Origin: an uncultured Gammaproteobacteria bacterium
Lineage (GTDB): Bacteria; Patescibacteriota; Microgenomatia; UBA8517
Length of the DNA: 64,000 nucleotides
Assembly (NCBI GenBank): GCA_964489145.1
Contig: CAZAXL010000001.1
Location: 52,910 to 116,909 of the forward strand
Direction: 5' to 3'
Part shown: positions 1-64,000 of the stretch, piece by piece
Numbering within the stretch: the first letter of the stretch is position 1
How the letters are laid out: each line of letters begins with the position of its first letter
Position numbers and translations under genes: made by a program
The notes under the pieces: generated by a model
The model's input: the letters and a program-made list of their open reading frames with translations, nothing else
Told to the model about the DNA's origin: nothing
Database searches by the model: none

Positions 1-1
1 A

Positions 2-220
2 AACTATTCCAAGCACATAGAGGGAATAGAAGGAATCGTTCCCTACAAAGGTGAGGTTACTAAAATTGTTGAAAAAATGGAAGCTAATATAAGATCCGGG
101 TTTTCCTATGCGGGAGTGGCGACCATAAAAGACCTCTGGAAAAAAGCCGAATTTATTCAAATCACGGAAATGGGACAAAGGGAAAGTAAGTCTCACGATA
201 TAATAACCGAATTTAAATAA
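2..220 (+). CDS. guaB: 3' end (C-terminal ~72 aa) of IMP dehydrogenase/GMP reductase family protein; gene starts upstream of the window
   Basis: Frame-2 translation ...IEGIVPYKGEVTKIVEKMEANIRSGFSYAGVATIKDLWKKAEFIQITEMGQRESKSHDIITEFK* matches the conserved IMPDH C-terminus (G-x-EG-x-VPYKG ... GLRS/GMGY-GA-TI-EL ... F-x-IT-x-AG-x-ESH-HDV). Stop TAA at 218-220. Confidence 0.6.
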   Translation, partial: NYSKHIEGIEGIVPYKGEVTKIVEKMEANIRSGFSYAGVATIKDLWKKAEFIQITEMGQRESKSHDIITEFK

Positions 221-233
221 GGTTTATCTCCCC

Positions 234-263
234 TTGAATCAGTCCCCCATACCTCTCTATAAT
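234..263 (+). promoter_or_regulatory. Candidate sigma70-type promoter for lepB: -35 TTGAAT (234-239), 18-nt spacer, -10 TATAAT (258-263). Only 5 nt separate the -10 from the ATG, which suggests a leaderless mRNA.
   Basis: Read directly from sequence. No Shine-Dalgarno is possible in the 5 nt between the -10 and the start codon at 269. Confidence 0.35.
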
Positions 264-268
264 GAATT

Positions 269-829
269 ATGATCAAGCGTTTAGGCGCCTTTTTTTGGGA
301 CGTCTTCGAAGTTATAGTTTTTGCCGTAGGCATTTTTTTCTTTATCTATCTTCTGGTTATGCGGCCGCACAAAATAGATGGTCTTTCAATGATGCCGAAT
401 TTTCCAAATAATGAATATCTTCTGACGGAAAGAGTTACATATTATCTAAGAAATCCAGAAAGGGGCGATGTTGTTATCTTTACCCCACCCGTTACGAATT
501 TGGACGAATATATCAAAAGGATAATTGCGGTACCGGGTGAAACCGTAATGGTCAAGGGTGGGCGTGTTTACATCGATGGCAAACTTTTAAATGAGCCCTA
601 TATTGACGACTCCGCTCCGACACAAGCCGGAACTTTCCTTGCGGAAGGTGAAGAATATAAGGTTCCCGAGGGAGAATATTTTGTAATGGGAGATAACCGG
701 CCAAATTCTTCGGATTCAAGATATTGGGGCCCGATCACTGAAAACACTATCAGCGGCCGTGCTTGGGTTATTTATTTACCTCTGAAACTCGCAGGAGTAG
801 TCCCCGCACCCGCTTATTCTTTCGAATAA
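269..829 (+). CDS. lepB: Signal peptidase I
   Basis: 186 aa with an N-terminal TM segment. Catalytic Ser box GLSMMPNF, Lys box YIKRIIAVPGE and box E GDNRPNSSDSRYWG are all present. Confidence 0.9.
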   Translation: MIKRLGAFFWDVFEVIVFAVGIFFFIYLLVMRPHKIDGLSMMPNFPNNEYLLTERVTYYLRNPERGDVVIFTPPVTNLDEYIKRIIAVPGETVMVKGGRVYIDGKLLNEPYIDDSAPTQAGTFLAEGEEYKVPEGEYFVMGDNRPNSSDSRYWGPITENTISGRAWVIYLPLKLAGVVPAPAYSFE

Positions 830-833
830 CTAA

Positions 834-1682
834 TTATTCTGAAGTTACTGACTTGTATATCCTCTGAAGTGTGTTCTCCGTCTCGTCTAGTCCCCCTTTG
901 AGAATAAAGACAACTCTTGTTTCGCGTCTGGACCTTATCAACTTTACTGAATTTTTACGTATATTTTCTACACCATCGTTGTTTCTGACAACCAATGCTT
1001 TTTCCATGTCGCTCTGCATTTTGTCAATCTCTTCAGACACTATTCTTACGTGTTCGTCCGTTCTTTTTACTTCCTGGTTCGACTTAACTTTCATTCGCCT
1101 TGCAAGCTCTTCTGCGCGCCTCACTGATCCGCTTTCCTTCAAAACGATCTTGTAGGCCTCAATCATTAGACCGCTGTCGTCAATCGCTGCAAGAGCCCTA
1201 GCATGCCCTTCACTGATAAGCCCCGAGAGAAGTCCGTCTTTAAGGGCATCGGGAAGGGACAAAAGCCTCAAGGAGTTACTGACATAGGCTACACTTTTCC
1301 CTATTCTGACTGCAATTTCACTGGTGGTAAGGCCAAACTCGTTCATCAATCTTTCAAATCCTTTTGCCCTATCAAGCGGGTTAAGGTCGACTCTCTGGAC
1401 ATTCTCCACAAGGGCCATCTCAAGCATTCCTTTGGGTGAAGTTTCCCTCACAATAACAGGAACATGGGTAAGTCCTGCAAGCTTAGATGCTCTCCAGCGC
1501 CTTTCACCTGCAATAATCTGAAAACCTGCCGGAGTCTTGGCAACAACAAGGGGTTCTAAAATTCCGTGTTCACGAATTGAATCTACAAGATCTACCAGGC
1601 TTTCCGGAGTAATGGCACCGCGGGGCTGAAGAGGGTTTGGCTGAAGTTGGTTTATATCGAGCTGTATTATTTCTTCCGCCAT
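834..1682 (-). CDS. parB: ParB/Spo0J-family chromosome partitioning protein (CTP-binding ParB N-domain plus HTH). No parA is adjacent.
   Basis: 282 aa. ParB box with GERRWRA (CTP-binding arginine patch), HTH GLTTSEIAVRIGKSVAYVSNSLRLL. Lies immediately downstream of rpmA on the same strand, 1-nt gap. Confidence 0.85.
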   Translation of the reverse strand: MAEEIIQLDINQLQPNPLQPRGAITPESLVDLVDSIREHGILEPLVVAKTPAGFQIIAGERRWRASKLAGLTHVPVIVRETSPKGMLEMALVENVQRVDLNPLDRAKGFERLMNEFGLTTSEIAVRIGKSVAYVSNSLRLLSLPDALKDGLLSGLISEGHARALAAIDDSGLMIEAYKIVLKESGSVRRAEELARRMKVKSNQEVKRTDEHVRIVSEEIDKMQSDMEKALVVRNNDGVENIRKNSVKLIRSRRETRVVFILKGGLDETENTLQRIYKSVTSE

Positions 1683-1683
1683 A

Positions 1684-1935
1684 TTATTTAGAAATAACAG
1701 ACATTACCTGTTTACCTATTTTTCTGCTTACTTTTACGTTCCCGTCTAAAATTGAATAAAGGGTGTGGTCGCGGCCTTCCTTTACACCGGCTCCCTTTGA
1801 AAATTTTGTTCCTCTTTGCCTAATCAGAATCTGCCCTTTTACAACCTTTTCACCATCAGAAACTTTAGCACCTAATCGTTTTCCTGCCGGACTTACATGT
1901 TGTGAAGCTTTTCCTCCTGCTTTATGTGTTGACAT
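1684..1935 (-). CDS. rpmA: 50S ribosomal protein L27
   Basis: 83 aa: MSTHKAGGKASQ...GKRLGAKVSDGEKVVKGQILIRQRGTKFSKGAGVKEGRDHTLYSILDGNVKV is a canonical L27. Confidence 0.9.
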   Translation of the reverse strand: MSTHKAGGKASQHVSPAGKRLGAKVSDGEKVVKGQILIRQRGTKFSKGAGVKEGRDHTLYSILDGNVKVSRKIGKQVMSVISK

Positions 1936-2012
1936 ATTATTTTGAACTTAAGCAACAATATAATCGATGTTTTCACAGTTGTCAAGAGGACAGAAAGTTA
2001 TAGTTTGATATA

Positions 2013-2318
2013 TTAACTGATCTTTTCAACCAGAAGTCTTGTATATTGTGCTCTAAACCCGGTATGTCTTTTATATCTGCTTTTAGCTTTAAATTTATAG
2101 ATTTCTAGCTTCTCTCCTTTTTCCAGGTCCGTTACGACTTTAAGTTTAACTTCGTTTTTAAGAACAGGTTTCCCTACGCTTACTTTTTCTCCGTCGGCAA
2201 CAAGTAAAACCTCGGTCGAAATTTTCTTGGGGTCAATAAGTTTGTCTACAAGGATCTCCTGCCCCTCTTCTACTTTGTATTGTTTTCCGGTAATTCTCAC
2301 AACCGCGTACTTTGACAT
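2013..2318 (-). CDS. rplU: 50S ribosomal protein L21
   Basis: 101 aa: MSKYAVVRITGKQYKVEEGQEILVDKL... is a canonical L21; forms the rplU-rpmA pair. Confidence 0.9.
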   Translation of the reverse strand: MSKYAVVRITGKQYKVEEGQEILVDKLIDPKKISTEVLLVADGEKVSVGKPVLKNEVKLKVVTDLEKGEKLEIYKFKAKSRYKRHTGFRAQYTRLLVEKIS

Positions 2319-2388
2319 ATCGTGTATTTTATAACAGATTCAGTGACTCTACAAGCCTATACTTACTAAACAGACTGAACCTATCTGT

Positions 2389-3441
2389 TTATTTATGATA
2401 GGCTCCCAGCGCAATTCCCAACCCCATTGTTGTGGCAAGGAGGGAGGATCCTCCCGCCGAAAGAAGTGGAAAGGGTAGCCCCGTTACCGGGAGCATACCC
2501 ATATTCATGCCAACATGCACAAAAAGTTGTATCAGATAGGTCAGGAAAAACCCGGAAAGGTACGCCCGTGCCTGAGGAGAAACAGCGTGTTCCATAAAAA
2601 AGGTAAGTCTTATAAGTATTAAAAAACTAGTAAGAAGAACAAATCCAGCCCCGACTAAGCCAAGCTCTTCCGCGGTTGCTGCAAAGACAAAGTCTGTTTG
2701 TTTTTCGGGTAAAAATGCCAACTGTGTCTGAACTCCTTTTCCGAGCCCCGTTCCGAAAATTTTTCCCGATCCCGCCGCAATTGTTGCCTGGATACTATTG
2801 TAACCTGCCCCTCTCGGATCCTTAGCCGGTTCCAAAAAAGAGGTAATTCTTTGTCTTTGATAAGGAGCCATTGCACGCCAGGCAATCGGTAAAATCGCTA
2901 CACCAATTAAGAGCCCGACAATTAGGTATTTTTTATTAAATTTAGAGGCCATTAATATACCGACAAATCCGACAATGGTTAGAATAGAAACTCCCAAAGA
3001 AGGCTGCGCCAGGATAAGCACCACCGGAAGAAGGAGAAGAAGAAGTGCTTTGCTAATCTTTTTTAAGGTTACTTCTCCCCTACCCAGGTAATTTGCAAAA
3101 AATACCAAAAGAAACGGTCTGATAATTTCCGCCGGTTGAAGACTTGTTGGCCCCAGCTGAATCCACCTGACGGTATTTCTGGTAACGCTTCCTATGACAA
3201 AAGTTAAAAGAAGAAGCGCAATGCTTATAATGTACAAATACTTGGAAAATAAAGAAATAATTTCGAAATCAATCATGGAAAAAATCCAAAAAACCAGAAG
3301 CGCTGTAAAAATATAAACAAAATAAAGAGGAAAAAGATTTTTTTCCAAAGAATTTAAGATCACAACACTAAAAGCCAGTAAGAATAGTATCGACAGGCTT
3401 AGGGTAATATCTTTAAACAAAAAATTAGTAACGGAACGCAT
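2389..3441 (-). CDS. SEDS-family peptidoglycan glycosyltransferase (RodA/FtsW family). This is the second SEDS gene in the window and lies outside the dcw cluster, so it is probably RodA-like.
   Basis: 350 aa, about 10 TM segments. The C-terminal conserved SEDS block is present (PEKQTDFVFAATAEELGLVG ... LPVTGLPFPLLSAGGSS). Confidence 0.8.
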   Translation of the reverse strand: MRSVTNFLFKDITLSLSILFLLAFSVVILNSLEKNLFPLYFVYIFTALLVFWIFSMIDFEIISLFSKYLYIISIALLLLTFVIGSVTRNTVRWIQLGPTSLQPAEIIRPFLLVFFANYLGRGEVTLKKISKALLLLLLPVVLILAQPSLGVSILTIVGFVGILMASKFNKKYLIVGLLIGVAILPIAWRAMAPYQRQRITSFLEPAKDPRGAGYNSIQATIAAGSGKIFGTGLGKGVQTQLAFLPEKQTDFVFAATAEELGLVGAGFVLLTSFLILIRLTFFMEHAVSPQARAYLSGFFLTYLIQLFVHVGMNMGMLPVTGLPFPLLSAGGSSLLATTMGLGIALGAYHK

Positions 3442-3442
3442 A

Positions 3443-6400
3443 TTAGGAGGATCTTTTTACTTCAAATTTTCCTTCCTCAAGATGAGAAATTTGCGCTTTC
3501 TTCAACATCCACTGAATAAGTTTTTTACTCACGGGTAACTTTTCAATCTTAACATCAATTTTTTGAGTAAGATTTAATCCCAATTTCTTTCTTTCTTCCT
3601 GAATTTTCCTAACAATATCCCTAATGCCGGCTTCCTCCTTCAACTCAGGTGTAATCACTGTATCAAGCTCAATCTTATCCGTTCCACCGAGAAGGTCAAC
3701 CGTCTTGATATTCAGCTCGCTCTCTGCAATCTTTAAAACCTCGGAGCTGATGCTTTTTTTCTCCTGACCATATACTTTAACTTTTGAAAGTGGTTGTCTC
3801 ACCGGAATTGCCAACTCTTTTCTCTTTGCATGTACCTTTTCAACGATCTCGCGCATAGCCTGCATCTCTTTTATAAGTTCATATTCGTCGGCATTTGGCT
3901 CGGAAGGCGCCTCCGGCCAGTCGGAAAGGTGCACCGAAATCTCTTTTGTAAGATTTGTGTAAATAAAATCCGAAAGGAACGGTGTAAAAGGGGCCATCAG
4001 TTTACTTAAAATATAAAGGACATAATAAGTTGTTGAATAAAATGCGTTTGCGTCCTTTTCGGACTCTTTGACAGGGCCCACCCTATCGCGGGAACGCCTG
4101 ATATACCAAAGAGACAGGTCATCAACAAATTTTTCAATTTCGGAAGCCCCGCTTGCCGCGTCAAATTTTTCCAGGGCACTCCCCACGAGTTCTGTCGTCT
4201 GACCCAGCCTGACAAGTATCCACTTATCTAAAATGTTCGAATTTCTGCCGGGTTTTTTGTGAACTCCCGGGCGCCAATCATCGAGATTGGCATATGTCAC
4301 AAAAAAATTATAGACATTCCAGAGCTTGAGATGGAATCTTCGCCTGACCTCGTCGGCAACCTTATATCCAAAAAGTGCATTTTCAGCCGGATTTGCCTTA
4401 GCAAACATCCACCTCATAACATCGGCTCCGATTTTGTCCGCTCCTTCGTTAAACTCAATTGAATTACCCCAGCTTTTGTGCATGGCCCGTCCATCCTCGG
4501 CCAGGAGAGTTCCATATCCCAAAACGGTTTTATATGGATTTACGTCCGTAAGAACCGTACTCATGGCAATCATTGCATAAAACCAGTTCTTGAATTGTCC
4601 AGGAAAACTTTCCGTAATAAAGTCTACCGGAAACCATTTTTGCCATTCGTCCCTATCTTCGGCATACATAGGTTTGGTTTTAGTCACATCAAAACCGCAG
4701 GCTTCATTTTTCGCACTAATTGTGGAGAAAGGTACAATTCCGGCATCAAGCCAGGGATTACCCACGGGTTCAATTCTGTCCATTACCGCACCGCAGTTGG
4801 CGCACCTAACCTTAATTAAATCTATTTGGGGCTTATGGGGACTCTTGCCTTCAAAATCTTTCCAACCCGAAACTGCACGCTGCTTTAATTCCTCTTTTGA
4901 TCCGATTATCTCGAAATTGTGGCATTTAGAGCATTCCCAGATGGGAAGGGCCAGACCCCAATATCTGTTTTTCTTACTGATTAACCAATCATGCATGTTG
5001 GTCAGCCAATCCATTTCGCGGTCAAGGCCGAAACCCGGAATCCAGCTAATTTTTGCCGCTACTGTTTTCATTCTTTCCCTAAGGGTTCTTATATCAGGAG
5101 GGGTCTTAATTTCATCCTCATCGTCTTTCCACTTCTCCAATGTTGAGGTTTGGGATTTGCGGTTTGGGATTTGTGATGGCTTATCCATTGCTATATACCA
5201 TTCATCTGCCACTTTCCAAACAAGCTCGGTTTTACATCTCCAGCAAGCCGGATACCTATGGGTATATTTTTCGGTTTTATAGAAAAAGTGTTTTCCTGTT
5301 TCATCAAGCTTTCTCAGAAAGTCCAAAATCAGCTCCGGATGTTTTTTGGCATTTTCTCCGGATAAAAATCCTAAGTTCTCCATGTACGAAGCATCGTCCT
5401 TGATAATCTCAATTACAGGCAAATTCAGTTTCTTTCCAAGCCTGAAATCTTCCGATCCTGATGATGTTGCAATATGCACCATTCCCGTTCCTTCTTCCGT
5501 ATTTATGGGAAGAATCAAATCGTCGGTTGCCACAACCGTGTGAAATTTGTCATTTCTGGAAGCCTCAATTACTTTTGGTAAGTGGTCAAAAGCACCTTTA
5601 TATCTAAGGCCCATAAGCTTCGACCCTTTAGCAGTTTTAATTTCTTTTGCCTTAACTCCCGTAAAAATTCTATCTTTAGCTCCTTTGGCAACCCAGTACT
5701 TTTTGCCGTTAATCTCGACCAGCGAATAATCCAAATCAGGATCAAGTGCCACGGCAACATTGGCCGGCACTGTCCATGGGGTTGTTGTCCAGACAAGGAG
5801 ATATTCTTCTGCCTGTCCCGTGACGGGAAACGCCAAAAACACGGATTCATGAGTAAGTTCTTTATAATCCTCCGTCAGCATTTCGTGCTGGGAAATGGCG
5901 GTCTCACATCTCGGACACCAGGCTACAGCGTCCTGTCCTTTGTAAATCCATCCGGCTTCATGGCAAACCTTCAAAAAATGCCAAATCATATAGTTATTGT
6001 CATCACTCAGGGTGTAGTACGAATGATCCCAATCCATGAAGTACCCAAGGCGTTTGCTTTGTTCGGTTTGGATTCCGGAGTATTTTTTGACCCGGTCTTT
6101 ACAAAGCTGAACGAATTTATCTATGCCAAAAACTTCAATATCTTTTTTAGTCTTAAAACCAAGTTCTTTTTCAACTTCAACCTCCACCCACAGCCCCTGA
6201 CAATCAAAGCCGTTCTGGAAGCGCTCTCTATAGCCCTGCATATTCTTAAATCTCTGCCAAAGATCTTTATAGGTTCTTCCCCAGGCATGGTGTATTCCCA
6301 TGGGGTTATTGGCCGTAATTGGGCCGTCCATGAAGCTAAAATATTTCTTGGAGTTTTTATTGCGCGCCAGGTATTTTTTGACAATCCCACTCTTATACCA

Positions 6401-6478
6401 CTTCTCCAAAAGCACTTTTTCAAGCTCAGGAAAGTTTACCTGCTGGTCCACCGGATCAAAAAAAGGCTTTTTTGCCAT
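3443..6478 (-). CDS. ileS: Isoleucyl-tRNA synthetase, type 2 (eukaryote/archaeal-like)
   Basis: 1011 aa. HHAWG (HIGH-type) motif near the N-terminus, class I aaRS architecture, CP1 editing region, and a long C-terminal extension typical of type-2 IleS. Confidence 0.95.
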   Translation of the reverse strand: MAKKPFFDPVDQQVNFPELEKVLLEKWYKSGIVKKYLARNKNSKKYFSFMDGPITANNPMGIHHAWGRTYKDLWQRFKNMQGYRERFQNGFDCQGLWVEVEVEKELGFKTKKDIEVFGIDKFVQLCKDRVKKYSGIQTEQSKRLGYFMDWDHSYYTLSDDNNYMIWHFLKVCHEAGWIYKGQDAVAWCPRCETAISQHEMLTEDYKELTHESVFLAFPVTGQAEEYLLVWTTTPWTVPANVAVALDPDLDYSLVEINGKKYWVAKGAKDRIFTGVKAKEIKTAKGSKLMGLRYKGAFDHLPKVIEASRNDKFHTVVATDDLILPINTEEGTGMVHIATSSGSEDFRLGKKLNLPVIEIIKDDASYMENLGFLSGENAKKHPELILDFLRKLDETGKHFFYKTEKYTHRYPACWRCKTELVWKVADEWYIAMDKPSQIPNRKSQTSTLEKWKDDEDEIKTPPDIRTLRERMKTVAAKISWIPGFGLDREMDWLTNMHDWLISKKNRYWGLALPIWECSKCHNFEIIGSKEELKQRAVSGWKDFEGKSPHKPQIDLIKVRCANCGAVMDRIEPVGNPWLDAGIVPFSTISAKNEACGFDVTKTKPMYAEDRDEWQKWFPVDFITESFPGQFKNWFYAMIAMSTVLTDVNPYKTVLGYGTLLAEDGRAMHKSWGNSIEFNEGADKIGADVMRWMFAKANPAENALFGYKVADEVRRRFHLKLWNVYNFFVTYANLDDWRPGVHKKPGRNSNILDKWILVRLGQTTELVGSALEKFDAASGASEIEKFVDDLSLWYIRRSRDRVGPVKESEKDANAFYSTTYYVLYILSKLMAPFTPFLSDFIYTNLTKEISVHLSDWPEAPSEPNADEYELIKEMQAMREIVEKVHAKRKELAIPVRQPLSKVKVYGQEKKSISSEVLKIAESELNIKTVDLLGGTDKIELDTVITPELKEEAGIRDIVRKIQEERKKLGLNLTQKIDVKIEKLPVSKKLIQWMLKKAQISHLEEGKFEVKRSS

Positions 6479-6506
6479 ATGAAGCTATTCTAACATCTTT
6501 GCGAAA

Positions 6507-7460
6507 TCAGTCCAAGCTCCATAAAATTCCCCTTACTTCCTCAAAATTTTCTGCTTCCATCAGTTTTATCCGCAGGCTATTTGCTCCCTTAAAATCCTTA
6601 ACGTACATTTTGAAAAACTTTTTGAGTATGGCAAAATTTTTACTTTCTCCCCAGGTATTCTCGAAAAGATCAATATGCCTGAGAAGTAAGTTAATATAAT
6701 CTTTTTTGGGGTGTTCCACCGGCTTCAAATCTTTAACAAATACCCATGGGTTGCCGAAAATTCCGCGTCCTATCATCACCCCGTCGACTCCGTGTTTTTT
6801 CTGCATTTTTAAAACTTCCGCATAGCTTTTAATATCGCCATTCCCGATAATCAGGGTTTCCGGAGCGATTCTATCCCTGATTTTTACAATTTTTCCGATT
6901 TCCTCCCAGTTGGCTTCACCTTTTGACATTTGTTTGGCAGTCCGGCCGTGAACAGTCAATGCTGCGATATTCTTTTTAAGTAAAAACGTGACCCATTCCT
7001 GCGCTATATTCTCATTCCTGCCAAGCCTTGTTTTGATGCTGACAGGAACCCCCCCGGCACCTTTTTTGACAGCATCTATCAGCTTTTCTGAAAGGCTATA
7101 ACTCCCAATAAGTCCCGCCCCGGCGCCTTTTTTAACAACCTCCTTTACGGGGCAGCCCATATTGATGTCTATTCCGTCAAATCCGAGCCCCGCCGCCATT
7201 TTTGCCGCCTTTTCCATATTCACAGGGTCGGTTCCCCAAATTTGGGCAACAATGGGGTGCTGGTCAGGTGTGAAATTTAGTTTCCGCAATGGAATTCCGT
7301 TGGCGCCATGTACGAGGCCGTCGGCATTGGAAAATTCCGTAAAAAATACATCGGGACGCCCTGCCGAGAGCACTACTTGCCTGAATACATTGTCCGTAAC
7401 ATCGTCCATCGGAGCCAGAACCGTAAGAGGCTTCGGCAATTTCGTCCAAAAATTCTCCAT
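6507..7460 (-). CDS. dus: tRNA-dihydrouridine synthase. The track ORF extends to 7607, but the conserved N-terminus begins at MENFWTKLPKPLTVLAPMDDVTD, so the start is placed at ATG 7458-7460.
   Basis: Conserved LAPMDDVTD, FMN-binding TIM barrel and NMGCP motif. The N-terminal 49-aa extension in the track is low-complexity and overlaps the divergent promoter region. Confidence 0.85.
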   Translation of the reverse strand: MENFWTKLPKPLTVLAPMDDVTDNVFRQVVLSAGRPDVFFTEFSNADGLVHGANGIPLRKLNFTPDQHPIVAQIWGTDPVNMEKAAKMAAGLGFDGIDINMGCPVKEVVKKGAGAGLIGSYSLSEKLIDAVKKGAGGVPVSIKTRLGRNENIAQEWVTFLLKKNIAALTVHGRTAKQMSKGEANWEEIGKIVKIRDRIAPETLIIGNGDIKSYAEVLKMQKKHGVDGVMIGRGIFGNPWVFVKDLKPVEHPKKDYINLLLRHIDLFENTWGESKNFAILKKFFKMYVKDFKGANSLRIKLMEAENFEEVRGILWSLD

Positions 7461-7518
7461 GAAGTATATTATACCTATTTTGACTTTAGATATCCCTAGG
7501 CTTAAAATACCGTTGATA

Positions 7519-7833
7519 ATGAAAAAGGAGCTGGAAAACGAGCTTGAACCGCTGGATATGGCCAGACCTGATTTTTGGGGTGACGTCACCGTGATATTGG
7601 CCAACAACCCCGGAAAAGTACTTCCTGTCTATCTGAAAGATGACAAATCCGAACAACCAATCGGGAGCTATTTTATCCGTTTGGTCAGAGAAAAGAAAAG
7701 ATTATTTATGCAGGTGGAGGGCTTTAATTCAACAGCACTTGAAATGGGGTTTGTGGTGGGTTCTTCCAACGAATGGAAAAGGCTACAACCCGGCATTTAT
7801 AGGCTGGATGTTACCAAAAAAACCCTAGAGTAA
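7519..7833 (+). CDS. Hypothetical protein (104 aa). Its stop abuts the stop of the convergent GHKL gene.
   Basis: ATG at 7519 (MKKELENELEPLD...). The longer track ORF from 7162 is antisense to dus and is judged a spurious extension. No recognisable domain. Confidence 0.4.
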   Translation: MKKELENELEPLDMARPDFWGDVTVILANNPGKVLPVYLKDDKSEQPIGSYFIRLVREKKRLFMQVEGFNSTALEMGFVVGSSNEWKRLQPGIYRLDVTKKTLE

Positions 7834-8268
7834 TCATTCCCAAGTGGCCTCTGCAACTATCTTTCCGTCACGGATGTAATAATTGAGATTTCCACCAAAT
7901 CGATTGAGGTAGCCCATGACTATTTTGGCTATACCCATTCCCCCGCCGGAGTTTTTGGTGGTCATTATTTTGCCGGACTCTTTAATTTTATTGATAAGCT
8001 TAAGGGTTCTTTCCGGATTGGGTTCAATAAAGTCGTCCTCAACCCGGAGAAAGTTGTCTGACAGGGTAATGTGAATGCTCTTGGCTCCCTTGTCCATGCA
8101 ATTGTCGGTTAATTCGCTGACTATCGCCGGAAGAAACTCGCTAATTGGTTTTTCGAGGAGTTTATCGGAAAAACCAGCTCTAAACTCAACGTTTTCCACA
8201 TTGCAGTCCAAAAGGCATTTTTTAATTTCTTCGGGGAAAGCTATAAACCTTTCTCTATCTACTGTCAT
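7834..8268 (-). CDS. Small stand-alone GHKL (histidine-kinase-like) ATPase domain protein, RsbW/SpoIIAB-like in size. It has no HisKA domain and no STAS partner.
   Basis: 144 aa. N-box-like ELTDNCMDKGAKSIHITL, G1-like VEDDFIEP and G2 GGGMGIAKIV. Confidence 0.5.
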   Translation of the reverse strand: MTVDRERFIAFPEEIKKCLLDCNVENVEFRAGFSDKLLEKPISEFLPAIVSELTDNCMDKGAKSIHITLSDNFLRVEDDFIEPNPERTLKLINKIKESGKIMTTKNSGGGMGIAKIVMGYLNRFGGNLNYYIRDGKIVAEATWE

Positions 8269-8433
8269 AGCGGCATTTTACCACTTTCCACGCTGTGTGT
8301 TTATACTCTTCAAGATTTAGACACACATCAAGGCTATTCTATTTCCAAAATTTCTCCTTCAAAAATTTGGTCGCCTGAGGCATAGGAAAAAGATTCACCT
8401 CCAGATTCTACACCAATCATATATAATTTGCGT

Positions 8434-8925
8434 ATGCTTAAAACTATAAACTCTTCAATGACAGTTGCGGGGAGGACCTCAAAAATAATTTACCATGACG
8501 CGGATAGTTTTGACGAAGTTGATCCTGCAAAAACCACTCAGGCCTACGGAGTTTGTTTTTATGGGGACAAAATGGTAATCGCCCACGGAGGAAAAAAGAA
8601 AAATTGGGGACTTGTCGGCGGAACAATTGAGGACGGGGAAACTTTTGAAGATACATTGAAGAGGGAAATTGTCGAAGAATCCAATATGGAAGTTCTGGAA
8701 TTTCTACCAATAGGCTATCAGGAGGTATCTCACGGAAAAGATTACAAAATCCAGCTCAGATATGCCTGTAAAGTTAATCCTCTGGGACCTTTTGTAAAAG
8801 ACCCCGCGGGAAGCGTTACCGAAATAAAACTTATCGATCCCGAAGATTACAAAAGATATTTTAACTGGGGAGTTGTCGGGGAGCGGATAATGGAGAGGGC
8901 TTTGGAATTGAAATCCAAATTCTGA
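8434..8925 (+). CDS. NUDIX hydrolase
   Basis: Nudix box GLVGGTIEDGETFEDTLKREIVEESNMEV (G-x5-E-x7-REUxEExGU). The track ORF begins at a TTG at 8428; the first ATG is at 8434. TATAAT at 8422-8427 is only 6 nt upstream, which suggests a leaderless start. Confidence 0.8.
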   Translation: MLKTINSSMTVAGRTSKIIYHDADSFDEVDPAKTTQAYGVCFYGDKMVIAHGGKKKNWGLVGGTIEDGETFEDTLKREIVEESNMEVLEFLPIGYQEVSHGKDYKIQLRYACKVNPLGPFVKDPAGSVTEIKLIDPEDYKRYFNWGVVGERIMERALELKSKF

Positions 8926-8928
8926 CCC

Positions 8929-9231
8929 TTAAAAAATAAGCATTGCTCCAAAAAATACCAGGAGGAATCCAAAGAGCCAAATGGTGGTTGAAATTACTGT
9001 ATCCAATGCTTCCTTTTTCTTGTCAGCTATAAAAAGCTTGTAGGGTTTGTATAAAACTATTGCCGCGCAGATGAGTGCCGACGTGGAAAAAAGAAGAAGG
9101 ACAAGAACCGGAGCGAAATACGAGTTTACTTTACCGAAAATCTCGTTCCCTTTCCAAAATATAAGTCCGACAAGGGCGCAGTAAAGGAAAACTTCCAGAG
9201 CTTGCAAAAAACCTCGCCTATTAAATAGCAT
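8929..9231 (-). CDS. Small hypothetical membrane protein (3 predicted TM segments). Last gene of the dcw-strand operon.
   Basis: 100 aa of hydrophobic stretches, co-directional and tightly spaced after the Cys-rich gene. Confidence 0.45.
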   Translation of the reverse strand: MLFNRRGFLQALEVFLYCALVGLIFWKGNEIFGKVNSYFAPVLVLLLFSTSALICAAIVLYKPYKLFIADKKKEALDTVISTTIWLFGFLLVFFGAMLIF

Positions 9232-9245
9232 TAATACATTATACC

Positions 9246-9629
9246 TTACTCGACCGGTTCAATAAAAATCGGAGATAATCCATTTTCTTTCCTGATAATG
9301 TTGCAGTCGGAACATCCGATTGCGAAGTTGCGAGCGGCATATTCGCGCTCATCATGTTTCAGACAAGATCCATCAGAAAGTCTATTCGGACAAGGGCCGT
9401 TTATTACAAGTACGTAAAAATCTCCTCCCTCAAGACCTTTTCTGGAATATTCTGTGTAATACAAACTCTGCAGGTTATCTTTCTTAATTTGTGCAAGTTC
9501 TTTCATCGAATCAACGTGAATTGCTGTGGGGAAAACTCTGGTTTTTTCCGATTTTGTGATCTCAATATCAATATCCTGACAGCAAAAACCCGGACAACCG
9601 GATTTTACACAAGGATTTCTTTCGGGCAT
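9246..9629 (-). CDS. Cys-rich putative Fe/Zn-chelating protein (YkgJ/UPF0153-like). Its start codon overlaps the ftsZ stop (TAATG).
   Basis: 127 aa with two Cys clusters, CVKSGCPGFCC and GPCPNRLSDGSC...GCSDC. The pattern resembles the CxxCxxCC-family putative metal-chelating domain. The 1-nt overlap with ftsZ suggests translational coupling. Confidence 0.5.
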   Translation of the reverse strand: MPERNPCVKSGCPGFCCQDIDIEITKSEKTRVFPTAIHVDSMKELAQIKKDNLQSLYYTEYSRKGLEGGDFYVLVINGPCPNRLSDGSCLKHDEREYAARNFAIGCSDCNIIRKENGLSPIFIEPVE

Positions 9630-10795
9630 TAGCGGATTTTCCTGAGGAACGCTGGGATCTCGAACTTTTCTCCAAAAACATCTTCATCTTTTCCCGAATT
9701 TCCGCCATTTTCCGGTGGCTCGTCACCTTCGTCTTCGTCTTCCCGTTTTTCAGTTATTGATCCAGTCGGCTCGCTGACAACGCCGGAAACTATTGGTCTT
9801 TGAACCGCCGTCTGGCTCATCTGGGCAAGATGGGATCTCGTTTCATCAAACCCCGTGGCAATAACGGTAATTTTGACCTGATCTGAAAGTTCAGATTTTA
9901 TAACGGCTCCAAAAATTACATTTGCATCCGGGTCGGCCGCCGAGGAAATAATTCTTGCCGCCTCATCTACCTCAAACATTGTAAGGTCATTGCCTCCGGC
10001 AACATTGAAAAGAACTCCGCGCGCACCCTCAATCGAAAGATCGAGAAGTGGTGAGGAAACTGCCGCTCTCGCTGCCATTTGGGCTCTATTCTCCCCGACT
10101 CCGGTTCCGATACCAAGAAGGGCACTTCCGGCGTCTTTCATAATTGCCTTGACGTCGGCAAAGTCTACGTTAACAAGTCCAGCGGTTGTAATAATATCGG
10201 CTATTCCCCCGACACCTTGTCCCAAAACCGAATCTACTACCTTAAAAGCCTCAAGAAGAGTCATCTTCCTGTCAATCACGTCCATAAGCCTCTGATTTGG
10301 GATTACTATCAGGGTATCCGTCGCCTCTTTTAGTCTTTCTATGCCGTCCTCCGCTGCGATCATTCTTCTTGTTCCCTCAAAAGCAAAGGGTTTTGTGACG
10401 ACTCCTATAGTCAAAGCTCCCGCCTCTTTGGCAAGCTGGGCTACAATCGAAGCCGCTCCAGTTCCGGTTCCCCCGCCCATTCCCGCGGTAACAAATACCA
10501 TCTCCGTATCAATAAGAAGTTCTTTAATTTTTTCAACGGATTCCTCCGCTGCCTGACGGCCAACTTCAGGATTGCCCCCAACTCCCAAACCTTTGGTCAA
10601 CTTTTCACCGATTTGAAGTTTTGTTGGGGCTTTATTGTTAAGAAGAACTTGCGCGTCCGTATTTATGGCGACAAACTCCACGCCGTTGACCGTGCCAGAT
10701 TCTATCATTGAAGATATTGCGTTTCCGCCTCCACCACCGACGCCAATTACTTTGATTTTTGCTATTCTTGCGGAATCCGGTTTAACAAGTGCCAT
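9629..10795 (-). CDS. ftsZ: Cell division protein FtsZ
   Basis: Tubulin signature [11 protein letters not shown]7 loop, and an acidic C-terminal tail with a conserved C-terminal peptide (DIPAFLRK). Confidence 0.95.
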
Positions 10796-10867
10796 AAAAT
10801 TTATATTTTATAATTTATAATAAAAAACTATACGTGGCAGAATTGTACCTTGGGCAGAAGGAAAACA

Positions 10868-10891
10868 CAAGCCTGCCTACTGGCAGGCTAA
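10868..10891 (-). terminator. Intrinsic terminator/attenuator hairpin immediately after the ftsA stop, in the ftsA-ftsZ spacer
   Basis: On the minus-strand RNA: UAG-UUA-GCCUGCC-AGUA-GGCAGGC-UUGUGUUUUCCUUCU. This is a 7-bp GC-rich stem (10871-10877 / 10882-10888) followed by a U-rich tract. An AT-rich TATAAA/TATAAT-containing region (10796-10835) then precedes the ftsZ ATG. Confidence 0.45.
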
Positions 10892-12154
10892 CTATGGTAA
10901 AAGATTTTTAATGTTGTCAATCAGTTTACCAAAAACTCCAACCGAGGGTAGTTTCATCTTTTTTGAGAAACTTGTCAAGTTCTCCGCAGGCCTCGCTTTT
11001 GCCCCATAACGCAAGAGTCCTACACAAGTTGAAAATGAAGGGGTGATGACGTCATCAATCAGCCCTCCCACGCCTTTGGGTACGCCAATTCTTACCGGAA
11101 CGGAAAGAACGCGTCTGGCAGAGTCGACTGCCCCCGCGGTTTCAGCTCCGCCTCCGGTAATTATCGCCCCTGAAGGAATCCTGTTGACAACTCCTTCTTT
11201 TTCAAGTTCTAACTTAACCATGGAAAAAATTTCATTTAATCGCGGCCTGATTATTCCCTCAACTAGAGTCTTTTTGGATATTTTCCTGATCTCTGTAATA
11301 TTCAGCCCGGCCAGATCCAGTTCATCGCTTTCCTCTTTGTCTTTTTTCTTTTCATCGGAAAGAGCTATTTTGATTTTCTCAGCTGTTTCCAGAGAAACCC
11401 TAAGGCCAATCGCCAAATCATTGGTCACATTTCTGGCTCCAATCGGGATAACTCCCGAATAAACAATTGCGCCTTCCATATATGCGGCAATAGAAGTGGT
11501 ACCTCCTCCGATATCTATAAGGACACATCCCAGTTCTTTTTCGGTGGGGGTTAGTACCGCCTCGGCTGAGGCTAGTCCCGAAAAAACCGTTTCTTCAATT
11601 TTTATTCCAACCTCGTTTATGGCTTTTTTGGCATTTTTCAAAGCGGCCGAGGCTGCCGAAACTATATGGGTATCAACCTCAAGCCTTACCCCGCTCATGC
11701 CGACAGCGTCGCGTACACCGGACTCTCCGTCAACAATAAATTCTCTGGGAACTACAAAAATAACCTCACGGGATACCGGCAGAGAAATCGCGGATGCGGC
11801 TTCGATTGCCCTATCAACATCACTCTCCGTTATTTCACCATTAGGGTCCGACACGGCCACAACCCCATGTGAATTTTGTGAATGGATATGGGCACCTCCT
11901 ATGGAAACGTAAGCCGTTTCAAGATTGTATCCCGCCATGCGCTCGGCGGCCTCTATTGAGGTAATGGTTGCCTCGACTGCCTCTTCAATGTCCACAATCT
12001 GTCCTTTTTTAATTCCTTTGGATTCCGACTGTGAGGCACCAACCACATTAATTGAAGTTTCACCCGTCACAGGATCCCCGATTACTTGACCTACGAGGGT
12101 CGCGATTTTACTCGACCCCATGTCTATAGCAGCAACTATTCTTGGTTTACTCAT
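10892..12154 (-). CDS. ftsA: Cell division protein FtsA (actin-like ATPase)
   Basis: 420 aa. Phosphate-1 motif AIDMGSSKI, DIGGGTT, and position between ftsQ and ftsZ. Confidence 0.9.
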   Translation of the reverse strand: MSKPRIVAAIDMGSSKIATLVGQVIGDPVTGETSINVVGASQSESKGIKKGQIVDIEEAVEATITSIEAAERMAGYNLETAYVSIGGAHIHSQNSHGVVAVSDPNGEITESDVDRAIEAASAISLPVSREVIFVVPREFIVDGESGVRDAVGMSGVRLEVDTHIVSAASAALKNAKKAINEVGIKIEETVFSGLASAEAVLTPTEKELGCVLIDIGGGTTSIAAYMEGAIVYSGVIPIGARNVTNDLAIGLRVSLETAEKIKIALSDEKKKDKEESDELDLAGLNITEIRKISKKTLVEGIIRPRLNEIFSMVKLELEKEGVVNRIPSGAIITGGGAETAGAVDSARRVLSVPVRIGVPKGVGGLIDDVITPSFSTCVGLLRYGAKARPAENLTSFSKKMKLPSVGVFGKLIDNIKNLLP

Positions 12155-12180
12155 TTTTTTAATTAGATCACTTTGATTAC

Positions 12181-12852
12181 TTATCTTAATACAGGATTTC
12201 TGTAACGCAAGTCAATCTGCGAATACAAAGTTTTATTTTCTCCGCTTTGAATATTCGAGTATATAAGCCTCAGGGAACCTAAGAGGATCTCCCTATCGGC
12301 ACCCACTAAAGGAAATATTACTCTGATAGGGCCTGTCAGATCAACAAGCAAAGTATCTCCTTCGATAGTACTTGATCCTATTTGATACATTTTATATACA
12401 CCGTCGGTAAGTTGTAAAGCAAAAAAATCTTTATCATTAACTCTTTCCCCTTCTTTAGGCAAACTGCCGCCCGTAATTACCCTGGGTAGAGAAGTTTCAC
12501 CGGATACATTAAGTACATATCCGTCTTTATCAACAAGGGCAAAAGTCTCAGAGGATTTGTTTTTTAGGGCAAATACGGGTTTTTTTATAATCAAGTCAAC
12601 CCTTAAGATGTTCGGAAGCTTGAATTGAATCGTAAATCCTGAAACCAAAAAGTTTGATTTTAAATTTTTCTTAATCTCTCTTTCGGCAAAAAACATTGTT
12701 TTTCCGTTTAGAGGGGTTAATCGGTCGGAAATTGCCGGCGGACAAGCCCCAAATTGGGTCTTACAATCTATCCGGATTTTTATAAAAAATCTGGGAAGAA
12801 ATATCACCAAAACCAGTAAAAACAGGGCTAACGGCAGGATAATTTTTTTCAC
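12181..12852 (-). CDS. ftsQ: Cell division protein FtsQ/DivIB-like (single N-terminal TM plus POTRA-like region)
   Basis: 223 aa with an N-terminal TM segment. The call rests mainly on its conserved position between murG and ftsA. Confidence 0.6.
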   Translation of the reverse strand: MKKIILPLALFLLVLVIFLPRFFIKIRIDCKTQFGACPPAISDRLTPLNGKTMFFAEREIKKNLKSNFLVSGFTIQFKLPNILRVDLIIKKPVFALKNKSSETFALVDKDGYVLNVSGETSLPRVITGGSLPKEGERVNDKDFFALQLTDGVYKMYQIGSSTIEGDTLLVDLTGPIRVIFPLVGADREILLGSLRLIYSNIQSGENKTLYSQIDLRYRNPVLR

Positions 12853-13952
12853 TTCATATAGTTTCCGACCAAATTTACAAGACTCTTGGATGCCCCAAAA
12901 TCCGGGCTTATCTTTCCCTTTACGTTCTTGATAATTTCAGGAAACTTGATGATCCTGTTTTCGATTGCGCTGAGGAGCTTTTCGGGGGTTAGCTTGTCCT
13001 GGGGAATTATTTCGGCAATCCCCCATTTTTTGGCAATTTTTGCATTCTCGGTCTGCTCATCAAGGAAGCTTATGGGAAGAGGGATCAAAATTGCGGGACG
13101 TTTGACCAGCATTATCTCGGACACCGTATTGGCTCCGGCCCGGCTGACAACAACTGAGGCTTGAGAATAAATTTTCGAAATCTCCAAAGGATTAACGCGT
13201 ATAAAAACTTCATAATTATCCCTTAAGGCCTGGGGGAGCTTTTGCTTAATATCGGAGAACTTCAGATAGTCAATGCCTCCGGTTTGGTGAATTATTTTAT
13301 ATTTGGTCAAAAGTGTCCTTAGAATTTTCTCGAGAGCCAGATTGATGCTTTGCGAACCACGCGATCCTCCAGTAACAAAAATCACAGGCGGGTCCGCCGG
13401 TTTTTCGGCCGGCTTAACCATTCTTATATCTTTCATTACAGGGTTTCCCGTAATTTCGCACTTGGAGCCCAGGAAATACTTTTTACTTTCACTCCTGGCC
13501 AGAGTAATTCTGGCGGCAAACCTTGCGGAGGCCAAATTTGCCCGTCCGGCGGCTGAAGTTTGTTCATGAATAATAACCGGGATTCCCAAAAGTTTAGCAT
13601 TAAATACGACAGGAAAAGAAGCAAATCCGCCAAATGAAAGCACCGTCTTTGGTTTGATCTTCACCAGGTAATAGAGGGACTGAACAAAGCCTATCGGAAT
13701 TTTTAAATACGATGGGATAGTCCACACGGTAAACCTTCGCTGAAGCCTGCCTGTGGTCAACGGCAAAAATTTTACGCCAAGCCGAGGCAAAACTTCGGAT
13801 TCCAGCGTCACAACTTTTTTCCCCTCAATCGCATTTTTTACCCCAATCCAGTAGAGCCTCCAGTCTTTATTCTGCGATTTTATTTCCTCAACAACTGCAA
13901 CTGCGGTTGTTGCGGCATGTCCGCCGGTAAGAACCAGTCTATTTTTGCTCAT
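12849..13952 (-). CDS. murG: UDP-GlcNAc:undecaprenyl-PP-MurNAc-pentapeptide GlcNAc transferase MurG (GT28)
   Basis: N-terminal LTGGHAATT (GGTGGH-type motif) and GT-B fold. Overlaps ftsQ by 4 nt. Confidence 0.9.
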   Translation of the reverse strand: MSKNRLVLTGGHAATTAVAVVEEIKSQNKDWRLYWIGVKNAIEGKKVVTLESEVLPRLGVKFLPLTTGRLQRRFTVWTIPSYLKIPIGFVQSLYYLVKIKPKTVLSFGGFASFPVVFNAKLLGIPVIIHEQTSAAGRANLASARFAARITLARSESKKYFLGSKCEITGNPVMKDIRMVKPAEKPADPPVIFVTGGSRGSQSINLALEKILRTLLTKYKIIHQTGGIDYLKFSDIKQKLPQALRDNYEVFIRVNPLEISKIYSQASVVVSRAGANTVSEIMLVKRPAILIPLPISFLDEQTENAKIAKKWGIAEIIPQDKLTPEKLLSAIENRIIKFPEIIKNVKGKISPDFGASKSLVNLVGNYMK

Positions 13953-15045
13953 GGGTCGTAAATTTCGATATATTTAGTAGTATACCGCAAGCGGAAAGTA
14001 TCATCACCAAACTGCTTCCCCCATAGGAAAAAAACGGCAAAGGGATTCCGGTTAAAGGGACCAGTGAAACCATCGAGCCAATATTTAAAAACGCCTGTCC
14101 GCCAATCCATGCCGAAATTCCGACGGCGAGGACTGAAGCAAATTTATCCGGCGCGTTTTTGGCAATTCGAAGCCCTCTAATCACAAAAAACACAAAAAGG
14201 AATATGATAACCGAGGCGCCTACCAAACCCAATTCCTCGGCAATTACGGCAAAAATAGAGTCTGTTGAGGCTTCAGGTAAAAATGAATATTTTTGGCGTG
14301 ATGCGCCAAAACCAACCCCGAAAATTCCTCCCGAACCAAGCGCTAAAAGAACTTGTCTAATATGATAAGACTTACCCAAAGGGTCGGCTGTACTTTCCAA
14401 AAATGTCGATAATCTGGCGCGTCTGTAGGGAGAGGCCAGAATTAACAAGAATGTGGCCAGGCTCCCGGCCGCTGCCGCCCCTATGACATAAAGAAGGCCT
14501 ACATCCGCCACAAAAATCTGGGAAAATCCTATAACCAGGACCACAAGTGTTGTCCCCAAATCGGGTTGCAGCATAATGAGCCCTGCGATTAGCACTAGTG
14601 GAATAAAATACGCAAGCGGGGATTTTTTACTTGCGGCAACTTTGGCAAGATATATTGCAACCGTAAATTTCACAAGTTCCGAGGGCTGAAAGTTAACGGG
14701 GCCAAAACTGATCCAGCGCCTGGCTCCAAGCGCCGAAATGCCAAAGCGCTGCAACAAAACCAGAACAAGAAGTATTAAAGAAAGAAAGAAAAGTGGTGTT
14801 CCTATTTTTTCCCAAAAAGTATATTTTATTCTCGAAACAACAAAAAAAGCCGCCATCCCGATACCGGCTGAGAGAATTTGCTGCTTCAACAAATAAAATT
14901 TATCTCCGTAGTTGCTTAAGGATTGCGGAGCCGAAACATCGGCAACCGCAATTATTCCCAGGACAACGAATGCTATGACAAGAAAAAATAATTTATTGTC
15001 AAAAGACTTGTTTTGCTTTGAAAGTGTCAGTTTTCTATTTCTCAC
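13939..15045 (-). CDS. ftsW: SEDS-family lipid II polymerase FtsW
   Basis: 368 aa polytopic protein with SEDS C-terminal motifs (PEASTDSIFAVIAEELGLVG, PLTGIPLPFFSYGGSS). Canonical dcw position between mraY and murG. Confidence 0.85.
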   Translation of the reverse strand: MRNRKLTLSKQNKSFDNKLFFLVIAFVVLGIIAVADVSAPQSLSNYGDKFYLLKQQILSAGIGMAAFFVVSRIKYTFWEKIGTPLFFLSLILLVLVLLQRFGISALGARRWISFGPVNFQPSELVKFTVAIYLAKVAASKKSPLAYFIPLVLIAGLIMLQPDLGTTLVVLVIGFSQIFVADVGLLYVIGAAAAGSLATFLLILASPYRRARLSTFLESTADPLGKSYHIRQVLLALGSGGIFGVGFGASRQKYSFLPEASTDSIFAVIAEELGLVGASVIIFLFVFFVIRGLRIAKNAPDKFASVLAVGISAWIGGQAFLNIGSMVSLVPLTGIPLPFFSYGGSSLVMILSACGILLNISKFTTHEQK

Positions 15046-15056
15046 TTAAGATAAAC

Positions 15057-16106
15057 TTACATTGTCGCCAGCCAGAGTCCGAACACTCCCAAAAGAAGGC
15101 CCAGAATCCATGCACGTATAACAATTTTGGGCTCTTTCCAGCCTCTTGCCAGAAAAGTGTGGTGAATTGGAGCCAAAGGAAAGATGGGTCTTTTCAAATA
15201 TTTCCAACCCAAAATTTGAATAAGAGAAGTGGTGGCTTCAATGACAAAAATTCCCCCGACGACAACAAGCGCCAAGATTTTTCCTGTAATAAGACCTATT
15301 ACCGCCAGCATTGCCCCAAAAGAAAGGGCTCCGGCATCCCCCAGAAAAATTCTTGCCGGCCAGACATTAAAGTATAAAAACGCGAATAGAGCACCCACCC
15401 AGAGTGAAATAAAGAAGAGAAGCGGAGTATCCAGATTTCCGATTGCAATTACTTCAAATACGCCAAGGCAGATCAGCAAAAGCCCTGTGGAGAGTCCGTC
15501 AAGTCCGTCGGTAATATTAAAGGCGTTTGAAAACGCGACGATAACGAAAGCCGAAAACGGTATATACCATATACCCAAATCCCAAACCATATCAAAGCCG
15601 GGAATGTTGACGATATGAACTCCTAAATATTTATATATGAAAAAACCCAAAAGAAGACCAAGGATCCACTGTAAAATGAATTTTTGTCTGCGTCTGAGGC
15701 CAAACCAAAGTCCTAAAACGCCTTTTGTGGGCTTGCTGAAAACTTTCAAAAGATCATCGGACAATCCAAGAAGCCCAAAAGAAATAAAAGCAAAAAATAT
15801 TACAAAAAGCTCCGCTCTCAGCGAAAACGAACTTTTGACAAAAAGTCCTAAAAATGATGCCAGCGGGAAAGAAATCGCAAAAAGTATTGTAACTACAGCA
15901 ATAATCAAAATTCCACCCCCTACAGGAGTGCCTTCTTTAATATCGTGAAGTTTATCAAAAAGAGGCACTTTTCCATGTTCCGGAGCCTCTTTCCTTCTTG
16001 TAAGCTTCAACCTATAAAGCAAATTAATAAAGGGGACTATCAATACACCGCAGATAAGAAAGGAGAAAATTATAAGCCCCAAATTTAGAGTTAAATAGTT
16101 TGTCAT
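15057..16106 (-). CDS. mraY: Phospho-N-acetylmuramoyl-pentapeptide transferase MraY
   Basis: NAFNITDGLDGL and DDLLKVF motifs; 10-TM topology. Confidence 0.95.
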   Translation of the reverse strand: MTNYLTLNLGLIIFSFLICGVLIVPFINLLYRLKLTRRKEAPEHGKVPLFDKLHDIKEGTPVGGGILIIAVVTILFAISFPLASFLGLFVKSSFSLRAELFVIFFAFISFGLLGLSDDLLKVFSKPTKGVLGLWFGLRRRQKFILQWILGLLLGFFIYKYLGVHIVNIPGFDMVWDLGIWYIPFSAFVIVAFSNAFNITDGLDGLSTGLLLICLGVFEVIAIGNLDTPLLFFISLWVGALFAFLYFNVWPARIFLGDAGALSFGAMLAVIGLITGKILALVVVGGIFVIEATTSLIQILGWKYLKRPIFPLAPIHHTFLARGWKEPKIVIRAWILGLLLGVFGLWLATM

Positions 16107-16132
16107 ACGGACCAGTTAGATTATAACAGCAT

Positions 16133-17353
16133 TCATTTTAAGGCATCAACAAGCTTGTCAAGATGAATGGAGCGTGAACCCTTTACAAAAAGGGCAGAAT
16201 TTTTGTCCAAAATTGGCTTAACAATCTCCAAAGCTTCAAGATAATCCGCCACTAAAAAGCAATTTTTATTTCCCCACTCACGGGAGGCTTCGTCTACCAT
16301 AAATCTTGCGGCATTGCCGACTCCGATAACGCAGTCAAATTTCATTTTTCCGACTTTTTTACCAAGTTCTCTGTGTGCACTTTCCTCAAATTTACCCAGC
16401 TCGAGCATGTCTCCAATTACAGCTATTTTCTTTTTACCCTTGGAAACTATCTCAAAAGTATCCAGGGATTCATTCGCCGCTTTAGGATTGCTGTTATAGC
16501 TGTCATCAAATATAATTCCGTACAACTTACTTCTAAAAATATTAAGCCTATGAGTCGGAGGCTTAAAAAGTTCTATTCCCCGGACAATTTGATTAATGCC
16601 TATACCAAGACTGTCGGCTGCGGCGGCAGAAGCCAGGGCATTGCTCACAAATTGGCTTCCCAATGCTTTCATATGAACAGTTTTTGTACTCTCATTAATT
16701 ACTAGGGTAAAATTAGTACTCAAATCAGGATTCAATCTGATATTTTTTGCATAAATATTGGCAGTGTTACCAAAAAATGCGACTTTACACGCCTCGCCAT
16801 TCCCCAGTGAGCATACCAGTTTGTCTTCTTTGTTAAGTATGGCTATACCATCAACGGATAGTCCCCTGATTAGTTTTCCTTTTTCACAAGCAACACCTTT
16901 TTCGTCCCCTAAAAATTGAGTGTGGGTAGCAGCGATATTGGTTATGATTCCAACGTCGGGCTTCGCAAGCCAGAGGTAATAATCCATTTCGTTTACATAT
17001 TCCACCGACATTTCAAGGATTAAATATTTTGTATCCGGAGTTGATCTGAGAATCGTGTTGGGGATATTATAAACAGGGTCTACCCCCTCCGCCGACCAAA
17101 CCGTTTTACCGACTCTACTAAGGATTGACGCTAAAATTTCGGTGGTGGTGGTCTTGCCGGTACTACCTGTAATGCCAATTACTTTAATATTTGTGTGTTT
17201 TTGCAAATACTTCAAGTAGGTTCTGGCAAGTCTTCTTTTAATCGGATGCGTCAGCCATTGGGAGACAAAATTATGCCTGGCAAATACATCTTCCGGGGGA
17301 AGCTTTGGAGTTACCCACCATTTGAGGACGGGGTTAATTTTTTTCGATTGCAT
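16133..17353 (-). CDS. murF: UDP-MurNAc-tripeptide--D-Ala-D-Ala ligase MurF
   Basis: Mur ligase P-loop GITGSTGKTTTTE and the central and C-terminal Mur ligase domains. Confidence 0.85.
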   Translation of the reverse strand: MQSKKINPVLKWWVTPKLPPEDVFARHNFVSQWLTHPIKRRLARTYLKYLQKHTNIKVIGITGSTGKTTTTEILASILSRVGKTVWSAEGVDPVYNIPNTILRSTPDTKYLILEMSVEYVNEMDYYLWLAKPDVGIITNIAATHTQFLGDEKGVACEKGKLIRGLSVDGIAILNKEDKLVCSLGNGEACKVAFFGNTANIYAKNIRLNPDLSTNFTLVINESTKTVHMKALGSQFVSNALASAAAADSLGIGINQIVRGIELFKPPTHRLNIFRSKLYGIIFDDSYNSNPKAANESLDTFEIVSKGKKKIAVIGDMLELGKFEESAHRELGKKVGKMKFDCVIGVGNAARFMVDEASREWGNKNCFLVADYLEALEIVKPILDKNSALFVKGSRSIHLDKLVDALK

Positions 17354-17387
17354 CTTTAATCATTTTACATCAGCAAGGCTGATGATT

Positions 17388-18317
17388 CTACGACTTGACT
17401 AAGTCGATGATTATATCGAGCAGACGGGGATATGAAATACCCGCTGCTTTTGCCGCCTTGGGAAAAAGAGACATCGGCGTAAGTCCAGGTATTGTATTGA
17501 TTTCCAAAACAACAGGAATCCTGCCGTCCTTTAAAATAAAATCAACTCTTCCAAAGCCACGGCATCCGACAATCCTGTAAACTTCCAGCGCAATTTTCTG
17601 GATTTTTTCCGTAAGGGTTTTCGAAATTCTAGCCGGAACTATTTCTTCCGACCCGCTTTCGGCATATTTTGATTCATAATCAAAAAAGCTTCCTTTTAGG
17701 GGTTTAATTTCCACGACCGGAAGTGCTATCGGTTTATCGTTGCCTATAACAGCACAGGTAAACTCTCTTCCTTTTATATATTTATCCACTAAAATTCTGT
17801 TGTCATACTTAAACGCCAGGTTCATGGATTTTTTAAGCTCCTTTAAATTTTTTGCCGGCGAAACACCTATCGAGGAACCTCCCTCGACCGGTTTCACAAA
17901 GTAAGGCGGAGCACCCAATGTTTTATAAACACTTTGATATTTTTCACCCTTCTTTAAAAACACATATTCGGGAATGAGTACTTTATGAAAATTCATTAAC
18001 TCCCGGAAAACTTCCTTATCCATTCCAATGGCAGACGCAAGCACGCCCGAACCAACGTATGAAATACCCATTGCTTCAAGGAAACCCTGAATTTTTCCAT
18101 CCTCTCCATATTTTCCGTGAAGGGCTAAAAAGGCGACATCCGGATCAATTTTGACAATTTTATTTAGTCCTTTTCCGTCTTTCGAAATTACCAGAGGATA
18201 AGCCAGATATTTCTTCTTATTTAAGTTTTTTATAACTTCCTTGCCGGACACTATTGATACCTCATGTTCCGATGACTTGCCACCCATTAGTACTGCTATT
18301 TTTAGTTTCTTTTTCAT
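17388..18317 (-). CDS. ddl: D-alanine--D-alanine ligase
   Basis: 309 aa ATP-grasp fold with EINTIPGLTPMSLFPK C-terminal motif. 4-nt overlap with murI. Confidence 0.9.
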   Translation of the reverse strand: MKKKLKIAVLMGGKSSEHEVSIVSGKEVIKNLNKKKYLAYPLVISKDGKGLNKIVKIDPDVAFLALHGKYGEDGKIQGFLEAMGISYVGSGVLASAIGMDKEVFRELMNFHKVLIPEYVFLKKGEKYQSVYKTLGAPPYFVKPVEGGSSIGVSPAKNLKELKKSMNLAFKYDNRILVDKYIKGREFTCAVIGNDKPIALPVVEIKPLKGSFFDYESKYAESGSEEIVPARISKTLTEKIQKIALEVYRIVGCRGFGRVDFILKDGRIPVVLEINTIPGLTPMSLFPKAAKAAGISYPRLLDIIIDLVKS

Positions 18318-19126
18318 TTTGCCAGTTCTACAATTTTTAAATCATTTTTTATCTTTTTCCCCAGAAACATCTCCGCAACCTTTGTGAATCTATCCGTAAG
18401 ATCCGTAACATAGAAGTCAGCAGCTCCCTGTTTTTTTTGCCTGTTCAATAAATTATTTTTTTTAAAAAAATCAAAAACTTCTTTTGCGACAGATTTTCCG
18501 GGATTGATTAAGGTAACACCCTTACCCATTGTTTCACTAATAATATTTTTGATGATGGGGTAGTGAGTACAACCCATGATTAGGGTATCTACTTTTTGTT
18601 TCTTAAGTTCGGACAAATACCCTTTTGCAATAATCTTTAGCGCCTTACCCTCTATCTCCCCTTCTTCAATAAAAGGGACAAAGAGGGGGCACGCTTTTTC
18701 AATAACTTTTGCCCGGGACAAATTTTTGGAGATATTTTTAGCGTAGGCATGGCTCCCTACGGTTCCGTATGTCCCGATAACCCCGATCGAACGGGTGCCT
18801 CGCAAAACTTCATTGGAAGCCGAGCTTATCACCTCAAATATCGGAATTTTTGGAAAAGTACTTTTCAGGAAGTCCGCCGCAACTGCCGAAGATGTGTTAC
18901 AGGCAATTACTACCGCTTTAACATTCTCTCCTATTAAAAATCTGGTATTTTCTTCGGAAAATCGCTTAATTGTTTCTACTCCGCGCGGGCCGTAAGGAAC
19001 CCTGGCGGTATCGCCCAAATACACCAAGTTTTCGTGCGGTAAAATTTTGGTTAGTTCTTTAACTACCGTTAAGCCCCCAAGGCCCGAGTCAAAAACCCCG
19101 ATAGGCTTGCCTTGCTCCTTTTGCAT
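18314..19126 (-). CDS. murI: Glutamate racemase
   Basis: GVFDSGLGGLTV, ACNTSSA and GCTHYP motifs. Confidence 0.9.
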   Translation of the reverse strand: MQKEQGKPIGVFDSGLGGLTVVKELTKILPHENLVYLGDTARVPYGPRGVETIKRFSEENTRFLIGENVKAVVIACNTSSAVAADFLKSTFPKIPIFEVISSASNEVLRGTRSIGVIGTYGTVGSHAYAKNISKNLSRAKVIEKACPLFVPFIEEGEIEGKALKIIAKGYLSELKKQKVDTLIMGCTHYPIIKNIISETMGKGVTLINPGKSVAKEVFDFFKKNNLLNRQKKQGAADFYVTDLTDRFTKVAEMFLGKKIKNDLKIVELAK

Positions 19127-19144
19127 AAGGGTATTATATGATAA

Positions 19145-20194
19145 TTATGCCCGATAGCCTAAAAGCGCGGACTTAACCAAAACACAGACCGCGTCCTGCT
19201 CCCTTTTGGTAATTTGAATTCCAAGCGGCAAGTAAATTATTTTTTGTTTCCTGGACCAACCCGAATCATTCAACTCAAACCTGACAAAAAGACCGTTTGT
19301 TCTTAAAAACTTTAAAATCCAGCCGGCATATTCTTTGCCTAAAATTACGGGATAAGCGCGCAGGTTGGCCTTGTCTTTACTGGAAAGGTTTATTCTTACT
19401 GGGAAAAATTTTCCCAGTTCTTTTTCGTAATAGATAGCTTGACGTTTTTTAATGTCATGAACTTTTCCGATATTTATTCTGGAACTTAAAAGGTTTGGCA
19501 GGAAAGGTCCCCGCGCTGGCAGCATTGAATCCCCTATTGTGGAATACCCCTTTAGCATTAATCCTTCTGCGATTCGACCAAATCTTAACGACCAGGAGAG
19601 GACCATTAAAGCCCAAAGCAGACTAACTTTGATTGAATAAAAAAACGATTGGTAAAAAGGCGGCACCGAAAAATTCAAATCTTCAACTCTTCCGTAAATA
19701 TTCGATCCCTGTAGGGGAACCACCTTTCTCAGACTATCGATAATAAAATGGTCTTTTTTAAAAATTTTAATTTCTTCGGGATCGACAATTCTATGAACAG
19801 AGTCCTCTATCAGGATTGAGCTTCCAGTTATTTTTTTAAGCCACTTTGGGTCGTCCACCAAGTTGCTTTTTATCCCGACAGGATGAAATATTACGATCAC
19901 ACTTGGCTTAATCTGGTCGATTTTTGACTTAAAGGATTTTTTGTCTGCCGTCAGGTTAGTATTGATCTTGTAGTAAACCGGCTTGTAGCCATGAAGCCTG
20001 ATGTTATTCTCAACGTCGCCGCAAAAAAAATCGGGAAGTAAAACAAATGATCCTTTGGGTACTTGTTTCTTGAGTAGAATATCCCAGAAAGCATCCTCCC
20101 AGGAAAGATAGAACAAACGTTTAATGCCTTCGGCAAGTTTATTCTTTTTAAATTTAAAATAACGTAAACTTAGGATTGGCTGCGTTGATGTCAT
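19145..20194 (-). CDS. Divergent DegT/DnrJ/EryC1/StrS-like (fold-type I PLP aminotransferase-like) protein inserted between murI and murD. Function unknown; it may be catalytically degenerate.
   Basis: 349 aa. The segment order mirrors the DegT family: GSFVLLPDFFCGD...GYKPVYYKI (compare GDeVivPsfTF...GAkPVFvD), IKPSVIVIFHPVG (compare tkAIipVHlyG), SSILIEDSVHRI (compare viEDaAqa), then KDHFIIDSLRKVVPLQGSNIYG (candidate Lys region). Identity is low. Confidence 0.35.
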   Translation of the reverse strand: MTSTQPILSLRYFKFKKNKLAEGIKRLFYLSWEDAFWDILLKKQVPKGSFVLLPDFFCGDVENNIRLHGYKPVYYKINTNLTADKKSFKSKIDQIKPSVIVIFHPVGIKSNLVDDPKWLKKITGSSILIEDSVHRIVDPEEIKIFKKDHFIIDSLRKVVPLQGSNIYGRVEDLNFSVPPFYQSFFYSIKVSLLWALMVLSWSLRFGRIAEGLMLKGYSTIGDSMLPARGPFLPNLLSSRINIGKVHDIKKRQAIYYEKELGKFFPVRINLSSKDKANLRAYPVILGKEYAGWILKFLRTNGLFVRFELNDSGWSRKQKIIYLPLGIQITKREQDAVCVLVKSALLGYRA

Positions 20195-20203
20195 GAATGG
20201 AGA

Positions 20204-21451
20204 TTATACAGCTGAACCTCTGAGTTTTAAAACTGAATTTTTGAACTGATTTCCTCTGTCTTTATAGTCTTTGAACATATCAAAACTGGCTGCTGCCGGC
20301 GACAGGATTACAATACCGCCTCTGGGGGTTGTCTCAAAAGCTTTCTTGACAATTTCCTCCATCGATGAATATCCCATGTTAATTACATTGCCTTGAAAGG
20401 TGTAACCCTTAAGGGTGTCGGCAATTTTATTTCCGACGTCGCCAATCAAAATAAGATTTTTGATGTTTTCTTTTTTCTCTATCTCGCGCATTAATTCCTG
20501 ATAATCCAACCCTTTATCGCTTCCGCCAAGAATCAGGGTTTCAGGTTCGGTAAACGAGTTTATCGCCGCAATTGTCGGCTGGGGGCCGGTTGCAAAAGAA
20601 TCGTTGTAAAAGGCTATTCCTTCTATCGTGTCAACCAACTCAAGTCTGTGTTCCAACCCTTTAAAAGACCTCACAGTTTCCAGAATCGTCTCCTCGTCAA
20701 TACCGACAATTTTTGTGGCAGCAACGGCAGCGGCAATATTTTCCAGATTATGCTCACCACGAAGAAGCAGATTCTCTTTGTATTTCTGTTCAAGCTCGGT
20801 CTTTGAGAAAAAAACTGTTTTTCCTTTTGCAGCTTCTACAAAACTTTTTGATGTTTCATATTCTTCATTTAATATTGCGAAATCGTCGGGACTCTGGTGA
20901 CTCACGATATTTTTCTTGGCCTCTATATATTCTTCTTTACTCTTATGCCAATCCATATGATCAAGGGTGATATTTAAAACTACCGCAATATGCGGACTTT
21001 TGGTTAAATCGATTAACTGAAAAGAAGAAAGCTCCATTATTACAAAACTGTTTTTTGTGAGTTTTGGAAGAAGTTCCAAATAAGGTTTCCCAATATTCCC
21101 TACCAGATAAACGTCTTTTCCGGCATTCTTAAGAATTTCATAAATCAAAGTTGAAGTTGTTCCTTTTCCCTTTGTTCCGGTTACGCCGATAATATTTCCC
21201 GGACAATTATCAAAAAATATTTTTAAAGAGGATGTTATTTTAACCCCGTTTTCTTCGGCTTTTACAATTTCGGGCAGATATCTGTAAACACCCGGAGAAC
21301 GGACAACAATATTAAAGTCATCCAGGTTTTTAAGATAATTTTCATCAAATTTCTTATCTAAAATAGTGACTTCGTCTCCAAGATCCTTGAAGTACTTTTC
21401 TGCATCCTGACCTTCAAGACCATATCCCAAAATTGCAATTTTATTATTCAT
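20204..21451 (-). CDS. murD: UDP-MurNAc-L-Ala--D-Glu ligase MurD
   Basis: GVTGTKGKGTTSTL P-loop and Mur ligase fold. Confidence 0.9.
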   Translation of the reverse strand: MNNKIAILGYGLEGQDAEKYFKDLGDEVTILDKKFDENYLKNLDDFNIVVRSPGVYRYLPEIVKAEENGVKITSSLKIFFDNCPGNIIGVTGTKGKGTTSTLIYEILKNAGKDVYLVGNIGKPYLELLPKLTKNSFVIMELSSFQLIDLTKSPHIAVVLNITLDHMDWHKSKEEYIEAKKNIVSHQSPDDFAILNEEYETSKSFVEAAKGKTVFFSKTELEQKYKENLLLRGEHNLENIAAAVAATKIVGIDEETILETVRSFKGLEHRLELVDTIEGIAFYNDSFATGPQPTIAAINSFTEPETLILGGSDKGLDYQELMREIEKKENIKNLILIGDVGNKIADTLKGYTFQGNVINMGYSSMEEIVKKAFETTPRGGIVILSPAAASFDMFKDYKDRGNQFKNSVLKLRGSAV

Positions 21452-21478
21452 AAATTATGGTGCATTAATGCGCTGTAG

Positions 21479-22531
21479 TTAAAAATTGACCAACTGAACT
21501 TCTCTCTCAAGCTTAACTCCGAATTTCTCGGAAACATCCTTTATTATCGTCTCCGAAAGTTTATAGACATCCTCGGCAGATGCATGTCCGCTTTTGTTTA
21601 TCAAAATAAGCGCGTGTTTGGACGAAACCGCAACCCCGTCTTCGCTTTTTCCTTTCCATCCGGCTCTTTCTATCAGCCAGGCAGCAGAAACTTTATACAT
21701 ATTTTTAAACGGAAAGATTTTTGCATCGGCAAACTTTTCTTCAATTTTGACTTTCTCATCGACATCTATCACGGGATTTTTAAAAAACGATCCAGCATTG
21801 CCAACCTCTTTTGGATCCTCCAATTTTTCCTTTCTGGTTTTTAAAACCGCTTCCCTAACCTCTTGCAGTGTTGCTCCCTCGCCGACAGAATTTTTCAACG
21901 ACTCGTATCTTATATTTGGTTTCCCGTCTTTACTTAATTTGAAAGTTACACTGATAATCAAATATTTCTGCCAGTTTTCTTTATCCTTAAAAACACTTTC
22001 CCTGTAGCCGAATTTGCAGTCCTCTTTAGTAAAAGTTTGATGCTCTTCATTGTTGATATCATAGGCCTCCAGCTTGTAAAAAGTGTCCGACACTTCCTGC
22101 CCATAAGCGCCCATATTTTGAATCGGAGCTGCCCCTACTGTCCCGGGAACTCCCGAAAGGCATTCCAGTCCCTGAAGGTTTCTTTTTACGGTTTCTTCAA
22201 CCAATTTATCCCAATTAAATCCCGCCCCCGCCGTTACAAAAACCTCAGAATCTTGAACTTCGAACTTTAAACCATCGCCTGTATATTTAATTACCAGGCC
22301 CTCATACTTCTTGTCGCTGGCCAAAAAATCGCTTCCGTCACCGACTATAAAAATCGGCAGGTTGTTGGTTTTTGCAAACCGAATTATCTCTCTCATCTCG
22401 CCCTCACTTTTTACTTCAACATAATATTTTATCTTCCCGCCGATGCGAAAAGTTGTTAAATCTTTAAATTTTTTGTCTTCAATTATTTTCATAGAACTAA
22501 TTATATCAACTCGGCAATTTCCCTGGCCCAT
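21479..22531 (-). CDS. murB: UDP-N-acetylenolpyruvoylglucosamine reductase MurB. The alternative start at ATG 22490-22492 (MKIIEDKK...) would avoid the 31-nt overlap with murC.
   Basis: FAD-binding PCMH N-domain TTFRIGGK, plus the C-terminal MurB domain. Confidence 0.85.
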   Translation of the reverse strand: MGQGNCRVDIISSMKIIEDKKFKDLTTFRIGGKIKYYVEVKSEGEMREIIRFAKTNNLPIFIVGDGSDFLASDKKYEGLVIKYTGDGLKFEVQDSEVFVTAGAGFNWDKLVEETVKRNLQGLECLSGVPGTVGAAPIQNMGAYGQEVSDTFYKLEAYDINNEEHQTFTKEDCKFGYRESVFKDKENWQKYLIISVTFKLSKDGKPNIRYESLKNSVGEGATLQEVREAVLKTRKEKLEDPKEVGNAGSFFKNPVIDVDEKVKIEEKFADAKIFPFKNMYKVSAAWLIERAGWKGKSEDGVAVSSKHALILINKSGHASAEDVYKLSETIIKDVSEKFGVKLEREVQLVNF

Positions 22532-23709
22532 AAATAGCTTTTTCCTGCTCCCATTACCAAAATAACATCTCCCTGTTTAACTTCTTCCGATAACATTTTC
22601 TTAATTTTTTCAAAAGAATTAATCCCAATCGCGTTTTTGTTGCCGGTGGCACGGGCAACATCTTCCGGAGTTATCCCAAAAGTTTCACTGTCACGGGCTT
22701 TAAAAATCGGTCCAACTATAATTTTATCCGCCGCATTAAAAACTCCATCATATTTCGGAAGAAGTGTGTGGGTCCGCGCAAACCCGTGCGGTTCATCAAT
22801 TACCCAAATTCTTGATTCGGGAAATTCTTTTCTTAAACCTTCAATCGTTGTTTTTATGGCTGTCGGATGGTGAGCATAATCATCAAAAATCTTTACGCCA
22901 CCGCGATCCGCGATAAGCTCCATTCTCCTCCCGATTCCGGAAAAGCTCTCTAGGGATTTAACAATGGTCTCTTCGGCTATTCCCAACTTTTTACCCAAAA
23001 CATAAACCAAGTTTGCATTCTTTTGATTGTGTTCTCCAAAAATTTTTAAATTAAACTTTTCCCCAGGATTGTCTTTTTCCGTAATTAAAATTTTTTCTCC
23101 TTTAAGATTATTCACAAATTTTCTGAAAGCTTCCCGCACTTCCTCTTCGTTTTTGAAAAAATCGGGGTGGTCAAACTCAATATTGTTAATCACAATTATG
23201 TCGGGATGGTAATTTAGGAAATTATTATTAAATTCGTCTGCCTCGATTACAAAATATTCTCCTTTGCCGAACCTTGCATTTGCCTCCCATTCCGGTATTT
23301 TTGCGCCGACAACAACTGAGGGATCCAAACCTGCATCAACTAAAAGCTTACCTACCATTGCTGTTGTTGTGGACTTGCCGTGGGTGCCCGCAATGCAAAT
23401 TACTTTCTTACCCTCGGTTAAATATTTTCCGAGAAACTCCTGCCAAGTCATTACGATTTTTCTTTTTTCCGCCTCGACAAGCTCCGGATTTTCTTTATTT
23501 TGATAATAAATTGCAGGCGAAACTATAAGAAAGTCTATTCCTTCCAGGTGGTTTGGATCGTGTCCTTTAAAAAAATTCTTAGCATATGCGGTCTGCTCCT
23601 CCAGGTCACAGCCCGTAACCTCATAGCCCATTTTGGAGGCAAGGAGGGCGATGGCCGACATTCCACTCCCGCCGATTCCCATCATGTGGATCTTTTTTAA
23701 TTTATTCAT
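22501..23709 (-). CDS. murC: UDP-MurNAc--L-Ala ligase MurC
   Basis: N-terminal MMGIGGSGMSAIA Rossmann region, P-loop IAGTHGKSTTTAM. 8-nt overlap with the murE-fusion gene. Confidence 0.9.
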   Translation of the reverse strand: MNKLKKIHMMGIGGSGMSAIALLASKMGYEVTGCDLEEQTAYAKNFFKGHDPNHLEGIDFLIVSPAIYYQNKENPELVEAEKRKIVMTWQEFLGKYLTEGKKVICIAGTHGKSTTTAMVGKLLVDAGLDPSVVVGAKIPEWEANARFGKGEYFVIEADEFNNNFLNYHPDIIVINNIEFDHPDFFKNEEEVREAFRKFVNNLKGEKILITEKDNPGEKFNLKIFGEHNQKNANLVYVLGKKLGIAEETIVKSLESFSGIGRRMELIADRGGVKIFDDYAHHPTAIKTTIEGLRKEFPESRIWVIDEPHGFARTHTLLPKYDGVFNAADKIIVGPIFKARDSETFGITPEDVARATGNKNAIGINSFEKIKKMLSEEVKQGDVILVMGAGKSYLWAREIAELI

Positions 23710-25711
23710 TGAAAGTTCCCAATCTTTCTTCCATTTTTATCCTGGCTTTTTCCAATTCCTCAGGAGTATTTATTCCCTGCCATTCACTGTCATCCGGCAA
23801 AGTATAGGTTGCCATCCTCATCCCCTGATCAATTGCCATCTTAATTAAATCTACCAAATAGTATTCGCCCTGCTTGCTCTTTTTGACATTATTAATGTTT
23901 TTGGCAAACCAGCCTTTATCGAAAACATAAAGGCCGTCATTAACCTCTTTAATCTTCTTTTCCTCGGGCGTAGCATCTTTTTCTTCAACAATTTTTGTAA
24001 TAAGACCGTTTTTACCTCTGATAACCCTGCCAAGCCCGGTTGGGTTATTTTTCATAAGTGAGACAAATGTCAGTGCCCTTTGCCTCTCAAGGTGGGTCTT
24101 AATAATTTGCCTGATTGTTTCCGGCTTGTAAAAGGCACTGTCATCTCCGTTTATAACAATCAGTATTTTTGAAGAAGGGGGTATTTTTACAAAACCCGCT
24201 CTGGCCGCATCCGCAGTTCCTCCCTTGGGATTTTTCTGTATAGCAAGATCAATGGCACCTTTAATGTACCTTGCCACCTGATTCCTTTTAAAAGAAATCA
24301 CCGCGGTAACGCTTCCCACTCCTGCGGATCTTAAATTTTCCAATGTGTAGGCAATCATCGGCCGGCCACAAATTTTATGAATAACTTTAGGTAGAGTGGA
24401 TTTCATTCTCGTTCCTTTTCCAGCAGCCAGAATCACGGCAGATATGTCCTTACTTCTGCCCAGAAAGTTTTCAACTATTCCCTTGTCGCTCCAAGGGTGT
24501 TCGTAAGATCCGTATGCCATACTTTTTTCGTGGCCTTTTCCTAAAATTGCGACCGTGTCTTCTTTTTTACAAAGAGAAAGGGCATAGGCAATTGCTTCAC
24601 CACGCTCCGCAATTTTGAAAAAAGTTTTATCTTCTTTGGCGTTTGCACTTCTTGCTCCTTCCGACATTTTTGACAAGATGTCAAAGACATTCTCGCTTCT
24701 CGGATCCTCCGCGGTAAAAACGGAAACGTCGCTTAGCTTTGCCGAAATTTTGCCCATTTTAAATCTTTTTCTTGGGTCTCTTTCCCCTGCACACCCGAAG
24801 ACGGAAATAAGTTTTCCCCGAGTAGTCCCGCGAAGATGGGTCAATACCGCCTCAAGCGAATCCGGAGTATGCGCAAAATCTATAATAATGTTTGCGCCTA
24901 TGTTGTTTTTTATTTCGGCAAGTCTTCCTTCCGGCAGTCTAAAATCTTTAAGCGCTTTCAGGGCACTATTCCGTGAGATGCCAAATTTTTCGACCGCTGA
25001 GATAGCCGCCTCGACATTCAAATTATTGTATTTTCCCGGCAATACATTTATGGAGGTGTCTTTAGGAGAAATAACTTTCCATTTACAGGAATTTATAAAT
25101 GACTTTTTTACCCTTTTATACTCTTTGAAGGTTTTGTGATAATCCAAATGCTCCGGCGCTATATTGGTTAATACCCCAACGTCAAAGTGAACCCCGGCAA
25201 TTCTTTTTTGGTCGATCCCGTGAGAACTGACTTCGACAACTGCATATTCGTCCCCATCATCGACAAATTTCTTTAGGAATTTGTGCAAAGAAATTACATC
25301 AGGAGTTGTAACATGAAGGCCGGGTACTGAAATTGAGGATAAAATTCCAACTCTTTTTCCAAGGGAATTTAAGATGTGATAAATAATGTGCGCGGTCGTG
25401 GTTTTTCCTTTCGTTCCGGTAACCCCGATCACTTTAAGTTTTTCGGAAGGACGGCCAAACCAAACGGACGCAAGCTGCCCCAGGGCTTCACGGCTGTCCG
25501 TAACTTTAAGATAATTCCCGATTTTAATATCCTTTTCGCCCACCACCAGGGAAGCGCCGTTTTTGAAAGCGTCTTCAATGTAGTCGTGGCCGTCACGTCC
25601 GACGCCTCTGACGGCAACAAAAATATAGCCTTTTTCAACCTTTCTCGAGTCGTCGGTCAAACCTTTGTAACCGGAAAGCTTTCCGGTTAATTCCTCAAGA
25701 TTTTTGATCAT
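23702..25711 (-). CDS. murE: Fusion protein: MurE (UDP-MurNAc-dipeptide--diamino acid ligase, aa ~1-425) plus a C-terminal GlmU-type GlcNAc-1-P uridyltransferase domain (aa ~430-669). The GlmU LbH acetyltransferase domain is absent.
   Basis: N-part: Mur ligase P-loop VIGVTGTKGKTTTAHI and MurE organisation. C-part: ILAAGKGTRMKSTLPKVIHKICGRPMI, GLGRVIRGKNGLITKIVEEKDATPEEKKIKEVNDGLYVF and KQGEYYLVDLI align motif-for-motif with E. coli GlmU residues 1-230 (LAAGKGTRM, GYGRI..ENG.V..IVE.KDAT.EQ..I.EIN.G, AQGEYYITDII). Confidence 0.85.
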   Translation of the reverse strand: MIKNLEELTGKLSGYKGLTDDSRKVEKGYIFVAVRGVGRDGHDYIEDAFKNGASLVVGEKDIKIGNYLKVTDSREALGQLASVWFGRPSEKLKVIGVTGTKGKTTTAHIIYHILNSLGKRVGILSSISVPGLHVTTPDVISLHKFLKKFVDDGDEYAVVEVSSHGIDQKRIAGVHFDVGVLTNIAPEHLDYHKTFKEYKRVKKSFINSCKWKVISPKDTSINVLPGKYNNLNVEAAISAVEKFGISRNSALKALKDFRLPEGRLAEIKNNIGANIIIDFAHTPDSLEAVLTHLRGTTRGKLISVFGCAGERDPRKRFKMGKISAKLSDVSVFTAEDPRSENVFDILSKMSEGARSANAKEDKTFFKIAERGEAIAYALSLCKKEDTVAILGKGHEKSMAYGSYEHPWSDKGIVENFLGRSKDISAVILAAGKGTRMKSTLPKVIHKICGRPMIAYTLENLRSAGVGSVTAVISFKRNQVARYIKGAIDLAIQKNPKGGTADAARAGFVKIPPSSKILIVINGDDSAFYKPETIRQIIKTHLERQRALTFVSLMKNNPTGLGRVIRGKNGLITKIVEEKDATPEEKKIKEVNDGLYVFDKGWFAKNINNVKKSKQGEYYLVDLIKMAIDQGMRMATYTLPDDSEWQGINTPEELEKARIKMEERLGTFNE

Positions 25712-25774
25712 CTGTGGTATATTATATCAGCAATCGAGCCCGACTCCAATTGAGGCGAGGGCAGAATTATAACA

Positions 25775-26947
25775 ATGAGGGAACCCAAAAGAGTTTATCT
25801 GATCGATTTTGACAACACCCTTTTTGATACCGATGCCCTAAAAAGATCCATCTCCGAAAATTTCAAAAAAAGATTTAGCGATAAAAACTTATCCCTGTTT
25901 TGGAAAACTTACGCCGAATCAATTAAAGCTTTGAGGTATGTTGATATTAAAGAAATTTCCAAAGATTTACACAAAAAGTTCGGGGACGGTTCGGTAGAAG
26001 ATTTTGAGGACTTGTTTTTGAAAGCAGAGTTTAAAAAATTCGTTTTCAAGCACTCGGACAAACTAATAAAAACATTGAAAGATCGAGGGAAAGTAATTCT
26101 CTACTCCCTGGGTGATGCCCATTATCAACCCACCAAAATAAAAGGGAGCGGAATCGAAAAATTAATAGGCAAAAGCAATATTGTAATTCTGAAAAATAAA
26201 AAAACCGCAATCGGGGGTACAATTCTGAAATTCAAAGCGTCCGGCTATAACCAAATAATAATGGTGGATGATAGAGCCGATTTTCTGGAAAAAGCTAAAA
26301 GAGTTGATCCGGGCTGCATTACTGTCTGGTTCAGGTTTGGAAAATATAAGAATATTCTGCCAAAGGATAAAATGTCGATTGATTACGAAACGGATTCTTC
26401 CGAAAATCTTATTCATTATCTGAAAAATTTCGTAGGCATCTTGTCTCAAAGGAATATAAAAGAAAATATTTCTATATTAAGAGAAATTTCCAAGCCCCAA
26501 ATTGAACAACTAATTCACTCAACCGGCAAAGACAAATTGATCAAAAAATTTACACATGACAGGGAACGTTTCAGCTCATTCAAGGCCTTTATTTCCTGGA
26601 AAAAGCGTGGAAAAAAAATTTATGTAATGGTCGGGCGTAGAAATAAACTCCTCGGAATAATTTGGTTTAGCAGCAAAGCCGCACCGGCGAGTGTTTCCAA
26701 AGTTTTAAAGACATCTAATTGTGGCTACACTTTTGCGATAAGAAATTATCCTCCGGCCCGCCGCAAAGGACTTTCATCAAAATTTATGTATATTGTTTTT
26801 AAAGATTTTTGTGTATCCAATGAAAAAGGGGTCTGGCTTAGCACGGCGAAAGATAACATCCCTGCGAACAAACTTTATATAAACTACGGATTTAAGAAAA
26901 TTGCGGACTTGAAAGAAAACCGAATTATTTACACTTTTAGGGGTTAA
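25775..26947 (+). CDS. Two-domain protein: N-terminal HAD-superfamily hydrolase/phosphomutase-like domain fused to a C-terminal GNAT-fold acetyltransferase domain. It is the only plus-strand gene inside the dcw block, divergent from the murE-glmU fusion.
   Basis: HAD motif I LIDFDNTLFDT (DxDxT), motif II S in YSLGD, motif IV MVDDRADF. The C-terminal ~150 aa have GNAT-like beta-strand pattern and terminal ANKLYINYGFKKI. Confidence 0.55.
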   Translation: MREPKRVYLIDFDNTLFDTDALKRSISENFKKRFSDKNLSLFWKTYAESIKALRYVDIKEISKDLHKKFGDGSVEDFEDLFLKAEFKKFVFKHSDKLIKTLKDRGKVILYSLGDAHYQPTKIKGSGIEKLIGKSNIVILKNKKTAIGGTILKFKASGYNQIIMVDDRADFLEKAKRVDPGCITVWFRFGKYKNILPKDKMSIDYETDSSENLIHYLKNFVGILSQRNIKENISILREISKPQIEQLIHSTGKDKLIKKFTHDRERFSSFKAFISWKKRGKKIYVMVGRRNKLLGIIWFSSKAAPASVSKVLKTSNCGYTFAIRNYPPARRKGLSSKFMYIVFKDFCVSNEKGVWLSTAKDNIPANKLYINYGFKKIADLKENRIIYTFRG

Positions 26948-26965
26948 CCTCTTTTTCGAAAAAAA

Positions 26966-27289
26966 CTAAATTATCTCTGGAGTTACCTTCATTGCCGTAA
27001 ATGTTGGAGGAGCAGTTTTAGGATCTCCAATATACTCCGGGAATCCTGGAGCGGCTACAGCGTTTACCAGAATTTTTTCATCACCTTGGGCAATTAAAAG
27101 CGAATAGTGTACGCCATACCCTGCGCGAGGTTCCGGATAAACTAAAACTTCCGCTTTAGCTTCGGGGAATTTGTCTTTTACTTCTTTCCCTATTTTTGAC
27201 GTAGAATTACGGCAATTGTTTAGACCCGTCAAAGAATCGTTCTCCTGAAGAAGGCTTCTAATAAACTCACCCATGTTTTCCGTAGACAT
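26966..27289 (-). CDS. Hypothetical protein (107 aa)
   Basis: ORF in a clean gap between glmS and the HAD-GNAT gene. No recognisable motif. AT-rich upstream region with a 10-bp direct repeat TATATACT[A/G]T x2 (27321-27340). Confidence 0.35.
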   Translation of the reverse strand: MSTENMGEFIRSLLQENDSLTGLNNCRNSTSKIGKEVKDKFPEAKAEVLVYPEPRAGYGVHYSLLIAQGDEKILVNAVAAPGFPEYIGDPKTAPPTFTAMKVTPEII

Positions 27290-27369
27290 AATATTAATTA
27301 TAGCTTATAACTATAAACTATATATACTATTATATACTGTATATGCAAGCTCTGCCCAGTTTTGGCAAG

Positions 27370-29145
27370 TTATTTAACAGTTACGGATTTGGCCAAATTT
27401 CTGGGTTTATCCGGATCAAGTCCTTTCTTTATTGTGAGGTAGTAGGCAAGAAGCTGAGCAACAACAACCTCGGGAATAATACTGGACTCCCCGGCATCGG
27501 AAACATGTATATAATAATCAAAAACCTCGTGAGGTTTATGAGAAATCCCGATAATATAGCCTCCTCTTGCCTTCATTTCCATGGCTCCGGCAAGATTTGA
27601 TCCGTAAGTCTCATCGTTGGGGAGAAAACTGATACACGGAGTACCTTTTTCAATCAAAGCAAGCGGGCCATGCTTAAGTTCGCCCGCGGCAAGGCCTTCG
27701 GCATGAATGTATGAAATTTCCTTAATTTTAAGTGCTGTTTCAAGGCTTGCCGGGTAAGAAAGCCCACGTCCGATTACATAGACATGTTTTTTGTCTACGA
27801 TGAGCGATGTAAGTTCTTTAATTTTTCTTAGAGATTTGGGGGATAATATCTGATTAACCGACTTAACTGCTGCCATCAGTGATTTTTGACCTTCTTTTAC
27901 TCCGCCGTTTAATGAATTGGCCAAAAGCACTAGGTGCGCAACCATGCCGGTAAAAGCCTTTGTTGACGCAACGGCCCTTTCCTGGCCGGCTCCAATCAGC
28001 ATCTTATAATCGGATAGTCTGTAAAGGGATGAACCGGGAACATTTACCAGACTTAGAATTTTCGCACCCTTATCTTTGGCTTTTTTAACCGATTCCAGAA
28101 TATCCATCGTTTCTCCGGACTGTGAAATTGCAATCACCAGACTATCTTTATTTAAGAAATCCAAACTGTAGCCAAACTCGCTGCCTATCGCAAAGTTTAC
28201 GTGCCGTTTTGCCAGTTTGGAAAACAAATAAGATCCCGCAAGACAGGCATATGAAGCCGTCCCGCAGCCTACCAAATAGGTTCCCCGCGCGTCTTTGATC
28301 TTTTTTGCTATTTCTTCAGCCTGAGAAGCTCCGGAAACGGCAATATCCGTAATAATTTGAGGCTGCTCAAAAATTTCTTTAAGCATGTAAAACTCATATT
28401 TTCCCTTTTCACCTTGTTCAATTTTCCAATCCAGCCTTTTTCTTTTAGGAGTAATCTCTTTGACGGTTTTTACATTCAAAATAGTAACCTTGCCGGGGGC
28501 AAGAACGGCCATTTCATTGTCTTCAAGAAAATAAACGTCTCTTGTGTAGGGAAGAAGTGCCGACGCGTCGCTTGCCAAAAAATTTTCATTCTTACCAAAC
28601 CCGATTACCAGAGGGGATCCGTTCCTGGCGGCTACCAGTAAGTTTTCCTTCGCGCTGACGGCTATCACGGCATTAAGCCCATCCATGCGGTTAAATGCCG
28701 CTCTTACCGCCTCAGCAAAGGGTTTGTCTTTGCTAAAATCCTCAAGGAGGTGCGTCAAAGTTTCCGTATCCGTTTCAGAAACAAATTTATGACCTTTCTT
28801 CAATAATCCCTTTTTTATCTCCTCATAATTTTCAAAAATCCCATTATGGATAACGGCAATGGTACCACTACAATCAAGGTGTGGGTGCGCGTTTGCGTCC
28901 GTCACGCCGCCGTGGGTTGCCCAGCGTGTATGGCCGAATGAAAGACTGCCCCCCGGCAAATCGTTGACATTGGCGTTTCCGATTTTACCAACTTTCTTCT
29001 TTATAACTATTGTGTTTTTACTTCCCTCGGGGATCACCCCAACTCCCCAACTGTCGTATCCGCGGTATTCAAGACTTTTCAAACCACTAAAAACCAGTTT
29101 CTGTCCGTCATTTCTATTACCAACATATCCAAATATTCCACACAT
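27370..29145 (-). CDS. glmS: Glutamine--fructose-6-phosphate aminotransferase (GlcN-6-P synthase)
   Basis: N-terminal MCGIFGYVG (Ntn Cys), two SIS domains, and C-terminal ...KPRNLAKSVTVK with catalytic Lys context. Confidence 0.95.
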   Translation of the reverse strand: MCGIFGYVGNRNDGQKLVFSGLKSLEYRGYDSWGVGVIPEGSKNTIVIKKKVGKIGNANVNDLPGGSLSFGHTRWATHGGVTDANAHPHLDCSGTIAVIHNGIFENYEEIKKGLLKKGHKFVSETDTETLTHLLEDFSKDKPFAEAVRAAFNRMDGLNAVIAVSAKENLLVAARNGSPLVIGFGKNENFLASDASALLPYTRDVYFLEDNEMAVLAPGKVTILNVKTVKEITPKRKRLDWKIEQGEKGKYEFYMLKEIFEQPQIITDIAVSGASQAEEIAKKIKDARGTYLVGCGTASYACLAGSYLFSKLAKRHVNFAIGSEFGYSLDFLNKDSLVIAISQSGETMDILESVKKAKDKGAKILSLVNVPGSSLYRLSDYKMLIGAGQERAVASTKAFTGMVAHLVLLANSLNGGVKEGQKSLMAAVKSVNQILSPKSLRKIKELTSLIVDKKHVYVIGRGLSYPASLETALKIKEISYIHAEGLAAGELKHGPLALIEKGTPCISFLPNDETYGSNLAGAMEMKARGGYIIGISHKPHEVFDYYIHVSDAGESSIIPEVVVAQLLAYYLTIKKGLDPDKPRNLAKSVTVK

Positions 29146-29150
29146 ATTTT

Positions 29151-30155
29151 TTAAAGACTATTCAAAATTGCCGCACGAAGTTTATCCGGATCATGACGTA
29201 TCATACTTCTGTTGAGAGCATCCCCTTTTTCTTTCTCCGGAATTTTATCGGAAAGGAGGTCTGTTCTGATTATTTTAACTCCATTACCAAAAATTTTAGT
29301 CTTTAAATCATCCTTTACAGGGAATGTGTTTTCAAGTGCATAAGCTTTAAGGGCGGGCTTTGGAAAATTATTGTTGCTGTTAACCAGGACTTTTTTCACA
29401 AGCCCAAGCGGCATATATTTTTTCAGGTCGGCAAAAAAGTCCGACAACGCATATCCCGGAGTCTCACTGCGTGAATTCATTAGATTGGCGATAAATAGAA
29501 TCTCTCCTTTGGATTTTTTTAAAGCATTTACGACACCGTCAACCACCAGGTTGGCAATTGTATTGGTATAAAAATCTCCCGGCCCGATAATTATGAGGTC
29601 TGCTTCCAAAATTGCTTTTTTTGCCTTGGAATTCAGCTTCACAGCCGGTAAAATCTTCAGATTCTTAATTCTGACTCCTGCACTTCTGGATATATCTATA
29701 TTGTGTTCGCCGACAGCCTCGGAACCGTCTTCATATTTAGCCATTAATCTGGCATTGTCATAGCTAATCGGAATAATATCTCCTTTTACCTGTAAAAGAC
29801 GGCAGGTTTCTTCTATTCCTCTTTTTTGCGAACCCATTATGTCAGCCATTGCAGCCATAAATAGATTCCCAAAAGTCATTCCGTCCAGACCCGCTCCCCC
29901 TTTACTGTAGCGGTATGTGAACAATTTTCTCAAAACGGTTTTATTTTCGGATAGAGCAACTATTGCCTGTCTAATGCCTGATGTCGGAAGCAAACCAAAT
30001 TCGTCGCGGATTATTCGGTTTGAACCTCCGTCATCCACCATCGTCATCAACATCGTAATGTGAACAGGAGCACGGCTTAATCCTGAAGCAACAACATACG
30101 AACCTGTCCCTCCTCCAATAATAACAACGTGGGGAATTTTACTCATTCTTTTCAA
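29151..30155 (-). CDS. YvcK/CofD-family (UPF0052, gluconeogenesis-factor/CuvA-like) protein
   Basis: VVIIGGGTGSYV, MVDDGGSNRIIR, IIIGPGDFYTNTIANL motifs. Sits between glmS and murA. Confidence 0.8.
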   Translation of the reverse strand: MKRMSKIPHVVIIGGGTGSYVVASGLSRAPVHITMLMTMVDDGGSNRIIRDEFGLLPTSGIRQAIVALSENKTVLRKLFTYRYSKGGAGLDGMTFGNLFMAAMADIMGSQKRGIEETCRLLQVKGDIIPISYDNARLMAKYEDGSEAVGEHNIDISRSAGVRIKNLKILPAVKLNSKAKKAILEADLIIIGPGDFYTNTIANLVVDGVVNALKKSKGEILFIANLMNSRSETPGYALSDFFADLKKYMPLGLVKKVLVNSNNNFPKPALKAYALENTFPVKDDLKTKIFGNGVKIIRTDLLSDKIPEKEKGDALNRSMIRHDPDKLRAAILNSL

Positions 30156-31395
30156 AAATCTCCGCTCCTAGCAAACGAAGTCTTTGTCCAATATTTTCAT
30201 AGCCCCTGGCAACAACCTCTATATTTTCTATTTCACTTCTGCCCGAAGCCGCAAGAGCAGCTAAAATTACCGAAATGCCGGCTCTTATGTCTTTACAAAA
30301 AAGCCTGTCACTCATAAGTGGCGTCGGGCCGCTGACTATAACCCTATGGGGGTCAGCAATAAATATTTTCGCACCCATCGAAATAAGATCATCCACAAAA
30401 AACATTCTCCATTCATACATCCAGTCGTGGCAGACAACGGTGCCTTTAGTCTGCGTTGCAAGAACAATGAAAGGGCTCATTAAATCAGTCGGAAAACCGG
30501 GCCATGGTCTTGTCTGAAACTTTCCACGAGTAGAAACCAGTTTGGAAGGCAGTACCGTAAGAGAATTTTCTCCGGATTTATAATTCACACCCATATAGCC
30601 CAAGTAATTTAGCATCATGGGGTACTGCCTGGAATCGAAGTCTTCTATTTCTATTTTTCCGCCGGTTATTGCCGAGGCTATCGCAAAAGTGCCGCCCTCA
30701 ATATGATCCGGGCAGACTCTGTGCTCAACTCCGTGCAGTTTGCCACCTCTGATTTTTAAGACATTAGATCCTATGCCTGAAATGTCCGCGCCCATTTTGG
30801 AAAGCATTTTTGCCAAATCCAGAACATGCGGTTCCGTTGCGGCATCGTCAATCGTTATACCGTCAGGCAGAGAGGATGCCATTATAAGCCCCATTTCTGT
30901 AGCCGTAACGGATGGCTCATCCAAAAAAATGTCAGGGGACACTTTTTTCTTCCAGTTCAAAAAATATCTCCCGTCAGTGCGCTTAATTTCCACTCCCATC
31001 TTTTGCATCATGGCAAAGTGGGTATCAAGAAGTCTTTCCCCGATCTGGTCTCCTCCGGGAGGAGTTACAATTGCCTTCCCAAACCGAACCAAAAGAGGTG
31101 CGGCTAAAACCACGGAAGCCCTGAATTTTGCAGACAAATCAGGATCCGGATCAAAAGAATCTAAACCTTGAGGATCAATTGTTACTTCATGATCGCGTTT
31201 TGTAACCTTAACTCCAAGCTTTGAAACAAGGTCAAGCATTACTGAAACATCGGAAATTTCAGGCACATTAGTTAAGGTCGTGGGGGAATCGGCAAGAAGT
31301 GCGGCGGGAATTAACTTCAAAGCCGAGTTTTTATTACCGGAAAGCTTAATTTTTCCCTCAAGCTTGTTGCCGCCGACTATTATAAATTTCGACAT
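30139..31395 (-). CDS. murA: UDP-GlcNAc 1-carboxyvinyltransferase MurA
   Basis: N-terminal FIIVGGNKLEGKIKLSGNKNSALKLIPAALLAD and two-domain inside-out alpha/beta EPT fold. Confidence 0.9.
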   Translation of the reverse strand: MSKFIIVGGNKLEGKIKLSGNKNSALKLIPAALLADSPTTLTNVPEISDVSVMLDLVSKLGVKVTKRDHEVTIDPQGLDSFDPDPDLSAKFRASVVLAAPLLVRFGKAIVTPPGGDQIGERLLDTHFAMMQKMGVEIKRTDGRYFLNWKKKVSPDIFLDEPSVTATEMGLIMASSLPDGITIDDAATEPHVLDLAKMLSKMGADISGIGSNVLKIRGGKLHGVEHRVCPDHIEGGTFAIASAITGGKIEIEDFDSRQYPMMLNYLGYMGVNYKSGENSLTVLPSKLVSTRGKFQTRPWPGFPTDLMSPFIVLATQTKGTVVCHDWMYEWRMFFVDDLISMGAKIFIADPHRVIVSGPTPLMSDRLFCKDIRAGISVILAALAASGRSEIENIEVVARGYENIGQRLRLLGAEIFEKNE

Positions 31396-31413
31396 AACAA
31401 TAAAAGTATTGTA

Positions 31414-33123
31414 TCACCCCTCAGGCTGAATCCCAAAATATGGGAAAAGATCTTTTGCGATTGCAAACCAAAGGGGAGCCGCGGTTTCCGCGGCCCAGGG
31501 CGAACTCTGTGGGGAGTTGAGCGTGACAAGCATTACAAATTTAGGATTGCCGGCAGGAGCAAAACCGACAAACGAATGAATTGTGTTTGTTGCGTCATAA
31601 TGCCCCGCAACCGGAATTTGGGCCGTACCCGTTTTTCCGGCAACCTTAAAGCCCGGGATTTTAACCCATTTAGCCTCACCGCGCTCAGCCGCTTCAACCA
31701 TCATCTGGGTAATTTCTTTCGCGGCTTGCTGTTTAATTATTCTGGTGGGCGGGTCTGCCTCTATTTTTTCCTCCCAACCGTCTCCGTTTACGGCAGTTAC
31801 AACCCTCGGAGTGACAAGATAGCCGCCATTGGCTATGGCGGATACTGCCCTCACTATTTCAATTCCGGTAACGGCTACTCCCTGACCAAAACTGGCTGTT
31901 GCCAGGTCCACCACATTCCAGGTTCCTTTTTCTCTCAGTTTGGGTGCTACTTCACCCTGTAAATCTATGCCTGTTTTTTGTCCAATTCCGAATTTAACAA
32001 AATAATCATAAAGGGTATCTGTCCCCAGTTTTTGGCCAACGAAAGACATTCCGATGTTATCCGACTCCACTATTACATCTGTCATGGATATATCTGCCGT
32101 ATATTTATCATTCCAGGTTTTAATAAAATACTTATCCAGCTTCAAGGGGCCGCTGCAAATATCACAAGGTGTATCCGGCTCCACCACGCCCGCATCCAGT
32201 CCGGCAGCCATTACCACAACTTTTAAGATCGATCCCGGTTCGAAGGTGTTGCTGATGACGGGGTTTTTAAAAAGAGAGTCATTGTATAAACCATAATCAG
32301 CAGGATCGAACGAAGGAAGGCTTGCCATTGCTAAAATTTTCCCGCTTTTAGGATCCATTATTGTAATACTGCCTCCGGCGGCTCCATATTTTTCAATTCC
32401 TTTTGCAAGCTCGTCTTCGACAACAATCTGGACTCTTTTATCAATACTGGTCAAAAGATCAACACCGGAAACTGCCGAAATCCGGGTAGTGCCGCCAAGG
32501 AGTATTGGCGAACCCTTTGCGTCCTTTTCACCGCCCACAAAACCCGGTTTTCCGCTCAGAGGAAGGTTGTAATACCCCTCCAATCCGAAATAGCCGATAT
32601 CAGCCCCGTCATTATCCTTTCCCACAAATCCCAAAAGCTGTGCCGCAGAGGACGATTCGGGATAAAACGAAGCTTCTGCAGCGTCATACCCGATCCCGTC
32701 AATATCCAAAGCCTCAATGTTTATTTTGACGTTGTCATCTATTTTTTGCTTTAATGAAACCCAATTCGAATTTTTTTCCAAAAGGATTCGGAGTCTTTCT
32801 TTTTCGTTTGTAAGCGCGTCAGTATCCCCTTCTTCATCCATCAAAAGCGGTGCGAGTTTACCTGATACCTCCGGCGCCGAAAGGTTCAAAAGATGAGGGT
32901 TCACCCAAAGATTCCAGGAAGGAGCTCTGGCAACCCAAGGAGTCCCGTCTGAAGCCAGAATATTTCCACGGGGAGCAGTGGTCACTGTCGAGGTGCTATG
33001 CTGATTTCTCGCCTGATCCGCAAGCGATTTGCCCTTAATAACCTGCCAGTAAAAAAGCCTTGCCGTCAGCGCCAGAAAAAGTATTATAAAAAGGACCGAA
33101 AGTAAACGAATTTTTACGGGCAT
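31414..33123 (-). CDS. ftsI: Class B penicillin-binding protein (division transpeptidase FtsI/PBP3-like)
   Basis: N-terminal TM plus dimerisation domain, SxxK (GSILKVV), SxN (ESDNIGM) and KTGT (AGKTGTAQ) motifs. Confidence 0.85.
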   Translation of the reverse strand: MPVKIRLLSVLFIILFLALTARLFYWQVIKGKSLADQARNQHSTSTVTTAPRGNILASDGTPWVARAPSWNLWVNPHLLNLSAPEVSGKLAPLLMDEEGDTDALTNEKERLRILLEKNSNWVSLKQKIDDNVKINIEALDIDGIGYDAAEASFYPESSSAAQLLGFVGKDNDGADIGYFGLEGYYNLPLSGKPGFVGGEKDAKGSPILLGGTTRISAVSGVDLLTSIDKRVQIVVEDELAKGIEKYGAAGGSITIMDPKSGKILAMASLPSFDPADYGLYNDSLFKNPVISNTFEPGSILKVVVMAAGLDAGVVEPDTPCDICSGPLKLDKYFIKTWNDKYTADISMTDVIVESDNIGMSFVGQKLGTDTLYDYFVKFGIGQKTGIDLQGEVAPKLREKGTWNVVDLATASFGQGVAVTGIEIVRAVSAIANGGYLVTPRVVTAVNGDGWEEKIEADPPTRIIKQQAAKEITQMMVEAAERGEAKWVKIPGFKVAGKTGTAQIPVAGHYDATNTIHSFVGFAPAGNPKFVMLVTLNSPQSSPWAAETAAPLWFAIAKDLFPYFGIQPEG

Positions 33124-33125
33124 AT

Positions 33126-33452
33126 CTATGGAAGTTTAGCCATAGCCTCCTGAGATTGAGAAACATATACCATCGTGTTTGGTTTTATATAACCCATCTC
33201 ACCGCTTTTTTCTTCCAAACCGTTTATGGAAAGTGAACGGACAAGAGTGCTTTCCAGATTTCTTTTTTCCATGGAAAGTTCGCCCTGTTTTTGCCTAAGG
33301 CTGGAAACTTCCACCCCTGAGGTTGCTGTTTCAACAGTCATAAAAACGGATGAAATTGCCAAAACTGCCCCTACGGCAAATAAAGTATATTTCTTTATTT
33401 TCCAAGCCGACGTTCCTTTGTCGTGACTGTTAAAATTTTTTCTCATTATCAT
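33126..33452 (-). CDS. ftsL: FtsL-like small bitopic division protein
   Basis: 108 aa with a single TM segment and coiled-coil-like periplasmic part. Canonical position between rsmH and ftsI. Confidence 0.5.
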   Translation of the reverse strand: MIMRKNFNSHDKGTSAWKIKKYTLFAVGAVLAISSVFMTVETATSGVEVSSLRQKQGELSMEKRNLESTLVRSLSINGLEEKSGEMGYIKPNTMVYVSQSQEAMAKLP

Positions 33453-33474
33453 AATTTTTATTTTTGTAAAAACA

Positions 33475-34389
33475 CTATTTTTCTAAAACCCGCATCTTTG
33501 CACTCCTTGCTCTTCTATTAATTCCAATCTCATCAGCCTCAGCCATGATGGGTTTAAAAGTTATCTGTTTTGCCCCCACTTTTGTCATTTCTTTAAAAAA
33601 GTTCTTAACCAAAACGTCCTCCTTTGAATGAAAACTTATAACAACCAGCCTTCCACCTTTTTCAATCAAGTCAAACGCCTTAGGTAAAACCTCTTCCAGA
33701 TTGGTCAACTCGCTATTGACCGCAACCCTGACGGCTAAAAACGGTAAAGTTGCCTCATTTAATCCCGGCTTACCGATTTTAAGTCCCTCGGAAATTTCCA
33801 AAAGGTCTCCGACCGTTTCTATGGGTTTATCCATTCTCGAATGCATAACCCGGCCTGAAATCCATTTCGCCGCCCCAGGCTCCATTGTTGCCTCAAAAAG
33901 ATCTCTCAACTGATCTTCTCTTAAAACATTTAAAAGATCGGATCCTTTTACTCCCTGAGTTTCCGGATTCATTCTCATGTCTAAAGGTGCCTCTGAATTA
34001 CCAAATGAAAACCCTCTTTCGAGATCTTTCAAGTGTAAATTTGTTACACCAAGGTCAAAAAGAATTCCGGCAACAGGGTACCAGCCGTTTTCTTTGGCAA
34101 TTCTGTCAATCTCGGTAAAGTTCCCTCCAACTAGCTTGAAATCCTTTTTATTAGCAGTTTTCAGCCTTCCTTCGGCTATTTCAAGCATTTTGGGGTCGAT
34201 CTCTATTCCTAAAACCATTCCTCCCGAATTCAAGATTTCCAAAGTATGCCCCGCATTTCCGAGCGTTGCGTCAATATATTTACTACCTTTTTCAATGTGC
34301 AAGGCCTCTATGGCCTTTTTAACTAATACTGATTCGTGAAATTCATTTTTCATTTCTTTTTGCCAGATCTTCAATATAACTGGCTGCAT
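33475..34389 (-). CDS. rsmH: 16S rRNA (cytosine1402-N4)-methyltransferase RsmH (MraW)
   Basis: HESVLVKKAIEAL, DATLGNAGHT SAM-MTase motifs. Confidence 0.9.
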   Translation of the reverse strand: MQPVILKIWQKEMKNEFHESVLVKKAIEALHIEKGSKYIDATLGNAGHTLEILNSGGMVLGIEIDPKMLEIAEGRLKTANKKDFKLVGGNFTEIDRIAKENGWYPVAGILFDLGVTNLHLKDLERGFSFGNSEAPLDMRMNPETQGVKGSDLLNVLREDQLRDLFEATMEPGAAKWISGRVMHSRMDKPIETVGDLLEISEGLKIGKPGLNEATLPFLAVRVAVNSELTNLEEVLPKAFDLIEKGGRLVVISFHSKEDVLVKNFFKEMTKVGAKQITFKPIMAEADEIGINRRARSAKMRVLEK

Positions 34390-34780
34390 CTTTGGCCACT
34401 TCTTTTTCCCGCTCTTCCCAAATCTCTTTATTCCAAATTTCTACCCGATCGCCAACTCCCAAAAAGTAAACCTGATCTTTCAGATTTGCATAAGCCACCA
34501 GCCTGTCGGGTACTACTATCCGGCCCTGATCATCGGGAACAACTTCATAAGAAGACGCAAAAATGAAATGTTCGGTCTTTCTTATGGGTTCAATTATTGT
34601 TCTTTGATCCCCCGTGACCCTCCCTAAAAGTGTATTTAAAGAGCTTTTACCAACAAGAACCAGACATTCTTCGTACCACTGCGACAAAATCAATTCTTTT
34701 CCCAGATTTTCCCGAAAGACAGAAGGAATGGAGATTCTCTTCCCCGAAGTCACGCTCACCAAATATGTACCTAAAAACAT
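34343..34780 (-). CDS. mraZ: Transcriptional regulator MraZ
   Basis: 145 aa with a tandem MraZ/SpoVT-AbrB-like half-domain and N-terminal MFLGTY...GKRISIPSVFRENLG. First gene of the dcw operon. Overlaps rsmH by 47 nt. Confidence 0.85.
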   Translation of the reverse strand: MFLGTYLVSVTSGKRISIPSVFRENLGKELILSQWYEECLVLVGKSSLNTLLGRVTGDQRTIIEPIRKTEHFIFASSYEVVPDDQGRIVVPDRLVAYANLKDQVYFLGVGDRVEIWNKEIWEEREKEVAKDAASYIEDLAKRNEK

Positions 34781-34819
34781 TTCTTTTCATCTGGGCAGAT
34801 GTGGTTAGAAACAGTAATT

Positions 34820-34871
34820 ACCATTTCTCACCATTAACAACCATTTAATATTATTTTCACGGTGCTGTCAA
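34820..34871 (-). promoter_or_regulatory. Candidate Pmra promoter (-35 TTGACA at 34866-34871, -10 TTAAAT about 17 nt downstream) with three direct AATGGT repeats at exact 10-bp phasing between it and the mraZ ATG. Candidate MraZ operator.
   Basis: Plus-strand ACCATT at 34820-34825, 34830-34835 and 34840-34845 (minus strand AATGGT x3, 10-bp period). Perfect TTGACA upstream. Known MraZ boxes are three 10-bp-phased direct repeats downstream of Pmra. Confidence 0.45.
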
Positions 34872-34926
34872 GACCCGCTTCACGGAAGATCTTTATATGG
34901 TTATTACCGGAATATTTGAATGAAGA

Positions 34927-35592
34927 TTACTGGCCAAGTTCCCCTGTGTGGGCAAGATCATCTGAAGCAAAAACTCCATAGCCGTTCTGCCAAACAACTG
35001 GGGCTACGGAGGGTTCCTTGTATGTTTTCATTGTTACAAAGTAAACATTTTTGGCAATTTTATCCAGGGTATACTTAAAAATCCCGTCAACGGAGGTTAG
35101 TTCCGTGACACCAGATTGGAGATGAAAATCCGTGGTCAGCTTTCCTATCATTTTTCCATTCCCGTCCCTGAAAGTAATAGTCATTGTGCCTTGCTCAACT
35201 CCCGCATCATACCTGAATTTTCCGGATGACTCCGAGCCCAAAAGGAGCATTCTTTCTATACTGGTATCTGTTAGTTTAGCGGTCCCCGGCACGCCCTGTT
35301 GGCCTCCATCGCTGGTGCTATAGACCATCAGGTAGTCCATCGAGGCCGCTCCGGAAACGTTGATTTTTTCAACTTTAAAATTCAGCCAGTGTCCGTCGGA
35401 TCCCGAAACTCCGGGCTTGTTGGTTGGGGTAAGGCTAATGGCCGGCCACTCGGACTCGGAAAGAACGGGGACATTTGAGATGTCATCATTTTCGGAAGTA
35501 TTTGAAGCTTTGTTTTTACCTTTGATAACAAATCCAACTACAAGAACTACTAAAACCAGGGCTCCAACAATTATCGGTAAAGTTTTTTTCAT
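34927..35592 (-). CDS. Hypothetical membrane-anchored extracytoplasmic protein (221 aa)
   Basis: N-terminal TM (IIVGALVLVVLVVGFVI) followed by a Ser/Gly/Thr-rich soluble domain. No recognisable motif. 4-nt overlap with glyQS. Confidence 0.4.
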   Translation of the reverse strand: MKKTLPIIVGALVLVVLVVGFVIKGKNKASNTSENDDISNVPVLSESEWPAISLTPTNKPGVSGSDGHWLNFKVEKINVSGAASMDYLMVYSTSDGGQQGVPGTAKLTDTSIERMLLLGSESSGKFRYDAGVEQGTMTITFRDGNGKMIGKLTTDFHLQSGVTELTSVDGIFKYTLDKIAKNVYFVTMKTYKEPSVAPVVWQNGYGVFASDDLAHTGELGQ

Positions 35593-36890
35593 GCTGCTAA
35601 CTTATTTTGAAAATATTCTGTCAAATTGTCAATGGCAATTCTTTCCTGCTTGGCGCTGTCCCTATCGCGTACGGTCACTGTAGCGTCGTTTAAGGACTCA
35701 AAATCAACCGTTACACACCACGGGGTCCCTATCTCATCCTGTGCGTAATAGCGCTTACCGATGTTTCCCCTATCGTCCCAAACAACGTTAAATTTTTGCT
35801 TAAGATTTTTGTATATTTCTTTGGCTTTAGCCAGAAGTTCGGGCTTATTGGCCAAAAGAGGAAAAACAGCAACTTTGTAGGGAGCAATTTTGGGATTAAG
35901 CTTAAGGTAAATTCTTTCTCCATCCTCACGGTATGCGTCAATAAGGAAGAAAAGCATTGCCCGGTCCACCCCGCCCGAAGTTTCGATTACCCAAGGCGTG
36001 TACTCTTCTCCGGTCAGGTTGTCTCTATAGGAAAGATTGTGATTGCCTAAATCAAAGTCCCCCCTGTGATGGATTCCTTCAAATTCACTCCAGCCGAAAG
36101 GTGCTTCATATTCCAAATCGGTGGCATATTTGGCATAGTGAGCTCTCTTCTCGGGTTCGTGATCGTGGAATCTTAATTTTTTAGGATCAATTCCCAAATC
36201 CTCATACCACCTTTTTCTCTTTTCTTTCCAGTATTCAAAGATTTTTTTACTGTCCTCCTCATCCGGCTTTACAAAATATTCAAGCTCCATCTGCTCAAAC
36301 TCGCGGGAGCGGAAAGTTAAATTACCCGGAGTAATTTCATTTCTGAAGGCCTTCCCTATTTGAGCGATTCCAAAAGGAATCCTGACTCGGGTAGAGTCAA
36401 TTACATTCTTGAAATCAACAAAGGCTCCTTGTGTAATCTCTCCCCTGAGATATGATTTTTCTTTAGGCTCCGTGGTTCCGAGAAGGACTTCGGTCATTAA
36501 GTTAAAGGTTTTTGGCTCCGTCCAAATATCTTTTTTATCTTTGTGTGTTTTTTCGTGGTCGGCAACGGCTTCCTCATTGTCCGCCCTGACTCTCTTATGG
36601 CAAACCTTACATTCGACAAGGGGGTCGGTAAAAGCTTTAAGGTGTCCGGATTTTTCCCAGACTGTGGGGTTCATAATGATAGCCGCATCAATTCCGACCA
36701 CATCTTCCCTGTCATAAACCATATATTTCCACCATTCTTTCTTGATGTTATTTTTCATCTCAACCCCGGCTGGTCCATAATCCCAAAATCCCTGGTATCC
36801 ACCGTAAATTTCACTACCCTGAAAGATAAAGCCGCGGCGTTTTGCCAAAGAAGTAATCTTTTCCATCACCGACGAAGCCTTCGCATCCAT
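35589..36890 (-). CDS. glyQS: Glycyl-tRNA synthetase, alpha2 dimeric (eukaryote/archaeal-type)
   Basis: 433 aa. N-terminal ...RRGFIFQGSEIYGGYQGFWDYGPAGVEMK..., class II motifs and C-terminal anticodon-binding domain. Confidence 0.9.
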   Translation of the reverse strand: MDAKASSVMEKITSLAKRRGFIFQGSEIYGGYQGFWDYGPAGVEMKNNIKKEWWKYMVYDREDVVGIDAAIIMNPTVWEKSGHLKAFTDPLVECKVCHKRVRADNEEAVADHEKTHKDKKDIWTEPKTFNLMTEVLLGTTEPKEKSYLRGEITQGAFVDFKNVIDSTRVRIPFGIAQIGKAFRNEITPGNLTFRSREFEQMELEYFVKPDEEDSKKIFEYWKEKRKRWYEDLGIDPKKLRFHDHEPEKRAHYAKYATDLEYEAPFGWSEFEGIHHRGDFDLGNHNLSYRDNLTGEEYTPWVIETSGGVDRAMLFFLIDAYREDGERIYLKLNPKIAPYKVAVFPLLANKPELLAKAKEIYKNLKQKFNVVWDDRGNIGKRYYAQDEIGTPWCVTVDFESLNDATVTVRDRDSAKQERIAIDNLTEYFQNKLAA

Positions 36891-36909
36891 ATAACAAGAA
36901 TTATATTAT

Positions 36910-37383
36910 CTAACGGTTCAAAAACCAAACGGAGAAATTTAATACGGAAGCAAAACTTACCCAAGCAATATATGGATAAAGCAGGTAACTGGCGGTTTTA
37001 TTTACTTTCGCGAAAGCCAATATTGTTTTTAGTATAAAAATCCACATAAAAATAATTACCATCAAAGCCAGAAAAAGATTTTTTGCTCCAAAAAATATAG
37101 GCGACCAGGAAGCATTTAATACCAACTGAATTCCGAAAAGTTTTATGGCCTCCCGTACTTTTTTATCCTTCGTCCCTTTTCGCCAAACAAGAAAAAGCGC
37201 AATTCCCATTAATAAATAAAGGATTGTCCAGGCAGGACCAAAAAGCCAGTTGGGTGGACTGAAAAATGGTTTATTAAGACCCGCGTACCAAGTCGGAATT
37301 GCAGGAATAGTAAATATAGTTCCAAGTCCGGCAGCCAGAAAACACACCAGGATAGAAGCGAATAACTTGAGCAGTTTACTCAT
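36910..37383 (-). CDS. tspO: TspO/MBR-family tryptophan-rich sensory protein
   Basis: 157 aa, 5 TM. NKPFFSPPNWLFGPAWTILYLLMGIALFLVW and the conserved Trp/Pro pattern. Confidence 0.75.
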   Translation of the reverse strand: MSKLLKLFASILVCFLAAGLGTIFTIPAIPTWYAGLNKPFFSPPNWLFGPAWTILYLLMGIALFLVWRKGTKDKKVREAIKLFGIQLVLNASWSPIFFGAKNLFLALMVIIFMWIFILKTILAFAKVNKTASYLLYPYIAWVSFASVLNFSVWFLNR

Positions 37384-37420
37384 TCTTTTAGGCTACCACA
37401 TATGTATAATTGGTATCAAT

Positions 37421-38458
37421 ATGCTGCCAAAAATTAAATTTTCAAAAGATGGTGTTCTATTTGGCGCGGCTCTCATTGCGATTTTTTTTCTGGTCTTCGG
37501 CATCACTTATCTTAGTTTAAAAATATCCAATGTGTTTGTTAAAAAGGATTTAAATCCGACTACCAATTTATATACGAACACGGCCCCGGAGCCAATTGAT
37601 GCCACCAAAGGAGTTTTTAATATCCTTCTGCTTGGCTACGGCGGCAGTGGCCACTCAGGAGGAGGCCTTACCGACAGTTTAATTGTCTTTCACATCGATA
37701 CCAACACAAAAAAATACGCGCTCATCTCCATACCCAGGGATTTATGGACACAGGCAAACCGCAAGATAAACGCCGAGGCTTCGGTAAATGGCTTTCAAAG
37801 CGTTGGGCCTGCGCTTCAAGCTATAACCGGCCTTCCGATTGAGAACTTTATTTCGGTGGATTTTACAAATTACTCCAAAATTATCAACAACCTCGGAGGT
37901 ATTAGTGTCGAAGTCCCGAATGCATTTACAGACTCCTTTTATCCAATTCCCGGTCTTGAAAATGAGACTTGCGGCTTTACCGAAAACGAAATCAATGAAT
38001 TTAAAGCAAAATATTCCGGGTTTGAGCTGGAAAAACAATTTACATGCCGCTATGAAAAAATTAGCTACAATCAGGGCCCTGCGGTTCTTACAGGGAGCGA
38101 GGCTCTAAAATTCGTCCGCTCGCGCCACGGTGACAGCGATTTCGGCAGAAGCAAACGGCAATTTGCAGTTATTGCCGGCATCGCCAAAAAATTAATATCT
38201 CTCAAGTCAGTTGGAAAACTTGATTCGACAATCGATGCTTTATCAAACATGATCAAAACCGATTTGACTATGGGGAAAATTAAAAGTTTGATTGAAATAT
38301 TTGGAGACCTGACCCCTTACTCAAAAACAGAAGTTCAATTAACAACGGATAACGTTTTAAATGAAAGCAAAAGTAGCGACGGACAATATATTCTGATCCC
38401 CAAAGCCGGAATGTTTAATTTTACGGATATTAAAAGCTACATTTCCCAAAACATTTAA
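37421..38458 (+). CDS. LytR-CpsA-Psr (LCP) family glycopolymer phosphotransferase. The track ORF start at 37250 overlaps tspO; ATG 37421 (MLPKIKF...) immediately precedes the TM anchor.
   Basis: N-terminal TM followed by the LCP core ILLLGYGGSGHSGGGLTDSLIVFHID...ISIPRDLW. Confidence 0.75.
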   Translation: MLPKIKFSKDGVLFGAALIAIFFLVFGITYLSLKISNVFVKKDLNPTTNLYTNTAPEPIDATKGVFNILLLGYGGSGHSGGGLTDSLIVFHIDTNTKKYALISIPRDLWTQANRKINAEASVNGFQSVGPALQAITGLPIENFISVDFTNYSKIINNLGGISVEVPNAFTDSFYPIPGLENETCGFTENEINEFKAKYSGFELEKQFTCRYEKISYNQGPAVLTGSEALKFVRSRHGDSDFGRSKRQFAVIAGIAKKLISLKSVGKLDSTIDALSNMIKTDLTMGKIKSLIEIFGDLTPYSKTEVQLTTDNVLNESKSSDGQYILIPKAGMFNFTDIKSYISQNI

Positions 38459-39291
38459 TCGTTAAGCATGTAAACATCCTGCCGGGTATCACTTACTCCC
38501 ACAAACTCTCCTTCACCTTTAAGTATTTTTTCAAAAGGTCTGCAGGCAAAACATCCACCCGTAGGGCATTTGAAATGGTTGATTTTGCGGGCCAGCTGAA
38601 TTCTTTTTGCAATCTTATAAACTCTTTCGTAGGCCTCGCGTGCCTCGGGGAGCTTTTTTTCAACAATGCCGTCGTCCCTGTCCAAATACCAATAGGCTGC
38701 CCCATCTACTTTTTTGCTTTGAGTGTTGGTGGCTACCAAAAGATATATCGGCAGTTGCAGGCTGTCTTCTTTTTCTTCATTCTTGCCGGTTTTAAAATCA
38801 ATGATTTGCACCGAATCATCCGTCTGGTTATATTTTAGCCAATCGATTTTGCCGCCAAGGATAATCCCGTCATCCTGGTTGAGCCAAAAGTGAGGCAGGT
38901 TCATTTTTGATTTTATTTTTATTGCTTTTTCCAAAATGGGACCGGGGTTTTCCTGAAGATTAATTAGCATTTGTACTCCCCGCTGCTTGTATTCTATCTC
39001 CTCTTTATGATTTTTAAACCCACCCCTTTTACCGGTAATCTTCAACCAAACAGGGTCAAGCTTTTTGACAAGCGATATTTTCAAGCGCTCTTCTACCGGA
39101 AGAATTGCCAAAGATTCTATAACTTCATGCACCGCTTGTCCGAGTGCTAAAGGTGGTGTGACTATGGTCATCTTATGCCCTGTTCTTGGATTTTTATAAA
39201 CGTTTCTCAGGTAATACGCTCTCGGACACTTGAGGAAATCCGATATTGAAGAGTGGGAAACCCATGTCGCCGAATATTCATCAATGGCCAT
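38455..39291 (-). CDS. PD-(D/E)XK nuclease with Cas4/AddB-type 4-Cys Fe-S cluster (RecB-family exonuclease-like). Stand-alone, with no CRISPR context.
   Basis: N-terminal Cys (FLKCPRAYY), GQAVHEV, D in GGKIDWL, IIDFKTGK (D-x-K), QLPIY (QxxxY), and C-terminal CPTGGCFACRPF (C-x4-C-x2-C). Confidence 0.7.
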   Translation of the reverse strand: MAIDEYSATWVSHSSISDFLKCPRAYYLRNVYKNPRTGHKMTIVTPPLALGQAVHEVIESLAILPVEERLKISLVKKLDPVWLKITGKRGGFKNHKEEIEYKQRGVQMLINLQENPGPILEKAIKIKSKMNLPHFWLNQDDGIILGGKIDWLKYNQTDDSVQIIDFKTGKNEEKEDSLQLPIYLLVATNTQSKKVDGAAYWYLDRDDGIVEKKLPEAREAYERVYKIAKRIQLARKINHFKCPTGGCFACRPFEKILKGEGEFVGVSDTRQDVYMLND

Positions 39292-39310
39292 GGCTAATTA
39301 TACAGCAATT

Positions 39311-39772
39311 TTAGCGTGTAATGAGTTTACCCGAAACCGAGTTCCAACATCCCGGAATCATGCTTTTCGGAAAATCAGGGTAGCCGGAAATATTTTTACA
39401 ATCGATTTGCCCGTTTCCGTCCCAAACAAGCTTCCACTCTGTTCCTGTTTTGGCGGCAAACCATCCGCCGCCTCCGCCCTGCTCCGAAACTGTTCCTCCG
39501 GCATAATTTCCTTCAATTTTGGAAACACTCACACTTAAGGACGCCGCAGCCGACCCGTACTTTGCAACAAGAGCTTCCTTAACTGCAAGAGTCAAAGCTT
39601 CGGTTTCGTCAACCGGTGCCGGTGAAGGAGATAGAGCATCTGTTATAGCCACTTCGGTAGAGGTAACTGAAACTCCGCTCGGACTAACGAAGCTGGGCAA
39701 ACCCTTATAATAAATTGTCGCCCCGAGAAAGACTATAACAGCAGTAACAAAAGCTGTACTAAAGTATTTCAT
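39311..39772 (-). CDS. Hypothetical secreted or membrane-anchored protein (153 aa)
   Basis: N-terminal hydrophobic segment, Ala/Ser/Val-rich, Gly run (GGGGGW). No recognisable motif. Confidence 0.4.
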   Translation of the reverse strand: MKYFSTAFVTAVIVFLGATIYYKGLPSFVSPSGVSVTSTEVAITDALSPSPAPVDETEALTLAVKEALVAKYGSAAASLSVSVSKIEGNYAGGTVSEQGGGGGWFAAKTGTEWKLVWDGNGQIDCKNISGYPDFPKSMIPGCWNSVSGKLITR

Positions 39773-39803
39773 ACAAAATATTTCACTTCAAATAATTATA
39801 CCA

Positions 39804-40631
39804 TCATCCCTTACGGCGAATACTATTGTCTGGTTTTTTGATAAAAAACAGCAAAACCCCCAAGATCAGTGAGGAAATACCAAACCAAATCCAGACTTGA
39901 GTAACGTTTTGAATTATCGGAGGGGCGGTAATGGCAACAAGCGAAGTGCCCACATTGGCGCTTCCCGCAAAATTTTCCGTAAAACTTTTTACTATAAAAT
40001 CCGCCAGGAAATTCACGGCAAGCACACAAATCCCCGATAAAGTTAACTCTATCCCCATCGTAGTTAGGCGTTTCCCGGTTCCGGTAAGAAGATATGTCAG
40101 TACCAAAACTAAAGCCAGAAGCGATGATGACCCGATTACAAAGAGCCAAGACCAAGTTCCAAATTTTGAAACTATTTGGACATTTTCTTCATCAATTCCC
40201 GTTATGTTAAATTTTTTCAAAAAGTCGTTCAAAGTCATCTTCTCCGAAAAGTTACCCAGGTCTTCCGCCTTTACACCCCGAAGGATACTGTCGGTGGAAA
40301 ACGGTGTAAACACAACAATTTCGGAAGATTTCCCGTTGGCGTACAGCAATATGCTTTTGATATTCTCTTCAAAAAATATCTTTAATATGTTTGGAGAAAT
40401 TAAGCTGGAAAGAACTGCAACATCGCTGCCTTTTCCTCCTCCGGCTACCACTTTATCAAGAAGCCGACTGCTCAAGGATGTTGAAATCTGAGTATAGACG
40501 TCAGCCTTTTCAAAAGTTCCTATCCAAAAGTCGGATGATAAAAATTGGAGCCTGACATTTATCGACAAAACACACAGGACAAGAATGGGAACCGACAGTA
40601 TAATCAATAGTATTTTCGATACAAACTTCAT
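39804..40631 (-). CDS. Hypothetical polytopic membrane protein (275 aa)
   Basis: N-terminal TM, about 130-aa extracytoplasmic segment, C-terminal TM bundle. No motif recognised. Confidence 0.4.
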   Translation of the reverse strand: MKFVSKILLIILSVPILVLCVLSINVRLQFLSSDFWIGTFEKADVYTQISTSLSSRLLDKVVAGGGKGSDVAVLSSLISPNILKIFFEENIKSILLYANGKSSEIVVFTPFSTDSILRGVKAEDLGNFSEKMTLNDFLKKFNITGIDEENVQIVSKFGTWSWLFVIGSSSLLALVLVLTYLLTGTGKRLTTMGIELTLSGICVLAVNFLADFIVKSFTENFAGSANVGTSLVAITAPPIIQNVTQVWIWFGISSLILGVLLFFIKKPDNSIRRKG

Positions 40632-40652
40632 GCCGGTTTAGTATACAATGTA

Positions 40653-41093
40653 TTGAAGGGTCCTTCGACTGGTGCACAGGATTCTTTCTCAGGAAAGAGG
40701 GTGATAAAAATGGCAGGATACAAAGGAAGTCTCGAAAAAGACGCTTTAGAAAATACTCACTTTAGGCATGTAATCTACACTGCGCCGCATTCACAGTTGG
40801 TATTAATGAGTCTTAAGCCCGGAGAGGAAATCGGAATGGAAGTCCACTCGGATAATGATCAATTTTTGAGATTTGAGGAGGGTGAATGGATGGCAGAAAT
40901 TTCCGGTGAAAAATTTACAGGAGAGGCGGGAGATTGCGTAATAATACCGGCGGGTAACTACCACAATGTGGTCAATACTTCCCAGGAAAAGGAATTGAAG
41001 CTGTATACGATTTATTCCCCCGCACATCATCCGGACGGAACTGTTCATGACACTAAAGAGGATGCCATGCGCGCTGAAAAAGCCGAGAAGTGA
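40653..41093 (+). CDS. Cupin-domain protein. The real start may be the internal MAGYKG at about 40710.
   Basis: Cupin_2 motifs: PGEEIGMEVHSDNDQFLRFEEGE (G(X)5HXH(X)3-4E(X)6G-like) and GDCVIIPAGNYHNVVNTS (motif 2). Confidence 0.65.
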   Translation: MKGPSTGAQDSFSGKRVIKMAGYKGSLEKDALENTHFRHVIYTAPHSQLVLMSLKPGEEIGMEVHSDNDQFLRFEEGEWMAEISGEKFTGEAGDCVIIPAGNYHNVVNTSQEKELKLYTIYSPAHHPDGTVHDTKEDAMRAEKAEK

Positions 41094-41103
41094 TGGTTAA
41101 AAC

Positions 41104-41724
41104 TTAAAATAAACTCCCTTGGGTTTTTGATGTGTCTTGTTGTGGGTAGGAAAAGTCCAGTGTTACTTCATGCGTTTCATTCCAAAAGTCGATATATTTT
41201 AAAACTTTATTCCTCAATGCGTGGTCATAAATATCGCGGGTTATAGCCACATCCATTTCGCAGTATTTTTTAAGCTTGGCTAAGCTTTCACTAGTTCTCT
41301 GGTTCCAATACTTGATAGCATTTTCACCGCTGTCGTTTTTCTTTGTCCCCAAAGTCGCTTTAGCCAATGAGTCCAGCGACATTCTTTTACCCTCAATCCT
41401 TTTTATCTCGGAGAGAATATCAAAATGTTTTAGTTTCGGCCAATGGGGCGGAAGGTAGGGTGAAAGTGCCGGAATATCGAAGCTTATCGAATTGAATCCT
41501 ATTATTCTGTCGGCCTTTTCAAACAACTTGAACATTTCTCCAAAATCCTTTTCCCAGAAGCTTTGCATTTTTCCCTCAACTTCTTTCAAATTCTCATCGA
41601 GAGTTCTTGAATAGACCGAAGTTATTGACACGCCGAGTTTGCTTGGATCATCCCCTTCAATATCCCCGAAAAATTTCTTTGTCTCGGTATCAAAAATTAC
41701 CTCAAAATAATTCATGGGCAACAA
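41104..41724 (-). CDS. Stand-alone DEDD-type (DnaQ/RNase H-like fold) 3'-5' exonuclease-like protein
   Basis: 206 aa. Exo I-like VIFDTETKK, Exo II-like IGFNSISFDIPAL, Exo III-like YCEMDVAITRDIY (Y-x3-D). Family assignment rests on motif spacing only. Confidence 0.5.
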   Translation of the reverse strand: MLPMNYFEVIFDTETKKFFGDIEGDDPSKLGVSITSVYSRTLDENLKEVEGKMQSFWEKDFGEMFKLFEKADRIIGFNSISFDIPALSPYLPPHWPKLKHFDILSEIKRIEGKRMSLDSLAKATLGTKKNDSGENAIKYWNQRTSESLAKLKKYCEMDVAITRDIYDHALRNKVLKYIDFWNETHEVTLDFSYPQQDTSKTQGSLF

Positions 41725-41751
41725 ATATTCTACCTCAAAGCTGAAGTTTTA

Positions 41752-42519
41752 TCACCTCTTTTTAAACACAAAGCTGAAGATAAAAAAGGAAATTGCGGTA
41801 AGAACTATCGTGGGGCCGGAGGGGAATTTGAAATATGAGGCAATCAGGATTCCGGCAGCTGTTGCCAGAGTTCCCAAAACTACAGAAAGGATTTGGTATG
41901 CCTTGATGTTTCCGGCAATGTTTTTGGCGGTAACTGCAGGGATTATCACCATGGCTCCCGTCAAAAGGGTTCCCAAAAACTTAACTCCTAAAGCAACAAC
42001 ACCGCAAACCAAAAGCAAGTAAATTAAGTCTATTTTTGACGTTTTTATCTTTTGGGACTTGGCCAAATCCTTTGAAACAACCATCAAAAGAAGCTTTTTG
42101 GAAATTGTCATCGTGACCGCAAAAATTGCCACAGCACCGATCAGGGTAAATATTCCGTCTATCGGGCCGATTTTGTCTATATCTCCGAAAAGAGCTTCCA
42201 AAAGCTCCACCTCGGGAGTAATCAAAATTCCGGCTGCCAAGGAGGCCGTAAAAAATATTCCCACCAGGGCTTCCGGATAAATTTCCGAATGATCACTAAG
42301 GTACCAAATGCCGACAGCTGCCAGGGCAAGCGCAAGAAGGGCTCCCAGCATGGGATTGACCCCTATTGCCAGGGCAATCGCAATTCCGGGCAGTGCCACA
42401 TGGGAAAGAGCATCTCCAACAAGAGACATTCTTCTTAAAACCATAAAGCTTCCAAGATATCCCGAAACCGCTCCGGAAAGGGCACCGACTGCCAGGAGTA
42501 GTAGTAAGTTAGTGGTCAT
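41752..42519 (-). CDS. ABC transporter permease, ZnuB/MntB (metal, Zn/Mn) type. Start set at ATG 42517-42519 (MTTNLLL...); the track ORF extends to 42639 and overlaps the ATPase gene.
   Basis: About 8 TM segments, with a conserved metal-ABC permease pattern. Confidence 0.75.
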   Translation of the reverse strand: MTTNLLLLLAVGALSGAVSGYLGSFMVLRRMSLVGDALSHVALPGIAIALAIGVNPMLGALLALALAAVGIWYLSDHSEIYPEALVGIFFTASLAAGILITPEVELLEALFGDIDKIGPIDGIFTLIGAVAIFAVTMTISKKLLLMVVSKDLAKSQKIKTSKIDLIYLLLVCGVVALGVKFLGTLLTGAMVIIPAVTAKNIAGNIKAYQILSVVLGTLATAAGILIASYFKFPSGPTIVLTAISFFIFSFVFKKR

Positions 42520-43225
42520 GATGATGGTATATATGAGTTTCCTCTCCGTACATTTTTTCCAGACTTTCTTTATCAATTGCTGTCTTTGGCGGACCAAAAC
42601 AAACTTTTTCCTTATTAAGACAAAGGACCGAGTCGGCATATTTATTTACAACTTCCAATTCGTGGGAAATAAAAATAATTGTCAGGTCTTTGTCTGCTTT
42701 TAGTTTATGAATAAGCCCATATACAGTTTCTTCGCCCGCTATATCAACCCCGGCGGTTGGTTCGTCAAAAAGCAAGACATTAGGCTTTCCGAGAAGTGCA
42801 TAGGCGATGAGAACTCTTTGTAATTCCCCTCCTGACAGGTTTCCCATACGGGTTTTTAGAACTCTTGTGTCATTGTGAATATGGTTCGCTTCTTTCAAAA
42901 AGCCAACCGCCCCCATTACCTCAAGGATTTTAGTCCTACTTTTCTCTTTAAAACTCAAAAATTCGTATACGGTTAACGGCAACTCCTTATCAACAGCCAG
43001 TTTTTGGGGAACATACCCGATTCGGGTATCTTCACTCCAAGAAACCGTGCCTTTGTAAGGAATCAGATTCAGGAGCGATCTGAAAAGAACCGATTTTCCC
43101 GCGCCGTTTGGTCCGATTATTGCCATGGTTGAATCGCGTCTGACTGCAAAACTTATGTCATCAAGCACAGTATGATTGTCAAATTCAACGCTTAATCCGG
43201 AAACTGTCAAAATATCTTCCTGCAT
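42509..43225 (-). CDS. ABC transporter ATP-binding protein, ZnuC-like, with His-rich C-terminal tail
   Basis: Walker A GPNGAGKS, signature LSGGELQRV, Walker B LLFDEP, C-terminal HIYHHHDH. No substrate-binding protein gene is adjacent in the window. Confidence 0.85.
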   Translation of the reverse strand: MQEDILTVSGLSVEFDNHTVLDDISFAVRRDSTMAIIGPNGAGKSVLFRSLLNLIPYKGTVSWSEDTRIGYVPQKLAVDKELPLTVYEFLSFKEKSRTKILEVMGAVGFLKEANHIHNDTRVLKTRMGNLSGGELQRVLIAYALLGKPNVLLFDEPTAGVDIAGEETVYGLIHKLKADKDLTIIFISHELEVVNKYADSVLCLNKEKVCFGPPKTAIDKESLEKMYGEETHIYHHHDH

Positions 43226-43228
43226 AAT

Positions 43229-43774
43229 TTATTCTAACATTATCTTTCCAACTCTTATCGAATAGATTTGTCTTTCCAGCACTTCTTCTAGTTTTTCATC
43301 AGGGAGAGGCAATTTCATATCTTTCGGCCAATAACCAAGTAATTTTAACAAATTAACAACAAACTCCATTCTCAGCTCCTTAAGTTTTTTTGCGGTTTTT
43401 AGCTTCTCCATGGAAATCGCAAGGAGAGAGTACACTTCGGGGTTTGCCTCGCCTTCATGAATGGCTTTTCCCAAAACTTCCACAAAATAATATGCCAGAG
43501 AAACTTTCTTTATTGATTGCCTGATACTTTCATAATCATCAATTGCTTCGACCTCGGTTATAATTCCAAGGCCTCTGCCCGAGACAGCTTGAAACCGAAT
43601 CCTGGTGAAAATTTCCAGGTGTCCCCTTTTACGGCTCTTCGGACGCCTTATTCCTTTGGCAAGAAGCGATAATTTACCTTTATCTTCAGAGTAAACAACA
43701 AGAATTCTGTCGGCTTCCCCATAATTCTTTCTCCCCAGTATTATTCCTTCCGACGTGTAGCTTCTGGGTATCAT
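43229..43774 (-). CDS. recO: RecO-like DNA repair protein, short form (N-terminal OB fold; the C-terminal Zn-finger region appears reduced)
   Basis: 181 aa. N-terminus SEGIILGRKNYGEADRILVVYSEDKGKLSLLAKGIRRPKSRK matches the RecO N-domain consensus. Normal RecO is about 240 aa. Confidence 0.5.
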   Translation of the reverse strand: MIPRSYTSEGIILGRKNYGEADRILVVYSEDKGKLSLLAKGIRRPKSRKRGHLEIFTRIRFQAVSGRGLGIITEVEAIDDYESIRQSIKKVSLAYYFVEVLGKAIHEGEANPEVYSLLAISMEKLKTAKKLKELRMEFVVNLLKLLGYWPKDMKLPLPDEKLEEVLERQIYSIRVGKIMLE

Positions 43775-43859
43775 TGTGCGATATGTCGTGGAGGCATTCT
43801 ACAATCTACAAGAATTAATCTACAATTGATTGGATTTTTTACAGTTGTACCGTAAAAAA

Positions 43860-45848
43860 TCATAATCCAATTTTTATCTCCTTGTCGGTTGTCAGCTTAA
43901 ATTCCTCGGAATGCTTGCCAAGGTTCACTGTATACAAAAATCCGTCTGTACCCGGCTGTTTCTGTAAAAAGAGTTTATATTCTTTGCCGACTTTGAAAGG
44001 CAGCTTATATTTAAATGTGACTTTGGCAACCCCCTCAGGACGAAGCTGGAAAAAACCCGCGAATACTGTTTTTCCCAAATCTTCATAGGGTTCTGCCGTT
44101 GACTCCAATCCCTCAGCGGCAATAAGCTCGCTCCCTTTGGGAACATAAACTCTTACCCAGGTGGGCAGAACCGAGTTCAGCCAGCCGTCCTGTTTTTCGG
44201 GATTTTGGTATGTTATTGTGACCGTTTTTGTCACACTTCCGTCCCCGGCGACTTGAATATCCTGTTCGACATTTTCATAAGCATAAAGGTTGGATTTTCT
44301 ACCTCCAAGGTTTGCATCATTTATATGCAAATAGTCTCCGTCATAATTTTTTATCGTTCCGCTCAATCCAAAATCTGCAACGGCTTTTTGGACATTGTCA
44401 TCCAATAAATAGAAAAGGACATGCTTTTCCATTAAAGATTTAAATCCTGCCTGCAGGAGACCCGGGATTTTGTCCTTTGGCTGACCCATGGAGTTTGCCA
44501 AAATCGAATTCATTAAGGGCCCTATTATTTTCTTTCTGTTGTCGGAGTTCGGAGGCCTCTGAATAATTTTTCCGGTTATGGGATCCCAAATGACAGGGCC
44601 CTCGACATCGGCAAAGGCTTCGAGTTCGTGAATCACCTGGGCACAATTACATTCGGGGGACACCTCCGTACTGAAATTTCCGAACCCTGGTACCCCGATC
44701 GGCCCTATGACGTCCAGTATATTTACCAAAATTTGTGTGTCAACCGCAATTACGCCGTCAATGTCTCCCACCCCGGCCTTCTCGGCCGCGGGAACCACAA
44801 TTTTCATGCTTTCGACAAAGTCCGGCGACCAGTTCATATCCCTCAATCTCCATTTCTTCGACAAAATGTAAGGCCCTTTTATGTATTTAATGATCGGGTT
44901 AGGTGCGTCTACGGAAGATTTATAAACCGCATCAAGAGCATAAATATCATTGCTTGTGACAGTGCTCACCTTTGCCTTATCGACTTTCAAGATAGCATAA
45001 GCCGTCATAAACCCTCCGGTGGGCCTCAATTCCTTGTCATTTTGAAACAAGAGAAGATAGGTTCTTGGAGAGTCCATACCCAAAAGATACTGGGCAGACT
45101 CCAGGAAAGGCTTTCCGTTAACCAGAAATGTCGATGTTTCATTTACCGTGTCTACAATACTTTTAATTTGCGCCCTGACGGCTTTTCCCTGGACTTTCTC
45201 GGGATACCTGTTCGGGTTTATTTGTGAGATTTCGCCCTGAACCGTTTTCATTTTTCCTGAAATTGTATCGATTTGGGGAATGAGATCCGGAATTGTCTTG
45301 GCAATAAAGTCAATTCTATCCTCAGCGGTCTCTTCTCCTGTTTTTGCCCCCAAAACATTCTGGCCGCCGGCAAAGCCAAGCAAATCCGCATATGGTTCAA
45401 TTACCGTTAGAAGTGATTCCCCGACATCAAGTCCTGCCTGTCCCGCAGCAATCGCATGGCTTCCGTCGGCAATGTAGGCACCGATAAACGGTAAAAATTT
45501 TTCCCAGGCTACCAGTTTATATGTACCCGAAACGCTATTTAATAATTTTTTCGTGTTGCCCACTTCCGCCTTTATCTTCGCAAGATCCTGCGATTTGGCT
45601 GCTTGAGACAAAGTTTTGGCACCATTTACCAGTTTGGTTGTTTTTTGATAAATCAGAAGTCCCGATATAACATTGTAAACTAAGAGGACTGCGGCTGCCA
45701 ATAGGATCCATAGGGTTATTTTTACCCACACTTTCCTGGGCTTTACGGGATTTATTATTTCTTTAGCCTGTTTCTCCGGAGCAGGTTTTTGCACTATGTC
45801 ATTTTCGGCGACATTGATTTTCGGAACCAATATCGAGTCATTTTCCAT
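43860..45848 (-). CDS. Large membrane-anchored extracytoplasmic protein, DUF4012-like. First recognisable gene downstream of the glycan locus.
   Basis: 662 aa with a single N-terminal TM (WVKITLWILLAAAVLLVYNV) and a large soluble domain. The architecture resembles the DUF4012 family often found next to LCP/polysaccharide genes; the family call is from memory of domain organisation. Confidence 0.45.
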   Translation of the reverse strand: MENDSILVPKINVAENDIVQKPAPEKQAKEIINPVKPRKVWVKITLWILLAAAVLLVYNVISGLLIYQKTTKLVNGAKTLSQAAKSQDLAKIKAEVGNTKKLLNSVSGTYKLVAWEKFLPFIGAYIADGSHAIAAGQAGLDVGESLLTVIEPYADLLGFAGGQNVLGAKTGEETAEDRIDFIAKTIPDLIPQIDTISGKMKTVQGEISQINPNRYPEKVQGKAVRAQIKSIVDTVNETSTFLVNGKPFLESAQYLLGMDSPRTYLLLFQNDKELRPTGGFMTAYAILKVDKAKVSTVTSNDIYALDAVYKSSVDAPNPIIKYIKGPYILSKKWRLRDMNWSPDFVESMKIVVPAAEKAGVGDIDGVIAVDTQILVNILDVIGPIGVPGFGNFSTEVSPECNCAQVIHELEAFADVEGPVIWDPITGKIIQRPPNSDNRKKIIGPLMNSILANSMGQPKDKIPGLLQAGFKSLMEKHVLFYLLDDNVQKAVADFGLSGTIKNYDGDYLHINDANLGGRKSNLYAYENVEQDIQVAGDGSVTKTVTITYQNPEKQDGWLNSVLPTWVRVYVPKGSELIAAEGLESTAEPYEDLGKTVFAGFFQLRPEGVAKVTFKYKLPFKVGKEYKLFLQKQPGTDGFLYTVNLGKHSEEFKLTTDKEIKIGL

Positions 45849-45867
45849 GCATTAATAATACAACAAA

Positions 45868-46518
45868 TCAGACGGCTCCGACACCGCTAATCATTGCGAT
45901 TGGGGTTCTCAGGATAATGGCCAAGTCCATTAAGAGTGATTTCTTTCTGGCATAGTCCGCATCCATTTTTATTCTCTTGTCGAAATTGATATTGCTTCTC
46001 CCGGTTACCTGCCAAAAGCCGGTGATGCCCGGTTTTACCGTTTGAGTCTCTTTTACGTACGGCTCCGTCCCGGGATATCTTTTTTGCTGCTCGGCAAGCT
46101 CATCGGCATGATACGGACGGGGTCCTACTATACTCATCTCACCCTTTAAAACATTTAAAAATTGGGGCATTTCATCGATGGAATATTTTCTGATAAATTT
46201 TCCGAACCTGGTCACGCGTGGGTCCTCATGAAGTTTAAAACTGGACTTTTTATATTCGCTGTAAAGTTTTTTGAATCTGGGATCTTTTGTTAAAAGATAA
46301 TCGGCATTAACTGCCATCGAACGGAATTTGTAAAGCCTGAAAATTCTTCCCCCCCTGCCAATTCTTTTCATATGAATATTTGATTTTTCAACCAGGATAG
46401 GCCCGGAAGAAGTTAGTTTGATTACAAGAGCGGTAACAAGCATTAATGGAGAAAAAAGAACCAAAAGAAATATTGATAAGACAATATCCATACCTCTTTT
46501 AACAATTTCGTATAACAT
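45868..46518 (-). CDS. Initiating polyprenyl-phosphate sugar-1-phosphate transferase (bacterial sugar transferase, small PglC/WcaJ-C-domain type)
   Basis: KRGMDIVLS...FSPL N-terminus, KFRSM, DEMPQFLNVLKGEMSIVGPRP catalytic block. Confidence 0.85.
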   Translation of the reverse strand: MLYEIVKRGMDIVLSIFLLVLFSPLMLVTALVIKLTSSGPILVEKSNIHMKRIGRGGRIFRLYKFRSMAVNADYLLTKDPRFKKLYSEYKKSSFKLHEDPRVTRFGKFIRKYSIDEMPQFLNVLKGEMSIVGPRPYHADELAEQQKRYPGTEPYVKETQTVKPGITGFWQVTGRSNINFDKRIKMDADYARKKSLLMDLAIILRTPIAMISGVGAV

Positions 46519-46522
46519 ATTT

Positions 46523-47677
46523 TCAAAGAAGATTTACATTCTTTTCTTCTTTAAGTTGTTCCACAACTTTTTTGACGGATTGCGCGTGACTCTTGGAGCA
46601 AACCAAAAGCGCGTCTTTTGTATCAACCACTACGATGTTATCAAGGCCTACTACGGCAATCATTCTACCGTCGGAGTGTACCAGGGCATCGGTCGTGTCG
46701 ATGGTTAACACTTCTCCGCCGGGTTCATCCCCTGAAATTATTACATTGCTTTTATTGTCTTTTTTGGAATTCGCCCAAACTTCTCTCCAATCCCCTATAT
46801 CCGTCCAAAAAAAGTCGCCGGCGACAGCCAGGAAGTTCTTTTCCCTCTCGCTTATCGCATAATCAACGGATATCGCAGGCATTTTTTTATACTCGGATGC
46901 CATGACTCTTGCTTCATCGGCTTTGCCTATATGCGGCTTGATATCCTGAAGATTCTTATAGATTCCCGGCTGATGTTTTTTAAAAGAATTCAAAAGATCA
47001 TCCGCTCTCCACACGTATTGGCCCGCATTCCAAAGATATTTTCCGGATGCCGTATACTCCTTGGCCAGTTCAATGGGGGGCTTTTCGACAAATCCGTCCA
47101 GTTTATAAAAATCCACGTTTCCCTTTACCCTAACCTTATCTCCTTTTTTGATGTGTCCCAGACCCGTATGGGGATATCTTGGTTCAACCCCCATAGCAAT
47201 AAGCACATGCTTTTCATAAGCTTCTTTTGCTGCCCGGACTAAAGTTTCCAAATATCTTGAAATCGGCTTGACCACCCTGTCTGCCGCCTCGGTCATAATA
47301 ACCGCGTCGGGATCTTTTGATTCAATAAAGAGGGCGCCAAGTGCATGAGCCGGCCCTGTTTCGCGCCTGACCGGTTCGACAATAACATTTTCGGGGTGAA
47401 GCCTTGGATTTTCCCTGAGAACTTCTTTCTTATATTCCGGTGAAACTGTGACAATAAAGATTTTCTCCCAGGGAAGAATTTCAGCAAAACGTTTTACAGC
47501 AACCTGGGTTAAGGTTTGGTTATCAAAAAGTTTTAAAAATTGTTTTGGGGTTTTCTGTCTGGACCTGGGCCAAAGTCTTGTTCCACCACCGCCCGCTAAA
47601 ATCAATGCATAAAGATGATCTTTGTAGTTGCCGTTTTCCACTTTTTGTATTTTAGACAAAAATCCGAAAACTTTCAT
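46523..47677 (-). CDS. manC: Mannose-1-phosphate guanylyltransferase (GDP-mannose pyrophosphorylase)
   Basis: ALILAGGGGTRLWPRSRQKTPKQFL nucleotidyltransferase motif and left-handed helix C-terminal part. No PMI cupin domain. Confidence 0.8.
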   Translation of the reverse strand: MKVFGFLSKIQKVENGNYKDHLYALILAGGGGTRLWPRSRQKTPKQFLKLFDNQTLTQVAVKRFAEILPWEKIFIVTVSPEYKKEVLRENPRLHPENVIVEPVRRETGPAHALGALFIESKDPDAVIMTEAADRVVKPISRYLETLVRAAKEAYEKHVLIAMGVEPRYPHTGLGHIKKGDKVRVKGNVDFYKLDGFVEKPPIELAKEYTASGKYLWNAGQYVWRADDLLNSFKKHQPGIYKNLQDIKPHIGKADEARVMASEYKKMPAISVDYAISEREKNFLAVAGDFFWTDIGDWREVWANSKKDNKSNVIISGDEPGGEVLTIDTTDALVHSDGRMIAVVGLDNIVVVDTKDALLVCSKSHAQSVKKVVEQLKEEKNVNLL

Positions 47678-47683
47678 TAGCTA

Positions 47684-48805
47684 TTAGTTTAACATCTTTT
47701 TAGTTAAGTCAAGAAACTCTTTTTTAAATCTAGCTTTTGAAAACTTCCGGGCATTTTCGGTAAGTCGTTTTTTATCAAACTTCATTTTTTCAAATTTTCT
47801 GACTGCCCCAATTAGCATTTCGGGATTTTGTTTATCAAAAAGAATTCCGGTTTTTCCATTGATAACAGTGTCAAGTGATCCTCCTTTTTTATAGGCAATG
47901 ACGGGTACGCCGTAACTCTGGGCCTCTACGGCAACTATACCAAAATCTTCTTCCTGGGGCATAATAAGAGCCTTGGCATTTTGATAGTATTTAGCAAGCT
48001 TTGTTTCGGAAACCTCACCGACAAACTTTACATTTTCCTTGGCACTGCGCTTCAACCTCACTCTTTCACTTCCCGTTCCAACAACTATTAATGGGAGCCC
48101 CAATTGATTAAAAGCGGAAACTGCAAGATCAACTTTTTTATAAGGAACCAGTCTGTTTACAACCAAATAATATCCGTGTTTGCCGGCAGTTTTTGACCTG
48201 GGACTTTTAAATTCAACCGGAGGAAATATTACCTCTGAGTCGCGTTTGTAATATTTTCTTATTCTCCTTTTTACTTCGGTCGAAATAGCAATCATTTTGT
48301 CGGGCCGTTTTGCAGCTTTTACCTCCCATGTCTTAAGGTATCCGACAAAAGGTTTTGAGATTACACGAAAAAAAGGAAATATTTTAAAGTAAACCGGAGG
48401 GTTTTTAAAATAATAGTCATTTAAACTCCAGAGATATCTGGTTGGCGTTAAACAATAACAAATATGCAAAGTGCCGGGTTTGGTTTTTATACCCTTAGCA
48501 GCCTCCGACGTAACGCTAACCACCAGATCAAATTTGTCAAAATTAAATGATTCAAAGGCGACAGGCATCAACCAGCCGAAGAGTTCATGCAGTGACTTAA
48601 CAAGAGGAACCTCTTGCAAAAATGATGTCACAACTGCCGGAAAAGCTTTTGCCCAAGAAGCTTTTTTGGAATCATATACGGAAGTATAAAGGGGTGCGTC
48701 GGGAAAAATTTCATGAAGTGCCAGGAGAACGCGTTCAGCGCCTCCCCACTTATTGACCCTGTCGTATACTATCGCAACTTTTTGCGTAGGCTTCCAAAGT
48801 TTCAT
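47684..48805 (-). CDS. Glycosyltransferase family 4 (GT-B, retaining)
   Basis: N-terminal ...NKWGGAERV, C-terminal EDFGIVAVEAQSYGVPVIAYKKGGSLDTV (E-x7-E). Confidence 0.8.
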   Translation of the reverse strand: MKLWKPTQKVAIVYDRVNKWGGAERVLLALHEIFPDAPLYTSVYDSKKASWAKAFPAVVTSFLQEVPLVKSLHELFGWLMPVAFESFNFDKFDLVVSVTSEAAKGIKTKPGTLHICYCLTPTRYLWSLNDYYFKNPPVYFKIFPFFRVISKPFVGYLKTWEVKAAKRPDKMIAISTEVKRRIRKYYKRDSEVIFPPVEFKSPRSKTAGKHGYYLVVNRLVPYKKVDLAVSAFNQLGLPLIVVGTGSERVRLKRSAKENVKFVGEVSETKLAKYYQNAKALIMPQEEDFGIVAVEAQSYGVPVIAYKKGGSLDTVINGKTGILFDKQNPEMLIGAVRKFEKMKFDKKRLTENARKFSKARFKKEFLDLTKKMLN

Positions 48806-49877
48806 TCGCCATTTTAACCCAAGAATATTTATTTACAAATCCAATTGATTCCGAAATCATGTTATTCCGTTCGGATTCCTTTAGGAAAATAGCCTGTTCC
48901 ATTGTTTTTTCAATTGAATTGACGTCAAGTGGATCAAAATATAAAGCGTGTTCGGCATATATTTCTTTAAAAACCTTTATATTTGATGCCAAAAGTAAAG
49001 TTCCGGAGGCCATTGCTTCAAGTCCGGGAAGACCAAATCCTTCAGAGAGAGACGGAAAAACAAATCCTACGGAATTTTTATATAAACTTCCAAGTTTTTC
49101 ATCCGGAACAAATCCAAGGAGTTTTACTAATCCGTTTGCACCCCACTTTTGAACTTGTTTTTCTATTCTTTGGGTAAAAATATTCCTCGATGATGCAATT
49201 GCCAAAAACACCTTTTGGTTACTTTTTGTGTTCAATAGTTTTATGGCCTCGATTAGCCTTGATAAATTCTTGTGGGGATATGCGTTTCCTGTATATACAA
49301 AGTATGGCTTTGACATTTCAACTTCAGATCCCTCGGAGATTTTTCTATCAAATCCTTCATAAGTCACCTTTATTTTATCGGAATCCACTTTGTACTCTTC
49401 CGTCAGTTCATCCCTGACTGCATGGCTTGGCACTAGAATCATTTTTGACTTTTTAACCGCGTTATCGAATACAAATCTATACCCCAGTCTTTTAATAAAA
49501 TAAATCGGTGCGGGGAGTGTTGTCGCCGCAAGCCCCACGCTTTTATGCATCAGCATATCGTGAATCGTCACAATAAATTTACCTCTGAAAAATATGGGTA
49601 CATTAAAATGCGGAAAGTGAGTTATGTCGGGCTTTTCTTTTTTAATAATCCCGGGGATCATGATTTGTTCCGCGAAACTGTAATGCCGATAATCCGCCAA
49701 TATTTTTTTCCAATTATCCGGCAGCTTCAAAGAATCAAAATATTTTTTCCTGAGAAGAATAACATATTCGTTCTTTAAATCCAGCTTCGAAAGTTCGCCT
49801 ACAAGGTTAATTAAATATCTCCCCAAACCTGCATTTTCAAGCCCATAAAGACGGGCATCCAATAATATTTTTATCAT
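48750..49877 (-). CDS. Glycosyltransferase family 1/4 (GT-B)
   Basis: EGFGLPGLEAMASGTLLLASNIKVFKEI E-x7-E motif. The 3' end overlaps the next gene by 56 nt. Confidence 0.8.
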   Translation of the reverse strand: MIKILLDARLYGLENAGLGRYLINLVGELSKLDLKNEYVILLRKKYFDSLKLPDNWKKILADYRHYSFAEQIMIPGIIKKEKPDITHFPHFNVPIFFRGKFIVTIHDMLMHKSVGLAATTLPAPIYFIKRLGYRFVFDNAVKKSKMILVPSHAVRDELTEEYKVDSDKIKVTYEGFDRKISEGSEVEMSKPYFVYTGNAYPHKNLSRLIEAIKLLNTKSNQKVFLAIASSRNIFTQRIEKQVQKWGANGLVKLLGFVPDEKLGSLYKNSVGFVFPSLSEGFGLPGLEAMASGTLLLASNIKVFKEIYAEHALYFDPLDVNSIEKTMEQAIFLKESERNNMISESIGFVNKYSWVKMANETLEAYAKSCDSIRQGQ

Positions 49878-49884
49878 AAATTTT

Positions 49885-50766
49885 TTAGTATGAGGATAAT
49901 AGGACCACCTTGATATACCTAATTACTTTAAATACTTTTATCCCGAAAACAACAAAATAATCGAAAACCAGTGGATATTTTTTCCACAAATTCTTTCTGA
50001 AAAACCTTTCCATGGAAGTAACCCCTGCCAAACGGATTTTTTTACGCTGTTTGGGACTGACTTTATGTTTCCACTCCGAAACTTTGCCTTTGGTAACGCC
50101 TTTAAGATGAGTTACTGTTACCTCCGGATAATAAAAAATTTTGTAGCCGGCTTTGTGTATTTGGTAGCAAAGGTCAATGTCCTCCCCATCAAAAAAATAT
50201 TTTTCGTCAAACCAACCCACTTCATCCAACACCTTTTTCCGGGTCAAAAAGAAAGCACCCTGAATTGCTTCCACTTCATGGGTTATATTTTCGGAAATGT
50301 CTTCATACCAATAAGCCTTGCCGTTACCTAAAATTAAGTGCTGAAAGGCAATTTTAGGAGTAGGAAAACGGCGCCTGGTATCTTTATCCATTTTGCTGTT
50401 CGGAAGTACCAGTTTACAGGTTACCGCGCCAACATCAGGATGCTCTTTTAAAAATCTGACTGTCTCTGCAAAAACATTTTTGTGAACAATTGTGTCGGGA
50501 TTTAAAAAAAGAACCATTTCTCCGGCAACTAATGGCTTGGCACGGTTGTTGCCTTTGGAAAATCCCTCATTTGGTCCTTCGGTATACTTCACCCAGGGAA
50601 ATTTTTTCCGGATCATTTCGGGGCTCCCGTCGGCCGAAGAATTATCAGACACTATCACCTCCAAAGGCACCTCGTTAATGTGCGCCTTGACCGAATTAAG
50701 GCAGTCTTCCAATAGCTCTTTGGTATTGTAATTAAGAATTACTATCGTGAGTAGCGGTTTTTTCAT
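49885..50766 (-). CDS. Glycosyltransferase family 2 (GT-A). Start set at MKKPLLTIVILNYN (ATG 50764-50766); the track ORF extends to 50817.
   Basis: LLTIVILNYNT ... VIVSDNSSADGS (DxD-type) ... NPDTIV. Confidence 0.8.
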   Translation of the reverse strand: MKKPLLTIVILNYNTKELLEDCLNSVKAHINEVPLEVIVSDNSSADGSPEMIRKKFPWVKYTEGPNEGFSKGNNRAKPLVAGEMVLFLNPDTIVHKNVFAETVRFLKEHPDVGAVTCKLVLPNSKMDKDTRRRFPTPKIAFQHLILGNGKAYWYEDISENITHEVEAIQGAFFLTRKKVLDEVGWFDEKYFFDGEDIDLCYQIHKAGYKIFYYPEVTVTHLKGVTKGKVSEWKHKVSPKQRKKIRLAGVTSMERFFRKNLWKKYPLVFDYFVVFGIKVFKVIRYIKVVLLSSY

Positions 50767-51943
50767 ATATTTTGTCCAAATATTCCCCCATTTTATACCA
50801 ACTGAACTTTTGCTCAACCAGTTTTCTGGCGTTTTCCGCTATCTCTTTTGCCAATTTTTCGTCTTCCAGAATCCGTAAAGTCGCATCGGCAATTTCTTTG
50901 GAAGTGTCCCTGATTATTACTTCCCTGCCATCAGCCGCACCAAGGCCCTCAGCGCCCACCGATGTCGTAACCAAAGGCAGCTTTGCAGCCATTGCCGCCA
51001 AATGTTTAAGCCTGGTTCCTCCGGGTCCTCTAAGGGGTGAAACAAAAACTGAGGATTCGTAATAAGCATTTCTTATTCCTTCCTGATCGTCTTCGCTTAA
51101 ATTATCGATAATTATATTTTCAGATTTATATTTTAAAATTTCTTCAGGTATATGCTGACCAACAACCCAAACTTTTGCCTTGAAACTTTTGGCATGTACC
51201 CGCGGAAAAACCTCTTTTAGAAGAAGTTCGGCCGCTTCAACATTTTGCAGCCATTTGAAATTGGCAATAAAAAGAATTTTGGGTTCCGGTGAGCGCCAGC
51301 TATCCTTTTCTTTAAAGAAATCCAGATTTACCCCGTTCGGAACAAGGTTGACCTTAAGATCGGGGACCAATTTCAGCATTTCTTTCCTGTCCGACTCGGA
51401 TACCGCGACTACCCCGTCAGCTTTTTTCCAAAACTTCGTCTCCCAATATTTAAGCTTTGCGACATCAATTGATAAAAGAGAGCGTAATATGGGGTTTTTT
51501 ATCCCTTCCACATAATGTTTATAGACCAAGTACTCTATCGTCTGTTCGACCAAAAGGATCGGAGTCTTGGTTTCGGGAATATGAGGCATAACATAAAATG
51601 TTTCCGCGTGGATTAAGTCGTAATCAACCTGGGCAATTTCTTCCTGAACAGCTTTTGTTTCGTGGGGTGAGAGGTTTCTGATAACCAGGAAGGGGTAAGG
51701 CCCGAAACCGGTTAAAAGAATATTCCTTAAAGTCCATGGGGATTTCGAGCGTTTAAAAACTTTTACTTTTACACAATATTTTTCAAGTTCCGGAATAAAC
51801 TTTCTTTCAGAGTCATCTTTAATTAGGGAAAAAAGGGTGATTTTATGTTTCTTGCTTAAACCCTTAATTAAATTATAAGAACGTATCTGCCCGCCGGACG
51901 AATCCGGAAAGGGTAAGTAGGGGGTCAACATTAATATCTTCAC
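50732..51943 (-). CDS. Glycosyltransferase family 4 (GT-B)
   Basis: GT-B fold with C-terminal GLGAADGREVII... block. 403 aa. Confidence 0.75.
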   Translation of the reverse strand: MKILMLTPYLPFPDSSGGQIRSYNLIKGLSKKHKITLFSLIKDDSERKFIPELEKYCVKVKVFKRSKSPWTLRNILLTGFGPYPFLVIRNLSPHETKAVQEEIAQVDYDLIHAETFYVMPHIPETKTPILLVEQTIEYLVYKHYVEGIKNPILRSLLSIDVAKLKYWETKFWKKADGVVAVSESDRKEMLKLVPDLKVNLVPNGVNLDFFKEKDSWRSPEPKILFIANFKWLQNVEAAELLLKEVFPRVHAKSFKAKVWVVGQHIPEEILKYKSENIIIDNLSEDDQEGIRNAYYESSVFVSPLRGPGGTRLKHLAAMAAKLPLVTTSVGAEGLGAADGREVIIRDTSKEIADATLRILEDEKLAKEIAENARKLVEQKFSWYKMGEYLDKIYEKTATHDSNS

Positions 51944-51945
51944 AG

Positions 51946-53415
51946 TTATTTAATAGGTTTGTTAAGGTCAATAATAATATATTTGTCCGTCTTTTCTACT
52001 GTTTTAAACCTCGCCTCGATCATTTTGGTATCCTTGCTACCCAAATCCACGGATACGTAGTAGTCTGCCCCTTCTTCAATAATATTATCGATCGAGTTAT
52101 CAATTGCCGGCCAACCGAAGCGTTTAGTTTGATACAAGAAGGCTGTGTCGCCGTTGTAGGGTGCAACAATAAGGGCGTCTTTTGGAGTAACTCTGTCAAC
52201 TGCATCTCCCGCCTCCATTATTTCCGGATGGTTGATATTAAAGTTTCCCACTATTTGATTCCAACCGGTTATGAGCATAACCCCAATTGAAATCACAACG
52301 ATAATCCTTGTCAGAATTTTATTAAATATTCTCCCCTCCCAAAGAAAAACTGTTCCGGATGCTACCGCTAGGGCTATAGCCGGAATGGAAAGTATTTGAT
52401 AATAATCGTGCATAACATTGGCATTGGCTACGGCAGCAACATAAAAAAGGGTGCCTCCTAAAAATGCCTGAATAAATAAATTTTTAACCTTTGTATTTAA
52501 AACTCCGAAAGTGAAGGGAATAAGTCCCAAAGAACCCAGAATAAGGTGGCCCAACCTTTCTCCAAAAATCCAGTACCACCAGGAGGGTTTAAATCTAATC
52601 AGGTTTCCGTTAAATGCCCACTCGTAAAAAGGAATTCCTTCGGGAAATTTTGCCTCCCATCCTCTCCAAAGAAGGAAAGGTATAAAAGCAATTGCCAGAT
52701 AGGCAAGAGTTCCCGCAATAACGCGTTTTTCCTTAAAGAAACTTTTAATTCCATATTTTTTAATTGCTAAGTATATTATCGGAAAAAGATAGAATCCCAG
52801 ATAAGGCTTGATAAGAAGAGCCATTGCAAAAAAAACAGAGGAGATAAAAAGTAAAGCTTTTTTGTTGCCGTGAGCAAACTCCAAAAATGCCCAAAGGGAA
52901 ATTACTCCGAACATCACTCCCATCGGGTCAGGCAAAATCACTCTTGTAAAATAAATGTTGTAGGGAATAAACAAATAGAAAAACGCGGAAAGAAGCCCCA
53001 TATAATTCCCCATCAATCTTTTCCCAATAAGATACAGGAAAAATGCGGAGGTGACGGCAATGCTTATATTAATAAGTCTTGCCCAAACCTCAAGAGAAAT
53101 AGGGGTAAAAGATTTAGCCAGGACAACATTTAGGGCATTGTAGAAAGGGAATTCCACCATACGGTAGCCCATGGGGTTATCCATTCCGGTTTGAATGCTT
53201 GAAATGTCATGGTAGCGGGGTAAAAGTAAATTTATCCCGTTTTCAAGGTACACCCGGCTCACGGATGCCGTATCCGCCTGGCGCCAGCTGTGCCAATCAG
53301 CGACTGGATTGTTTATTTTGTAAAGGCGTATCACAAAACCCAAAACAAGCACGATTGATAATAAAATGTACTCAAAATATTTACCTTTTGTAAATTGAAT
53401 AATTTTAGTTCTCAT
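51946..53415 (-). CDS. GT-C fold polyprenyl-phosphate-sugar-dependent glycosyltransferase (PMT/ArnT-like, GT39/GT83-type)
   Basis: 489 aa, about 11 TM. First-loop motif NPVADWHSWRQADTAS typical of the PMT_2/ArnT family, plus a C-terminal ~100-aa soluble domain. Confidence 0.7.
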   Translation of the reverse strand: MRTKIIQFTKGKYFEYILLSIVLVLGFVIRLYKINNPVADWHSWRQADTASVSRVYLENGINLLLPRYHDISSIQTGMDNPMGYRMVEFPFYNALNVVLAKSFTPISLEVWARLINISIAVTSAFFLYLIGKRLMGNYMGLLSAFFYLFIPYNIYFTRVILPDPMGVMFGVISLWAFLEFAHGNKKALLFISSVFFAMALLIKPYLGFYLFPIIYLAIKKYGIKSFFKEKRVIAGTLAYLAIAFIPFLLWRGWEAKFPEGIPFYEWAFNGNLIRFKPSWWYWIFGERLGHLILGSLGLIPFTFGVLNTKVKNLFIQAFLGGTLFYVAAVANANVMHDYYQILSIPAIALAVASGTVFLWEGRIFNKILTRIIVVISIGVMLITGWNQIVGNFNINHPEIMEAGDAVDRVTPKDALIVAPYNGDTAFLYQTKRFGWPAIDNSIDNIIEEGADYYVSVDLGSKDTKMIEARFKTVEKTDKYIIIDLNKPIK

Positions 53416-54820
53416 TTAGTTTACTTTTAATCAGACTTACGGAACTACCCAAAAGCAACCAGAATATTATTGCAAATTTCGACGCTTCAAACAAATCAAT
53501 CAGGAGTGCCGTAACAAAAGTTCCGATAAGTCCGCCTATAATTCCAAATAGATAACTTTTCTCAAAACTGCTTAACCTATCTTTTAATGAAAATGTTTTT
53601 AATAAAACTTTCCCGATTCTTAGAAATATTAACACGAAAGCGGAGAATCCCACGAGACCGATTTCTCCAAGCATTCTTAAATAATCGTTATCCGTTGCCA
53701 GGTCTATTGACGAATAGCCTGTTCCTAAAATTGGATTCTTGGAAAAGGCCCTGATTGCCCTCGGCCATTCAACGTTGTACCTGATTGCAATTGAAACGTC
53801 ATTGATAACTTTTACGGCTGCCGGAGCCGGGGTTGCCTGAATAATCTCGCGCGTTGTCAGCGTAACCTCATCCGCCCTAACAACAAAGCCCGGAACATAA
53901 CTGATGCCTTTTCCGGTTGTAACATACTCGTATAGAACCTTTATTGCCTGCCCAAATCTGGCATCAAGCCCCGAAGACATGGTCATTGAGACGACACTGA
54001 TAAGAATTACTATCAACCAACCTTTAAATTTCTTTAAGAGAAAAAGCGTGACGGTAACCGCCAAAAGATACGAGGCCTGAGCGGTCCTTGAAACTGAACT
54101 TATCAAAAGCCAGAGTCCCATTCCGGAAGAAATTGCTATAAAAAGTTTTGAAAGTTTTTCTTTCAATGTAAAAAGTGCTCCTAAAAATATGGGAAGTACT
54201 AAAACCATAAAGGCCGACAGATCATAATGTCCCGCGAAAGTCGAATTTATGTGTGCTCCGGGACTCCAGCGCAGGGCAATTCCTTTGGAATATTCTTCAT
54301 TTTGTGTGATGATTACGGGAAAATTCAGATATCGCTGCCCCAGGCCATAGACAAAAACGATGACCATAACAATCAATAAAATTTTAAAATAAAATTCCAC
54401 GGTTTCCTTTATTTTGTCGCGCGGAATTAAAAGATAAGTTGCAAGAAAAGGAATAATATACTCAACACGCCTTGCCCAATGCAAAAGCCCCAATCTTAAC
54501 TCTACCGTTTGTGTAATAAGAATCCCGGCAAGAAGCGAAATAAAAGTTACCATAAAAAATATCAGGATTGCACTAAGAATCTTGTCTTTCCAAATCTTTT
54601 TAAAATCCACTACGAACTTGGGGACCAGGACAAGCGCCAGGAAAAACATTAAAACGTCTTCAAGGCGGATCGAAACGTATGTTCCGGGAACACTAATCAG
54701 CGGAAACTTCGGCAGAAGCGGTACTATTATCAGAACCGCGGCAATCAAATATTTAGATATTTTTTCAGAAAGCATTAATAGCTTTTGCATATATTTTAGA
54801 AACATCTCTTTTTCCTGCAA
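53405..54820 (-). CDS. O-antigen ligase/polymerase-like (Wzy_C family) membrane protein
   Basis: 471 aa, about 12 TM, with a large extracytoplasmic loop preceded by ...LLISSVSRTAQASYLLAV... (Wzy_C-like R-containing block). Confidence 0.55.
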   Translation of the reverse strand: MQEKEMFLKYMQKLLMLSEKISKYLIAAVLIIVPLLPKFPLISVPGTYVSIRLEDVLMFFLALVLVPKFVVDFKKIWKDKILSAILIFFMVTFISLLAGILITQTVELRLGLLHWARRVEYIIPFLATYLLIPRDKIKETVEFYFKILLIVMVIVFVYGLGQRYLNFPVIITQNEEYSKGIALRWSPGAHINSTFAGHYDLSAFMVLVLPIFLGALFTLKEKLSKLFIAISSGMGLWLLISSVSRTAQASYLLAVTVTLFLLKKFKGWLIVILISVVSMTMSSGLDARFGQAIKVLYEYVTTGKGISYVPGFVVRADEVTLTTREIIQATPAPAAVKVINDVSIAIRYNVEWPRAIRAFSKNPILGTGYSSIDLATDNDYLRMLGEIGLVGFSAFVLIFLRIGKVLLKTFSLKDRLSSFEKSYLFGIIGGLIGTFVTALLIDLFEASKFAIIFWLLLGSSVSLIKSKLNEN

Positions 54821-55691
54821 TGCCCCAGAGAATTATTCTCAAAAAGACCCCCAATTTAAGGATTGCACGAAGGATGGGAATTTTCCACTTCGGTTCGTGT
54901 TTTTTATACATCAAAACCAGGTTTTTAAGTTCAAAAATCATTGCTTTCTCACTTCCGGAGGTTGCCTGTCCAAAGTGAACTATTTTCCATTCCGGCAAAT
55001 ACCAGATTTCCCACCCTTTTTGGGCAAATCTTGCCGAGAGCTCTACTTCTTCGACATAAAGAAAAAAGTCCTCATCAAAAACACCGACTTCTTTCAAAGC
55101 CTGCCTCCGCATCAAAAAAAATGCCCCGGTTACCCAGTCTTGTTTATGCTCACTTTTGAAAAATTTTTCACCTTTATAAATGGGGGATGCGGAATGAAGC
55201 GGATGATAAGGCTTGATAAGCCTATCCACTCCCGGAATATCGTCCAAGAAAGTCATCCAGGCCAACACCCTGAAAAGAGTCGGATAAAAGCCCCCCGATC
55301 CTTGATAGGAAGTTTCATCCGGATTAAGAAGGGCACAGCTTGAGACGCCGGCCTTGGGGTGGGCATCCATCCAGGCAATCATTTCCCTGAAGATATTTTT
55401 ATCAATAATCCGCGTGTCATCGTTAAGGAGAAGAATATACCTTCCAGTGGCAATCTTTATTCCCATATTGTTGTTTTCCCCAAAACCTCCGTTTTCCTCC
55501 CGCCTCAAAACTTTTACATAAGGAAACTTTTCTCTCACCAGGCTGCCCATTTTATCAGACGATGCGTTGTCGATCAGAATAATTTCACTCTCGACACCTT
55601 CAAGAGCGGGCTTGAGGGTTTTAATGCAGTCGAGGAGATAATCCTTTTTGGACGATACTATGATTATTGATAAATCGAGTGTGTTACTCAT
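54765..55691 (-). CDS. Glycosyltransferase family 2 (GT-A)
   Basis: LSIIIVSSKKDYLLDCIKTL...EIILIDNASSD...LLNDDT. Confidence 0.8.
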   Translation of the reverse strand: MSNTLDLSIIIVSSKKDYLLDCIKTLKPALEGVESEIILIDNASSDKMGSLVREKFPYVKVLRREENGGFGENNNMGIKIATGRYILLLNDDTRIIDKNIFREMIAWMDAHPKAGVSSCALLNPDETSYQGSGGFYPTLFRVLAWMTFLDDIPGVDRLIKPYHPLHSASPIYKGEKFFKSEHKQDWVTGAFFLMRRQALKEVGVFDEDFFLYVEEVELSARFAQKGWEIWYLPEWKIVHFGQATSGSEKAMIFELKNLVLMYKKHEPKWKIPILRAILKLGVFLRIILWGIAGKRDVSKIYAKAINAF

Positions 55692-56229
55692 TCTTTTTTC
55701 TTAATGATTTTTCAAAAGCATTGTAAATTACGGCTATCATCAAGGCTGATGCAATAAATACCGCCTCCCTGACCCAAATACTACTGGGTACGTAGCGTAT
55801 TATTATTTTTTGCTGCCATGGCTTTCCACCTACAAAAAATATAGGCCGGTTGTTATCACTAGGGGGCTTAAAGCCATTAATATATATACTCTCCCTGAAA
55901 GGGTGGGCAAACTCCTGGAGGAAAGTACTCCCCGTCTGGTCCCTTATGATAGTCTGAGCGTTTTCCGGAGGGTAATTAAGAAGGAGTGTCGGAAGTTTAA
56001 TATTCAGAAAGCTCGAACGATCGAACTGCTTTTCATACCAATCCAGCACTTCCGCCCTGGTGTGATTTGTAAAATATCCTCTCCTTAAAGGGGTTTCCAA
56101 ATCTGCAGGCTCTTCTGATTGAATGGAATCAGGTGGAGGTTCAGGAAAAGTGTAATTCGGCAAGGCTAGGTATAAAATTCCGGCTATACAAAAAATAACG
56201 TAGAAGATATTGAGAATTTTTTTAAACAT
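55684..56229 (-). CDS. Hypothetical bitopic membrane protein (181 aa) inside the glycan locus
   Basis: TM segments at both termini and a Pro-rich soluble middle. No motif recognised. Confidence 0.35.
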   Translation of the reverse strand: MFKKILNIFYVIFCIAGILYLALPNYTFPEPPPDSIQSEEPADLETPLRRGYFTNHTRAEVLDWYEKQFDRSSFLNIKLPTLLLNYPPENAQTIIRDQTGSTFLQEFAHPFRESIYINGFKPPSDNNRPIFFVGGKPWQQKIIIRYVPSSIWVREAVFIASALMIAVIYNAFEKSLRKKNE

Positions 56230-56834
56230 TACTGAAATAGTCTTGCCCGACCAAGAATGTAATGAGGATTTCTTTCTCTCCTTTCTCCGATTTTACCTGC
56301 AGGAACTCCGCCGACAATTGTAAACTCGGGAACATCTTTTGTTACAACCGCCCCTGCAGCGATAACGGCTCCCTTTCCGATTTTAACTCCGGGAAGAATG
56401 ATTGCCCTGGGACCAACAAAAACATAATCGCCAATTTCCACAGGCTCAGTTCTGGCTGAAAATTTTTCACTCTCCAAATCGTGTTCGGAGTTATAAATCA
56501 TTACCGATGAGGCAATGTCTACATGGCTGCCGATGGTTAACGCCGCTCTGCCATCCAAGAAAGCGTGATCTCCGACAATGGTGTCTTCGCCGATGGAAAT
56601 ACCGGAAGGGTCAAAAAAGTTGGCCCACATATGAACCGTCGACCCTTTCCCGATTTTCATTCCGGAAAGTTTATAAATTATTTTTCGAAAAGCGTGGGAT
56701 GGAACATGGGAAACCCACCGGAGCGTCATCAACTCAAAATCAAGAATAACATTACTGATCCTATCCAAGATTTTCGATAATGCTTCTTTAGCTGATAACT
56801 GCCTGCCCGTTTTATCTCTAAACATATGTTTCAA
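56229..56834 (-). CDS. Left-handed beta-helix (hexapeptide-repeat) acetyltransferase, probably a sugar O/N-acetyltransferase
   Basis: Hexapeptide repeats IGEDTIVGDHAFLDGRAALTIGSHVDIASSVMIY...VFVGPRAIILPGVKIGKGAVIAAGAVV. Confidence 0.8.
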   Translation of the reverse strand: MKHMFRDKTGRQLSAKEALSKILDRISNVILDFELMTLRWVSHVPSHAFRKIIYKLSGMKIGKGSTVHMWANFFDPSGISIGEDTIVGDHAFLDGRAALTIGSHVDIASSVMIYNSEHDLESEKFSARTEPVEIGDYVFVGPRAIILPGVKIGKGAVIAAGAVVTKDVPEFTIVGGVPAGKIGERRERNPHYILGRARLFQ

Positions 56835-56889
56835 ATTACTAATTCTAAATTTAAAATTGGGATTTTAATTAAAATTTTTAATTTATAAT

Positions 56890-58026
56890 TCATAATTTTG
56901 TTATTACCTCCAAGGTTTCTCTAGCTGTTTTCTCCCAGGAAAACTTTTTAGCTTGAGCTAAACCTGCTTCTTTCATACTATTATACTTCGCAATGGGTGC
57001 CAAAAGCACCTTGGTAATCCCCTCGGCAATACTATCTGTACTTTTGGGGTTAATCAGTATCCCGGCATCCCCAACCACCTCAGGCAAGCTTCCTATGTTT
57101 GAGGCAACTACAGGCACGCCGCTAGCCATGGCATTTAGGACATCGAGCCCAAATCCCTCCCAAAATGAAGGCAGGACAAATACTTTCGCACCCTTGATCA
57201 GTCCGGGCTTGTCTTCCTCAGGAACAAAATCCGTAAATATTACTTTATCTTCCATTCCTAGTTTTTTGACTTTTTCAAAAATAGATTCATACATCCAGCC
57301 CTTTTTTCCGGCAATTACCAGCTTTAAATTGGAAATTTTTAATTTATCATTAGTAATTACGGCCTTAAAGGCCGTTAGAAGGCTTTCGACATTCTTACTG
57401 GGCTTGAGAGTACCCAAATATAATACATAGTCCGTAACTATGGAGTACCTATCCCTTACACGTCGCACATCTTTTTCGGAAACACTCATATTGAACTTCA
57501 TACTGTCATATGCAAGAGGGGTAACGTAAATCTTATCTTTAGCTGAGGGGTAGTGTCGTACAATGTCGTTTTTTGTACTATTTGATATAGCAAAGACCGC
57601 TTTTGATACAAAAATGCTAATGGCACTCCATAACTTTAACTGCCAAAAGTCCTTTTTTCGAAATTGTCCCGAGAATTCGAGGTATCCAAGGTCCATAATT
57701 GAACAAAACCTGGGTATTGGGGCAATAGGAGGTGCGTAGTGGCTTGGGGAAAAGAAAACATCGCACCTGGGGTCCCCCGAAAACAGGCTCGGGGTAAGCT
57801 TGGTCAGTATCCATGCCCCCCCACCCTTAATCACTTTGTACCTGAAGAACTTCGTCTCCTTCGGTAAGTCCGCTCTAGACTCATTTTTAAGAAAAACTAT
57901 AAGTTTATGGTTATTTTTCCATTCGTCTTGTAGTTTCCAGAAATTCCACAGAAGCTCATAGGCATAAGTGTTCACTCCTACCCTTTTTTCAACATTAGCC
58001 TCGTTTCCGTCGATGCCAATAATCAT
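56890..58026 (-). CDS. Glycosyltransferase family 4 (GT-B)
   Basis: EGFGLDVLNAMASGVPVVASNIGSLPEVVGDAGILINP. Confidence 0.8.
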   Translation of the reverse strand: MIIGIDGNEANVEKRVGVNTYAYELLWNFWKLQDEWKNNHKLIVFLKNESRADLPKETKFFRYKVIKGGGAWILTKLTPSLFSGDPRCDVFFSPSHYAPPIAPIPRFCSIMDLGYLEFSGQFRKKDFWQLKLWSAISIFVSKAVFAISNSTKNDIVRHYPSAKDKIYVTPLAYDSMKFNMSVSEKDVRRVRDRYSIVTDYVLYLGTLKPSKNVESLLTAFKAVITNDKLKISNLKLVIAGKKGWMYESIFEKVKKLGMEDKVIFTDFVPEEDKPGLIKGAKVFVLPSFWEGFGLDVLNAMASGVPVVASNIGSLPEVVGDAGILINPKSTDSIAEGITKVLLAPIAKYNSMKEAGLAQAKKFSWEKTARETLEVITKL

Positions 58027-59081
58027 TTTTGTCCCTCCTTGTATACATCAAGTGTCATTTGTGCGGTCTTTTCCCAGGAAAAGTTTCTAACGCGCAGTTT
58101 CCCCTTATCAATAAGTCCTTTTCCTCCACGAACCACTTTTGCAATCCCTTCGGCAATTGAGTTCACAGAATTAGGATCGACCAGTTCCGCAGCGTTTCCA
58201 GCAACTTCAGGCATAGAACCTATATTTGAGGTAATTACCGGCACTTCGCAGGTAAATCCGTCCAGAATCGGAATTCCATAACCCTCATAAAGCGAGGCAA
58301 AAATTAAGCCCCTTGAACCACTGAGAAGCGCGGCCAAGTCACTTTGGGGAATGTGCCCGAGTATCCTGACGTTTCTCTCCGGCTCAATTTTAATGCCCGA
58401 TGGTCTTCCTGCAATTATCAGTTTCAGGTCTTTCCCAGGAGTGGCCAGGTGAAATGCTTTTATTATCTTCTTGGTATTTTTCAGGGGTGTAACTCCAATT
58501 GAAATAAAATAATCCTCCCTTATCTGATATTTCTTTTTTATCTCCAAAACTTTTTCTTCATCGACCTTCTTCATAGACGGAGCCTCGGGAATCACACGAA
58601 TTATATCCTCCCTAACCCCCAAGTCGACTAGGTCATTTTTTGTAGAAACTGAAGGAACGATTATCCTTTTGCTTTCTTTAATCACCCAGTAAAGTCTTCT
58701 CTTGTGAACCTCCAGTGTCTTGGAGTGTACCAGCCTGGGAAACTTCAAGGGATAAAGGTCGTGTACCGTTGTTACCTTAAAAGAACTGCTGGGGGGCTCC
58801 GACCAGTCGGAAGTGTGGAGAACATCTACTTCACCAATTAATTTTTCGATCGGAAAGGTGTGAAGCCTGTTCCAGATAAAGTCTGCTGCAATCGGCGGAA
58901 TAGGAAAAACTTTAGAGTTGGGAAACGCTTCCAAAATCTCCTGACGCCTCCTGAAAGCCCCAGCAAAGAGTACATATTCATTTTCCCGATCAAGTGTAAG
59001 CAAAGTCTCAATCAGCTTTCTGGTGTAGACAGAAACACCCGTTCCGTAAACAATTTGACTGATGTCGATTGCAATTTTCAA
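58023..59081 (-). CDS. Glycosyltransferase family 4 (GT-B), tandem paralogue of the preceding gene
   Basis: EGYGIPILDGFTCEVPVITSNIGSMPEVAGNAAELVDP. 4-nt overlap with the 56890-58026 gene. Confidence 0.8.
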   Translation of the reverse strand: MKIAIDISQIVYGTGVSVYTRKLIETLLTLDRENEYVLFAGAFRRRQEILEAFPNSKVFPIPPIAADFIWNRLHTFPIEKLIGEVDVLHTSDWSEPPSSSFKVTTVHDLYPLKFPRLVHSKTLEVHKRRLYWVIKESKRIIVPSVSTKNDLVDLGVREDIIRVIPEAPSMKKVDEEKVLEIKKKYQIREDYFISIGVTPLKNTKKIIKAFHLATPGKDLKLIIAGRPSGIKIEPERNVRILGHIPQSDLAALLSGSRGLIFASLYEGYGIPILDGFTCEVPVITSNIGSMPEVAGNAAELVDPNSVNSIAEGIAKVVRGGKGLIDKGKLRVRNFSWEKTAQMTLDVYKEGQK

Positions 59082-59085
59082 TTTA

Positions 59086-60429
59086 TTATTTTATATACTT
59101 CCAAAACTCAACGCCGTTCAGGTTCAGTTCCTGGACTTTATTATATCCTAAATTTTCGATTTTAATCCGCGCCATGTCCTTGGAATCAAATATCTGCCAG
59201 ACATACCTCGATAACCAAACCTCTGCAAGGTCTCTCCCTACGGAATCGAAATTCTCGAAGTAGATTATTTGTCCTCCTTTTTGGTAATAGGTAAGTGCTT
59301 CTTCTTGTGAATTTGAGGGATAAATTATAGCGTCTGCGCCAACAGCTTCCGCAACTGCCCTCCAATTTTCCCTTTGGAACTTTGGATTAAATAAATATAG
59401 AGAGGATGAGGCAATATTTATCAAAATGGCTGTGGATAAAAATATCCAAAACGTTTTACCTTTCAAACTTGTAATTCCTCCAGCCGCCAAAATGTAAAAA
59501 GCAGGAAGACAAAAAAGAAATCTGAAATAGTAAAGAATAGGAATCTTAATGCTTATCAAAATACCCAGGAGAATCGGTATGATGAGCCATGCCCAAACCA
59601 CCTTGTAGGGTCGGACCTTTAAAGGTCGTCGCACAACTAATAGGAAAGAATACAAAAGAACAGAAGCCAACGAAACCGCGCCATATAAAATTTTATTATT
59701 AAAGCTGATCCTTCCGAATATAAATTTAACAGGGATCAATGCGATATTTTTAAGCGAGATTGTACCTAGTAGGTTCCACCAGGCCGATCCCTGCACCGAA
59801 AACCCTCCCGAAAGTTGGCTCAAGAACGTTGGCAGCCAGGCTATCAATATAATAAAAAGCGGAATGTGGGCCAGAGCCAATTTTTTCCAGTCCTTATATC
59901 CTAGAAGCCAAAAAACCGGAATAATCAGAAGAGAAACATAATCGGTCATCGCCAGGATGGGTAGAAAAATAGAAAAAAGCACCCATTTCTTTTCCAGAAA
60001 TAGATAAAAAAGCAGGGTAGCCAAAAATGCGGCTAAAGAGTACATTCTGGCTTCTTGTGAGTAATAAATTAAAAGGCCGGACGTTGCCGCCAATATTGAG
60101 GCAATTCTTGCAGTTTTGTTATCAAATATTTTTTTGGCAATGAGATAAATAAAATAAATTGTCAGAATACCAAAAATAACAGAGGGGGTCCGGAGAGAAA
60201 TTTCAGACAACCCAAAGAGGCTACCCCACCCTTTCATTAAAAGATAATAAAGCGGGGGATGGAAATCTCCCGGTAGAAATTTGGTAAAAATATCCGCCAA
60301 AGGCATCTTAGCCGCAAGAGCAGTTGTTGCCTCATCAAGCCAAAGAGATTGATTAATGGATATCAGACGAAGTAGTAAACCTACAAACAAAGTCAGTGGC
60401 AGTCCGTTTTTTAGAAGAAATTTTTTCAC
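59086..60429 (-). CDS. GT-C fold membrane glycosyltransferase (PMT/ArnT-like) with DE motif in the first loop
   Basis: 447 aa polytopic. NQSLWLDEATTALAA (DE motif of PMT-like GT-C enzymes) after TM1. Confidence 0.65.
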   Translation of the reverse strand: MKKFLLKNGLPLTLFVGLLLRLISINQSLWLDEATTALAAKMPLADIFTKFLPGDFHPPLYYLLMKGWGSLFGLSEISLRTPSVIFGILTIYFIYLIAKKIFDNKTARIASILAATSGLLIYYSQEARMYSLAAFLATLLFYLFLEKKWVLFSIFLPILAMTDYVSLLIIPVFWLLGYKDWKKLALAHIPLFIILIAWLPTFLSQLSGGFSVQGSAWWNLLGTISLKNIALIPVKFIFGRISFNNKILYGAVSLASVLLYSFLLVVRRPLKVRPYKVVWAWLIIPILLGILISIKIPILYYFRFLFCLPAFYILAAGGITSLKGKTFWIFLSTAILINIASSSLYLFNPKFQRENWRAVAEAVGADAIIYPSNSQEEALTYYQKGGQIIYFENFDSVGRDLAEVWLSRYVWQIFDSKDMARIKIENLGYNKVQELNLNGVEFWKYIK

Positions 60430-61283
60430 TTTGATCCTCTTTTTGTGATTATGTATTCCAGAATACCCACAAAAATGCCAAAATCATAAACTAATTTAAA
60501 AATCATAAATTTTAAATTTAATGTTAAGAGAGATTTATAAATCCCCACAATCAGAGAAACGGGTAGTGATGCCCTAATTAAACCAGTAAAACTTCCAAAA
60601 ATTCCGAATTTGTATTTCCTCTTCCCTACCCACTTTGCATGGTTAAATATTTCACCCGGGCTTGATGGATTTTTATGGTAGAAGACGGCACCTGGTGCCA
60701 TAACCGCTTCATAGCCAAGCTTCCTACTCAGACTCCAATCGTCATCATATCCCCCTGGAGTAAACCCACCGACTTTATCAAATTCACTTTTCAGAATTGC
60801 CCTAAAAACAGGCTGGTGATCGGGGAAGTTTTTGGGGTGGCGACGTTTCTCCTCCCACCCCTCATTTATGTTCCAGCATCTTGACCAGGGATTGTCCCAG
60901 TTGGATACAATTTCTTCTTTACTGAAAGTTCCCCTTGCTCCGCGAAGCCTTGGCGAAGTGGAGTTTGTTACTATTGGCTCAATCAATTTTCCCAGAAACT
61001 CTTTGTCAAAAGTCATGTCTGCATCCACAAAAACCAGAATTTCCCCATTCGCGTGCCCTGCCCCCAAATTTCTTGCCGCACCGGCCCCCACGTGCTTCGC
61101 ACGCAATTTTCGAATTTCGAATTTCGAATTTCGAATTTCCGATAATAACTGCCAAGTGTTATCGGTTGAGCCGTCATCAACAACAATAATTTCAAAATCA
61201 GTCAAAGTTTGAAACCCCAAAGATTCTATACAATCGGATAATACTTTTTCTTCGTTGTATGTGGGAATTATTACTGAAATCAT
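60426..61283 (-). CDS. Glycosyltransferase family 2 (GT-A). Contains an in-frame heptanucleotide repeat tract.
   Basis: MISVIIPTYNEEK...EIIVVDDGSTDNT...GAGAARNLGAGHANGEILVFVDADM. Confidence 0.8.
   Translation of the reverse strand: MISVIIPTYNEEKVLSDCIESLGFQTLTDFEIIVVDDGSTDNTWQLLSEIRNSKFEIRKLRAKHVGAGAARNLGAGHANGEILVFVDADMTFDKEFLGKLIEPIVTNSTSPRLRGARGTFSKEEIVSNWDNPWSRCWNINEGWEEKRRHPKNFPDHQPVFRAILKSEFDKVGGFTPGGYDDDWSLSRKLGYEAVMAPGAVFYHKNPSSPGEIFNHAKWVGKRKYKFGIFGSFTGLIRASLPVSLIVGIYKSLLTLNLKFMIFKLVYDFGIFVGILEYIITKRGSK
61108..61139. repeat. Tandem heptanucleotide repeat (TTCGAAT)x~4.5 (also readable as TTTCGAA or CGAATTT) inside the GT2 coding sequence; encodes SEIRNSKFEIRKL
   Basis: Plus strand 61104-61140: caattt TCGAATT TCGAATT TCGAATT TCGAATT tcc. 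The unit length of 7 is not a multiple of 3. Confidence 0.8.
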
Positions 61284-62221
61284 TTTTTTAGTTCATTAAA
61301 CAAGTCTTCATACTTTTTGGCGATTTCGTCCCAGGAAAACTTTTTTGCCTGTTCTCTTGGTTTGCCTTCCCAATTTTGATTCAGTGCTTTCTCGATCGCC
61401 TTGGCATAGGCCTTTGTGTCCATCGGGTCCACGAGAATCCCTGCCTCCCCAACAATCCCGCTCCTGACAGGATCATTTGTTGCCACAACCGGCAAATTGG
61501 TGGCCATCGCTTCAACTAAAACATTTCCGAAAGACTCAGACGGCCTTGAGGGAAGTGTAAACACATCTGCGGCTCTATAGACCTCCGGCATTTTTTCAAA
61601 AGGAACCGATAAAAGTTCAAATCTGTCCTTACCTAAAATCTTTTCTCCATATCTTTCCAGCTCTCTCCTAAGCTCGCCTCCCCCGCCAACCATTAAAAGG
61701 CTTACCCCGGGAAGTTTGGCGACAGCTTTAATCGACAAATCCATTCTTTTTTGAGGAGTAAAAGCACCTCCACAAAGAACCATAGGGTTTTTAATCCTTG
61801 TTTTATACGCTCTCCCTTTTGGATTAAATTTAGTTAGGTCCACTCCGTTTGGAATATACAAAGATTTAACGCGGGGGTTGACCTCCTTTGCCCAAGCTAG
61901 AGCTTTCTTGGAAAGCGCGACAAAAGCATTGGGGCATGAATACAAATTCACTTTATCATCCCAACCCATTCCGGACTGTCCCGAAACTACCATTTTGGCT
62001 CCGGTCAGTAGGGAAATAATCCTAACCAGGACAACCTGGAATCTTCCGTTTGTCGGAATAATTACATCGTATTTGCCTTTCAGAAGGTTCAAATAGTTAA
62101 TATCTGCGATAACATCAACCTTGTAGTGCTCGGACAGGCGATTCGAAAGCTCAAAGACAAAAGTCTCCGCACCTCTGGCAACCCTATTCTGGTATTTATT
62201 CAAAATCGCTATTTTCATCAC
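61280..62221 (-). CDS. Glycosyltransferase family 4 (GT-B)
   Basis: ESFGNVLVEAMATNLPVVATNDPVRSGIVGEAGILVDP. ATGA overlap with the GT2 gene. Confidence 0.8.
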   Translation of the reverse strand: MMKIAILNKYQNRVARGAETFVFELSNRLSEHYKVDVIADINYLNLLKGKYDVIIPTNGRFQVVLVRIISLLTGAKMVVSGQSGMGWDDKVNLYSCPNAFVALSKKALAWAKEVNPRVKSLYIPNGVDLTKFNPKGRAYKTRIKNPMVLCGGAFTPQKRMDLSIKAVAKLPGVSLLMVGGGGELRRELERYGEKILGKDRFELLSVPFEKMPEVYRAADVFTLPSRPSESFGNVLVEAMATNLPVVATNDPVRSGIVGEAGILVDPMDTKAYAKAIEKALNQNWEGKPREQAKKFSWDEIAKKYEDLFNELKK

Positions 62222-62499
62222 GTTAGAGAAAGAAAACGTTTTAACCTATTTTTTAAATATCTTCTTCCCATACCCGATTTTAAATACTTTTCTCTAGCAA
62301 ATCCATCAAGCTTGTTAAGACAAGCTTCATAATATATCAACTCAAATGGACCTCTACCTTTTGTGTAAGTGGATTTGTCATTTTGATGCTCAATAAAACG
62401 TTTTCGTAGATTATTTGTACAACCAATGTACCATTTACTAGACTTTAGACTTCTCAAAACGTAAACGTATTGGTATTTGAGTTCTCTAACGTGATACAT
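62218..62499 (-). CDS. Small stand-alone GIY-YIG nuclease-domain protein (UPF0213/YhbQ-like)
   Basis: 93 aa: YQYVYVLRSLKSSKWYIGCTNNLRKRFIEHQN (GIY...YIG-type with conserved R and E) ... N at the end of the core. Overlaps both flanking genes (4 nt and 14 nt). Confidence 0.75.
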   Translation of the reverse strand: MYHVRELKYQYVYVLRSLKSSKWYIGCTNNLRKRFIEHQNDKSTYTKGRGPFELIYYEACLNKLDGFAREKYLKSGMGRRYLKNRLKRFLSLT

Positions 62500-63850
62500 A
62501 CTGTTTTTTGATCAAAATCTCGACCCCGTCAACCTTACCACTTAGTTTATAATTTTCCGTGACAAAATTGTAAACCTTTTGGGGAATATATGATGAAAGA
62601 CCGGACATTGTATAGGAATTGTAAATTATCATTTTCGGCGGATTTGCTTTCAGATCCTCCACTATTTTTTCCTGTACCCCGGGAATCTCCATGTACCAGG
62701 AAAGCTGCGGAACCCAGGGGTCGGTAGCCGGCAACGTATCTGTTAGCGCATATATGTTGTCCCACCAGTTCAGAACAAATATTCTATCCCCTGGCTTTGT
62801 GTTGTAGTTTACAAATGTCACAACATTGGCAACATTGGCTTCGTAAAATCTGGTACCTTCCTTAAAATTTCTCATGAAAAAGCCCGCGAAAAGAATTATT
62901 GAAACGGTAATGTAAACCGGAACAAATGGTTTGAATAACTTTTTTTCCTTTTTGACTTTTTCAAACACCAATCCTGTTGCAATTGCCAAAAAGGGAACTA
63001 CCGGCTGAAAATGGAAAAATTCAAACCTGGGAAACGCCCCGAGACCTCCGGCAATTGCCCAAAGTAATATATCAAGATTTTTGCGGCCGGATTTTAGAAC
63101 AAGTGGAATAAAAACCAGAAACGGGAATATTGCCACAGCCAGATTCTTGAAATCCGGGAGCTGAATTTGCCCCTGGGCTTTGGGAAGAATGAAAATTCCA
63201 AATTTTACAGCCCAGTTCCAGAAGTCCGACAAGATTCCAAATGCGGCAAGAATTACTATAAAGGGAACTATAATGGCAAGCGTTCCCGGAATAAAACTTC
63301 GGATATTCTTTTTAACCTTTAACCATTTACCATTAACCATTTCTAATCCTATGGGGATTAGAAACCAAACTGCAGTTTGCTTGGAGATAAAAGCCAATGC
63401 CCAGAAAACTCCCGTCCAAAGCCATTTTTTCTGCCTTGCAAAGTAGAAAGAACAAAAGGCCATTAGACCCATATAAAGATCGAACCAGAGTCCGTTGCCG
63501 TCGTAGAAAAGGTTCCAGAAGGCAAATACCCCAAGTGTAATAAATGCGGCTTTTATATTCCAAAGTTTTCTGACAAGGGTAAAGACGAGGCAGTCAAAAA
63601 TCAGAATCAGGAGCCAAGTAAATATTTTCAGTTGAAGTATTCCTGAACCAAAAATTTTATAGAAGATGCCCAGGTCAATCAGCATGAGAGGTGTGTGTGC
63701 TATAGCAATATCTTTATAGGGCAGCCATCCTTTTGCAATAAGGTATGGCCAAAGGCTCATTTCCGGCCAGGCAGTAAACTTTAAAACCATAAGAAGAAGC
63801 AAATGTATTAACAAAATTCCTACTAGTAAAAAATAGTCTCTTCTTTTCAT
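62486..63850 (-). CDS. Polytopic membrane protein with a C-terminal ~140-aa extracytoplasmic domain; GT-C-like glycosyltransferase candidate
   Basis: 454 aa, about 11 TM. Topology and size resemble GT-C enzymes; no DE motif was identified with confidence. Confidence 0.45.
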   Translation of the reverse strand: MKRRDYFLLVGILLIHLLLLMVLKFTAWPEMSLWPYLIAKGWLPYKDIAIAHTPLMLIDLGIFYKIFGSGILQLKIFTWLLILIFDCLVFTLVRKLWNIKAAFITLGVFAFWNLFYDGNGLWFDLYMGLMAFCSFYFARQKKWLWTGVFWALAFISKQTAVWFLIPIGLEMVNGKWLKVKKNIRSFIPGTLAIIVPFIVILAAFGILSDFWNWAVKFGIFILPKAQGQIQLPDFKNLAVAIFPFLVFIPLVLKSGRKNLDILLWAIAGGLGAFPRFEFFHFQPVVPFLAIATGLVFEKVKKEKKLFKPFVPVYITVSIILFAGFFMRNFKEGTRFYEANVANVVTFVNYNTKPGDRIFVLNWWDNIYALTDTLPATDPWVPQLSWYMEIPGVQEKIVEDLKANPPKMIIYNSYTMSGLSSYIPQKVYNFVTENYKLSGKVDGVEILIKKQYVSR

Positions 63851-64000
63851 AATTTTAAATTTTTAATTAGTAATTTGTATTTAGTATCCGGCTCTACCCC
63901 ACCAAATTACCCTTTTCATTTTCCGAAGAGGTGTTTCAAAAAAAGCTCTAAATTTAAAAGATGCTGACATTGTACTCCACGGACTTGGAATAAAATTGGG

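Follow-up and report, generated by a model that had tools for sequence, protein, structure and literature searches.

A 26-kb block of cell wall and division genes with a predicted MurE-GlmU fusion enzyme in Candidatus Woesebacteria

When analyzing a 64-kb stretch of DNA (the window) from Candidatus Woesebacteria, a tiny uncultured bacterium, we found nearly all precursor and division genes for the cell wall gathered in one 26-kb block on the minus strand, running from 34780 to 8929. Gene identities were assigned by Pfam and NCBIfam profile matches to translated open reading frames (ORFs) and are listed in Table 1 in minus-strand order. The first-pass annotation had described about 27 codirectional genes on a single strand, but the ORF count gives 24 on the minus strand (22 from mraZ to ftsZ), and one plus-strand gene with HAD and GNAT domains interrupts them. 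It faces the 107-aa ORF convergently and murE divergently, dividing the block into an upstream half of 7.8 kb (mraZ to the 107-aa ORF) and a downstream half of 16.8 kb (murE to ftsZ plus two small ORFs). Gene junctions range from -47 to +34 nt, with three exceptions: glmS/107-aa ORF (80 nt), ftsA/ftsZ (96 nt, AT-rich), and the divergent spacer (63 nt).

Table 1. Genes and candidate control elements of the block
Feature	Position	Strand	Evidence or remark
Putative main promoter/operator 5' of mraZ	34821-34871	-	sequence read
Small hairpin CATCTGCCCAGATG, mraZ leader	34788-34801	-	loop motif CUGCCC conserved
mraZ	34343-34780	-	PF02381, 67 bits
rsmH (mraW), 16S rRNA methyltransferase	33475-34389	-	PF01795, 247 bits
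ftsL-like, 108 aa	33126-33452	-	position, size, one N-terminal transmembrane segment, coiled coil
ftsI, class B penicillin-binding protein	31414-33123	-	PBP_dimer and Transpeptidase domains
Extended -10 box TGATACAAT, candidate internal promoter	31408-31413	-	12 nt 5' of murA ATG
murA	30139-31395	-	TIGR01072, 438 bits (cutoff 393)
yvcK/glmR, CofD family	29151-30155	-	PF01933, 231 bits; TIGR01826, 239 bits (cutoff 196)
glmS	27370-29145	-	TIGR01135, 614 bits
TATAAT box of 107-aa ORF	27297-27302	-	7 nt 5' of ATG
107-aa ORF	26966-27289	-	travels with glmS
HAD-like phosphohydrolase + GNAT acetyltransferase, 390 aa	25775-26947	+	HAD residues 1-~225, GNAT ~235-390
Extended -10 box TGATATAAT	25721-25726	-	9 nt 5' of murE-glmU(N) ATG, within 63-nt divergent spacer
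murE-glmU(N) fusion, 669 aa	23702-25711	-	TIGR01085, 412 bits
murC	22501-23709	-	TIGR01082, 362 bits (cutoff 335)
murB	21479-22531	-	FAD_binding_4 and MurB_C domains
murD	20204-21451	-	TIGR01087, 352 bits (cutoff 212)
TATAAT box of 349-aa PLP gene	20203-20208	-	sequence read
Fold-type-I PLP-dependent protein (predicted), 349 aa	19145-20194	-	DegT-like fold
TATAAT box of murI	19133-19138	-	6 nt 5' of ATG
murI, glutamate racemase	18314-19126	-	PF01177
ddl, D-Ala-D-Ala ligase	17388-18317	-	Dala_Dala_lig_N and _C domains
murF	16133-17353	-	TIGR01143, 274 bits (cutoff 289); best-scoring family
Extended -10 box TGTTATAAT	16120-16125	-	5' of mraY
mraY	15057-16106	-	PF00953
ftsW, SEDS family	13939-15045	-	PF01098, 344 bits
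murG	12849-13952	-	Glyco_transf_28 N and C domains
ftsQ-like, 223 aa	12181-12852	-	between murG and ftsA; size; N-terminal transmembrane segment
ftsA	10892-12154	-	FtsA and SHS2_FTSA domains
ftsZ	9629-10795	-	Tubulin and FtsZ_C domains
Cys-rich protein, 127 aa, CxxCxxCC/YkgJ-like	9246-9629	-	PF03692, weak, E=0.003
TATAAT box of 100-aa membrane protein gene	9238-9243	-	sequence read
Membrane protein, 100 aa	8929-9231	-	Pfam search without family match

The content proposed earlier, the canonical dcw set plus murA, murB, murI, ddl, glmS, yvcK, and a GlmU N-terminal domain, is upheld by the Pfam and NCBIfam matches; murF falls just under its cutoff and has no N-terminal Mur_ligase domain in Pfam. 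The GlmU uridyltransferase domain, however, is not a gene of its own but part of a 669-aa MurE fusion. The plus-strand gene had been overlooked, and two members had gone unnamed: a 349-aa protein with a DegT-like pyridoxal phosphate (PLP) fold and the 107-aa ORF. The latter has no match in Pfam or NCBIfam; it lies directly 3' of glmS in two relatives (L005 and L006) and within an inverted nagB-glmS module in two others (L017 and L020). The ftsL and ftsQ calls are tentative because they rest on position, size, and a transmembrane segment. The ftsL-like protein has no match in Pfam and only a weak one in NCBIfam (FtsL_Actino, E=2e-4), and its gene keeps its position in relatives; the ftsQ-like protein has no match in either collection, and its gene is conserved in L007 and L021. 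The 127-aa Cys-rich gene shares 1 nt with the ftsZ stop codon.

The unusually complete dcw cluster is borne out by the family matches, and comparison with related genomes recovered its core order in about 19 Woesebacteria genomes with 45 to 95% protein identity. The dcw cluster of Escherichia coli from mraZ to ftsZ has 15 genes, and Halanaerobiales are reported to have a "complete" version of 17 genes that includes murA and murB, in a survey that did not include CPR genomes (PMC8871954). [quoted passage not shown] It differs in its opposite-strand gene, in its extra members (glmS, yvcK, the GlmU N-terminal domain, murI, the PLP-fold protein, HAD-GNAT, and the 107-aa ORF), and in its internal order, with murA right after ftsI and then murE-murC-murB-murD-...-murF-mraY-ftsW-murG instead of murE-murF-mraY-murD-ftsW-murG-murC-murB-ddl. 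Beyond the 17 genes of the longest dcw version known, the block has gained feeders of the Mur pathway, namely glmS, yvcK/glmR, murI, ddl, and the uridyltransferase domain of GlmU. All of them are placed beside the enzyme using their product, with murI after murD and ddl before murF.

In the fusion, MurE (residues 1 to ~418) is followed head-to-tail by the GlmU N-terminal uridyltransferase domain (~421 to 665), without the LbH acetyltransferase domain. GlmU profile models align over model positions 2 to 240 only, and the GlmU signature LAAGKGTRM...PKV is present. The fusion is kept in about 19 loci with 55 to 95% identity and makes up only about 8 to 10 clusters at 50% identity among 1.84 billion representatives, all of them Woesebacteria-like. 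Known natural Mur chimeras are MurE-MurF, MurC-Ddl, MurC-MurB, MurG-MurC, MurD-FtsW, and MraY-MurG, from a survey that left out unidentified species (PMC10214165). As in these, the cell wall precursor enzymes of two neighboring genes are joined head-to-tail, and as in MurG-MurC and MurC-Ddl, the partners' steps are not consecutive; a GlmU uridyltransferase partner, however, is absent from the published list. The MurE-GlmU protein appears to be a fusion enzyme not described before, with predicted uridyltransferase activity. The closest unfused relatives of its GlmU domain are stand-alone proteins of ~250 aa from other Microgenomates. In a Daviesbacteria locus, the murE stop overlaps the glmU-N start in the letters ATGA, and GlmU-C comes after them as a gene of its own (TIGR01173 positions 238 to 441, 246 bits). 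Most likely, the chimera arose when the murE stop codon was lost from such an overlapping pair.

The yvcK gene overlaps murA by 17 nt and ends 5 nt upstream of glmS, and 17 of the 19 relatives retain yvcK within the cluster. The window's copy shares just ~30% identity with its positional counterpart in other Woesebacteria; in the window's lineage, the gene was replaced in place by a homologue this distant. Bacillus subtilis GlmR/YvcK binds UDP-GlcNAc and directly stimulates GlmS, with UDP-GlcNAc acting as antagonist (PMC7525490, PMC6171935), and Listeria GlmR has also been reported as an accessory uridyltransferase (PMC10128056). The yvcK gene adjoining glmS fits this published work because Bacillus GlmR activates GlmS directly, and the earlier use of its place between glmS and murA as a context argument is valid, but it is not new (PMC7525490, PMC6171935). 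The protein belongs to the YvcK subfamily of the CofD family (TIGR01826 above cutoff), and its gene adjoins those of makers and consumers of UDP-GlcNAc pathway intermediates; in Firmicutes, by contrast, the setting is yvcJ-yvcK-whiA, not beside glmS, and neither yvcJ nor whiA is present here. By analogy with Bacillus, YvcK would most likely activate GlmS, with UDP-GlcNAc as the off switch.

Expression probably starts 5' of mraZ, at TTGACA (34866-34871) with a weak -10 element, TTAAAT (34843-34848). Three AATGG direct repeats with an exact 10-nt period (34841-45, 34831-35, and 34821-25) lie in the same region, and the layout TTGACA...CGTGAAA...AATGG (three times) is kept in about 17 Woesebacteria loci. 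The repeats resemble the MraZ box and are a candidate MraZ operator, although they differ from the E. coli box, TGGGN. A CTGCC(C) motif is found 8 to 19 nt 5' of the mraZ ATG in 18 loci, flanked by stems that vary in sequence yet remain complementary. In 14 of 16 leader sequences, minimum-free-energy folding put the motif into the loop of a hairpin; the hairpin matches no Rfam family.

Further starts probably lie within the block, at several extended -10 promoters. The ATG codons of murA, murE-glmU(N), mraY, murI, the 107-aa ORF, the PLP gene, and some other genes are preceded at 6 to 13 nt by -10 boxes that match the consensus exactly or nearly, and exact TATAAT occurs 3 to 20 nt 5' of 9 of the 61 window genes versus 0.66% of random 23-nt windows. 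Among relatives, a -10-like box precedes murA by 5 to 14 nt in 18 of 19 and mraY in 10 of 12, and exact TATAAT lies 6 to 9 nt 5' of the fusion's ATG in 11 of 16 (in a 12th, AATAAT takes its place, 15 nt away), whereas such boxes are scarce 5' of mraZ (1/17), yvcK (1/8), ftsI, and glmS. As an internal control, murC has exact TATAAT only in L015, L017, L019, and L020, where opposite-strand inserts precede it. Scans for consensus promoters and terminators were near chance overall (38 versus 25 ± 6 expected; 22 versus 17 ± 4). A -10-like signal ~10 nt 5' of the start codon has been published as the signature of leaderless genes (PMC3160421, PMC6028130). Transcripts starting from internal boxes this near to the ATG would have no leader or almost none. 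Internal promoters are compatible with long read-through transcripts inside each half.

Part of the UDP-GlcNAc route is missing from the block. The reported absence of glmM and the GlmU acetyltransferase domain held up in motif and family searches and extends to the entire window, the 64 kb of the genome visible for glmM, GlmU-C, and alr: the GlmM signature SASHNP does not occur in any frame of the window, and no GlmU LbH domain is found in the block. The sole hexapeptide protein of the window (56229-56834) was rejected as GlmU-C, being WcaF-like with a GlmU match over just ~40 residues. Sister lineages carry separate murE, glmU-N, and glmU-C genes, or a bifunctional gene, at the equivalent place. 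The Daviesbacteria and Woykebacteria (L090 and L091) loci resemble the window in that glmU-N adjoins murE; in Woesebacteria, in contrast, glmU-N is covalently joined to MurE, no GlmU-C is nearby, and in the window a GNAT gene sits at the junction. This plus-strand GNAT is the sole evident in-block candidate for the missing acetyltransferase.

Overall, we have good confidence in an expanded dcw cluster that is not one operon, with internal near-leaderless promoters, a fusion born of stop codon loss, and activation of GlmS by YvcK. That misassembly or faulty binning created the block as a chimera absent from any real genome is next to inconceivable, even though the source is metagenome assembled and several public records of related contigs bear wrong taxon labels: the block is not an artifact because the same fusion and context recur on independent contigs and the core order in relatives. 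The identical 669-aa protein and gene order are found on at least four independently assembled contigs (ENA, two from JGI, and Rifle), and a 283-kb contig keeps the order with a 95% identical fusion and 87 to 100% identity in other cluster proteins. Transcription of all 26 kb from a single promoter 5' of mraZ through to ftsZ, the "super-operon" suggested earlier, is very unlikely. It would accord with the mostly tight junctions, the strong, conserved mraZ promoter, and the lack of convincing intrinsic terminators above chance, but the plus-strand gene converges on the upstream half, the -10 boxes of murA, murE-glmU(N), mraY, and murI recur in most relatives while being rare at neighboring genes, and gaps precede the 107-aa ORF (with TATAAT) and ftsZ. 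From the conserved internal boxes and the opposite-strand gene, we therefore argue that the block appears to consist of several transcription units.

In eukaryotes, the acetylation step is done by a GNAT: GNA1 acetylates GlcN-6-P, and AGM1 and then UAP1 follow. As an extension of the expanded-cluster explanation, the divergently encoded GNAT, here fused to a HAD phosphohydrolase/mutase-like domain, may have displaced the GlmU LbH acetyltransferase, so that GlmS, GNAT, and MurE-GlmU(N) would form a noncanonical, possibly eukaryote-like UDP-GlcNAc route. We consider this rather unlikely. The gene arrangement in sister lineages, the lack of a GlmU-C homologue in the window, and the GNAT nature of GNA1 speak for it, as do the constant divergent position of the GNAT across 39 to 100% identity, the survival of the GNAT half where the HAD half is lost, and possible acetyl coenzyme A-generating genes (ATP-citrate-lyase-like and Tdh/Kbl-like) nearby in relatives. 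A preprint likewise infers "an unidentified acetyltransferase" for bacteria with a truncated GlmU, whose uridyltransferase domain, as here, comes without the LbH domain (10.64898/2026.06.23.733835). However, the GNAT adjoins the fusion in just 9 of 19 loci and seems truncated or decayed in two (L008 and L016), a profile search of the PDB returned generic GNATs (Naa50, YycN, and SpeG) but not GNA1, and the HAD domain could not be separated by fold searches from ordinary phosphatases or dehalogenases, with beta-phosphoglucomutases ranking lower. A GlmU-C gene or GlcNAc salvage may also be encoded elsewhere in the genome. The resemblance to the eukaryotic pathway is one of logic only: a GNAT-fold acetyltransferase gene lies near those of a monofunctional uridyltransferase and GlmS, but this GNAT has no specific sequence similarity to GNA1, no phosphohexomutase such as phosphoacetylglucosamine mutase was found in the window, and nothing in that pathway corresponds to the fused HAD domain.

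CPR bacteria in general live by scavenging. The HAD-GNAT and 349-aa PLP genes could accordingly be passengers without a role in peptidoglycan synthesis in a permissive cluster, with acetylation by an unlinked enzyme or GlcNAc scavenged from a host, a reading to which we give slightly less than an even chance. Both genes are patchy in relatives, and the cluster has accepted many lineage-specific inserts (IMPase, alpha/beta hydrolase, and SDR). Only L005 and L007 have the PLP gene inside the dcw cluster, and more distant homologues lie in unrelated contexts. Against this, the GNAT always sits at exactly this divergent junction beside the fusion and nowhere else within ±10 kb, and the other inserts in relatives have for the most part a clear connection with peptidoglycan or UDP-GlcNAc (alr, nagB, femAB, and glmS). 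The 349-aa protein has no match in Pfam or NCBIfam, but its AlphaFold2 model (mean pLDDT of 96) is closest in Foldseek to DegT-family aminotransferases (E of ~1e-11, TM of 0.6 to 0.65), and its EDSVHR and SLRK motifs are invariant across 40 homologues; the model suggests a fold-type-I PLP-dependent protein distantly related to DegT/ArnB/PseC. In L009 and L013, the interval from murF to mraY holds a canonical DegT gene next to femAB, which also counts against the passenger reading.

The window comes from a member of Candidatus Woesebacteria (Microgenomates, CPR/Patescibacteria). The 669-aa MurE-GlmU(N) protein encoded in the block was found, identical and in a constant gene context, on contigs of four independent assemblies, one of them from a Rifle aquifer sample. 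On a 283-kb contig of Woesebacteria UBA8517, the fusion is 95% identical, the remaining cluster proteins are 87 to 100% identical, and the gene order is unchanged. Because the fusion and its context recur in this way, an assembly artifact was excluded. Pfam and NCBIfam results confirmed mraZ, rsmH, ftsI, murE, murC, murB, murD, murI, ddl, mraY, ftsW, murG, ftsA, and ftsZ, with MraZ, Methyltransf_5, and PBP_dimer plus Transpeptidase as the Pfam matches at the 5' end of the cluster (mraZ-rsmH-...-ftsI). They also confirmed glmS (614 bits), and murA scored 438 bits against its equivalog model. Likewise confirmed was murF, although its score of 274 bits is slightly below the cutoff of 289 bits. 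The ftsL-like open reading frame (ORF) has a weak family match and the ftsQ-like ORF has none in Pfam or NCBIfam; both were assigned by position and architecture. The 349-aa protein and the 107-aa ORF in the block have no family matches. The first-pass annotation had described a near-complete cell wall gene block, which is largely correct, and the block is real and conserved in independent assemblies and about 19 relatives; its count of about 27 genes was too high, with 24 minus-strand ORFs counted.

The dcw cluster is among the most conserved gene arrangements of bacteria. As in known dcw clusters, the block starts with mraZ-rsmH followed by ftsL-ftsI; contains murE, murF, mraY, murD, ftsW, murG, and murC together with murB, ddl, and murA, all in one direction; and ends with ftsQ-ftsA-ftsZ, with one opposite-strand insert. 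It does not have the canonical internal order (murE-murF-mraY-murD-ftsW-murG-murC-murB-ddl). The order is murA-yvcK-glmS-...-murE-murC-murB-murD-...-murI-ddl-murF-mraY-ftsW-murG, with murI placed after murD and ddl before murF, and it is kept within Woesebacteria. With 17 genes, murA among them, the longest published dcw cluster was reported as complete only in Halanaerobiales, in a survey without CPR genomes (PMC8871954). The Woesebacteria cluster has all 17 plus genes for UDP-GlcNAc and D-amino-acid supply, but its internal order is different. What is new is that the dcw cluster has been enlarged and rearranged in a way specific to CPR, together with a MurE-GlmU(N) chimera that has a GNAT neighbor and an inferred promoter architecture.

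We compared the synteny of about 19 Woesebacteria-like loci using tblastn and ORF maps (protein identities of 45 to 95%), and the core order recurs in them: glyRS – 221-aa ORF – mraZ – rsmH – ftsL – ftsI – murA – (yvcK) – murE-glmU(N) – murC – murB – murD – … – murF – mraY – ftsW – murG. Variable slots hold related genes, namely, glmS (with the 107-aa ORF and sometimes a NagB-like gene), alr, murI, ddl, a DegT aminotransferase with FemAB, an inositol-monophosphatase-family gene, and a threonine-dehydrogenase-like/Kbl-like pair. MurC-MurB fusions are frequent in these relatives (L089, L009 to L011, L013, L017, L018, and L023; 733 to 769 aa), and L088 has a fusion of MurB with a Mur ligase, probably MurD. 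In Woesebacteria and neighboring Microgenomates, almost all of the cytoplasmic peptidoglycan pathway has been gathered into the cluster, with lineage-specific additions such as glmS, nagB, yvcK, alr, murI, femAB, and even potential acetyl-CoA-generating genes. The 107-aa ORF (also in L017 and L020) always has glmS upstream, even in an inverted nagB-like–glmS–ORF module, and may be a GlmS-associated factor. The 221-aa protein, membrane anchored and without a family match, is constant between glyRS and mraZ in all related loci and overlaps glyRS by 4 nt.

Coordinates of features in the window and in related loci (L-numbered), with -10 boxes of genes in the block
Feature	Source	Position (strand)	Sequence	-10 box	Distance to start
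LCP-family protein and second SEDS (RodA-like) gene	Window	37250-38458 (+) and 2389-3441
Stand-alone NUDIX gene	Window	8428-8925 (+)
dcw block	Window	34780 to 8929 (-)
349-aa PLP gene	Window	19145-20194 (-)		Exact	8 nt
murE-glmU(N)	Window	23702-25711 (-)	TGATATAAT	Exact	9 nt before ATG
HAD-GNAT gene	Window	25775-26947 (+)
107-aa ORF	Window	26966-27289 (-)		Exact	7 nt
mraY	Window		TGTTATAAT	Exact	13 nt before ATG
murI	Window			Exact	6 nt
Last ORF of block	Window			Exact	6 nt
murA	Window		TGATACAAT	Near consensus	12 nt
murF	Window			Near consensus
ftsZ	Window			Near consensus
yvcK	Window	29151-30155
mraZ-leader hairpin	Window	34788-34801 (-)	CATCTGCCCAGATG		8-19 nt before ATG
AATGG repeats	Window	34841-45, 34831-35, 34821-25
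TTGACA upstream of mraZ	Window	34866-34871
221-aa protein	Window	34927-35592
Further places with -10 boxes before start codons (examples)	Window	269, 35589-36890, 38455-39291			5-13 nt
Surface-polysaccharide cluster	Window	43860-63850
WcaF-like acetyltransferase	Window	56229-56834
NUDIX-GNAT fusion	L088	4211-5026
MurB–Mur-ligase fusion	L088	1-808
MurC-MurB fusion	L089	3657-5966
Acetyl-CoA-supply candidates	L090 (Daviesbacteria)	8419-11324
Acetyl-CoA-supply candidates	L091 (Woykebacteria)	1-1279
Acetyl-CoA-supply candidates	L015	8161-10268
Acetyl-CoA-supply candidates	L023	12936-15037
Acetyl-CoA-supply candidate	L019	12875-13837
DegT and FemAB genes	L009	19353-21520
DegT and FemAB genes	L013	11932-14075

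The GlmU uridyltransferase domain that had been noticed earlier is present in the block, but not as a gene of its own; it makes up the last third of the MurE polypeptide, at the C terminus. The MurE part has three Mur ligase domains and scores 412 bits against TIGR01085 (cutoff, 257 bits) and 402 bits against the meso-DAP-type model NF001126 (cutoff, 373 bits), the substrate type being predicted from the model score. After an almost nil linker (…ENFLGRSKDISAVILAAGKGTRM…), residues 424 to 664 match GlmU models at positions 2 to 240 with 195 to 205 bits and carry the uridyltransferase signature L-x2-G-x-G-T-x-M-x4-P-K (VILAAGKGTRMKSTLPKV). An LbH acetyltransferase domain was not found in the fusion: GlmU model positions beyond about 246 are unmatched, and whole-protein scores are below the cutoffs. 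Among unfused proteins, those closest to the GlmU part are stand-alone nucleotidyltransferases of about 250 aa from other Microgenomates. In one Daviesbacteria genome, the gene order is murE, glmU-N (whose start overlaps the murE stop in ATGA), a gene of its own for GlmU-C (matching GlmU positions 238 to 441 with 246 bits), three ATP-citrate-lyase-like genes, murC, murB, and murA. In Woykebacteria, murE and glmU-N are adjacent too, with an LbH gene some 5 kb from them. Such adjacency would explain the Woesebacteria fusion by loss of the stop codon in an adjacent or overlapping murE/glmU-N pair. Locus L020 has an unfused murE and a 433-aa bifunctional gene with nucleotidyltransferase and LbH domains. 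Among 1.84 billion representatives, full-length fusions make up only about 8 to 10 clusters when grouped at 50% identity. The MurE-GlmU(N) type is absent from the published Mur-chimera catalogue (PMC10214165), and the cluster holds a type of Mur chimera beyond the published lists.

The absence of glmM and of the GlmU acetyltransferase domain from the block had also been pointed out, and neither was found in the block or in the 64-kb window. For GlmM, the phosphoserine-loop/phosphohexomutase signature was searched for in six frames of the 64 kb without a match. The only hexapeptide protein of the window was rejected as a GlmU-C candidate, as it is a WcaF-like polysaccharide O-acetyltransferase inside the glycosyltransferase cluster. 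Using two genuine split GlmU-C proteins as tblastn queries, no further match was obtained in the window or in the Woesebacteria loci except L020. According to a 2026 preprint, bacteria whose GlmU is truncated to the N-domain imply "an unidentified acetyltransferase" (10.64898/2026.06.23.733835).

The opposite-strand gene directly beside the fusion encodes a 390-aa protein of a family of 21 proteins. Its AlphaFold2 model has a mean pLDDT of 90.5. The N-terminal half has a C1-capped HAD fold with a Rossmann-like core and intact phosphotransferase motifs I to IV (DxDxT, S/T, K, and DD); the sequence and fold do not tell a phosphatase from a mutase. The C-terminal half is a GNAT domain according to PF00583 (21.5 bits; cutoff, 20.7 bits), the AlphaFold2 model, and Foldseek matches to GNAT structures 3eo4, 2ae6, and 8iyo. 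The HAD-GNAT gene is divergent directly beside the fusion in the window and in L005, L006, L013, L088 (39% identity), and L089 (51%). A GNAT-only version occupies the divergent position in L009 and L014, and truncated remnants are seen in L008 and L016; in ten other fusion-bearing loci, no HAD-GNAT gene was found within ±10 kb of the fusion.

As the fusion has no acetyltransferase domain and sister lineages have GlmU-C at this very junction, the GNAT domain suggests itself as a candidate for the step that is lacking. That it performs the GlmU acetyltransferase reaction is a tentative proposal from gene context, which we regard as rather unlikely. It has no specific similarity to GNA1: when a profile of 11 GNAT domains was compared with the PDB, the matches were of the Naa50, YycN, SpeG, and RimI types, GNA1 was not among them, and a relationship to GNA1 was rejected. 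The patchy distribution and the decayed copies further argue against a universally essential role. The fuller scenario is, if anything, slightly more doubtful. Woesebacteria would then use a UDP-GlcNAc route undescribed in bacteria, in which the GlmU acetyltransferase domain was lost, the uridyltransferase was welded to MurE, and acetylation falls to a new GNAT subfamily, which in this block is fused to a HAD phosphotransferase domain and encoded divergently from the chimera. If true, this would identify the acetyltransferase postulated for truncated-GlmU bacteria, and nucleotide-sugar synthesis would be physically coupled to Mur ligase assembly. As a candidate for the acetyltransferase required in bacteria without the GlmU C-domain, HAD-GNAT is concrete and can be cloned.

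L088 encodes a 271-aa NUDIX-GNAT fusion between yvcK and glmS; in the window, a NUDIX gene that stands alone lies immediately downstream of the cluster. Together with HAD-GNAT, these are repeated instances of phosphohydrolase domains paired with acetyltransferase domains in the vicinity of UDP-GlcNAc genes. Candidates for acetyl-CoA supply lie inside or beside the dcw cluster near the GlmU parts of relatives; they are ATP-citrate-lyase-like subunits in Daviesbacteria and Woykebacteria and an SDR (threonine-dehydrogenase-like) gene in three Woesebacteria, accompanied by a Kbl-like gene in L015 and L023.

The window YvcK belongs to the YvcK subfamily (TIGR01826, 239 bits; cutoff, 196 bits), while the true CofD model gives 23 bits. 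GlmR/YvcK of B. subtilis binds UDP-GlcNAc and directly stimulates GlmS up to 16-fold (PMC7525490, PMC6171935), a stimulation abolished by 0.1 mM UDP-GlcNAc (PMC7525490), and Listeria GlmR was also reported to be an accessory uridyltransferase (PMC10128056). Binding and stimulation are known from B. subtilis only; by analogy, and from its adjacency to glmS and murA, the window protein would bind UDP-GlcNAc and stimulate GlmS. The murA–yvcK–glmS order is what the GlmR results would predict; the earlier argument from gene context for a YvcK role in precursor flux is therefore sound and fits the published biochemistry, but it is not new (PMC7525490, PMC6171935). In 17 of 19 relatives, yvcK is kept in the cluster beside murA or the fusion, even where glmS is elsewhere. 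The window copy (with those of L005 and L006) is only about 30% identical to every other Woesebacteria copy (L007 to L023, L088, and L089), whereas those are 54 to 93% identical among themselves and the neighboring genes are 60 to 85% identical. This indicates that the window yvcK was replaced in place by a distant homolog, which argues for selection on having YvcK at this spot. Its retention beside glmS or murA despite replacement is independent comparative support for the Firmicutes GlmR model.

The block had been proposed to be a single-strand super-operon. A single polycistronic operon would lie on one strand under one promoter with none internal, and the sequence features of the block differ from this. 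The plus-strand HAD-GNAT gene, convergent with the upstream half and divergent from murE, splits it, and conserved -10 boxes precede at least four internal genes. Junctions are tight, at -47 to +34 nt, with three exceptions: the 107-aa ORF is preceded by 80 nt, ftsZ is preceded by 96 nt, and the divergent spacer measures 63 nt. Exact TATAAT was found 3 to 20 nt before the start codon in 9 of the 61 window genes versus 0.66% of random 23-nt windows; with up to one mismatch, it was found in the same interval in 24 of 61 versus a background of 9.6%. The boxes are kept at orthologous genes of relatives for murA (18/19), murE-glmU (12/16), mraY (10/12), and murI (4/7) and are rare before mraZ (1/17), yvcK (1/8), glmS (2/7), and ftsI (5/17). 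As an internal control, murC has exact TATAAT only in L015, L017, L019, and L020, the loci where opposite-strand inserts precede it. A consensus promoter and terminator scan of the window was uninformative by itself.

Shine-Dalgarno-like motifs are scarce in the window, and genes with a -10-like box about 6 to 12 nt before the start and no such motif are predicted to be leaderless or short leader. The accepted mark of leaderless genes is a -10-like signal situated some 10 nt ahead of the start codon (PMC3160421, PMC6028130). The opposite-strand split, the conserved boxes, and the scarce Shine-Dalgarno motifs lead us to infer several internal promoters giving leaderless or very short-leader mRNAs. 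Judging from these features, the block is probably not a single operon; read-through inside each half is possible. The -10 boxes appear window-wide, including before the dcw genes, which suggests that leaderless or short-leader translation is widespread in the organism.

Upstream of mraZ, TTGACA and a weak -10 region are followed by three AATGG repeats with an exact 10-nt period, which overlap the -10 region. This promoter and repeat layout, that of a Pmra-type region in which the mraZ promoter has three direct repeats close by, spaced about 10 nt apart, is kept in about 17 loci, and the Daviesbacteria counterpart has AAGTGG repeats. Three-repeat MraZ operators are known in E. coli and Mycoplasma. 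The Woesebacteria region is like these in layout, but AATGG differs from the E. coli repeat TGGGN; MraZ would bind the AATGG repeats by analogy. Between the repeats and the mraZ ATG is a small hairpin, found at the same position in L007 to L023 and L088 to L090. In this hairpin, the loop motif CUGCCC does not vary, while the stems covary (CATCT/AGATG, GAAC/GTTC, GAAA/TTTC, GTCC/GGAC, GTGA/TCAC, and TAGC/GCTA); the hairpin matches no Rfam family. The loop is similar to the GCCC surrounding C1402 in 16S rRNA, the RsmH target, which could be coincidence. An Rfam search of the window found no known RNA, the glmS ribozyme included. The conserved promoter/repeat/hairpin layout and the near-leaderless promoters offer testable regulatory predictions for uncultured minimal-genome organisms that otherwise provide few handles.

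The 349-aa protein has no sequence-level match in Pfam, NCBIfam, or the PDB. Its model (mean pLDDT, 96) predicts a fold-type-I PLP enzyme closest to DegT/ArnB/PseC sugar aminotransferases (Foldseek versus the DegT family, E~1e-11 and TM of 0.6 to 0.65). EDSVHR (ED-x-x-H) and SLRK (S-x-x-K) are invariant in 40 of 40 aligned homologs, with the lysine the putative Schiff-base residue by motif. There are 234 "hypothetical" relatives in Microgenomates; among relatives, only those close to the window (L005 and L007) have the gene within the dcw cluster, with more distant homologs elsewhere. No alr was found in the window, and a simple alr substitute was rejected for the PLP protein, as L007 has both genes side by side and the distant homologs lie outside dcw clusters. 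In L009 and L013, the interval between murF and mraY holds a canonical DegT gene (381 to 389 aa) and a FemAB-family gene (340 aa), with an alpha/beta-hydrolase-like ORF ahead of them; DegT beside femAB makes a link of the 349-aa protein to peptidoglycan possible.

A gene for a protein of the LCP family and a second, RodA-like SEDS gene flank the dcw region. The window also carries a surface-polysaccharide cluster of about 20 kb encoding a DUF4012 protein, a Bac_transf sugar transferase, a ManC-like guanylyltransferase, about eight GT4/GT2 glycosyltransferases, Wzy_C, two PMT_2 proteins, and the WcaF-like acetyltransferase. The contigs of L009, L013, L014, L021, and L023, clearly Woesebacteria-like, are publicly labeled "uncultured Gammaproteobacteria" or "Alphaproteobacteria," which are probably taxonomic mislabels of deposited MAGs.

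What the first reader, a model, noticed from the sequence alone, without database searches (positions are those of the whole stretch)
19145..20194. Divergent DegT-like (PLP aminotransferase fold) protein embedded between murI and murD
The dcw order is normally contiguous here. This 349-aa ORF retains the DegT/DnrJ/EryC1 segment order (GxxVxxPxFT..., IEDxxH..., a candidate PLP-Lys region) but at low identity. An extra sugar-aminotransferase-fold protein in the PG operon could modify a UDP-sugar or the stem-peptide precursor. It could also be a non-catalytic paralogue recruited to the divisome.
Basis: partly seen in the sequence, partly recalled or inferred. Interest (0 to 1): 0.5.

Follow-up and report, generated by a model that had tools for sequence, protein, structure and literature searches.

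The report
Divergent PLP enzyme in cell-wall operon
A real, conserved gene between murD and murI encodes a very divergent relative of the DegT sugar aminotransferases; it belongs to an unnamed protein family found only in Microgenomates-type ultrasmall bacteria, and its gene neighbours hint, without proving, that it helps supply the D-amino acids of the cell wall.

Summary
Window 19145-20194 (-) is a 349-aa gene under purifying selection (dN/dS 0.15), 9 bp after murD and 18 bp before murI.

The protein itself matches no Pfam, NCBIfam or PDB sequence. It belongs to an unnamed family of about 230 clusters at 50% identity, seen almost only in Microgenomates and Dojkabacteria.

Down to 19% identity the family keeps D131 (the Asp that binds the cofactor ring nitrogen), S154-x-R156-K157 and C58, so a catalytic PLP enzyme is likely. 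However, C58 replaces the ring-stacking aromatic residue and the lysine loop is 2-3 residues shorter than in DegT.

The mur-operon position is confined to one Woesebacteria-like clade (at least 52% identity). Elsewhere the gene sits beside dnaG-rpoD, mutL, rplS or upp.

In that clade the murD-murF slot never holds this gene together with both racemases (0 of 13). Slots without it hold murI and alr together in 3 of 5. This fits a D-Ala/D-Glu-linking aminotransferase, but the evidence is weak because ddl also leaves the slot.

Function is unproven.

The parts
19145..20194 (-). 349-aa coding sequence: divergent DegT-like fold-type I PLP enzyme of an unnamed Microgenomates family
19724..19735 (-). 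S154-L-R156-K157: candidate Schiff-base lysine loop, just after strand f of the large domain
   Evidence: S154, R156 and K157 are invariant in 46 sequences down to 19% identity. K157 is the only Lys conserved at 80% or more. S154 aligns with ArnB S183, and the loop is 3 residues shorter, so the spacing is S-x-x-K instead of S-x-x-x-x-K. The register relative to ArnB K188 differs by 1-2 residues between alignments.
19793..19810 (-). I129-E-D131-S-V-H134: strand e with the Asp expected to bind the PLP ring nitrogen
   Evidence: D131 is invariant and H134 is 87% conserved. The motif aligns with the ArnB/WecE [VI]-E-D-A-A-[HQ] motif in every alignment.
20012..20035 (-). P54-D-F-F-C58-G-D-V: invariant Cys in place of the PLP-stacking aromatic residue of DegT enzymes
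   Evidence: P54 and C58 are invariant. C58 aligns with W, F or Y of the DegT 'P-x-x-T-[WFY]' motif.
20090..20104 (-). S31-W-E-D34-A: start of the helix that corresponds to the phosphate-binding S-G-T-(D)-A motif of DegT
   Evidence: S31 and D34 are nearly invariant. The segment aligns with S-G-T-D-A or S-A-T-A-G of DegT chains. The Gly and Thr of that motif are not kept.
19580..19663 (-). Residues 178-205: family-specific insertion forming a hydrophobic or amphipathic helix (FFYSIKVSLLWALMVLSWSL)
   Evidence: It has no counterpart in ArnB in the hhalign alignment. It is a helix at 184-202 in the model, with pLDDT above 94.
20204..21451 (-). murD, immediately upstream; the constant neighbour of the gene in the Woesebacteria-like clade
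   Evidence: Pfam hits. The murD adjacency holds in every locus of at least 52% identity that has upstream sequence, except the partial L109.
18314..19126 (-). murI (glutamate racemase), immediately downstream
   Evidence: PF01177 hit at 1e-17.
17388..18317 (-). ddl-like ORF (named from its position and the Ddl Pfam calls on its homologues in relatives), then murF at 16133-17353; together they close the murD-murF 'amino-acid supply' slot
   Evidence: ORFs. Pfam call for murF. The ddl ORF was not scanned against Pfam here. Homologues identified by blast of the window ORF lie in the same slot and carry Dala_Dala_lig domains in L003, L051 and L113-L118.

Best explanation
The gene encodes a soluble, catalytically competent, PLP-dependent enzyme. 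It belongs to a very divergent, unannotated branch of the DegT/DnrJ/EryC1 (fold-type I) aminotransferases.

Inferred chemistry:
- PLP is held as a Schiff base on K157.
- D131 binds the ring nitrogen.
- S154 and R156 take over phosphate binding from the lost Gly-Thr motif.
- The invariant C58 lies on the ring face where DegT enzymes have an aromatic residue.

In this Woesebacteria-like lineage the gene is co-transcribed with murD, murI, ddl and murF. The most likely role is an amino-acid-level step that feeds the stem-peptide ligases.

The most specific version is an aminotransferase linking the D-Ala/pyruvate and D-Glu/2-oxoglutarate pairs. With such an enzyme, a cell needs only two of three genes: glutamate racemase, alanine racemase and this one.

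Shown here: the gene is real, the fold, homology to DegT, conservation of cofactor-site residues, operon position, clade distribution, and the pattern of slot contents.

Inferred only: PLP binding, the Lys register, the substrate, and any link to D-amino acids.

Probabilities: about 0.9 that it is a PLP-fold DegT relative; about 0.35 for a peptidoglycan amino-acid role; about 0.2 for the D-Ala/D-Glu version.
For: Fold and homology. In addition, 8 of 42 and 10 of 46 relatives weakly hit PF01041 (best 2e-9). A Dojkabacteria member hits ArnB directly, and a canonical CPR DegT hits this ORF by tblastn at 6e-4.

Active-site conservation: P54, C58, D131, S154, R156, K157 and P323 are invariant across 46 sequences down to 19% identity. 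K157 is the only conserved Lys.

Operon membership: gaps of 9 and 18 bp, no intergenic terminator-like site, and selection similar to the mur genes.

Slot pattern in relatives:
- murD-X-murI-ddl-murF: window, L008, L009, L010, L013, L054, L056, L063
- murD-X-murI-murF: L052, L116
- murD-X-ddl-alr-murF: L051
- murD-X-alr-murF: L011
- murD-murI-ddl-alr-murF, without X: L113, L114, L115

Counts: 0 of 13 complete slots with the gene hold both racemases, against 3 of 5 without it.

Contig-length fingerprints give 14 contigs with the gene plus MurI, 2 with the gene plus Alr, 5 with MurI plus Alr, and none with all three.

L010 (murI-ddl) and L011 (alr) are sister lineages with 84% NJ bootstrap support, so the racemase partner switched recently.

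No Alr is encoded in the 64-kb window.

Precedent: Thermotoga maritima lacks MurI and makes D-Glu with the D-amino-acid aminotransferase TM0831 (PMC9790342).
Against: - The mur-operon placement is confined to one clade and may trace to few relocation events. In Roizman-, Gottesman-, Ames- and Dojkabacteria relatives the gene lies next to dnaG-rpoD, mutL, rplS-rnhB, upp and others, with no recurring peptidoglycan neighbour.
- ddl is indispensable, yet it is also missing from the slot in L011, L052 and L116. Genes therefore do move elsewhere, and the 'missing' racemase may simply sit elsewhere in the genome.
- L117 (murI-ddl only) and L118 (ddl-alr only) have neither the gene nor a second racemase in the slot.
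- Whole genomes could not be searched.
- To my knowledge no DegT-family enzyme is known to act on D-amino acids; known D-amino-acid transaminases are fold-type IV.
- The central substrate-binding region does not align to DegT in HMM searches.
Confidence: 0.35

Rival explanations
1. It is a conventional DegT-type aminotransferase. It moves the amino group of L-Glu onto a keto-sugar (nucleotide-linked or phosphorylated) to make an amino sugar for a wall glycopolymer or a modified peptidoglycan glycan.
For: All the closest structures and every significant PDB profile hit are sugar aminotransferases such as WecE, QdtB, ArnB, PseC and NtdA. The C-terminal domain and the 'LPL' motif are the best-conserved parts. 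The window also encodes an LCP ligase and a large glycosyltransferase cluster.
Against: None of about 100 loci has an adjacent dehydratase or dehydrogenase that would make the keto-sugar, and none places the gene in a glycosyltransferase cluster. The motifs that form the DegT active site are changed: S-G-T is lost, the stacking aromatic residue is Cys, and the Lys loop is shortened. In L052 a canonical DegT lies in the same operon, so the two are not interchangeable.
Confidence: 0.22
2. It is a housekeeping PLP enzyme unrelated to peptidoglycan, for example a general L-amino-acid aminotransferase or a cysteine-desulfurase-like enzyme that uses C58. On this reading its position in the mur operon of one clade is incidental gene packing.
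For: Across most of the family the neighbours are unrelated core genes: dnaG-rpoD, mutL, rplS-rnhB, upp, clpB and yebC. No neighbour family recurs across clades. The S-x-[R]-K-x5-G spacing resembles the S-x-H-K-x5-G motif of class V enzymes (my recollection of those motifs). Microgenomates genomes are nearly co-directional, so operon-like packing is common (PMC7143001).
Confidence: 0.28
3. It is a non-catalytic paralogue with the PLP fold, acting as a scaffold or regulator of Mur enzymes or the divisome.
For: The phosphate-binding Gly-Thr and the stacking aromatic residue of DegT are lost. The protein falls below Pfam thresholds.
Against: D131, S154, R156, K157 and C58 are strictly invariant down to 19% identity, while surface positions vary freely (mean column identity 29%). 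That is the pattern of an active site. dN/dS is 0.15.
Confidence: 0.07
4. It is a replacement for alanine racemase, a fold-type I racemase supplying D-Ala where alr is absent.
For: alr is the only stem-peptide gene missing from the window's otherwise complete cluster (glmS, murA-F, murI, ddl, mraY, murG). An invariant Cys on the face opposite the Lys could act as a second base.
Against: The gene lies directly beside a canonical alr in L011 and L051. It also shares a 3.6-kb contig length with another Alr.
Confidence: 0.05

Closest known systems
DegT/DnrJ/EryC1/StrS sugar aminotransferases (Pfam PF01041), e.g. E. coli WecE (4piw), ArnB (1mdo), H. pylori PseC (2fn6)
   Different: Only 11-17% identity, and the protein fails Pfam's own model. 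S-G-T becomes S-[WFY]-x-D. The stacking aromatic residue becomes an invariant Cys. The Lys loop is 2-3 residues shorter (S-x-R-K). About 25 N-terminal residues are missing and a 25-residue helix is inserted after strand g. No neighbour makes a keto-sugar.
Class I/II aminotransferases of the HisC/CobD type (PF00155)
   Different: Scores are lower than for DegT. The C-terminal domain and the L-P-L motif are DegT-like. The phosphate-binding Arg eight residues after the Lys is absent.
D-amino-acid aminotransferase (Dat; T. maritima TM0831), EC 2.6.1.21
   Same: This is the physiological role proposed here. It links D-Ala and D-Glu so that one racemase suffices; T. maritima lacks MurI (PMC9790342).
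   Different: Known enzymes are fold-type IV (PF01063). This protein is fold-type I and has no PF01063 hit. The resemblance is in the inferred function only.
YlmE/YggS, the PLP-binding protein of Gram-positive dcw clusters
   Same: It is a PLP-fold protein of unsettled function encoded inside a division and cell-wall cluster (from my own knowledge).
   Different: YggS is fold-type III (a TIM barrel) and is not homologous to this protein.

Membership tests
Fold-type I PLP-dependent enzymes | Large domain with a seven-stranded sheet plus a small C-terminal domain | tested here: met
Fold-type I PLP-dependent enzymes | Asp at the end of strand e that binds the pyridine nitrogen | tested here: met
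   D131 is invariant. It aligns with the ArnB/WecE E-D in all alignments.
Fold-type I PLP-dependent enzymes | Schiff-base Lys in the loop after strand f | tested here: inconclusive
   K157 is invariant, is the only conserved Lys, and lies 4 residues after strand f. Sequence alignments place it 1-2 residues away from ArnB K188, beside a 3-residue deletion. Coordinates and a cofactor-bound model were not available.
DegT/DnrJ/EryC1/StrS (PF01041) | Match to the Pfam model at its curated threshold | tested here: not met
   No Pfam hit at E<=1 for this protein. Only 8 of 42 and 10 of 46 relatives give weak hits (best 2e-9).
DegT/DnrJ/EryC1/StrS (PF01041) | Profile-level homology over the full length | tested here: met
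   The A2 profile against the PDB gives 45 hits, and all 27 with E below 0.01 are DegT-family enzymes, best WecE at 2.1e-11. hhalign against ArnB+WecE+CPR DegT gives 99.0-99.6%, E 5e-18 and 4e-23, over 321 columns.
DegT/DnrJ/EryC1/StrS (PF01041) | S-G-T phosphate-binding motif and the aromatic residue stacking on PLP (P-x-x-T-[FWY]) | tested here: not met
   The aligned residues are S31-W32-E33-D34 and P54-D-F-F-C58, and C58 is invariant.
DegT/DnrJ/EryC1/StrS (PF01041) | S-[FL]-x-x-x-K lysine motif | tested here: not met
   The family motif is [DN]-S-x-R-K, i.e. S-x-x-K. The loop is 3 residues shorter than in ArnB.
DegT/DnrJ/EryC1/StrS (PF01041) | Keto-sugar substrate made by a neighbouring dehydratase or oxidoreductase | tested here: not met
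   No such neighbour was found at about 100 loci. The enzymatic test was not possible.
D-amino-acid aminotransferase (fold-type IV, PF01063) | Fold-type IV architecture and a PF01063 match | tested here: not met
   No Pfam hit, and the fold is type I. Only a functional analogy is proposed.
Alanine racemase (PF01168/PF00842) | TIM-barrel fold-type III domain, and occurrence in place of alr | tested here: not met
   No Pfam hit. The gene co-occurs beside a canonical alr in L011 and L051.
PLP-dependent enzyme (any) | Actually binds PLP and turns over a substrate | not testable with these tools
   This needs purified protein (absorbance near 420 nm, a K157A mutant, half-reactions).

The most novel reading that the evidence does not exclude
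The family is a previously unrecognised, fold-type I (DegT-derived) aminotransferase specific for D-amino acids, interconverting D-Ala + 2-oxoglutarate and pyruvate + D-Glu. This would give Microgenomates a 'two of three' system made of MurI, Alr and this enzyme, in which either racemase can be lost. It would be a third evolutionary solution to D-amino-acid supply for peptidoglycan, and the first D-amino-acid chemistry in the DegT lineage.
Probability: 0.2. Interest if true: 0.75.

Novelty: new variant of a known kind. Interest (0 to 1): 0.5.

Why it matters
Patescibacteria are a large part of bacterial diversity, yet they have minimal metabolism and how they build their walls is poorly understood. 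Here a conserved, unannotated enzyme sits in the middle of the muropeptide-precursor operon of one major lineage, and it is labelled 'hypothetical' in every database.

If it supplies or interconverts D-amino acids, it would explain how some of these genomes manage with a single racemase. It would also extend DegT-fold chemistry beyond sugars and add a lineage-specific step in cell-wall synthesis.

Even if the role proves ordinary, the family deserves its own profile model. Current annotation pipelines miss it, and gene callers often truncate it.

Tried and rejected
1. Alanine-racemase replacement. This was my first idea, because alr is the only stem-peptide gene missing from the cluster. I rejected it as the general explanation once a canonical alr was found directly beside the gene in L011 and L051.

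2. A link to the NUDIX gene that sits between murD and the gene in L010, L052 and L073, and three genes upstream in Gottesmanbacteria. The two NUDIX proteins share only generic 30% Nudix-box similarity, so I dropped this.

3. Search for a neighbour that recurs across clades, by all-vs-all clustering of the +/-5 genes around the gene. Only clade-specific synteny blocks appeared. Those neighbours are primase, sigma-70, MutL, L19, RNase HII, UPRTase and ClpB.

4. Sequence-only searches with the single protein or the close-clade profile A1 found nothing in Pfam, NCBIfam or the PDB. Only the broader profile A2 reached DegT.

5. Fold search against afdb50 was unavailable.

6. Whole-genome presence or absence of alr and murI could not be checked. 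As a proxy I matched contig lengths between the three protein searches. This gives positive co-location only, not absence.

7. The promoter and terminator scan of 12-27.5 kb was not above shuffled expectation. A TTTAAA-17-TATAAT match at the end of murD is unremarkable.

8. Literature searches for CPR/Patescibacteria alanine racemase, DegT in mur clusters, or fold-type I D-amino-acid transaminases found nothing on this family.

9. Model coordinates are not exposed, so side-chain geometry around K157, C58 and R156 could not be inspected.
Full report
**1. The observation**

The ORF listing returns an ATG-started 349-aa ORF at 19145..20194 on the minus strand. Along the minus strand the order is:
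- murD (20204-21451)
- this ORF
- murI (18314-19126)
- a ddl-like ORF (17388-18317)
- murF (16133-17353)
- mraY, ftsW, murG, a weak FtsQ-like ORF, ftsA, ftsZ

Upstream of murD lie murB, murC, a MurE::nucleotidyltransferase fusion, glmS, a CofD-like gene, murA, a PBP and mraW. The ddl-like ORF was named from its position and from the Ddl Pfam calls on its homologues in relatives.

The gaps to murD and murI are 9 and 18 bp. No terminator-like site falls in those gaps.

The named motifs are present:
- G48xxV51xxP54xF56
- I129-E-D-S-V-H134
- a lysine region, S154-L-R-K157

The gene is real. It has 234 homologues in the 5.8-billion-protein set. dN/dS against relatives of 87-90% identity is 0.15-0.16, against 0.07-0.18 for murB, murD, murI, ddl and murF.

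**2. What it is**

On its own the protein matches nothing in Pfam, NCBIfam or the PDB sequence set. A profile of close relatives (A1) also finds nothing in the PDB.

Structure prediction with that alignment is very confident: pLDDT 96.5 and pTM 0.93. The model has the seven strands of a fold-type I large domain and a small C-terminal domain.

Fold searches agree:
- Foldseek against the PDB puts DegT-family enzymes among the top hits: a Brucella DegT, ArnB, PseC, TlmJ and Spr1654. E is about 1e-11 and TM is 0.60-0.65. The C-S lyases LdPatB and MetC are also in the top ten.

Homology is also visible in sequence once the family's diversity is used:
- An exhaustive profile search finds 230 cluster representatives at E<=1e-10 and 141 at E<=1e-30.
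- A 46-sequence alignment reaching 19% identity (A2) hits 45 PDB sequences. All 27 with E below 0.01 are DegT-family enzymes, led by WecE at 2.1e-11.
- hhalign of A2 against ArnB+WecE+a CPR DegT gives 99.0-99.6% probability, with E 5e-18 (local) and 4e-23 (global), over 321 columns.
- 8 of 42 and 10 of 46 members weakly hit PF01041.

The protein is a distant DegT relative that current family models miss.

**3. Anatomy of the active site**

Across A2 the invariant residues are P54, C58, D131, S154, R156, K157 and P323. S31, D34, F56, G107, H149, G163, G221, Y256 and P282 are at least 90% conserved. K157 is the only Lys conserved at 80% or more.

The alignments give this mapping:
- I-E-D131-x-x-H134 lies on the DegT [VI]-E-D-A-A-[HQ] strand. 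D131 is thus the Asp for the pyridine nitrogen.
- S154 lies on the Ser of the DegT S-F-H motif.
- C58 lies on the aromatic residue of P-x-x-T-[WFY], which stacks on the cofactor.
- S31-W-E-D34-A lies on the phosphate-binding S-G-T-(D)-A helix start.

The lysine loop is 3 residues shorter than in ArnB. The spacing becomes S-x-x-K, as in class I, II and V enzymes, rather than S-x-x-x-x-K. The three alignments place K157 one to two residues from ArnB K188.

The family also lacks about 25 N-terminal residues of DegT. It has a 25-residue helix inserted after strand g (residues 178-205).

I read this as a functional but remodelled PLP site. As inference, R156 probably replaces the lost Thr as a phosphate ligand. 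The role of C58 is open; it could be steric or a second catalytic base.

Strict invariance of these residues, against a mean column identity of 29%, argues against a non-catalytic paralogue.

**4. Distribution and context**

Every source that names the protein calls it 'hypothetical'.

A scan of GTDB species genomes returned 43 loci. The taxonomically informative titles name Woese-, Roizman-, Gottesman-, Ames- and Dojkabacteria, or 'Patescibacteria/Microgenomates group'. The exceptions are two Saccharibacteria, one Magasanikbacteria and one partial Bdellovibrionota hit. Many 'uncultured Gammaproteobacteria/Pseudomonadales' MAG titles are presumably mislabels. The best match is Ca. Woesebacteria UBA8517 at 87% identity. 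A JGI metagenome scan added 60 loci.

Context splits sharply by relatedness. Every locus of at least 52% identity that has upstream sequence places the gene right after murD, apart from the partial L109. A NUDIX gene sometimes intervenes. Every locus at or below 50% identity has it elsewhere:
- after dnaG-rpoD in Gottesmanbacteria
- between mutL and rplS-rnhB in Dojkabacteria
- before a 676-aa protein and upp
- after a PNPOx-like gene in Roizmanbacteria UBA6242
- in other assorted places

No neighbour family recurs across clades. The 'insertion into the dcw cluster' is therefore a derived, clade-specific arrangement. It is not a property of the whole family.

**5. A pattern inside the clade**

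The segment between murD and murF carries the amino-acid supply genes, and its content varies. Writing X for the gene:
- X-murI-ddl: window, L008, L009, L010, L013, L054, L056, L063
- X-murI: L052, L116 (in L116 the gene call is truncated but the ORF is full-length)
- X-ddl-alr: L051
- X-alr: L011

Related clusters without X carry:
- murI-ddl-alr: L113, L114, L115
- murI-ddl: L117
- ddl-alr: L118

So 0 of 13 complete X-bearing slots hold both racemases, and 3 of 5 X-less slots do.

Matching contig lengths across the three protein searches gives 14 contigs with X+MurI, 2 with X+Alr, 5 with MurI+Alr, and none with all three.

An NJ tree of MurD+MurF+MraY shows two things:
- The X-less clade that holds the three two-racemase slots (L113-115, L117) has 100% support and is sister to the X-bearing L052.
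- L010 (murI-ddl) and L011 (alr) are sisters with 84% support. The racemase partner therefore changed recently.

Any two of {MurI, Alr, a D-Ala/D-Glu transaminase} suffice to make both D-amino acids. The three observed pair types, and the absence of the triple, are what such a system predicts. Thermotoga maritima gives a precedent: it lacks MurI and makes D-Glu with a D-amino-acid aminotransferase (PMC9790342).

The caveats are serious:
- ddl, which is indispensable, is also absent from the slot in L011, L052 and L116, so genes do relocate.
- L117 and L118 have only one of the three genes in the slot.
- The loci are not phylogenetically independent.
- Whole genomes could not be searched.
- To my knowledge, known D-amino-acid transaminases are fold-type IV, and no DegT relative is known to handle D-amino acids.

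**6. Explanations weighed**

I give about 0.9 to 'a PLP-fold, DegT-derived enzyme of an undescribed family' and about 0.07 to a non-catalytic role.

For the physiological role, my estimates are:

| Reading | Probability |
|---|---|
| Amino-acid-level step feeding the stem-peptide ligases (D-Ala/D-Glu transaminase version about 0.2) | about 0.35 |
| Unrelated housekeeping PLP enzyme, operon position incidental | about 0.28 |
| Conventional keto-sugar aminotransferase | about 0.22 |

The keto-sugar reading is favoured by what the nearest structures do. It is disfavoured by the lack of any partner enzyme or glycosyltransferase context, by the altered motifs, and by the canonical DegT that sits in the same operon in L052.

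A straight alanine-racemase replacement is largely excluded, because a canonical alr lies directly beside the gene in L011 and L051.

**7. Comparison and novelty**

The protein works on a DegT-like scaffold. It is a member of the DegT superfamily by profile and by fold. It fails several features that define the curated family: the Pfam threshold, the S-G-T motif, the stacking aromatic residue, the S-F-x-x-x-K motif and the keto-sugar partner context.

I file it as a new variant of a known kind: an unnamed subfamily, restricted almost entirely to Microgenomates and Dojkabacteria, with its own signature:
- [FY]-[LF]-S-[WFY]-x-D-[AG]
- P-x-[FY]-[FY]-C-x-[DE]
- I-[ED]-D-x-x-H
- H-[FY]-x-[IV]-[DN]-S-x-R-K-x5-G

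**8. Verdict**

The functional reading is open.

Interest is moderate (0.5). The gene is a conserved enzyme of unknown function inside the muropeptide operon of a major uncultured lineage. It comes with a testable hypothesis that is currently weakly supported and would be notable if true.

Noticed in passing
window 23702-25711 (-) and 25775-26947 (+): MurE is fused to a GlmU-type nucleotidyltransferase domain (Mur_ligase N/M/C plus NTP_transferase, 669 aa) that lacks the left-handed beta-helix acetyltransferase part. The same fusion (663-684 aa) recurs in L008, L010, L011, L051 and L114-L117. Other relatives (L003/L009, L052) have a separate murE and a full-length glmU. The divergently transcribed neighbour is a HAD-hydrolase::GNAT acetyltransferase fusion, which might supply the missing acetyl-transfer or phospho-sugar step.
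   Followed up: partly
window 1-64000: Almost every ORF of at least 150 aa lies on the minus strand, and GC skew is negative in 31 of 32 2-kb bins. This matches the extreme strand asymmetry and near-unidirectional gene orientation reported for the Microgenomates genome Ch65 (PMC7143001).
   Followed up: no
L052 13157-16087: In one relative, three genes are inserted between murF and mraY: an alpha/beta hydrolase, a canonical DegT (PF01041, 401 aa) and a FemAB-family peptidyltransferase. The divergent DegT-like gene is in the same operon, after murD-NUDIX. This suggests lineage-specific elaboration of the peptidoglycan precursor.
   Followed up: no
L003 5660-7981; L052 6055-8265; L117 3563-5755; L118 3506-5977: Mur enzymes are fused into single ORFs in relatives: MurB::MurD (773 aa) and MurC::MurB (730-823 aa).
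   Followed up: no
L025 9463-9966 (also L024): In Roizmanbacteria UBA6242 the gene directly upstream of the homologue, on the same strand, is a PNPOx-like protein (pyridoxamine-5'-phosphate-oxidase family; PF01243, 1.6e-8). This is a small hint of a link to PLP or PMP handling.
   Followed up: no
L116 5969-7017; proteins P0035, P0039-P0042: Gene callers truncate several homologues to 314-324 aa by starting at an internal codon, which removes the S-W-E-D-A strand-helix. In L116 the full 349-aa ORF is intact from the ATG at 5969. These short entries are annotation artefacts, not degraded genes.
   Followed up: yes
window 29151-30155 (-): A CofD/YvcK-family gene sits between murA and glmS. The same position is kept in relatives (L010, L011, L051, L052, L114, L115).
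   Followed up: no
window 24400-24440 (-), within MurE: The MurE segment reads T-A-E-D-P-R, where DAP-adding enzymes have D-N-P-R (motif recalled from memory, not tested). The retained Arg may bear on which diamino acid occupies position 3 of the stem peptide.
   Followed up: no
window 43860-62221 (-): A long co-directional polysaccharide cluster is present: DUF4012, a mannose-1-P guanylyltransferase-like gene, several GT4 and GT2 glycosyltransferases, a Wzy_C ligase/polymerase and two PMT_2 proteins. An LCP (LytR-CpsA-Psr) gene lies at 37250-38458 (+). The window contains no canonical DegT or sugar dehydratase.
   Followed up: partly
window 2389-3441 (-): There is a second FtsW/RodA/SpoVE-family gene about 11 kb downstream of the ftsW in the mur cluster, next to the isoleucyl/valyl-type tRNA synthetase gene.
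   Followed up: no

Follow-up and report, generated by a model that had tools for sequence, protein, structure and literature searches.

GlmU is usually regarded as bifunctional, as universal among bacteria and essential to them, and as a target for antibiotics. Forms reduced to the N-terminal domain occur in some bacteria, e.g., Polystyrenella longa, and imply an acetyltransferase that has yet to be identified; these proteins are free-standing and are found among NagU-encoding species (bioRxiv 10.64898/2026.06.23.733835). According to the review PMC10087520, which cites Pompeo 2001, truncated GlmU N-domains are active alone and require no trimer. Enzymes of the Mur pathway, for their part, occur as natural chimeras, and those surveyed include MurE-MurF of Bordetella (PDB 8F5D), MurC-Ddl, MurC-MurB, MurG-MurC and MurD-FtsW (PMC10214165). 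That survey, which left out sequences from unidentified species, does not contain a MurE-GlmU combination, and no description of a MurE-GlmU fusion was found in the literature searched. Here, we describe such a protein, MurE-NT (NT being the uridyltransferase domain of GlmU), encoded in a 64-kb stretch of DNA that we refer to as the window. It is very probably a real bifunctional enzyme that is shared across the Candidatus Woesebacteria lineage (Patescibacteria/CPR), combining a MurE-type ligase with an orthologue of the GlmU N-terminal domain, both activities being predicted from domain identity, conserved residues and the conservation of the architecture. The features of the locus are listed in Table 1.

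Table 1. Features of the MurE-NT locus, in positions of the window.
Feature	Position	Strand	Basis or remark
MurD	20204-21451	-	Downstream of the fusion gene, same direction
MurB	21479-22531	-	Downstream of the fusion gene, same direction
MurC	22501-23709	-	Directly downstream of the fusion gene, same direction
Overlap of fusion-gene stop with murC start	23702-23709	-	8 nt (ATGAATAA)
MurE-type ligase fused to GlmU N-terminal uridyltransferase domain	23702-25711	-	Single ORF, 669 aa, ATG start
GlmU-type GlcNAc-1-P uridyltransferase domain (aa 420-669, plus stop)	23702-24454	-	HMMs, 1G95 alignment, AF2 model
Fusion junction (aa 409-428)	24428-24487	-	Gapless in relatives; AF2 model
MurE portion (aa 1-419), three Mur-ligase domains	24455-25711	-	Pfam, TIGR01085, PDB 4BUB match
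Divergent intergenic region between the fusion and HAD-GNAT genes	25712-25774		63 bp
HAD hydrolase (aa ~1-205) fused to GNAT acetyltransferase (aa ~232-390)	25775-26947	+	Pfam
GlmS, glutamine-fructose-6-P amidotransferase	27370-29145	-	First step to UDP-GlcNAc
YvcK/GlmR-type UDP-GlcNAc-binding protein, CofD family	29151-30155	-	Pfam CofD; TIGR01826, 238.6 bits (cutoff 196)
MurA	30139-31395	-	First consumer of UDP-GlcNAc

The sequence-only reading of the window had proposed a complete MurE region followed by a GlmU-N-like domain in one 669-aa ORF, and the Pfam and NCBIfam HMMs bear this out. The reading frame is continuous, with Pfam domains Mur_ligase at aa 16-73, Mur_ligase_M at 97-234, Mur_ligase_C at 262-393 and NTP_transferase at 425-660. 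The MurE half carries PF01225, PF08245 and PF02875 in one chain; the fusion protein scores 412 bits with the murE model TIGR01085 (cutoff 257) and 402 bits with NF001126 (cutoff 373), and the closest PDB match of this half is the T. maritima MurE 4BUB (E 1e-70). Both the P-loop GVTGTKGKTTT (aa 96-106) and the motif EHLDYH (187-192) are invariant among 69 relatives. The DNPR motif, the mark of meso-DAP-specific MurE, is replaced by E335-D336-P337-R338 (EDPR); the aligned residues are DDPR in the T. maritima L/D-Lys ligase 4BUB and DNPR in B. pertussis 8F5D. Which amino acid is added third is thus uncertain, although the assignment to the MurE family as a whole stands. The N-terminal 419 aa would form an ATP-dependent ligase that attaches this third (diamino) residue to UDP-MurNAc-L-Ala-D-Glu.

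The C-terminal part is matched by eleven bacterial GlmU models, over their first ~240 positions only (2-240), at 114-205 bits, the best at 194-205 bits. The archaeal GlmU-type model reaches 92-104 bits, AglF 57, RmlA 38-50 and MurU 29.5. GlmU is thus far ahead of the RmlA- and GalU-like families (194-205 versus at most 57 bits), a comparison that the earlier reading had called for, and these scores rule out that the C-domain is an RmlA, a GalU or a MurU. The whole-protein GlmU equivalog cutoffs are not reached (194.9 versus 366.85 bits and 205 versus 450), the scores being about half of the full-length cutoffs because only half of the protein is present. The domain aligns with residues 5-243 of S. 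pneumoniae GlmU (PDB 1G95; E 3e-38), and all the GlmU motifs claimed for it are there and match residue for residue. It keeps the LxAGxGTRM signature and all GlmU uridyltransferase catalytic residues: in the 69 relatives, each of R435, K442, Q492, G498-T499, D523, E576, N591 and N648 is either invariant or conserved to at least 90%, with R435, K442, Q492, T499, D523, E576, N591 and N648 equivalent, respectively, to R15, K22/25, Q72/76, T78/82, D102/105, E154, N169 and N227 of GlmU (S. pneumoniae/E. coli). Lineage-specific changes are found near the sugar/uracil pocket, where GYGR has become GLGR and GTGHA has become GTADA. As had also been claimed, the C-terminal LbH acetyltransferase half is missing: the chain stops at aa 669 after the GlmU-arm helix, and no hexapeptide/LbH segment follows NT (no Hexapep match). 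With the LbH domain absent, the trimer would have been lost as well. The predicted reaction of the C-terminal 250 aa is the conversion of UTP and GlcNAc-1-P to UDP-GlcNAc.

In the AF2 model of the 669-aa protein (pLDDT 91.4, pTM 0.88), the last MurE helix (409-417) passes straight into the first NT beta-strand (420-428) without a linker, at pLDDT 90-95. A structure prediction had been suggested from the sequence together with a search for the same fusion in relatives, and there the single-ORF architecture recurs in more than 120 protein clusters (90% identity) of 650-690 aa, with 60-97% identity. About eight full-length fusion clusters are found in a 50%-identity library, and the fusion is present in 14 GTDB species-representative genomes, nearly all of them Candidatus Woesebacteria; those whose names are informative belong to that group. 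The fusion-bearing assemblies derive from NCBI, JGI, ENA and Logan and include the closed 1.08-Mb chromosome CP066686.1, while the identical 669-aa protein is encoded on 19 contigs.

The fusion gene is part of a complete mur/dcw cluster, to which GlmS, YvcK and MurA also belong. No convincing match to a sigma-70 promoter was detected in the 63-bp divergent intergenic region. Apart from the fusion gene, the only nucleotidyltransferase-domain ORF in the window is ManC-like (46523-47677). Similarly, the only hexapeptide protein in the ~84 kb around the fusion (56229-56834) is WcaF-like and belongs to a polysaccharide cluster, and it was rejected as the lost GlmU half. No canonical GlmM was found in the window or in the 10 kb past either end, and the family c23, considered as a divergent GlmM, was unsupported.

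The protein encoded divergently from the fusion combines two recognizable enzymes (model pLDDT 90.5). Its HAD half has the conserved motif I (DxDxT, here DFDNT) and the conserved acidic pair of motif IV (DD), and its core is Rossmannoid and bears a C1 cap; fold searches returned generic HAD-IA matches only, led by a protein of unknown function. The other half matches Pfam Acetyltransf_1 and has the GNAT fold with the acetyl-CoA motif A, including the conserved R-x-K-G (R-x-K-G-L). No GNA1 was present among the 60 best PDB matches of the profile of this GNAT family, which shows generic GNAT similarity only, and its alignment with a GNA1-like family of Patescibacteria covers only the core motif (hhalign 94%, 63 columns). 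No specific similarity to characterised GNA1 was thus found. In other Patescibacteria, that GNA1-like GNAT sits in GlmS-GNAT-(GlmM/HAD)-NT clusters, and its top structure matches are GNA1 (3FB3, 1I12, 3T90, 2HUZ, 4AG7 and 2VEZ); the PDB entry 3FB3, titled just N-acetyltransferase, is presumably the T. brucei GNA1. The GNA1-like profile gave zero matches in the window, and U107 (26966-27289), just downstream of GlmS and so in the place that the GNA1-like GNAT takes in other lineages, showed no similarity that would make it a degenerate copy of that GNAT.

We examined ~60 related loci. The usual Patescibacteria GlmU homologue is a ~250-aa uridyltransferase-only protein encoded within the mur cluster; ~40 other Patescibacteria loci have NT-only proteins of 241-272 aa. 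Fusions of NT arose several times, with MurE on two independent occasions and also with MurC and with a HAD hydrolase. Absence of the LbH half characterises GlmU across Patescibacteria in general and is not peculiar to the MurE fusion. MurE followed by an adjoining unfused NT gene is seen at five loci (L015, L025, L032, L044 and L048). In the ancestors, glmU had probably parted with its LbH half already, through loss or splitting, and a ~250-aa NT-only gene is often found beside murE in related Patescibacteria. An NT without the trimerising LbH can act as a monomer, so the loss of a stop codon and spacer could give a rigid, linker-less chimera. For an organism whose genome is very small, the gain would probably be that the two enzymes are co-expressed at a fixed 1:1 ratio and join a Mur enzyme complex. 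The fusion had been said to link UDP-GlcNAc synthesis to the third amino-acid ligation. Physically it does, but with four steps (MurA, MurB, MurC and MurD) lying between the two reactions, neither a kinetic link nor substrate channelling is likely.

Separate, adjacent murE and NT-only glmU genes are common in related lineages, and a single lost stop would turn them into such an ORF; the sequence-only reading had itself named a frameshift or assembly error as grounds for refutation. A frameshift or misassembly is excluded by the junction, which has a constant length and zero gaps in the alignment of 120 relatives, and conservation across assemblies from several sources, the closed chromosome among them, rules out an assembly error. 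With the exact protein also found on 19 contigs, the chance that the fusion is an artefact of frameshift, sequencing error or misassembly is negligible. It is also improbable that the NT domain of this genuine fusion does something other than uridylate GlcNAc-1-P, whether by acting on MurNAc-1-P (MurU-like, with the HAD protein as MupP), by using GlcN-1-P with later acetylation, or by serving only as a UDP-GlcNAc sensor. MurU, too, is an NT-only protein, MupP belongs to the HAD-IA phosphatases, HAD genes recur as neighbours of NT genes, the sugar pocket has the minor changes mentioned above, and E. coli GlmU does uridylate GlcN-1-P, if poorly (PMC10087520). Set against this are the HMM scores, which place MurU and the other sugar-specific families far behind GlmU, and the retention of all tested catalytic and GlcNAc-contacting residues, including the counterpart of N169, without which S. 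aureus GlmU is impaired. In addition, the cluster has GlmS, MurA and MurB, and de novo synthesis depends on a GlcNAc-1-P uridyltransferase, for which the window holds no further bacterial GlmU-type candidate, its only other nucleotidyltransferase-domain ORF being the ManC-like one. MurNAc salvage is further disfavoured in that no AmgK-like kinase was seen.

As MurE-NT has no LbH domain, GlcNAc-1-P must be supplied via a separate acetyltransferase. The suggestion that acetyl transfer falls to a separate, possibly non-orthologous enzyme gains contextual support from the absence of any GlmU-type LbH gene within 10 kb of the 23 fusion loci, or in the window plus 10 kb past each end (~84 kb), and from the divergently adjacent GNAT gene. 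The HAD-GNAT protein is the best local candidate, although we put it forward tentatively, with somewhat less than even confidence. In its favour, the linkage is reciprocal and a GNA1-like GNAT is found in the GlmS/NT clusters of other Patescibacteria. When the GNAT is taken as the starting point, 12 of 17 related loci divergently adjoin MurE-NT and the family is almost confined to that setting; when the fusion is, the GNAT is adjacent in only 4 of 14 loci, and it is absent within 10 kb in 10 of 23. These ten loci argue for another route, and the case is evenly balanced for the acetyltransferase being an unlinked stand-alone LbH (split glmU) encoded elsewhere, or for none being needed, with host GlcNAc scavenged and phosphorylated. 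Indeed, a stand-alone GlmU-type LbH is encoded directly 3' of NT in L015 (TIGR01173 positions 238-441, 246 bits), an unlinked ~200-aa LbH occurs in Curtissbacteria, a sister group with NT-MurC fusions, and archaeal-type LbH or NT-LbH genes are found at other loci, including L029, where the GNAT is present too. CPR bacteria are generally scavengers, which bears on the supply of GlcNAc, yet GlmS in the same cluster favours de novo synthesis. The 120 best relatives of this L015 protein include no Woesebacteria-named one despite heavy sampling of Woesebacteria, which argues weakly against an unlinked LbH. The absence of a GlmU-type LbH from the ~84 kb around the fusion also counts against it, and the occurrence of the GNAT family almost solely beside MurE-NT argues against a non-GNAT source. 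Across the loci, the separate acetyltransferase varies by lineage, with a split-off LbH in some and a GNA1-like GNAT in others.

The HAD-GNAT fusion and the GNA1-like GNAT are candidate genes for the acetyltransferase postulated in bacteria with N-terminal-only GlmU. The recurrent HAD partner immediately upstream of NT occupies the slot of GlmM in L051. On a wider reading, which is speculative and on balance unlikely, the Patescibacteria UDP-GlcNAc route would be non-canonical, with an NT-only GlmU, acetylation by a GNAT (GNA1-like in many lineages, the Woesebacteria-specific HAD-GNAT here) and a probably eukaryote-like order (GlcN-6-P to GlcNAc-6-P to GlcNAc-1-P). On this reading, the HAD partner may act as a phosphomutase, or as a pyrophosphatase pulling uridylyl transfer. 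If this were true, the fusions MurE-NT, NT-MurC, NT-HAD, HAD-GNAT and HAD-MurC would be signs of one physical UDP-GlcNAc/Mur assembly. What the ~60 loci do reveal is a whole bacterial radiation that keeps the uridyltransferase half only, joined to varied cell-wall enzymes, with the acetylation step passed to different proteins lineage by lineage. Automatic annotation labels such proteins plain "MurE" or "GlmU, partial".

Compared with GlmU (PDB 1G95 and 1HV9), the C-terminal 250 aa of the fusion are homologous over the whole N-terminal domain, including the arm helix; GlmU differs in having the LbH acetyltransferase/trimerisation domain, and in the fusion NT lies C-terminal to MurE. In contrast to the Polystyrenella-type proteins, the NT-only state is phylum-wide in Patescibacteria and NT is fused to MurE, MurC or HAD. 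The eukaryotic hexosamine pathway (GNA1, AGM1 and UAP1) likewise uses a separate acetyltransferase of GNAT fold and not LbH, but its uridyltransferase is UAP1-type, whereas that found here is GlmU-type, and the GNAT of the window is HAD-fused and of generic similarity only. The Pseudomonas MurU/AmgK/MupP shunt is alike in pairing an NT-only sugar-1-P uridylyltransferase with a HAD-IA phosphatase; it differs in that the MurU model reaches only 29.5 bits here, the AmgK kinase is lacking and the MupP model is unremarkable. A further parallel is with the Mur chimeras, which are also single polypeptides from two adjacent cell-wall genes, joined head-to-tail without a linker and lineage-specific. 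MurC-Ddl and MurG-MurC, like MurE-NT, even join non-consecutive steps (PMC10214165). Their partners are Mur, Ddl or FtsW proteins, while that of MurE is an enzyme of the UDP-GlcNAc pathway. Being one ORF for two pathway enzymes that is conserved across species, MurE-NT represents a Mur chimera of a new type, assembled from known parts, and adds a class to the chimeras cited for a cytoplasmic Mur enzyme complex.

The product of the fusion gene carries MurE (aa 1-419) followed by the N-terminal uridyltransferase domain of GlmU (aa 420-669; NT), without the left-handed beta-helix acetyltransferase half (LbH), and the sequence-only reading had described it correctly throughout. Three Mur-ligase domains (aa 16-73, 97-234, and 262-393) are followed in Pfam by an NTP_transferase domain (aa 425-660), and the N-terminal part exceeds the NCBIfam cutoffs of both murE TIGR01085 (412 bits, cutoff 257) and the DAP-type murE equivalog NF001126 (402 bits, cutoff 373). 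Eleven bacterial GlmU models match the C-terminal part at 114-205 bits (best 194-205), covered over their first ~240 positions only. The domain is GlmU-like rather than RmlA-like, the possibility raised earlier, as RmlA models reached only 38-50 bits (archaeal GlmU-type, 92-104; AglF, 57; MurU, 29.5). Residues 5-243 of S. pneumoniae GlmU (PDB 1G95) align to the C-terminal 249 aa (E 3e-38), with LAAGKGTRM, PK, Q, GT, GD, IVEEKDAT, EVNDG, QGEYY, and GIN in register, and no hexapeptide repeats follow the NT domain.

The fusion is not an artefact. The frameshift or assembly error that might have joined two genes was not borne out: the junction is gap-free in the alignment of relatives, whose length is nearly always 650-690 aa and whose Pfam architecture is identical in all but one truncated copy. 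Searched against 5.8 billion proteins, the fusion matched >120 clusters (60-97% identity), and 19 public contigs carry the exact protein. Deposited cluster mates (EKE12657.1, KKR53676.1) are named "hypothetical protein" or [quoted passage not shown], and one fragment [quoted passage not shown]. In the library of 50%-identity representatives, ~8 full-length clusters plus fragments have both domains, the other best matches being plain MurE or MurE-MurF. With a junction-spanning query and one genome per GTDB species, the single-ORF fusion was found in 14 representatives, mostly under a Woesebacteria label; among them is the closed chromosome CP066686.1.

The uridyltransferase-site residues of GlmU (S. 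pneumoniae/E. coli numbering where the two differ) R15, K22/K25, Q72/Q76, G77-T78/G81-T82, D102/D105, E154, N169, and N227 map to R435, K442, Q492, G498-T499, D523, E576, N591, and N648, respectively; across 69 relatives, each of these positions is either invariant or conserved to at least 90%. Replacement of N169 leaves S. aureus GlmU a poor uridyltransferase. Lineage-specific changes in the domain are GYGR to GLGR and GTGHA to GTADA. The structure prediction proposed earlier gave a confident AlphaFold2 model from the family alignment (pLDDT 91.4, pTM 0.88). Because only two residues separate the final MurE helix (409-417) from NT strand 1 (420-428), the model predicts a linker-less and probably rigid chimera; the chain ends in a helix (650-668) equivalent to the GlmU arm that normally leads into the LbH. 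The MurE part has an invariant P-loop and an invariant HLDYH segment. Which residue the organism has at the third stem-peptide position is uncertain: where meso-DAP enzymes have DNPR, the fusion has EDPR, and among solved structures the nearest is that of T. maritima MurE, an L/D-lysine-adding enzyme (motif DDPR).

Around the gene, the minus strand carries a very complete dcw/mur cluster with the order MraZ, RsmH, FtsL-like ORF, FtsI, MurA, YvcK/GlmR (TIGR01826, 238.6 bits, cutoff 196), GlmS, a 107-aa ORF (U107), fusion gene, MurC, MurB, MurD, a 349-aa ORF, MurI, Ddl, MurF, MraY, FtsW, MurG, FtsQ-sized ORF, FtsA, and FtsZ. The fusion-gene stop and the murC start overlap by 8 nt. Sequence searches of Pfam, NCBIfam, and the PDB gave no match for the 349-aa ORF; equivalents occupy the same position in L008, L083, L085, and L086 (L-numbers denote related loci). 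No family match was found for the 221-aa ORF, with homologues in the same place in ~34 related loci, or for U107, whose homologues are confined to L003, L083, and L084, its nearest relatives, with a weak one in L040.

Features of the fusion-gene region and its surroundings (window coordinates)
Feature	Coordinates	Strand	Description
349-aa ORF	19145-20194	-	between MurD and MurI
MurE-NT fusion gene	23702-25711	-	ATG start, 669 aa
EDPR motif	24698-24709	-	aa 335-338, MurE part
HAD-GNAT gene	25775-26947	+	HAD hydrolase-GNAT acetyltransferase fusion, 390 aa; begins 63 bp upstream of fusion gene
U107	26966-27289	-	directly downstream of GlmS
221-aa ORF	34927-35592	-	directly upstream of MraZ
Large surface-glycan cluster	43860-64000		DUF4012 protein, initiating sugar transferase, ManC-like nucleotidyltransferase, >10 glycosyltransferases, PMT_2 proteins, Wzy-like polymerase, WcaF-like acetyltransferase

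Local annotation of ~100 related loci shows that GlmU is truncated outside the MurE fusion as well. A stand-alone NT-only protein (241-272 aa) is encoded in ~40 Patescibacteria loci (Levy-, Beckwith-, Davies-, Collier-, Shapiro-, and Magasanikbacteria, Parcubacteria, and others), mostly within the mur cluster or beside GlmS and YvcK. NT is joined to the MurC N-terminus in Curtissbacteria (L016, L024, L026, L033) and carries a C-terminal HAD domain in L029 and L039. When NT domains were placed in a crude neighbour-joining tree, Woesebacteria MurE-NT formed a single clade whose sister comprised the NT-MurC group plus the unfused L015 and L017; the MurE-NT of L020 and L023 branched apart, which suggests a second, independent fusion. 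Unfused murE immediately followed by the NT gene (L015, L025, L032, L044, L048) is the obvious precursor state. Further chimeras are common in these loci: MurC-MurB-MurD (1170 aa, L092), MurB-MurD (778 aa, L089), MurE-MurC (932 aa, L062), MurC-MurB (730 aa, L001), and HAD-MurC (629 aa, L069). The peptidoglycan editing factor PgeF (TIGR00726; "c17") lies between MurE/NT and MurC in L010 (18242-18901) and ~12 other loci. Many public MAG records whose mur clusters are typical of Patescibacteria bear the title "uncultured Gammaproteobacteria/Pseudomonadales bacterium" (L008, L009, L012, L015, L017, L025, L028, and others), and one is called "Bathyarchaeia archaeon"; such titles appear to be taxonomic mislabels.

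The acetyltransferase partner of NT differs between lineages. In L015, a GlmU-type LbH (223 aa; TIGR01173 positions 238-441, 246 bits) directly follows NT; in Curtissbacteria, a stand-alone LbH of ~200 aa lies elsewhere, adjoining ATP-citrate-lyase-like genes. An archaeal-type LbH follows NT in L049 and L064, and eight loci encode an archaeal-type NT-LbH protein (411-427 aa). Eleven loci, including L047 (4550-4882), L051 (310-651), and L022 (10717-11154), have a small GNAT of 109-155 aa, arranged as GlmS-GNAT-YvcK-HAD-NT, NT-GNAT-HAD-GlmS, or, in L051, GlmS-GNAT-GlmM-NT. Eukaryotic glucosamine-6-phosphate N-acetyltransferase (GNA1) is among the best PDB matches of its profile (3FB3, 1I12, 3T90, 2HUZ, 4AG7, 2VEZ; E 6e-19 to 3e-9), suggesting a eukaryote-like acetylation step in bacteria; 3FB3, named just "N-acetyltransferase" in the PDB, is presumably T. 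brucei GNA1. Acetyl-CoA-generating enzymes (pyruvate:ferredoxin oxidoreductase subunits, ATP-citrate-lyase-like genes) adjoin NT or LbH genes in L037 (4805-7147), L045 (10738-12946), L015 (11601-14506), L057, and L100/L101, consistent with a local acetyl-CoA supply for acetylation.

For the Woesebacteria fusion, HAD-GNAT is a tentative candidate for the missing acetyltransferase. A distinct GNAT family lies divergently beside MurE-NT, fused to HAD or alone (161-185 aa, e.g., in CP066686.1), in 12 of the 17 loci of a metagenome search started from the GNAT; adjacency was seen in only 4 of the 14 species representatives when the search started from the fusion. The profile of this GNAT family gave generic GNAT similarity only, with no GNA1 signal. 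In the HAD half, which has a C1-cap HAD-IA fold, the DFDNT and DD motifs are intact; across diverse Patescibacteria, its profile finds at least 15 loci with a homologue either fused to NT or directly upstream of it. Alternatively, an unlinked LbH may do the acetylation, or GlcNAc may be salvaged; no LbH was found within 10 kb of the fusion gene in any of 23 fusion loci, and the sole hexapeptide protein in the window, considered as the lost half, is WcaF-like. Patescibacteria at large may make UDP-GlcNAc by a GNAT-based and partly eukaryote-like route, a possibility suggested mainly by gene neighbourhoods in other lineages. Four Parcubacteria-type loci (L037:8988-9653, L052, L057, L058) have, besides the HAD next to NT, a second HAD, of the beta-phosphoglucomutase family ("c30"; TIGR02009, 123 bits, below cutoff), immediately downstream of GlmS; in three of them it is flanked by GlmS and YvcK.

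On the simplest reading, both halves of MurE-NT would work autonomously: E. coli GlmU cut down to its N-domain is active, and the LbH trimer is needed by the acetyltransferase alone (PMC10087520). The trimerising LbH may have been lost first, read-through between neighbouring genes then giving the fusion. Once formed, the fusion could have been retained for the fixed stoichiometry it imposes, and it may also help to stabilise an assembly of Mur enzymes; arguments of this kind have been made for MurE-MurF and for chimeras of non-consecutive steps such as MurC-Ddl (PMC10214165). The MurA, MurB, MurC, and MurD steps separate the two reactions, which makes direct channelling between NT and MurE implausible.

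Built from known domains and public for years under a plain MurE name, the fusion should interest cell-wall and CPR specialists. Our full-text literature search found no description of a MurE-GlmU fusion. The survey of Mur chimeras (MurE-MurF, MurC-Ddl, MurC-MurB, MurG-MurC, MurD-FtsW, MraY-MurG) left out unidentified species, and GlmU is absent from it (PMC10214165). A 2026 preprint (bioRxiv 10.64898/2026.06.23.733835) reports that a few species have just the N-terminal part of GlmU, and postulates that an acetyltransferase yet to be identified acts there; the GlmU of those species is free-standing, whereas here NT is fused to MurE.
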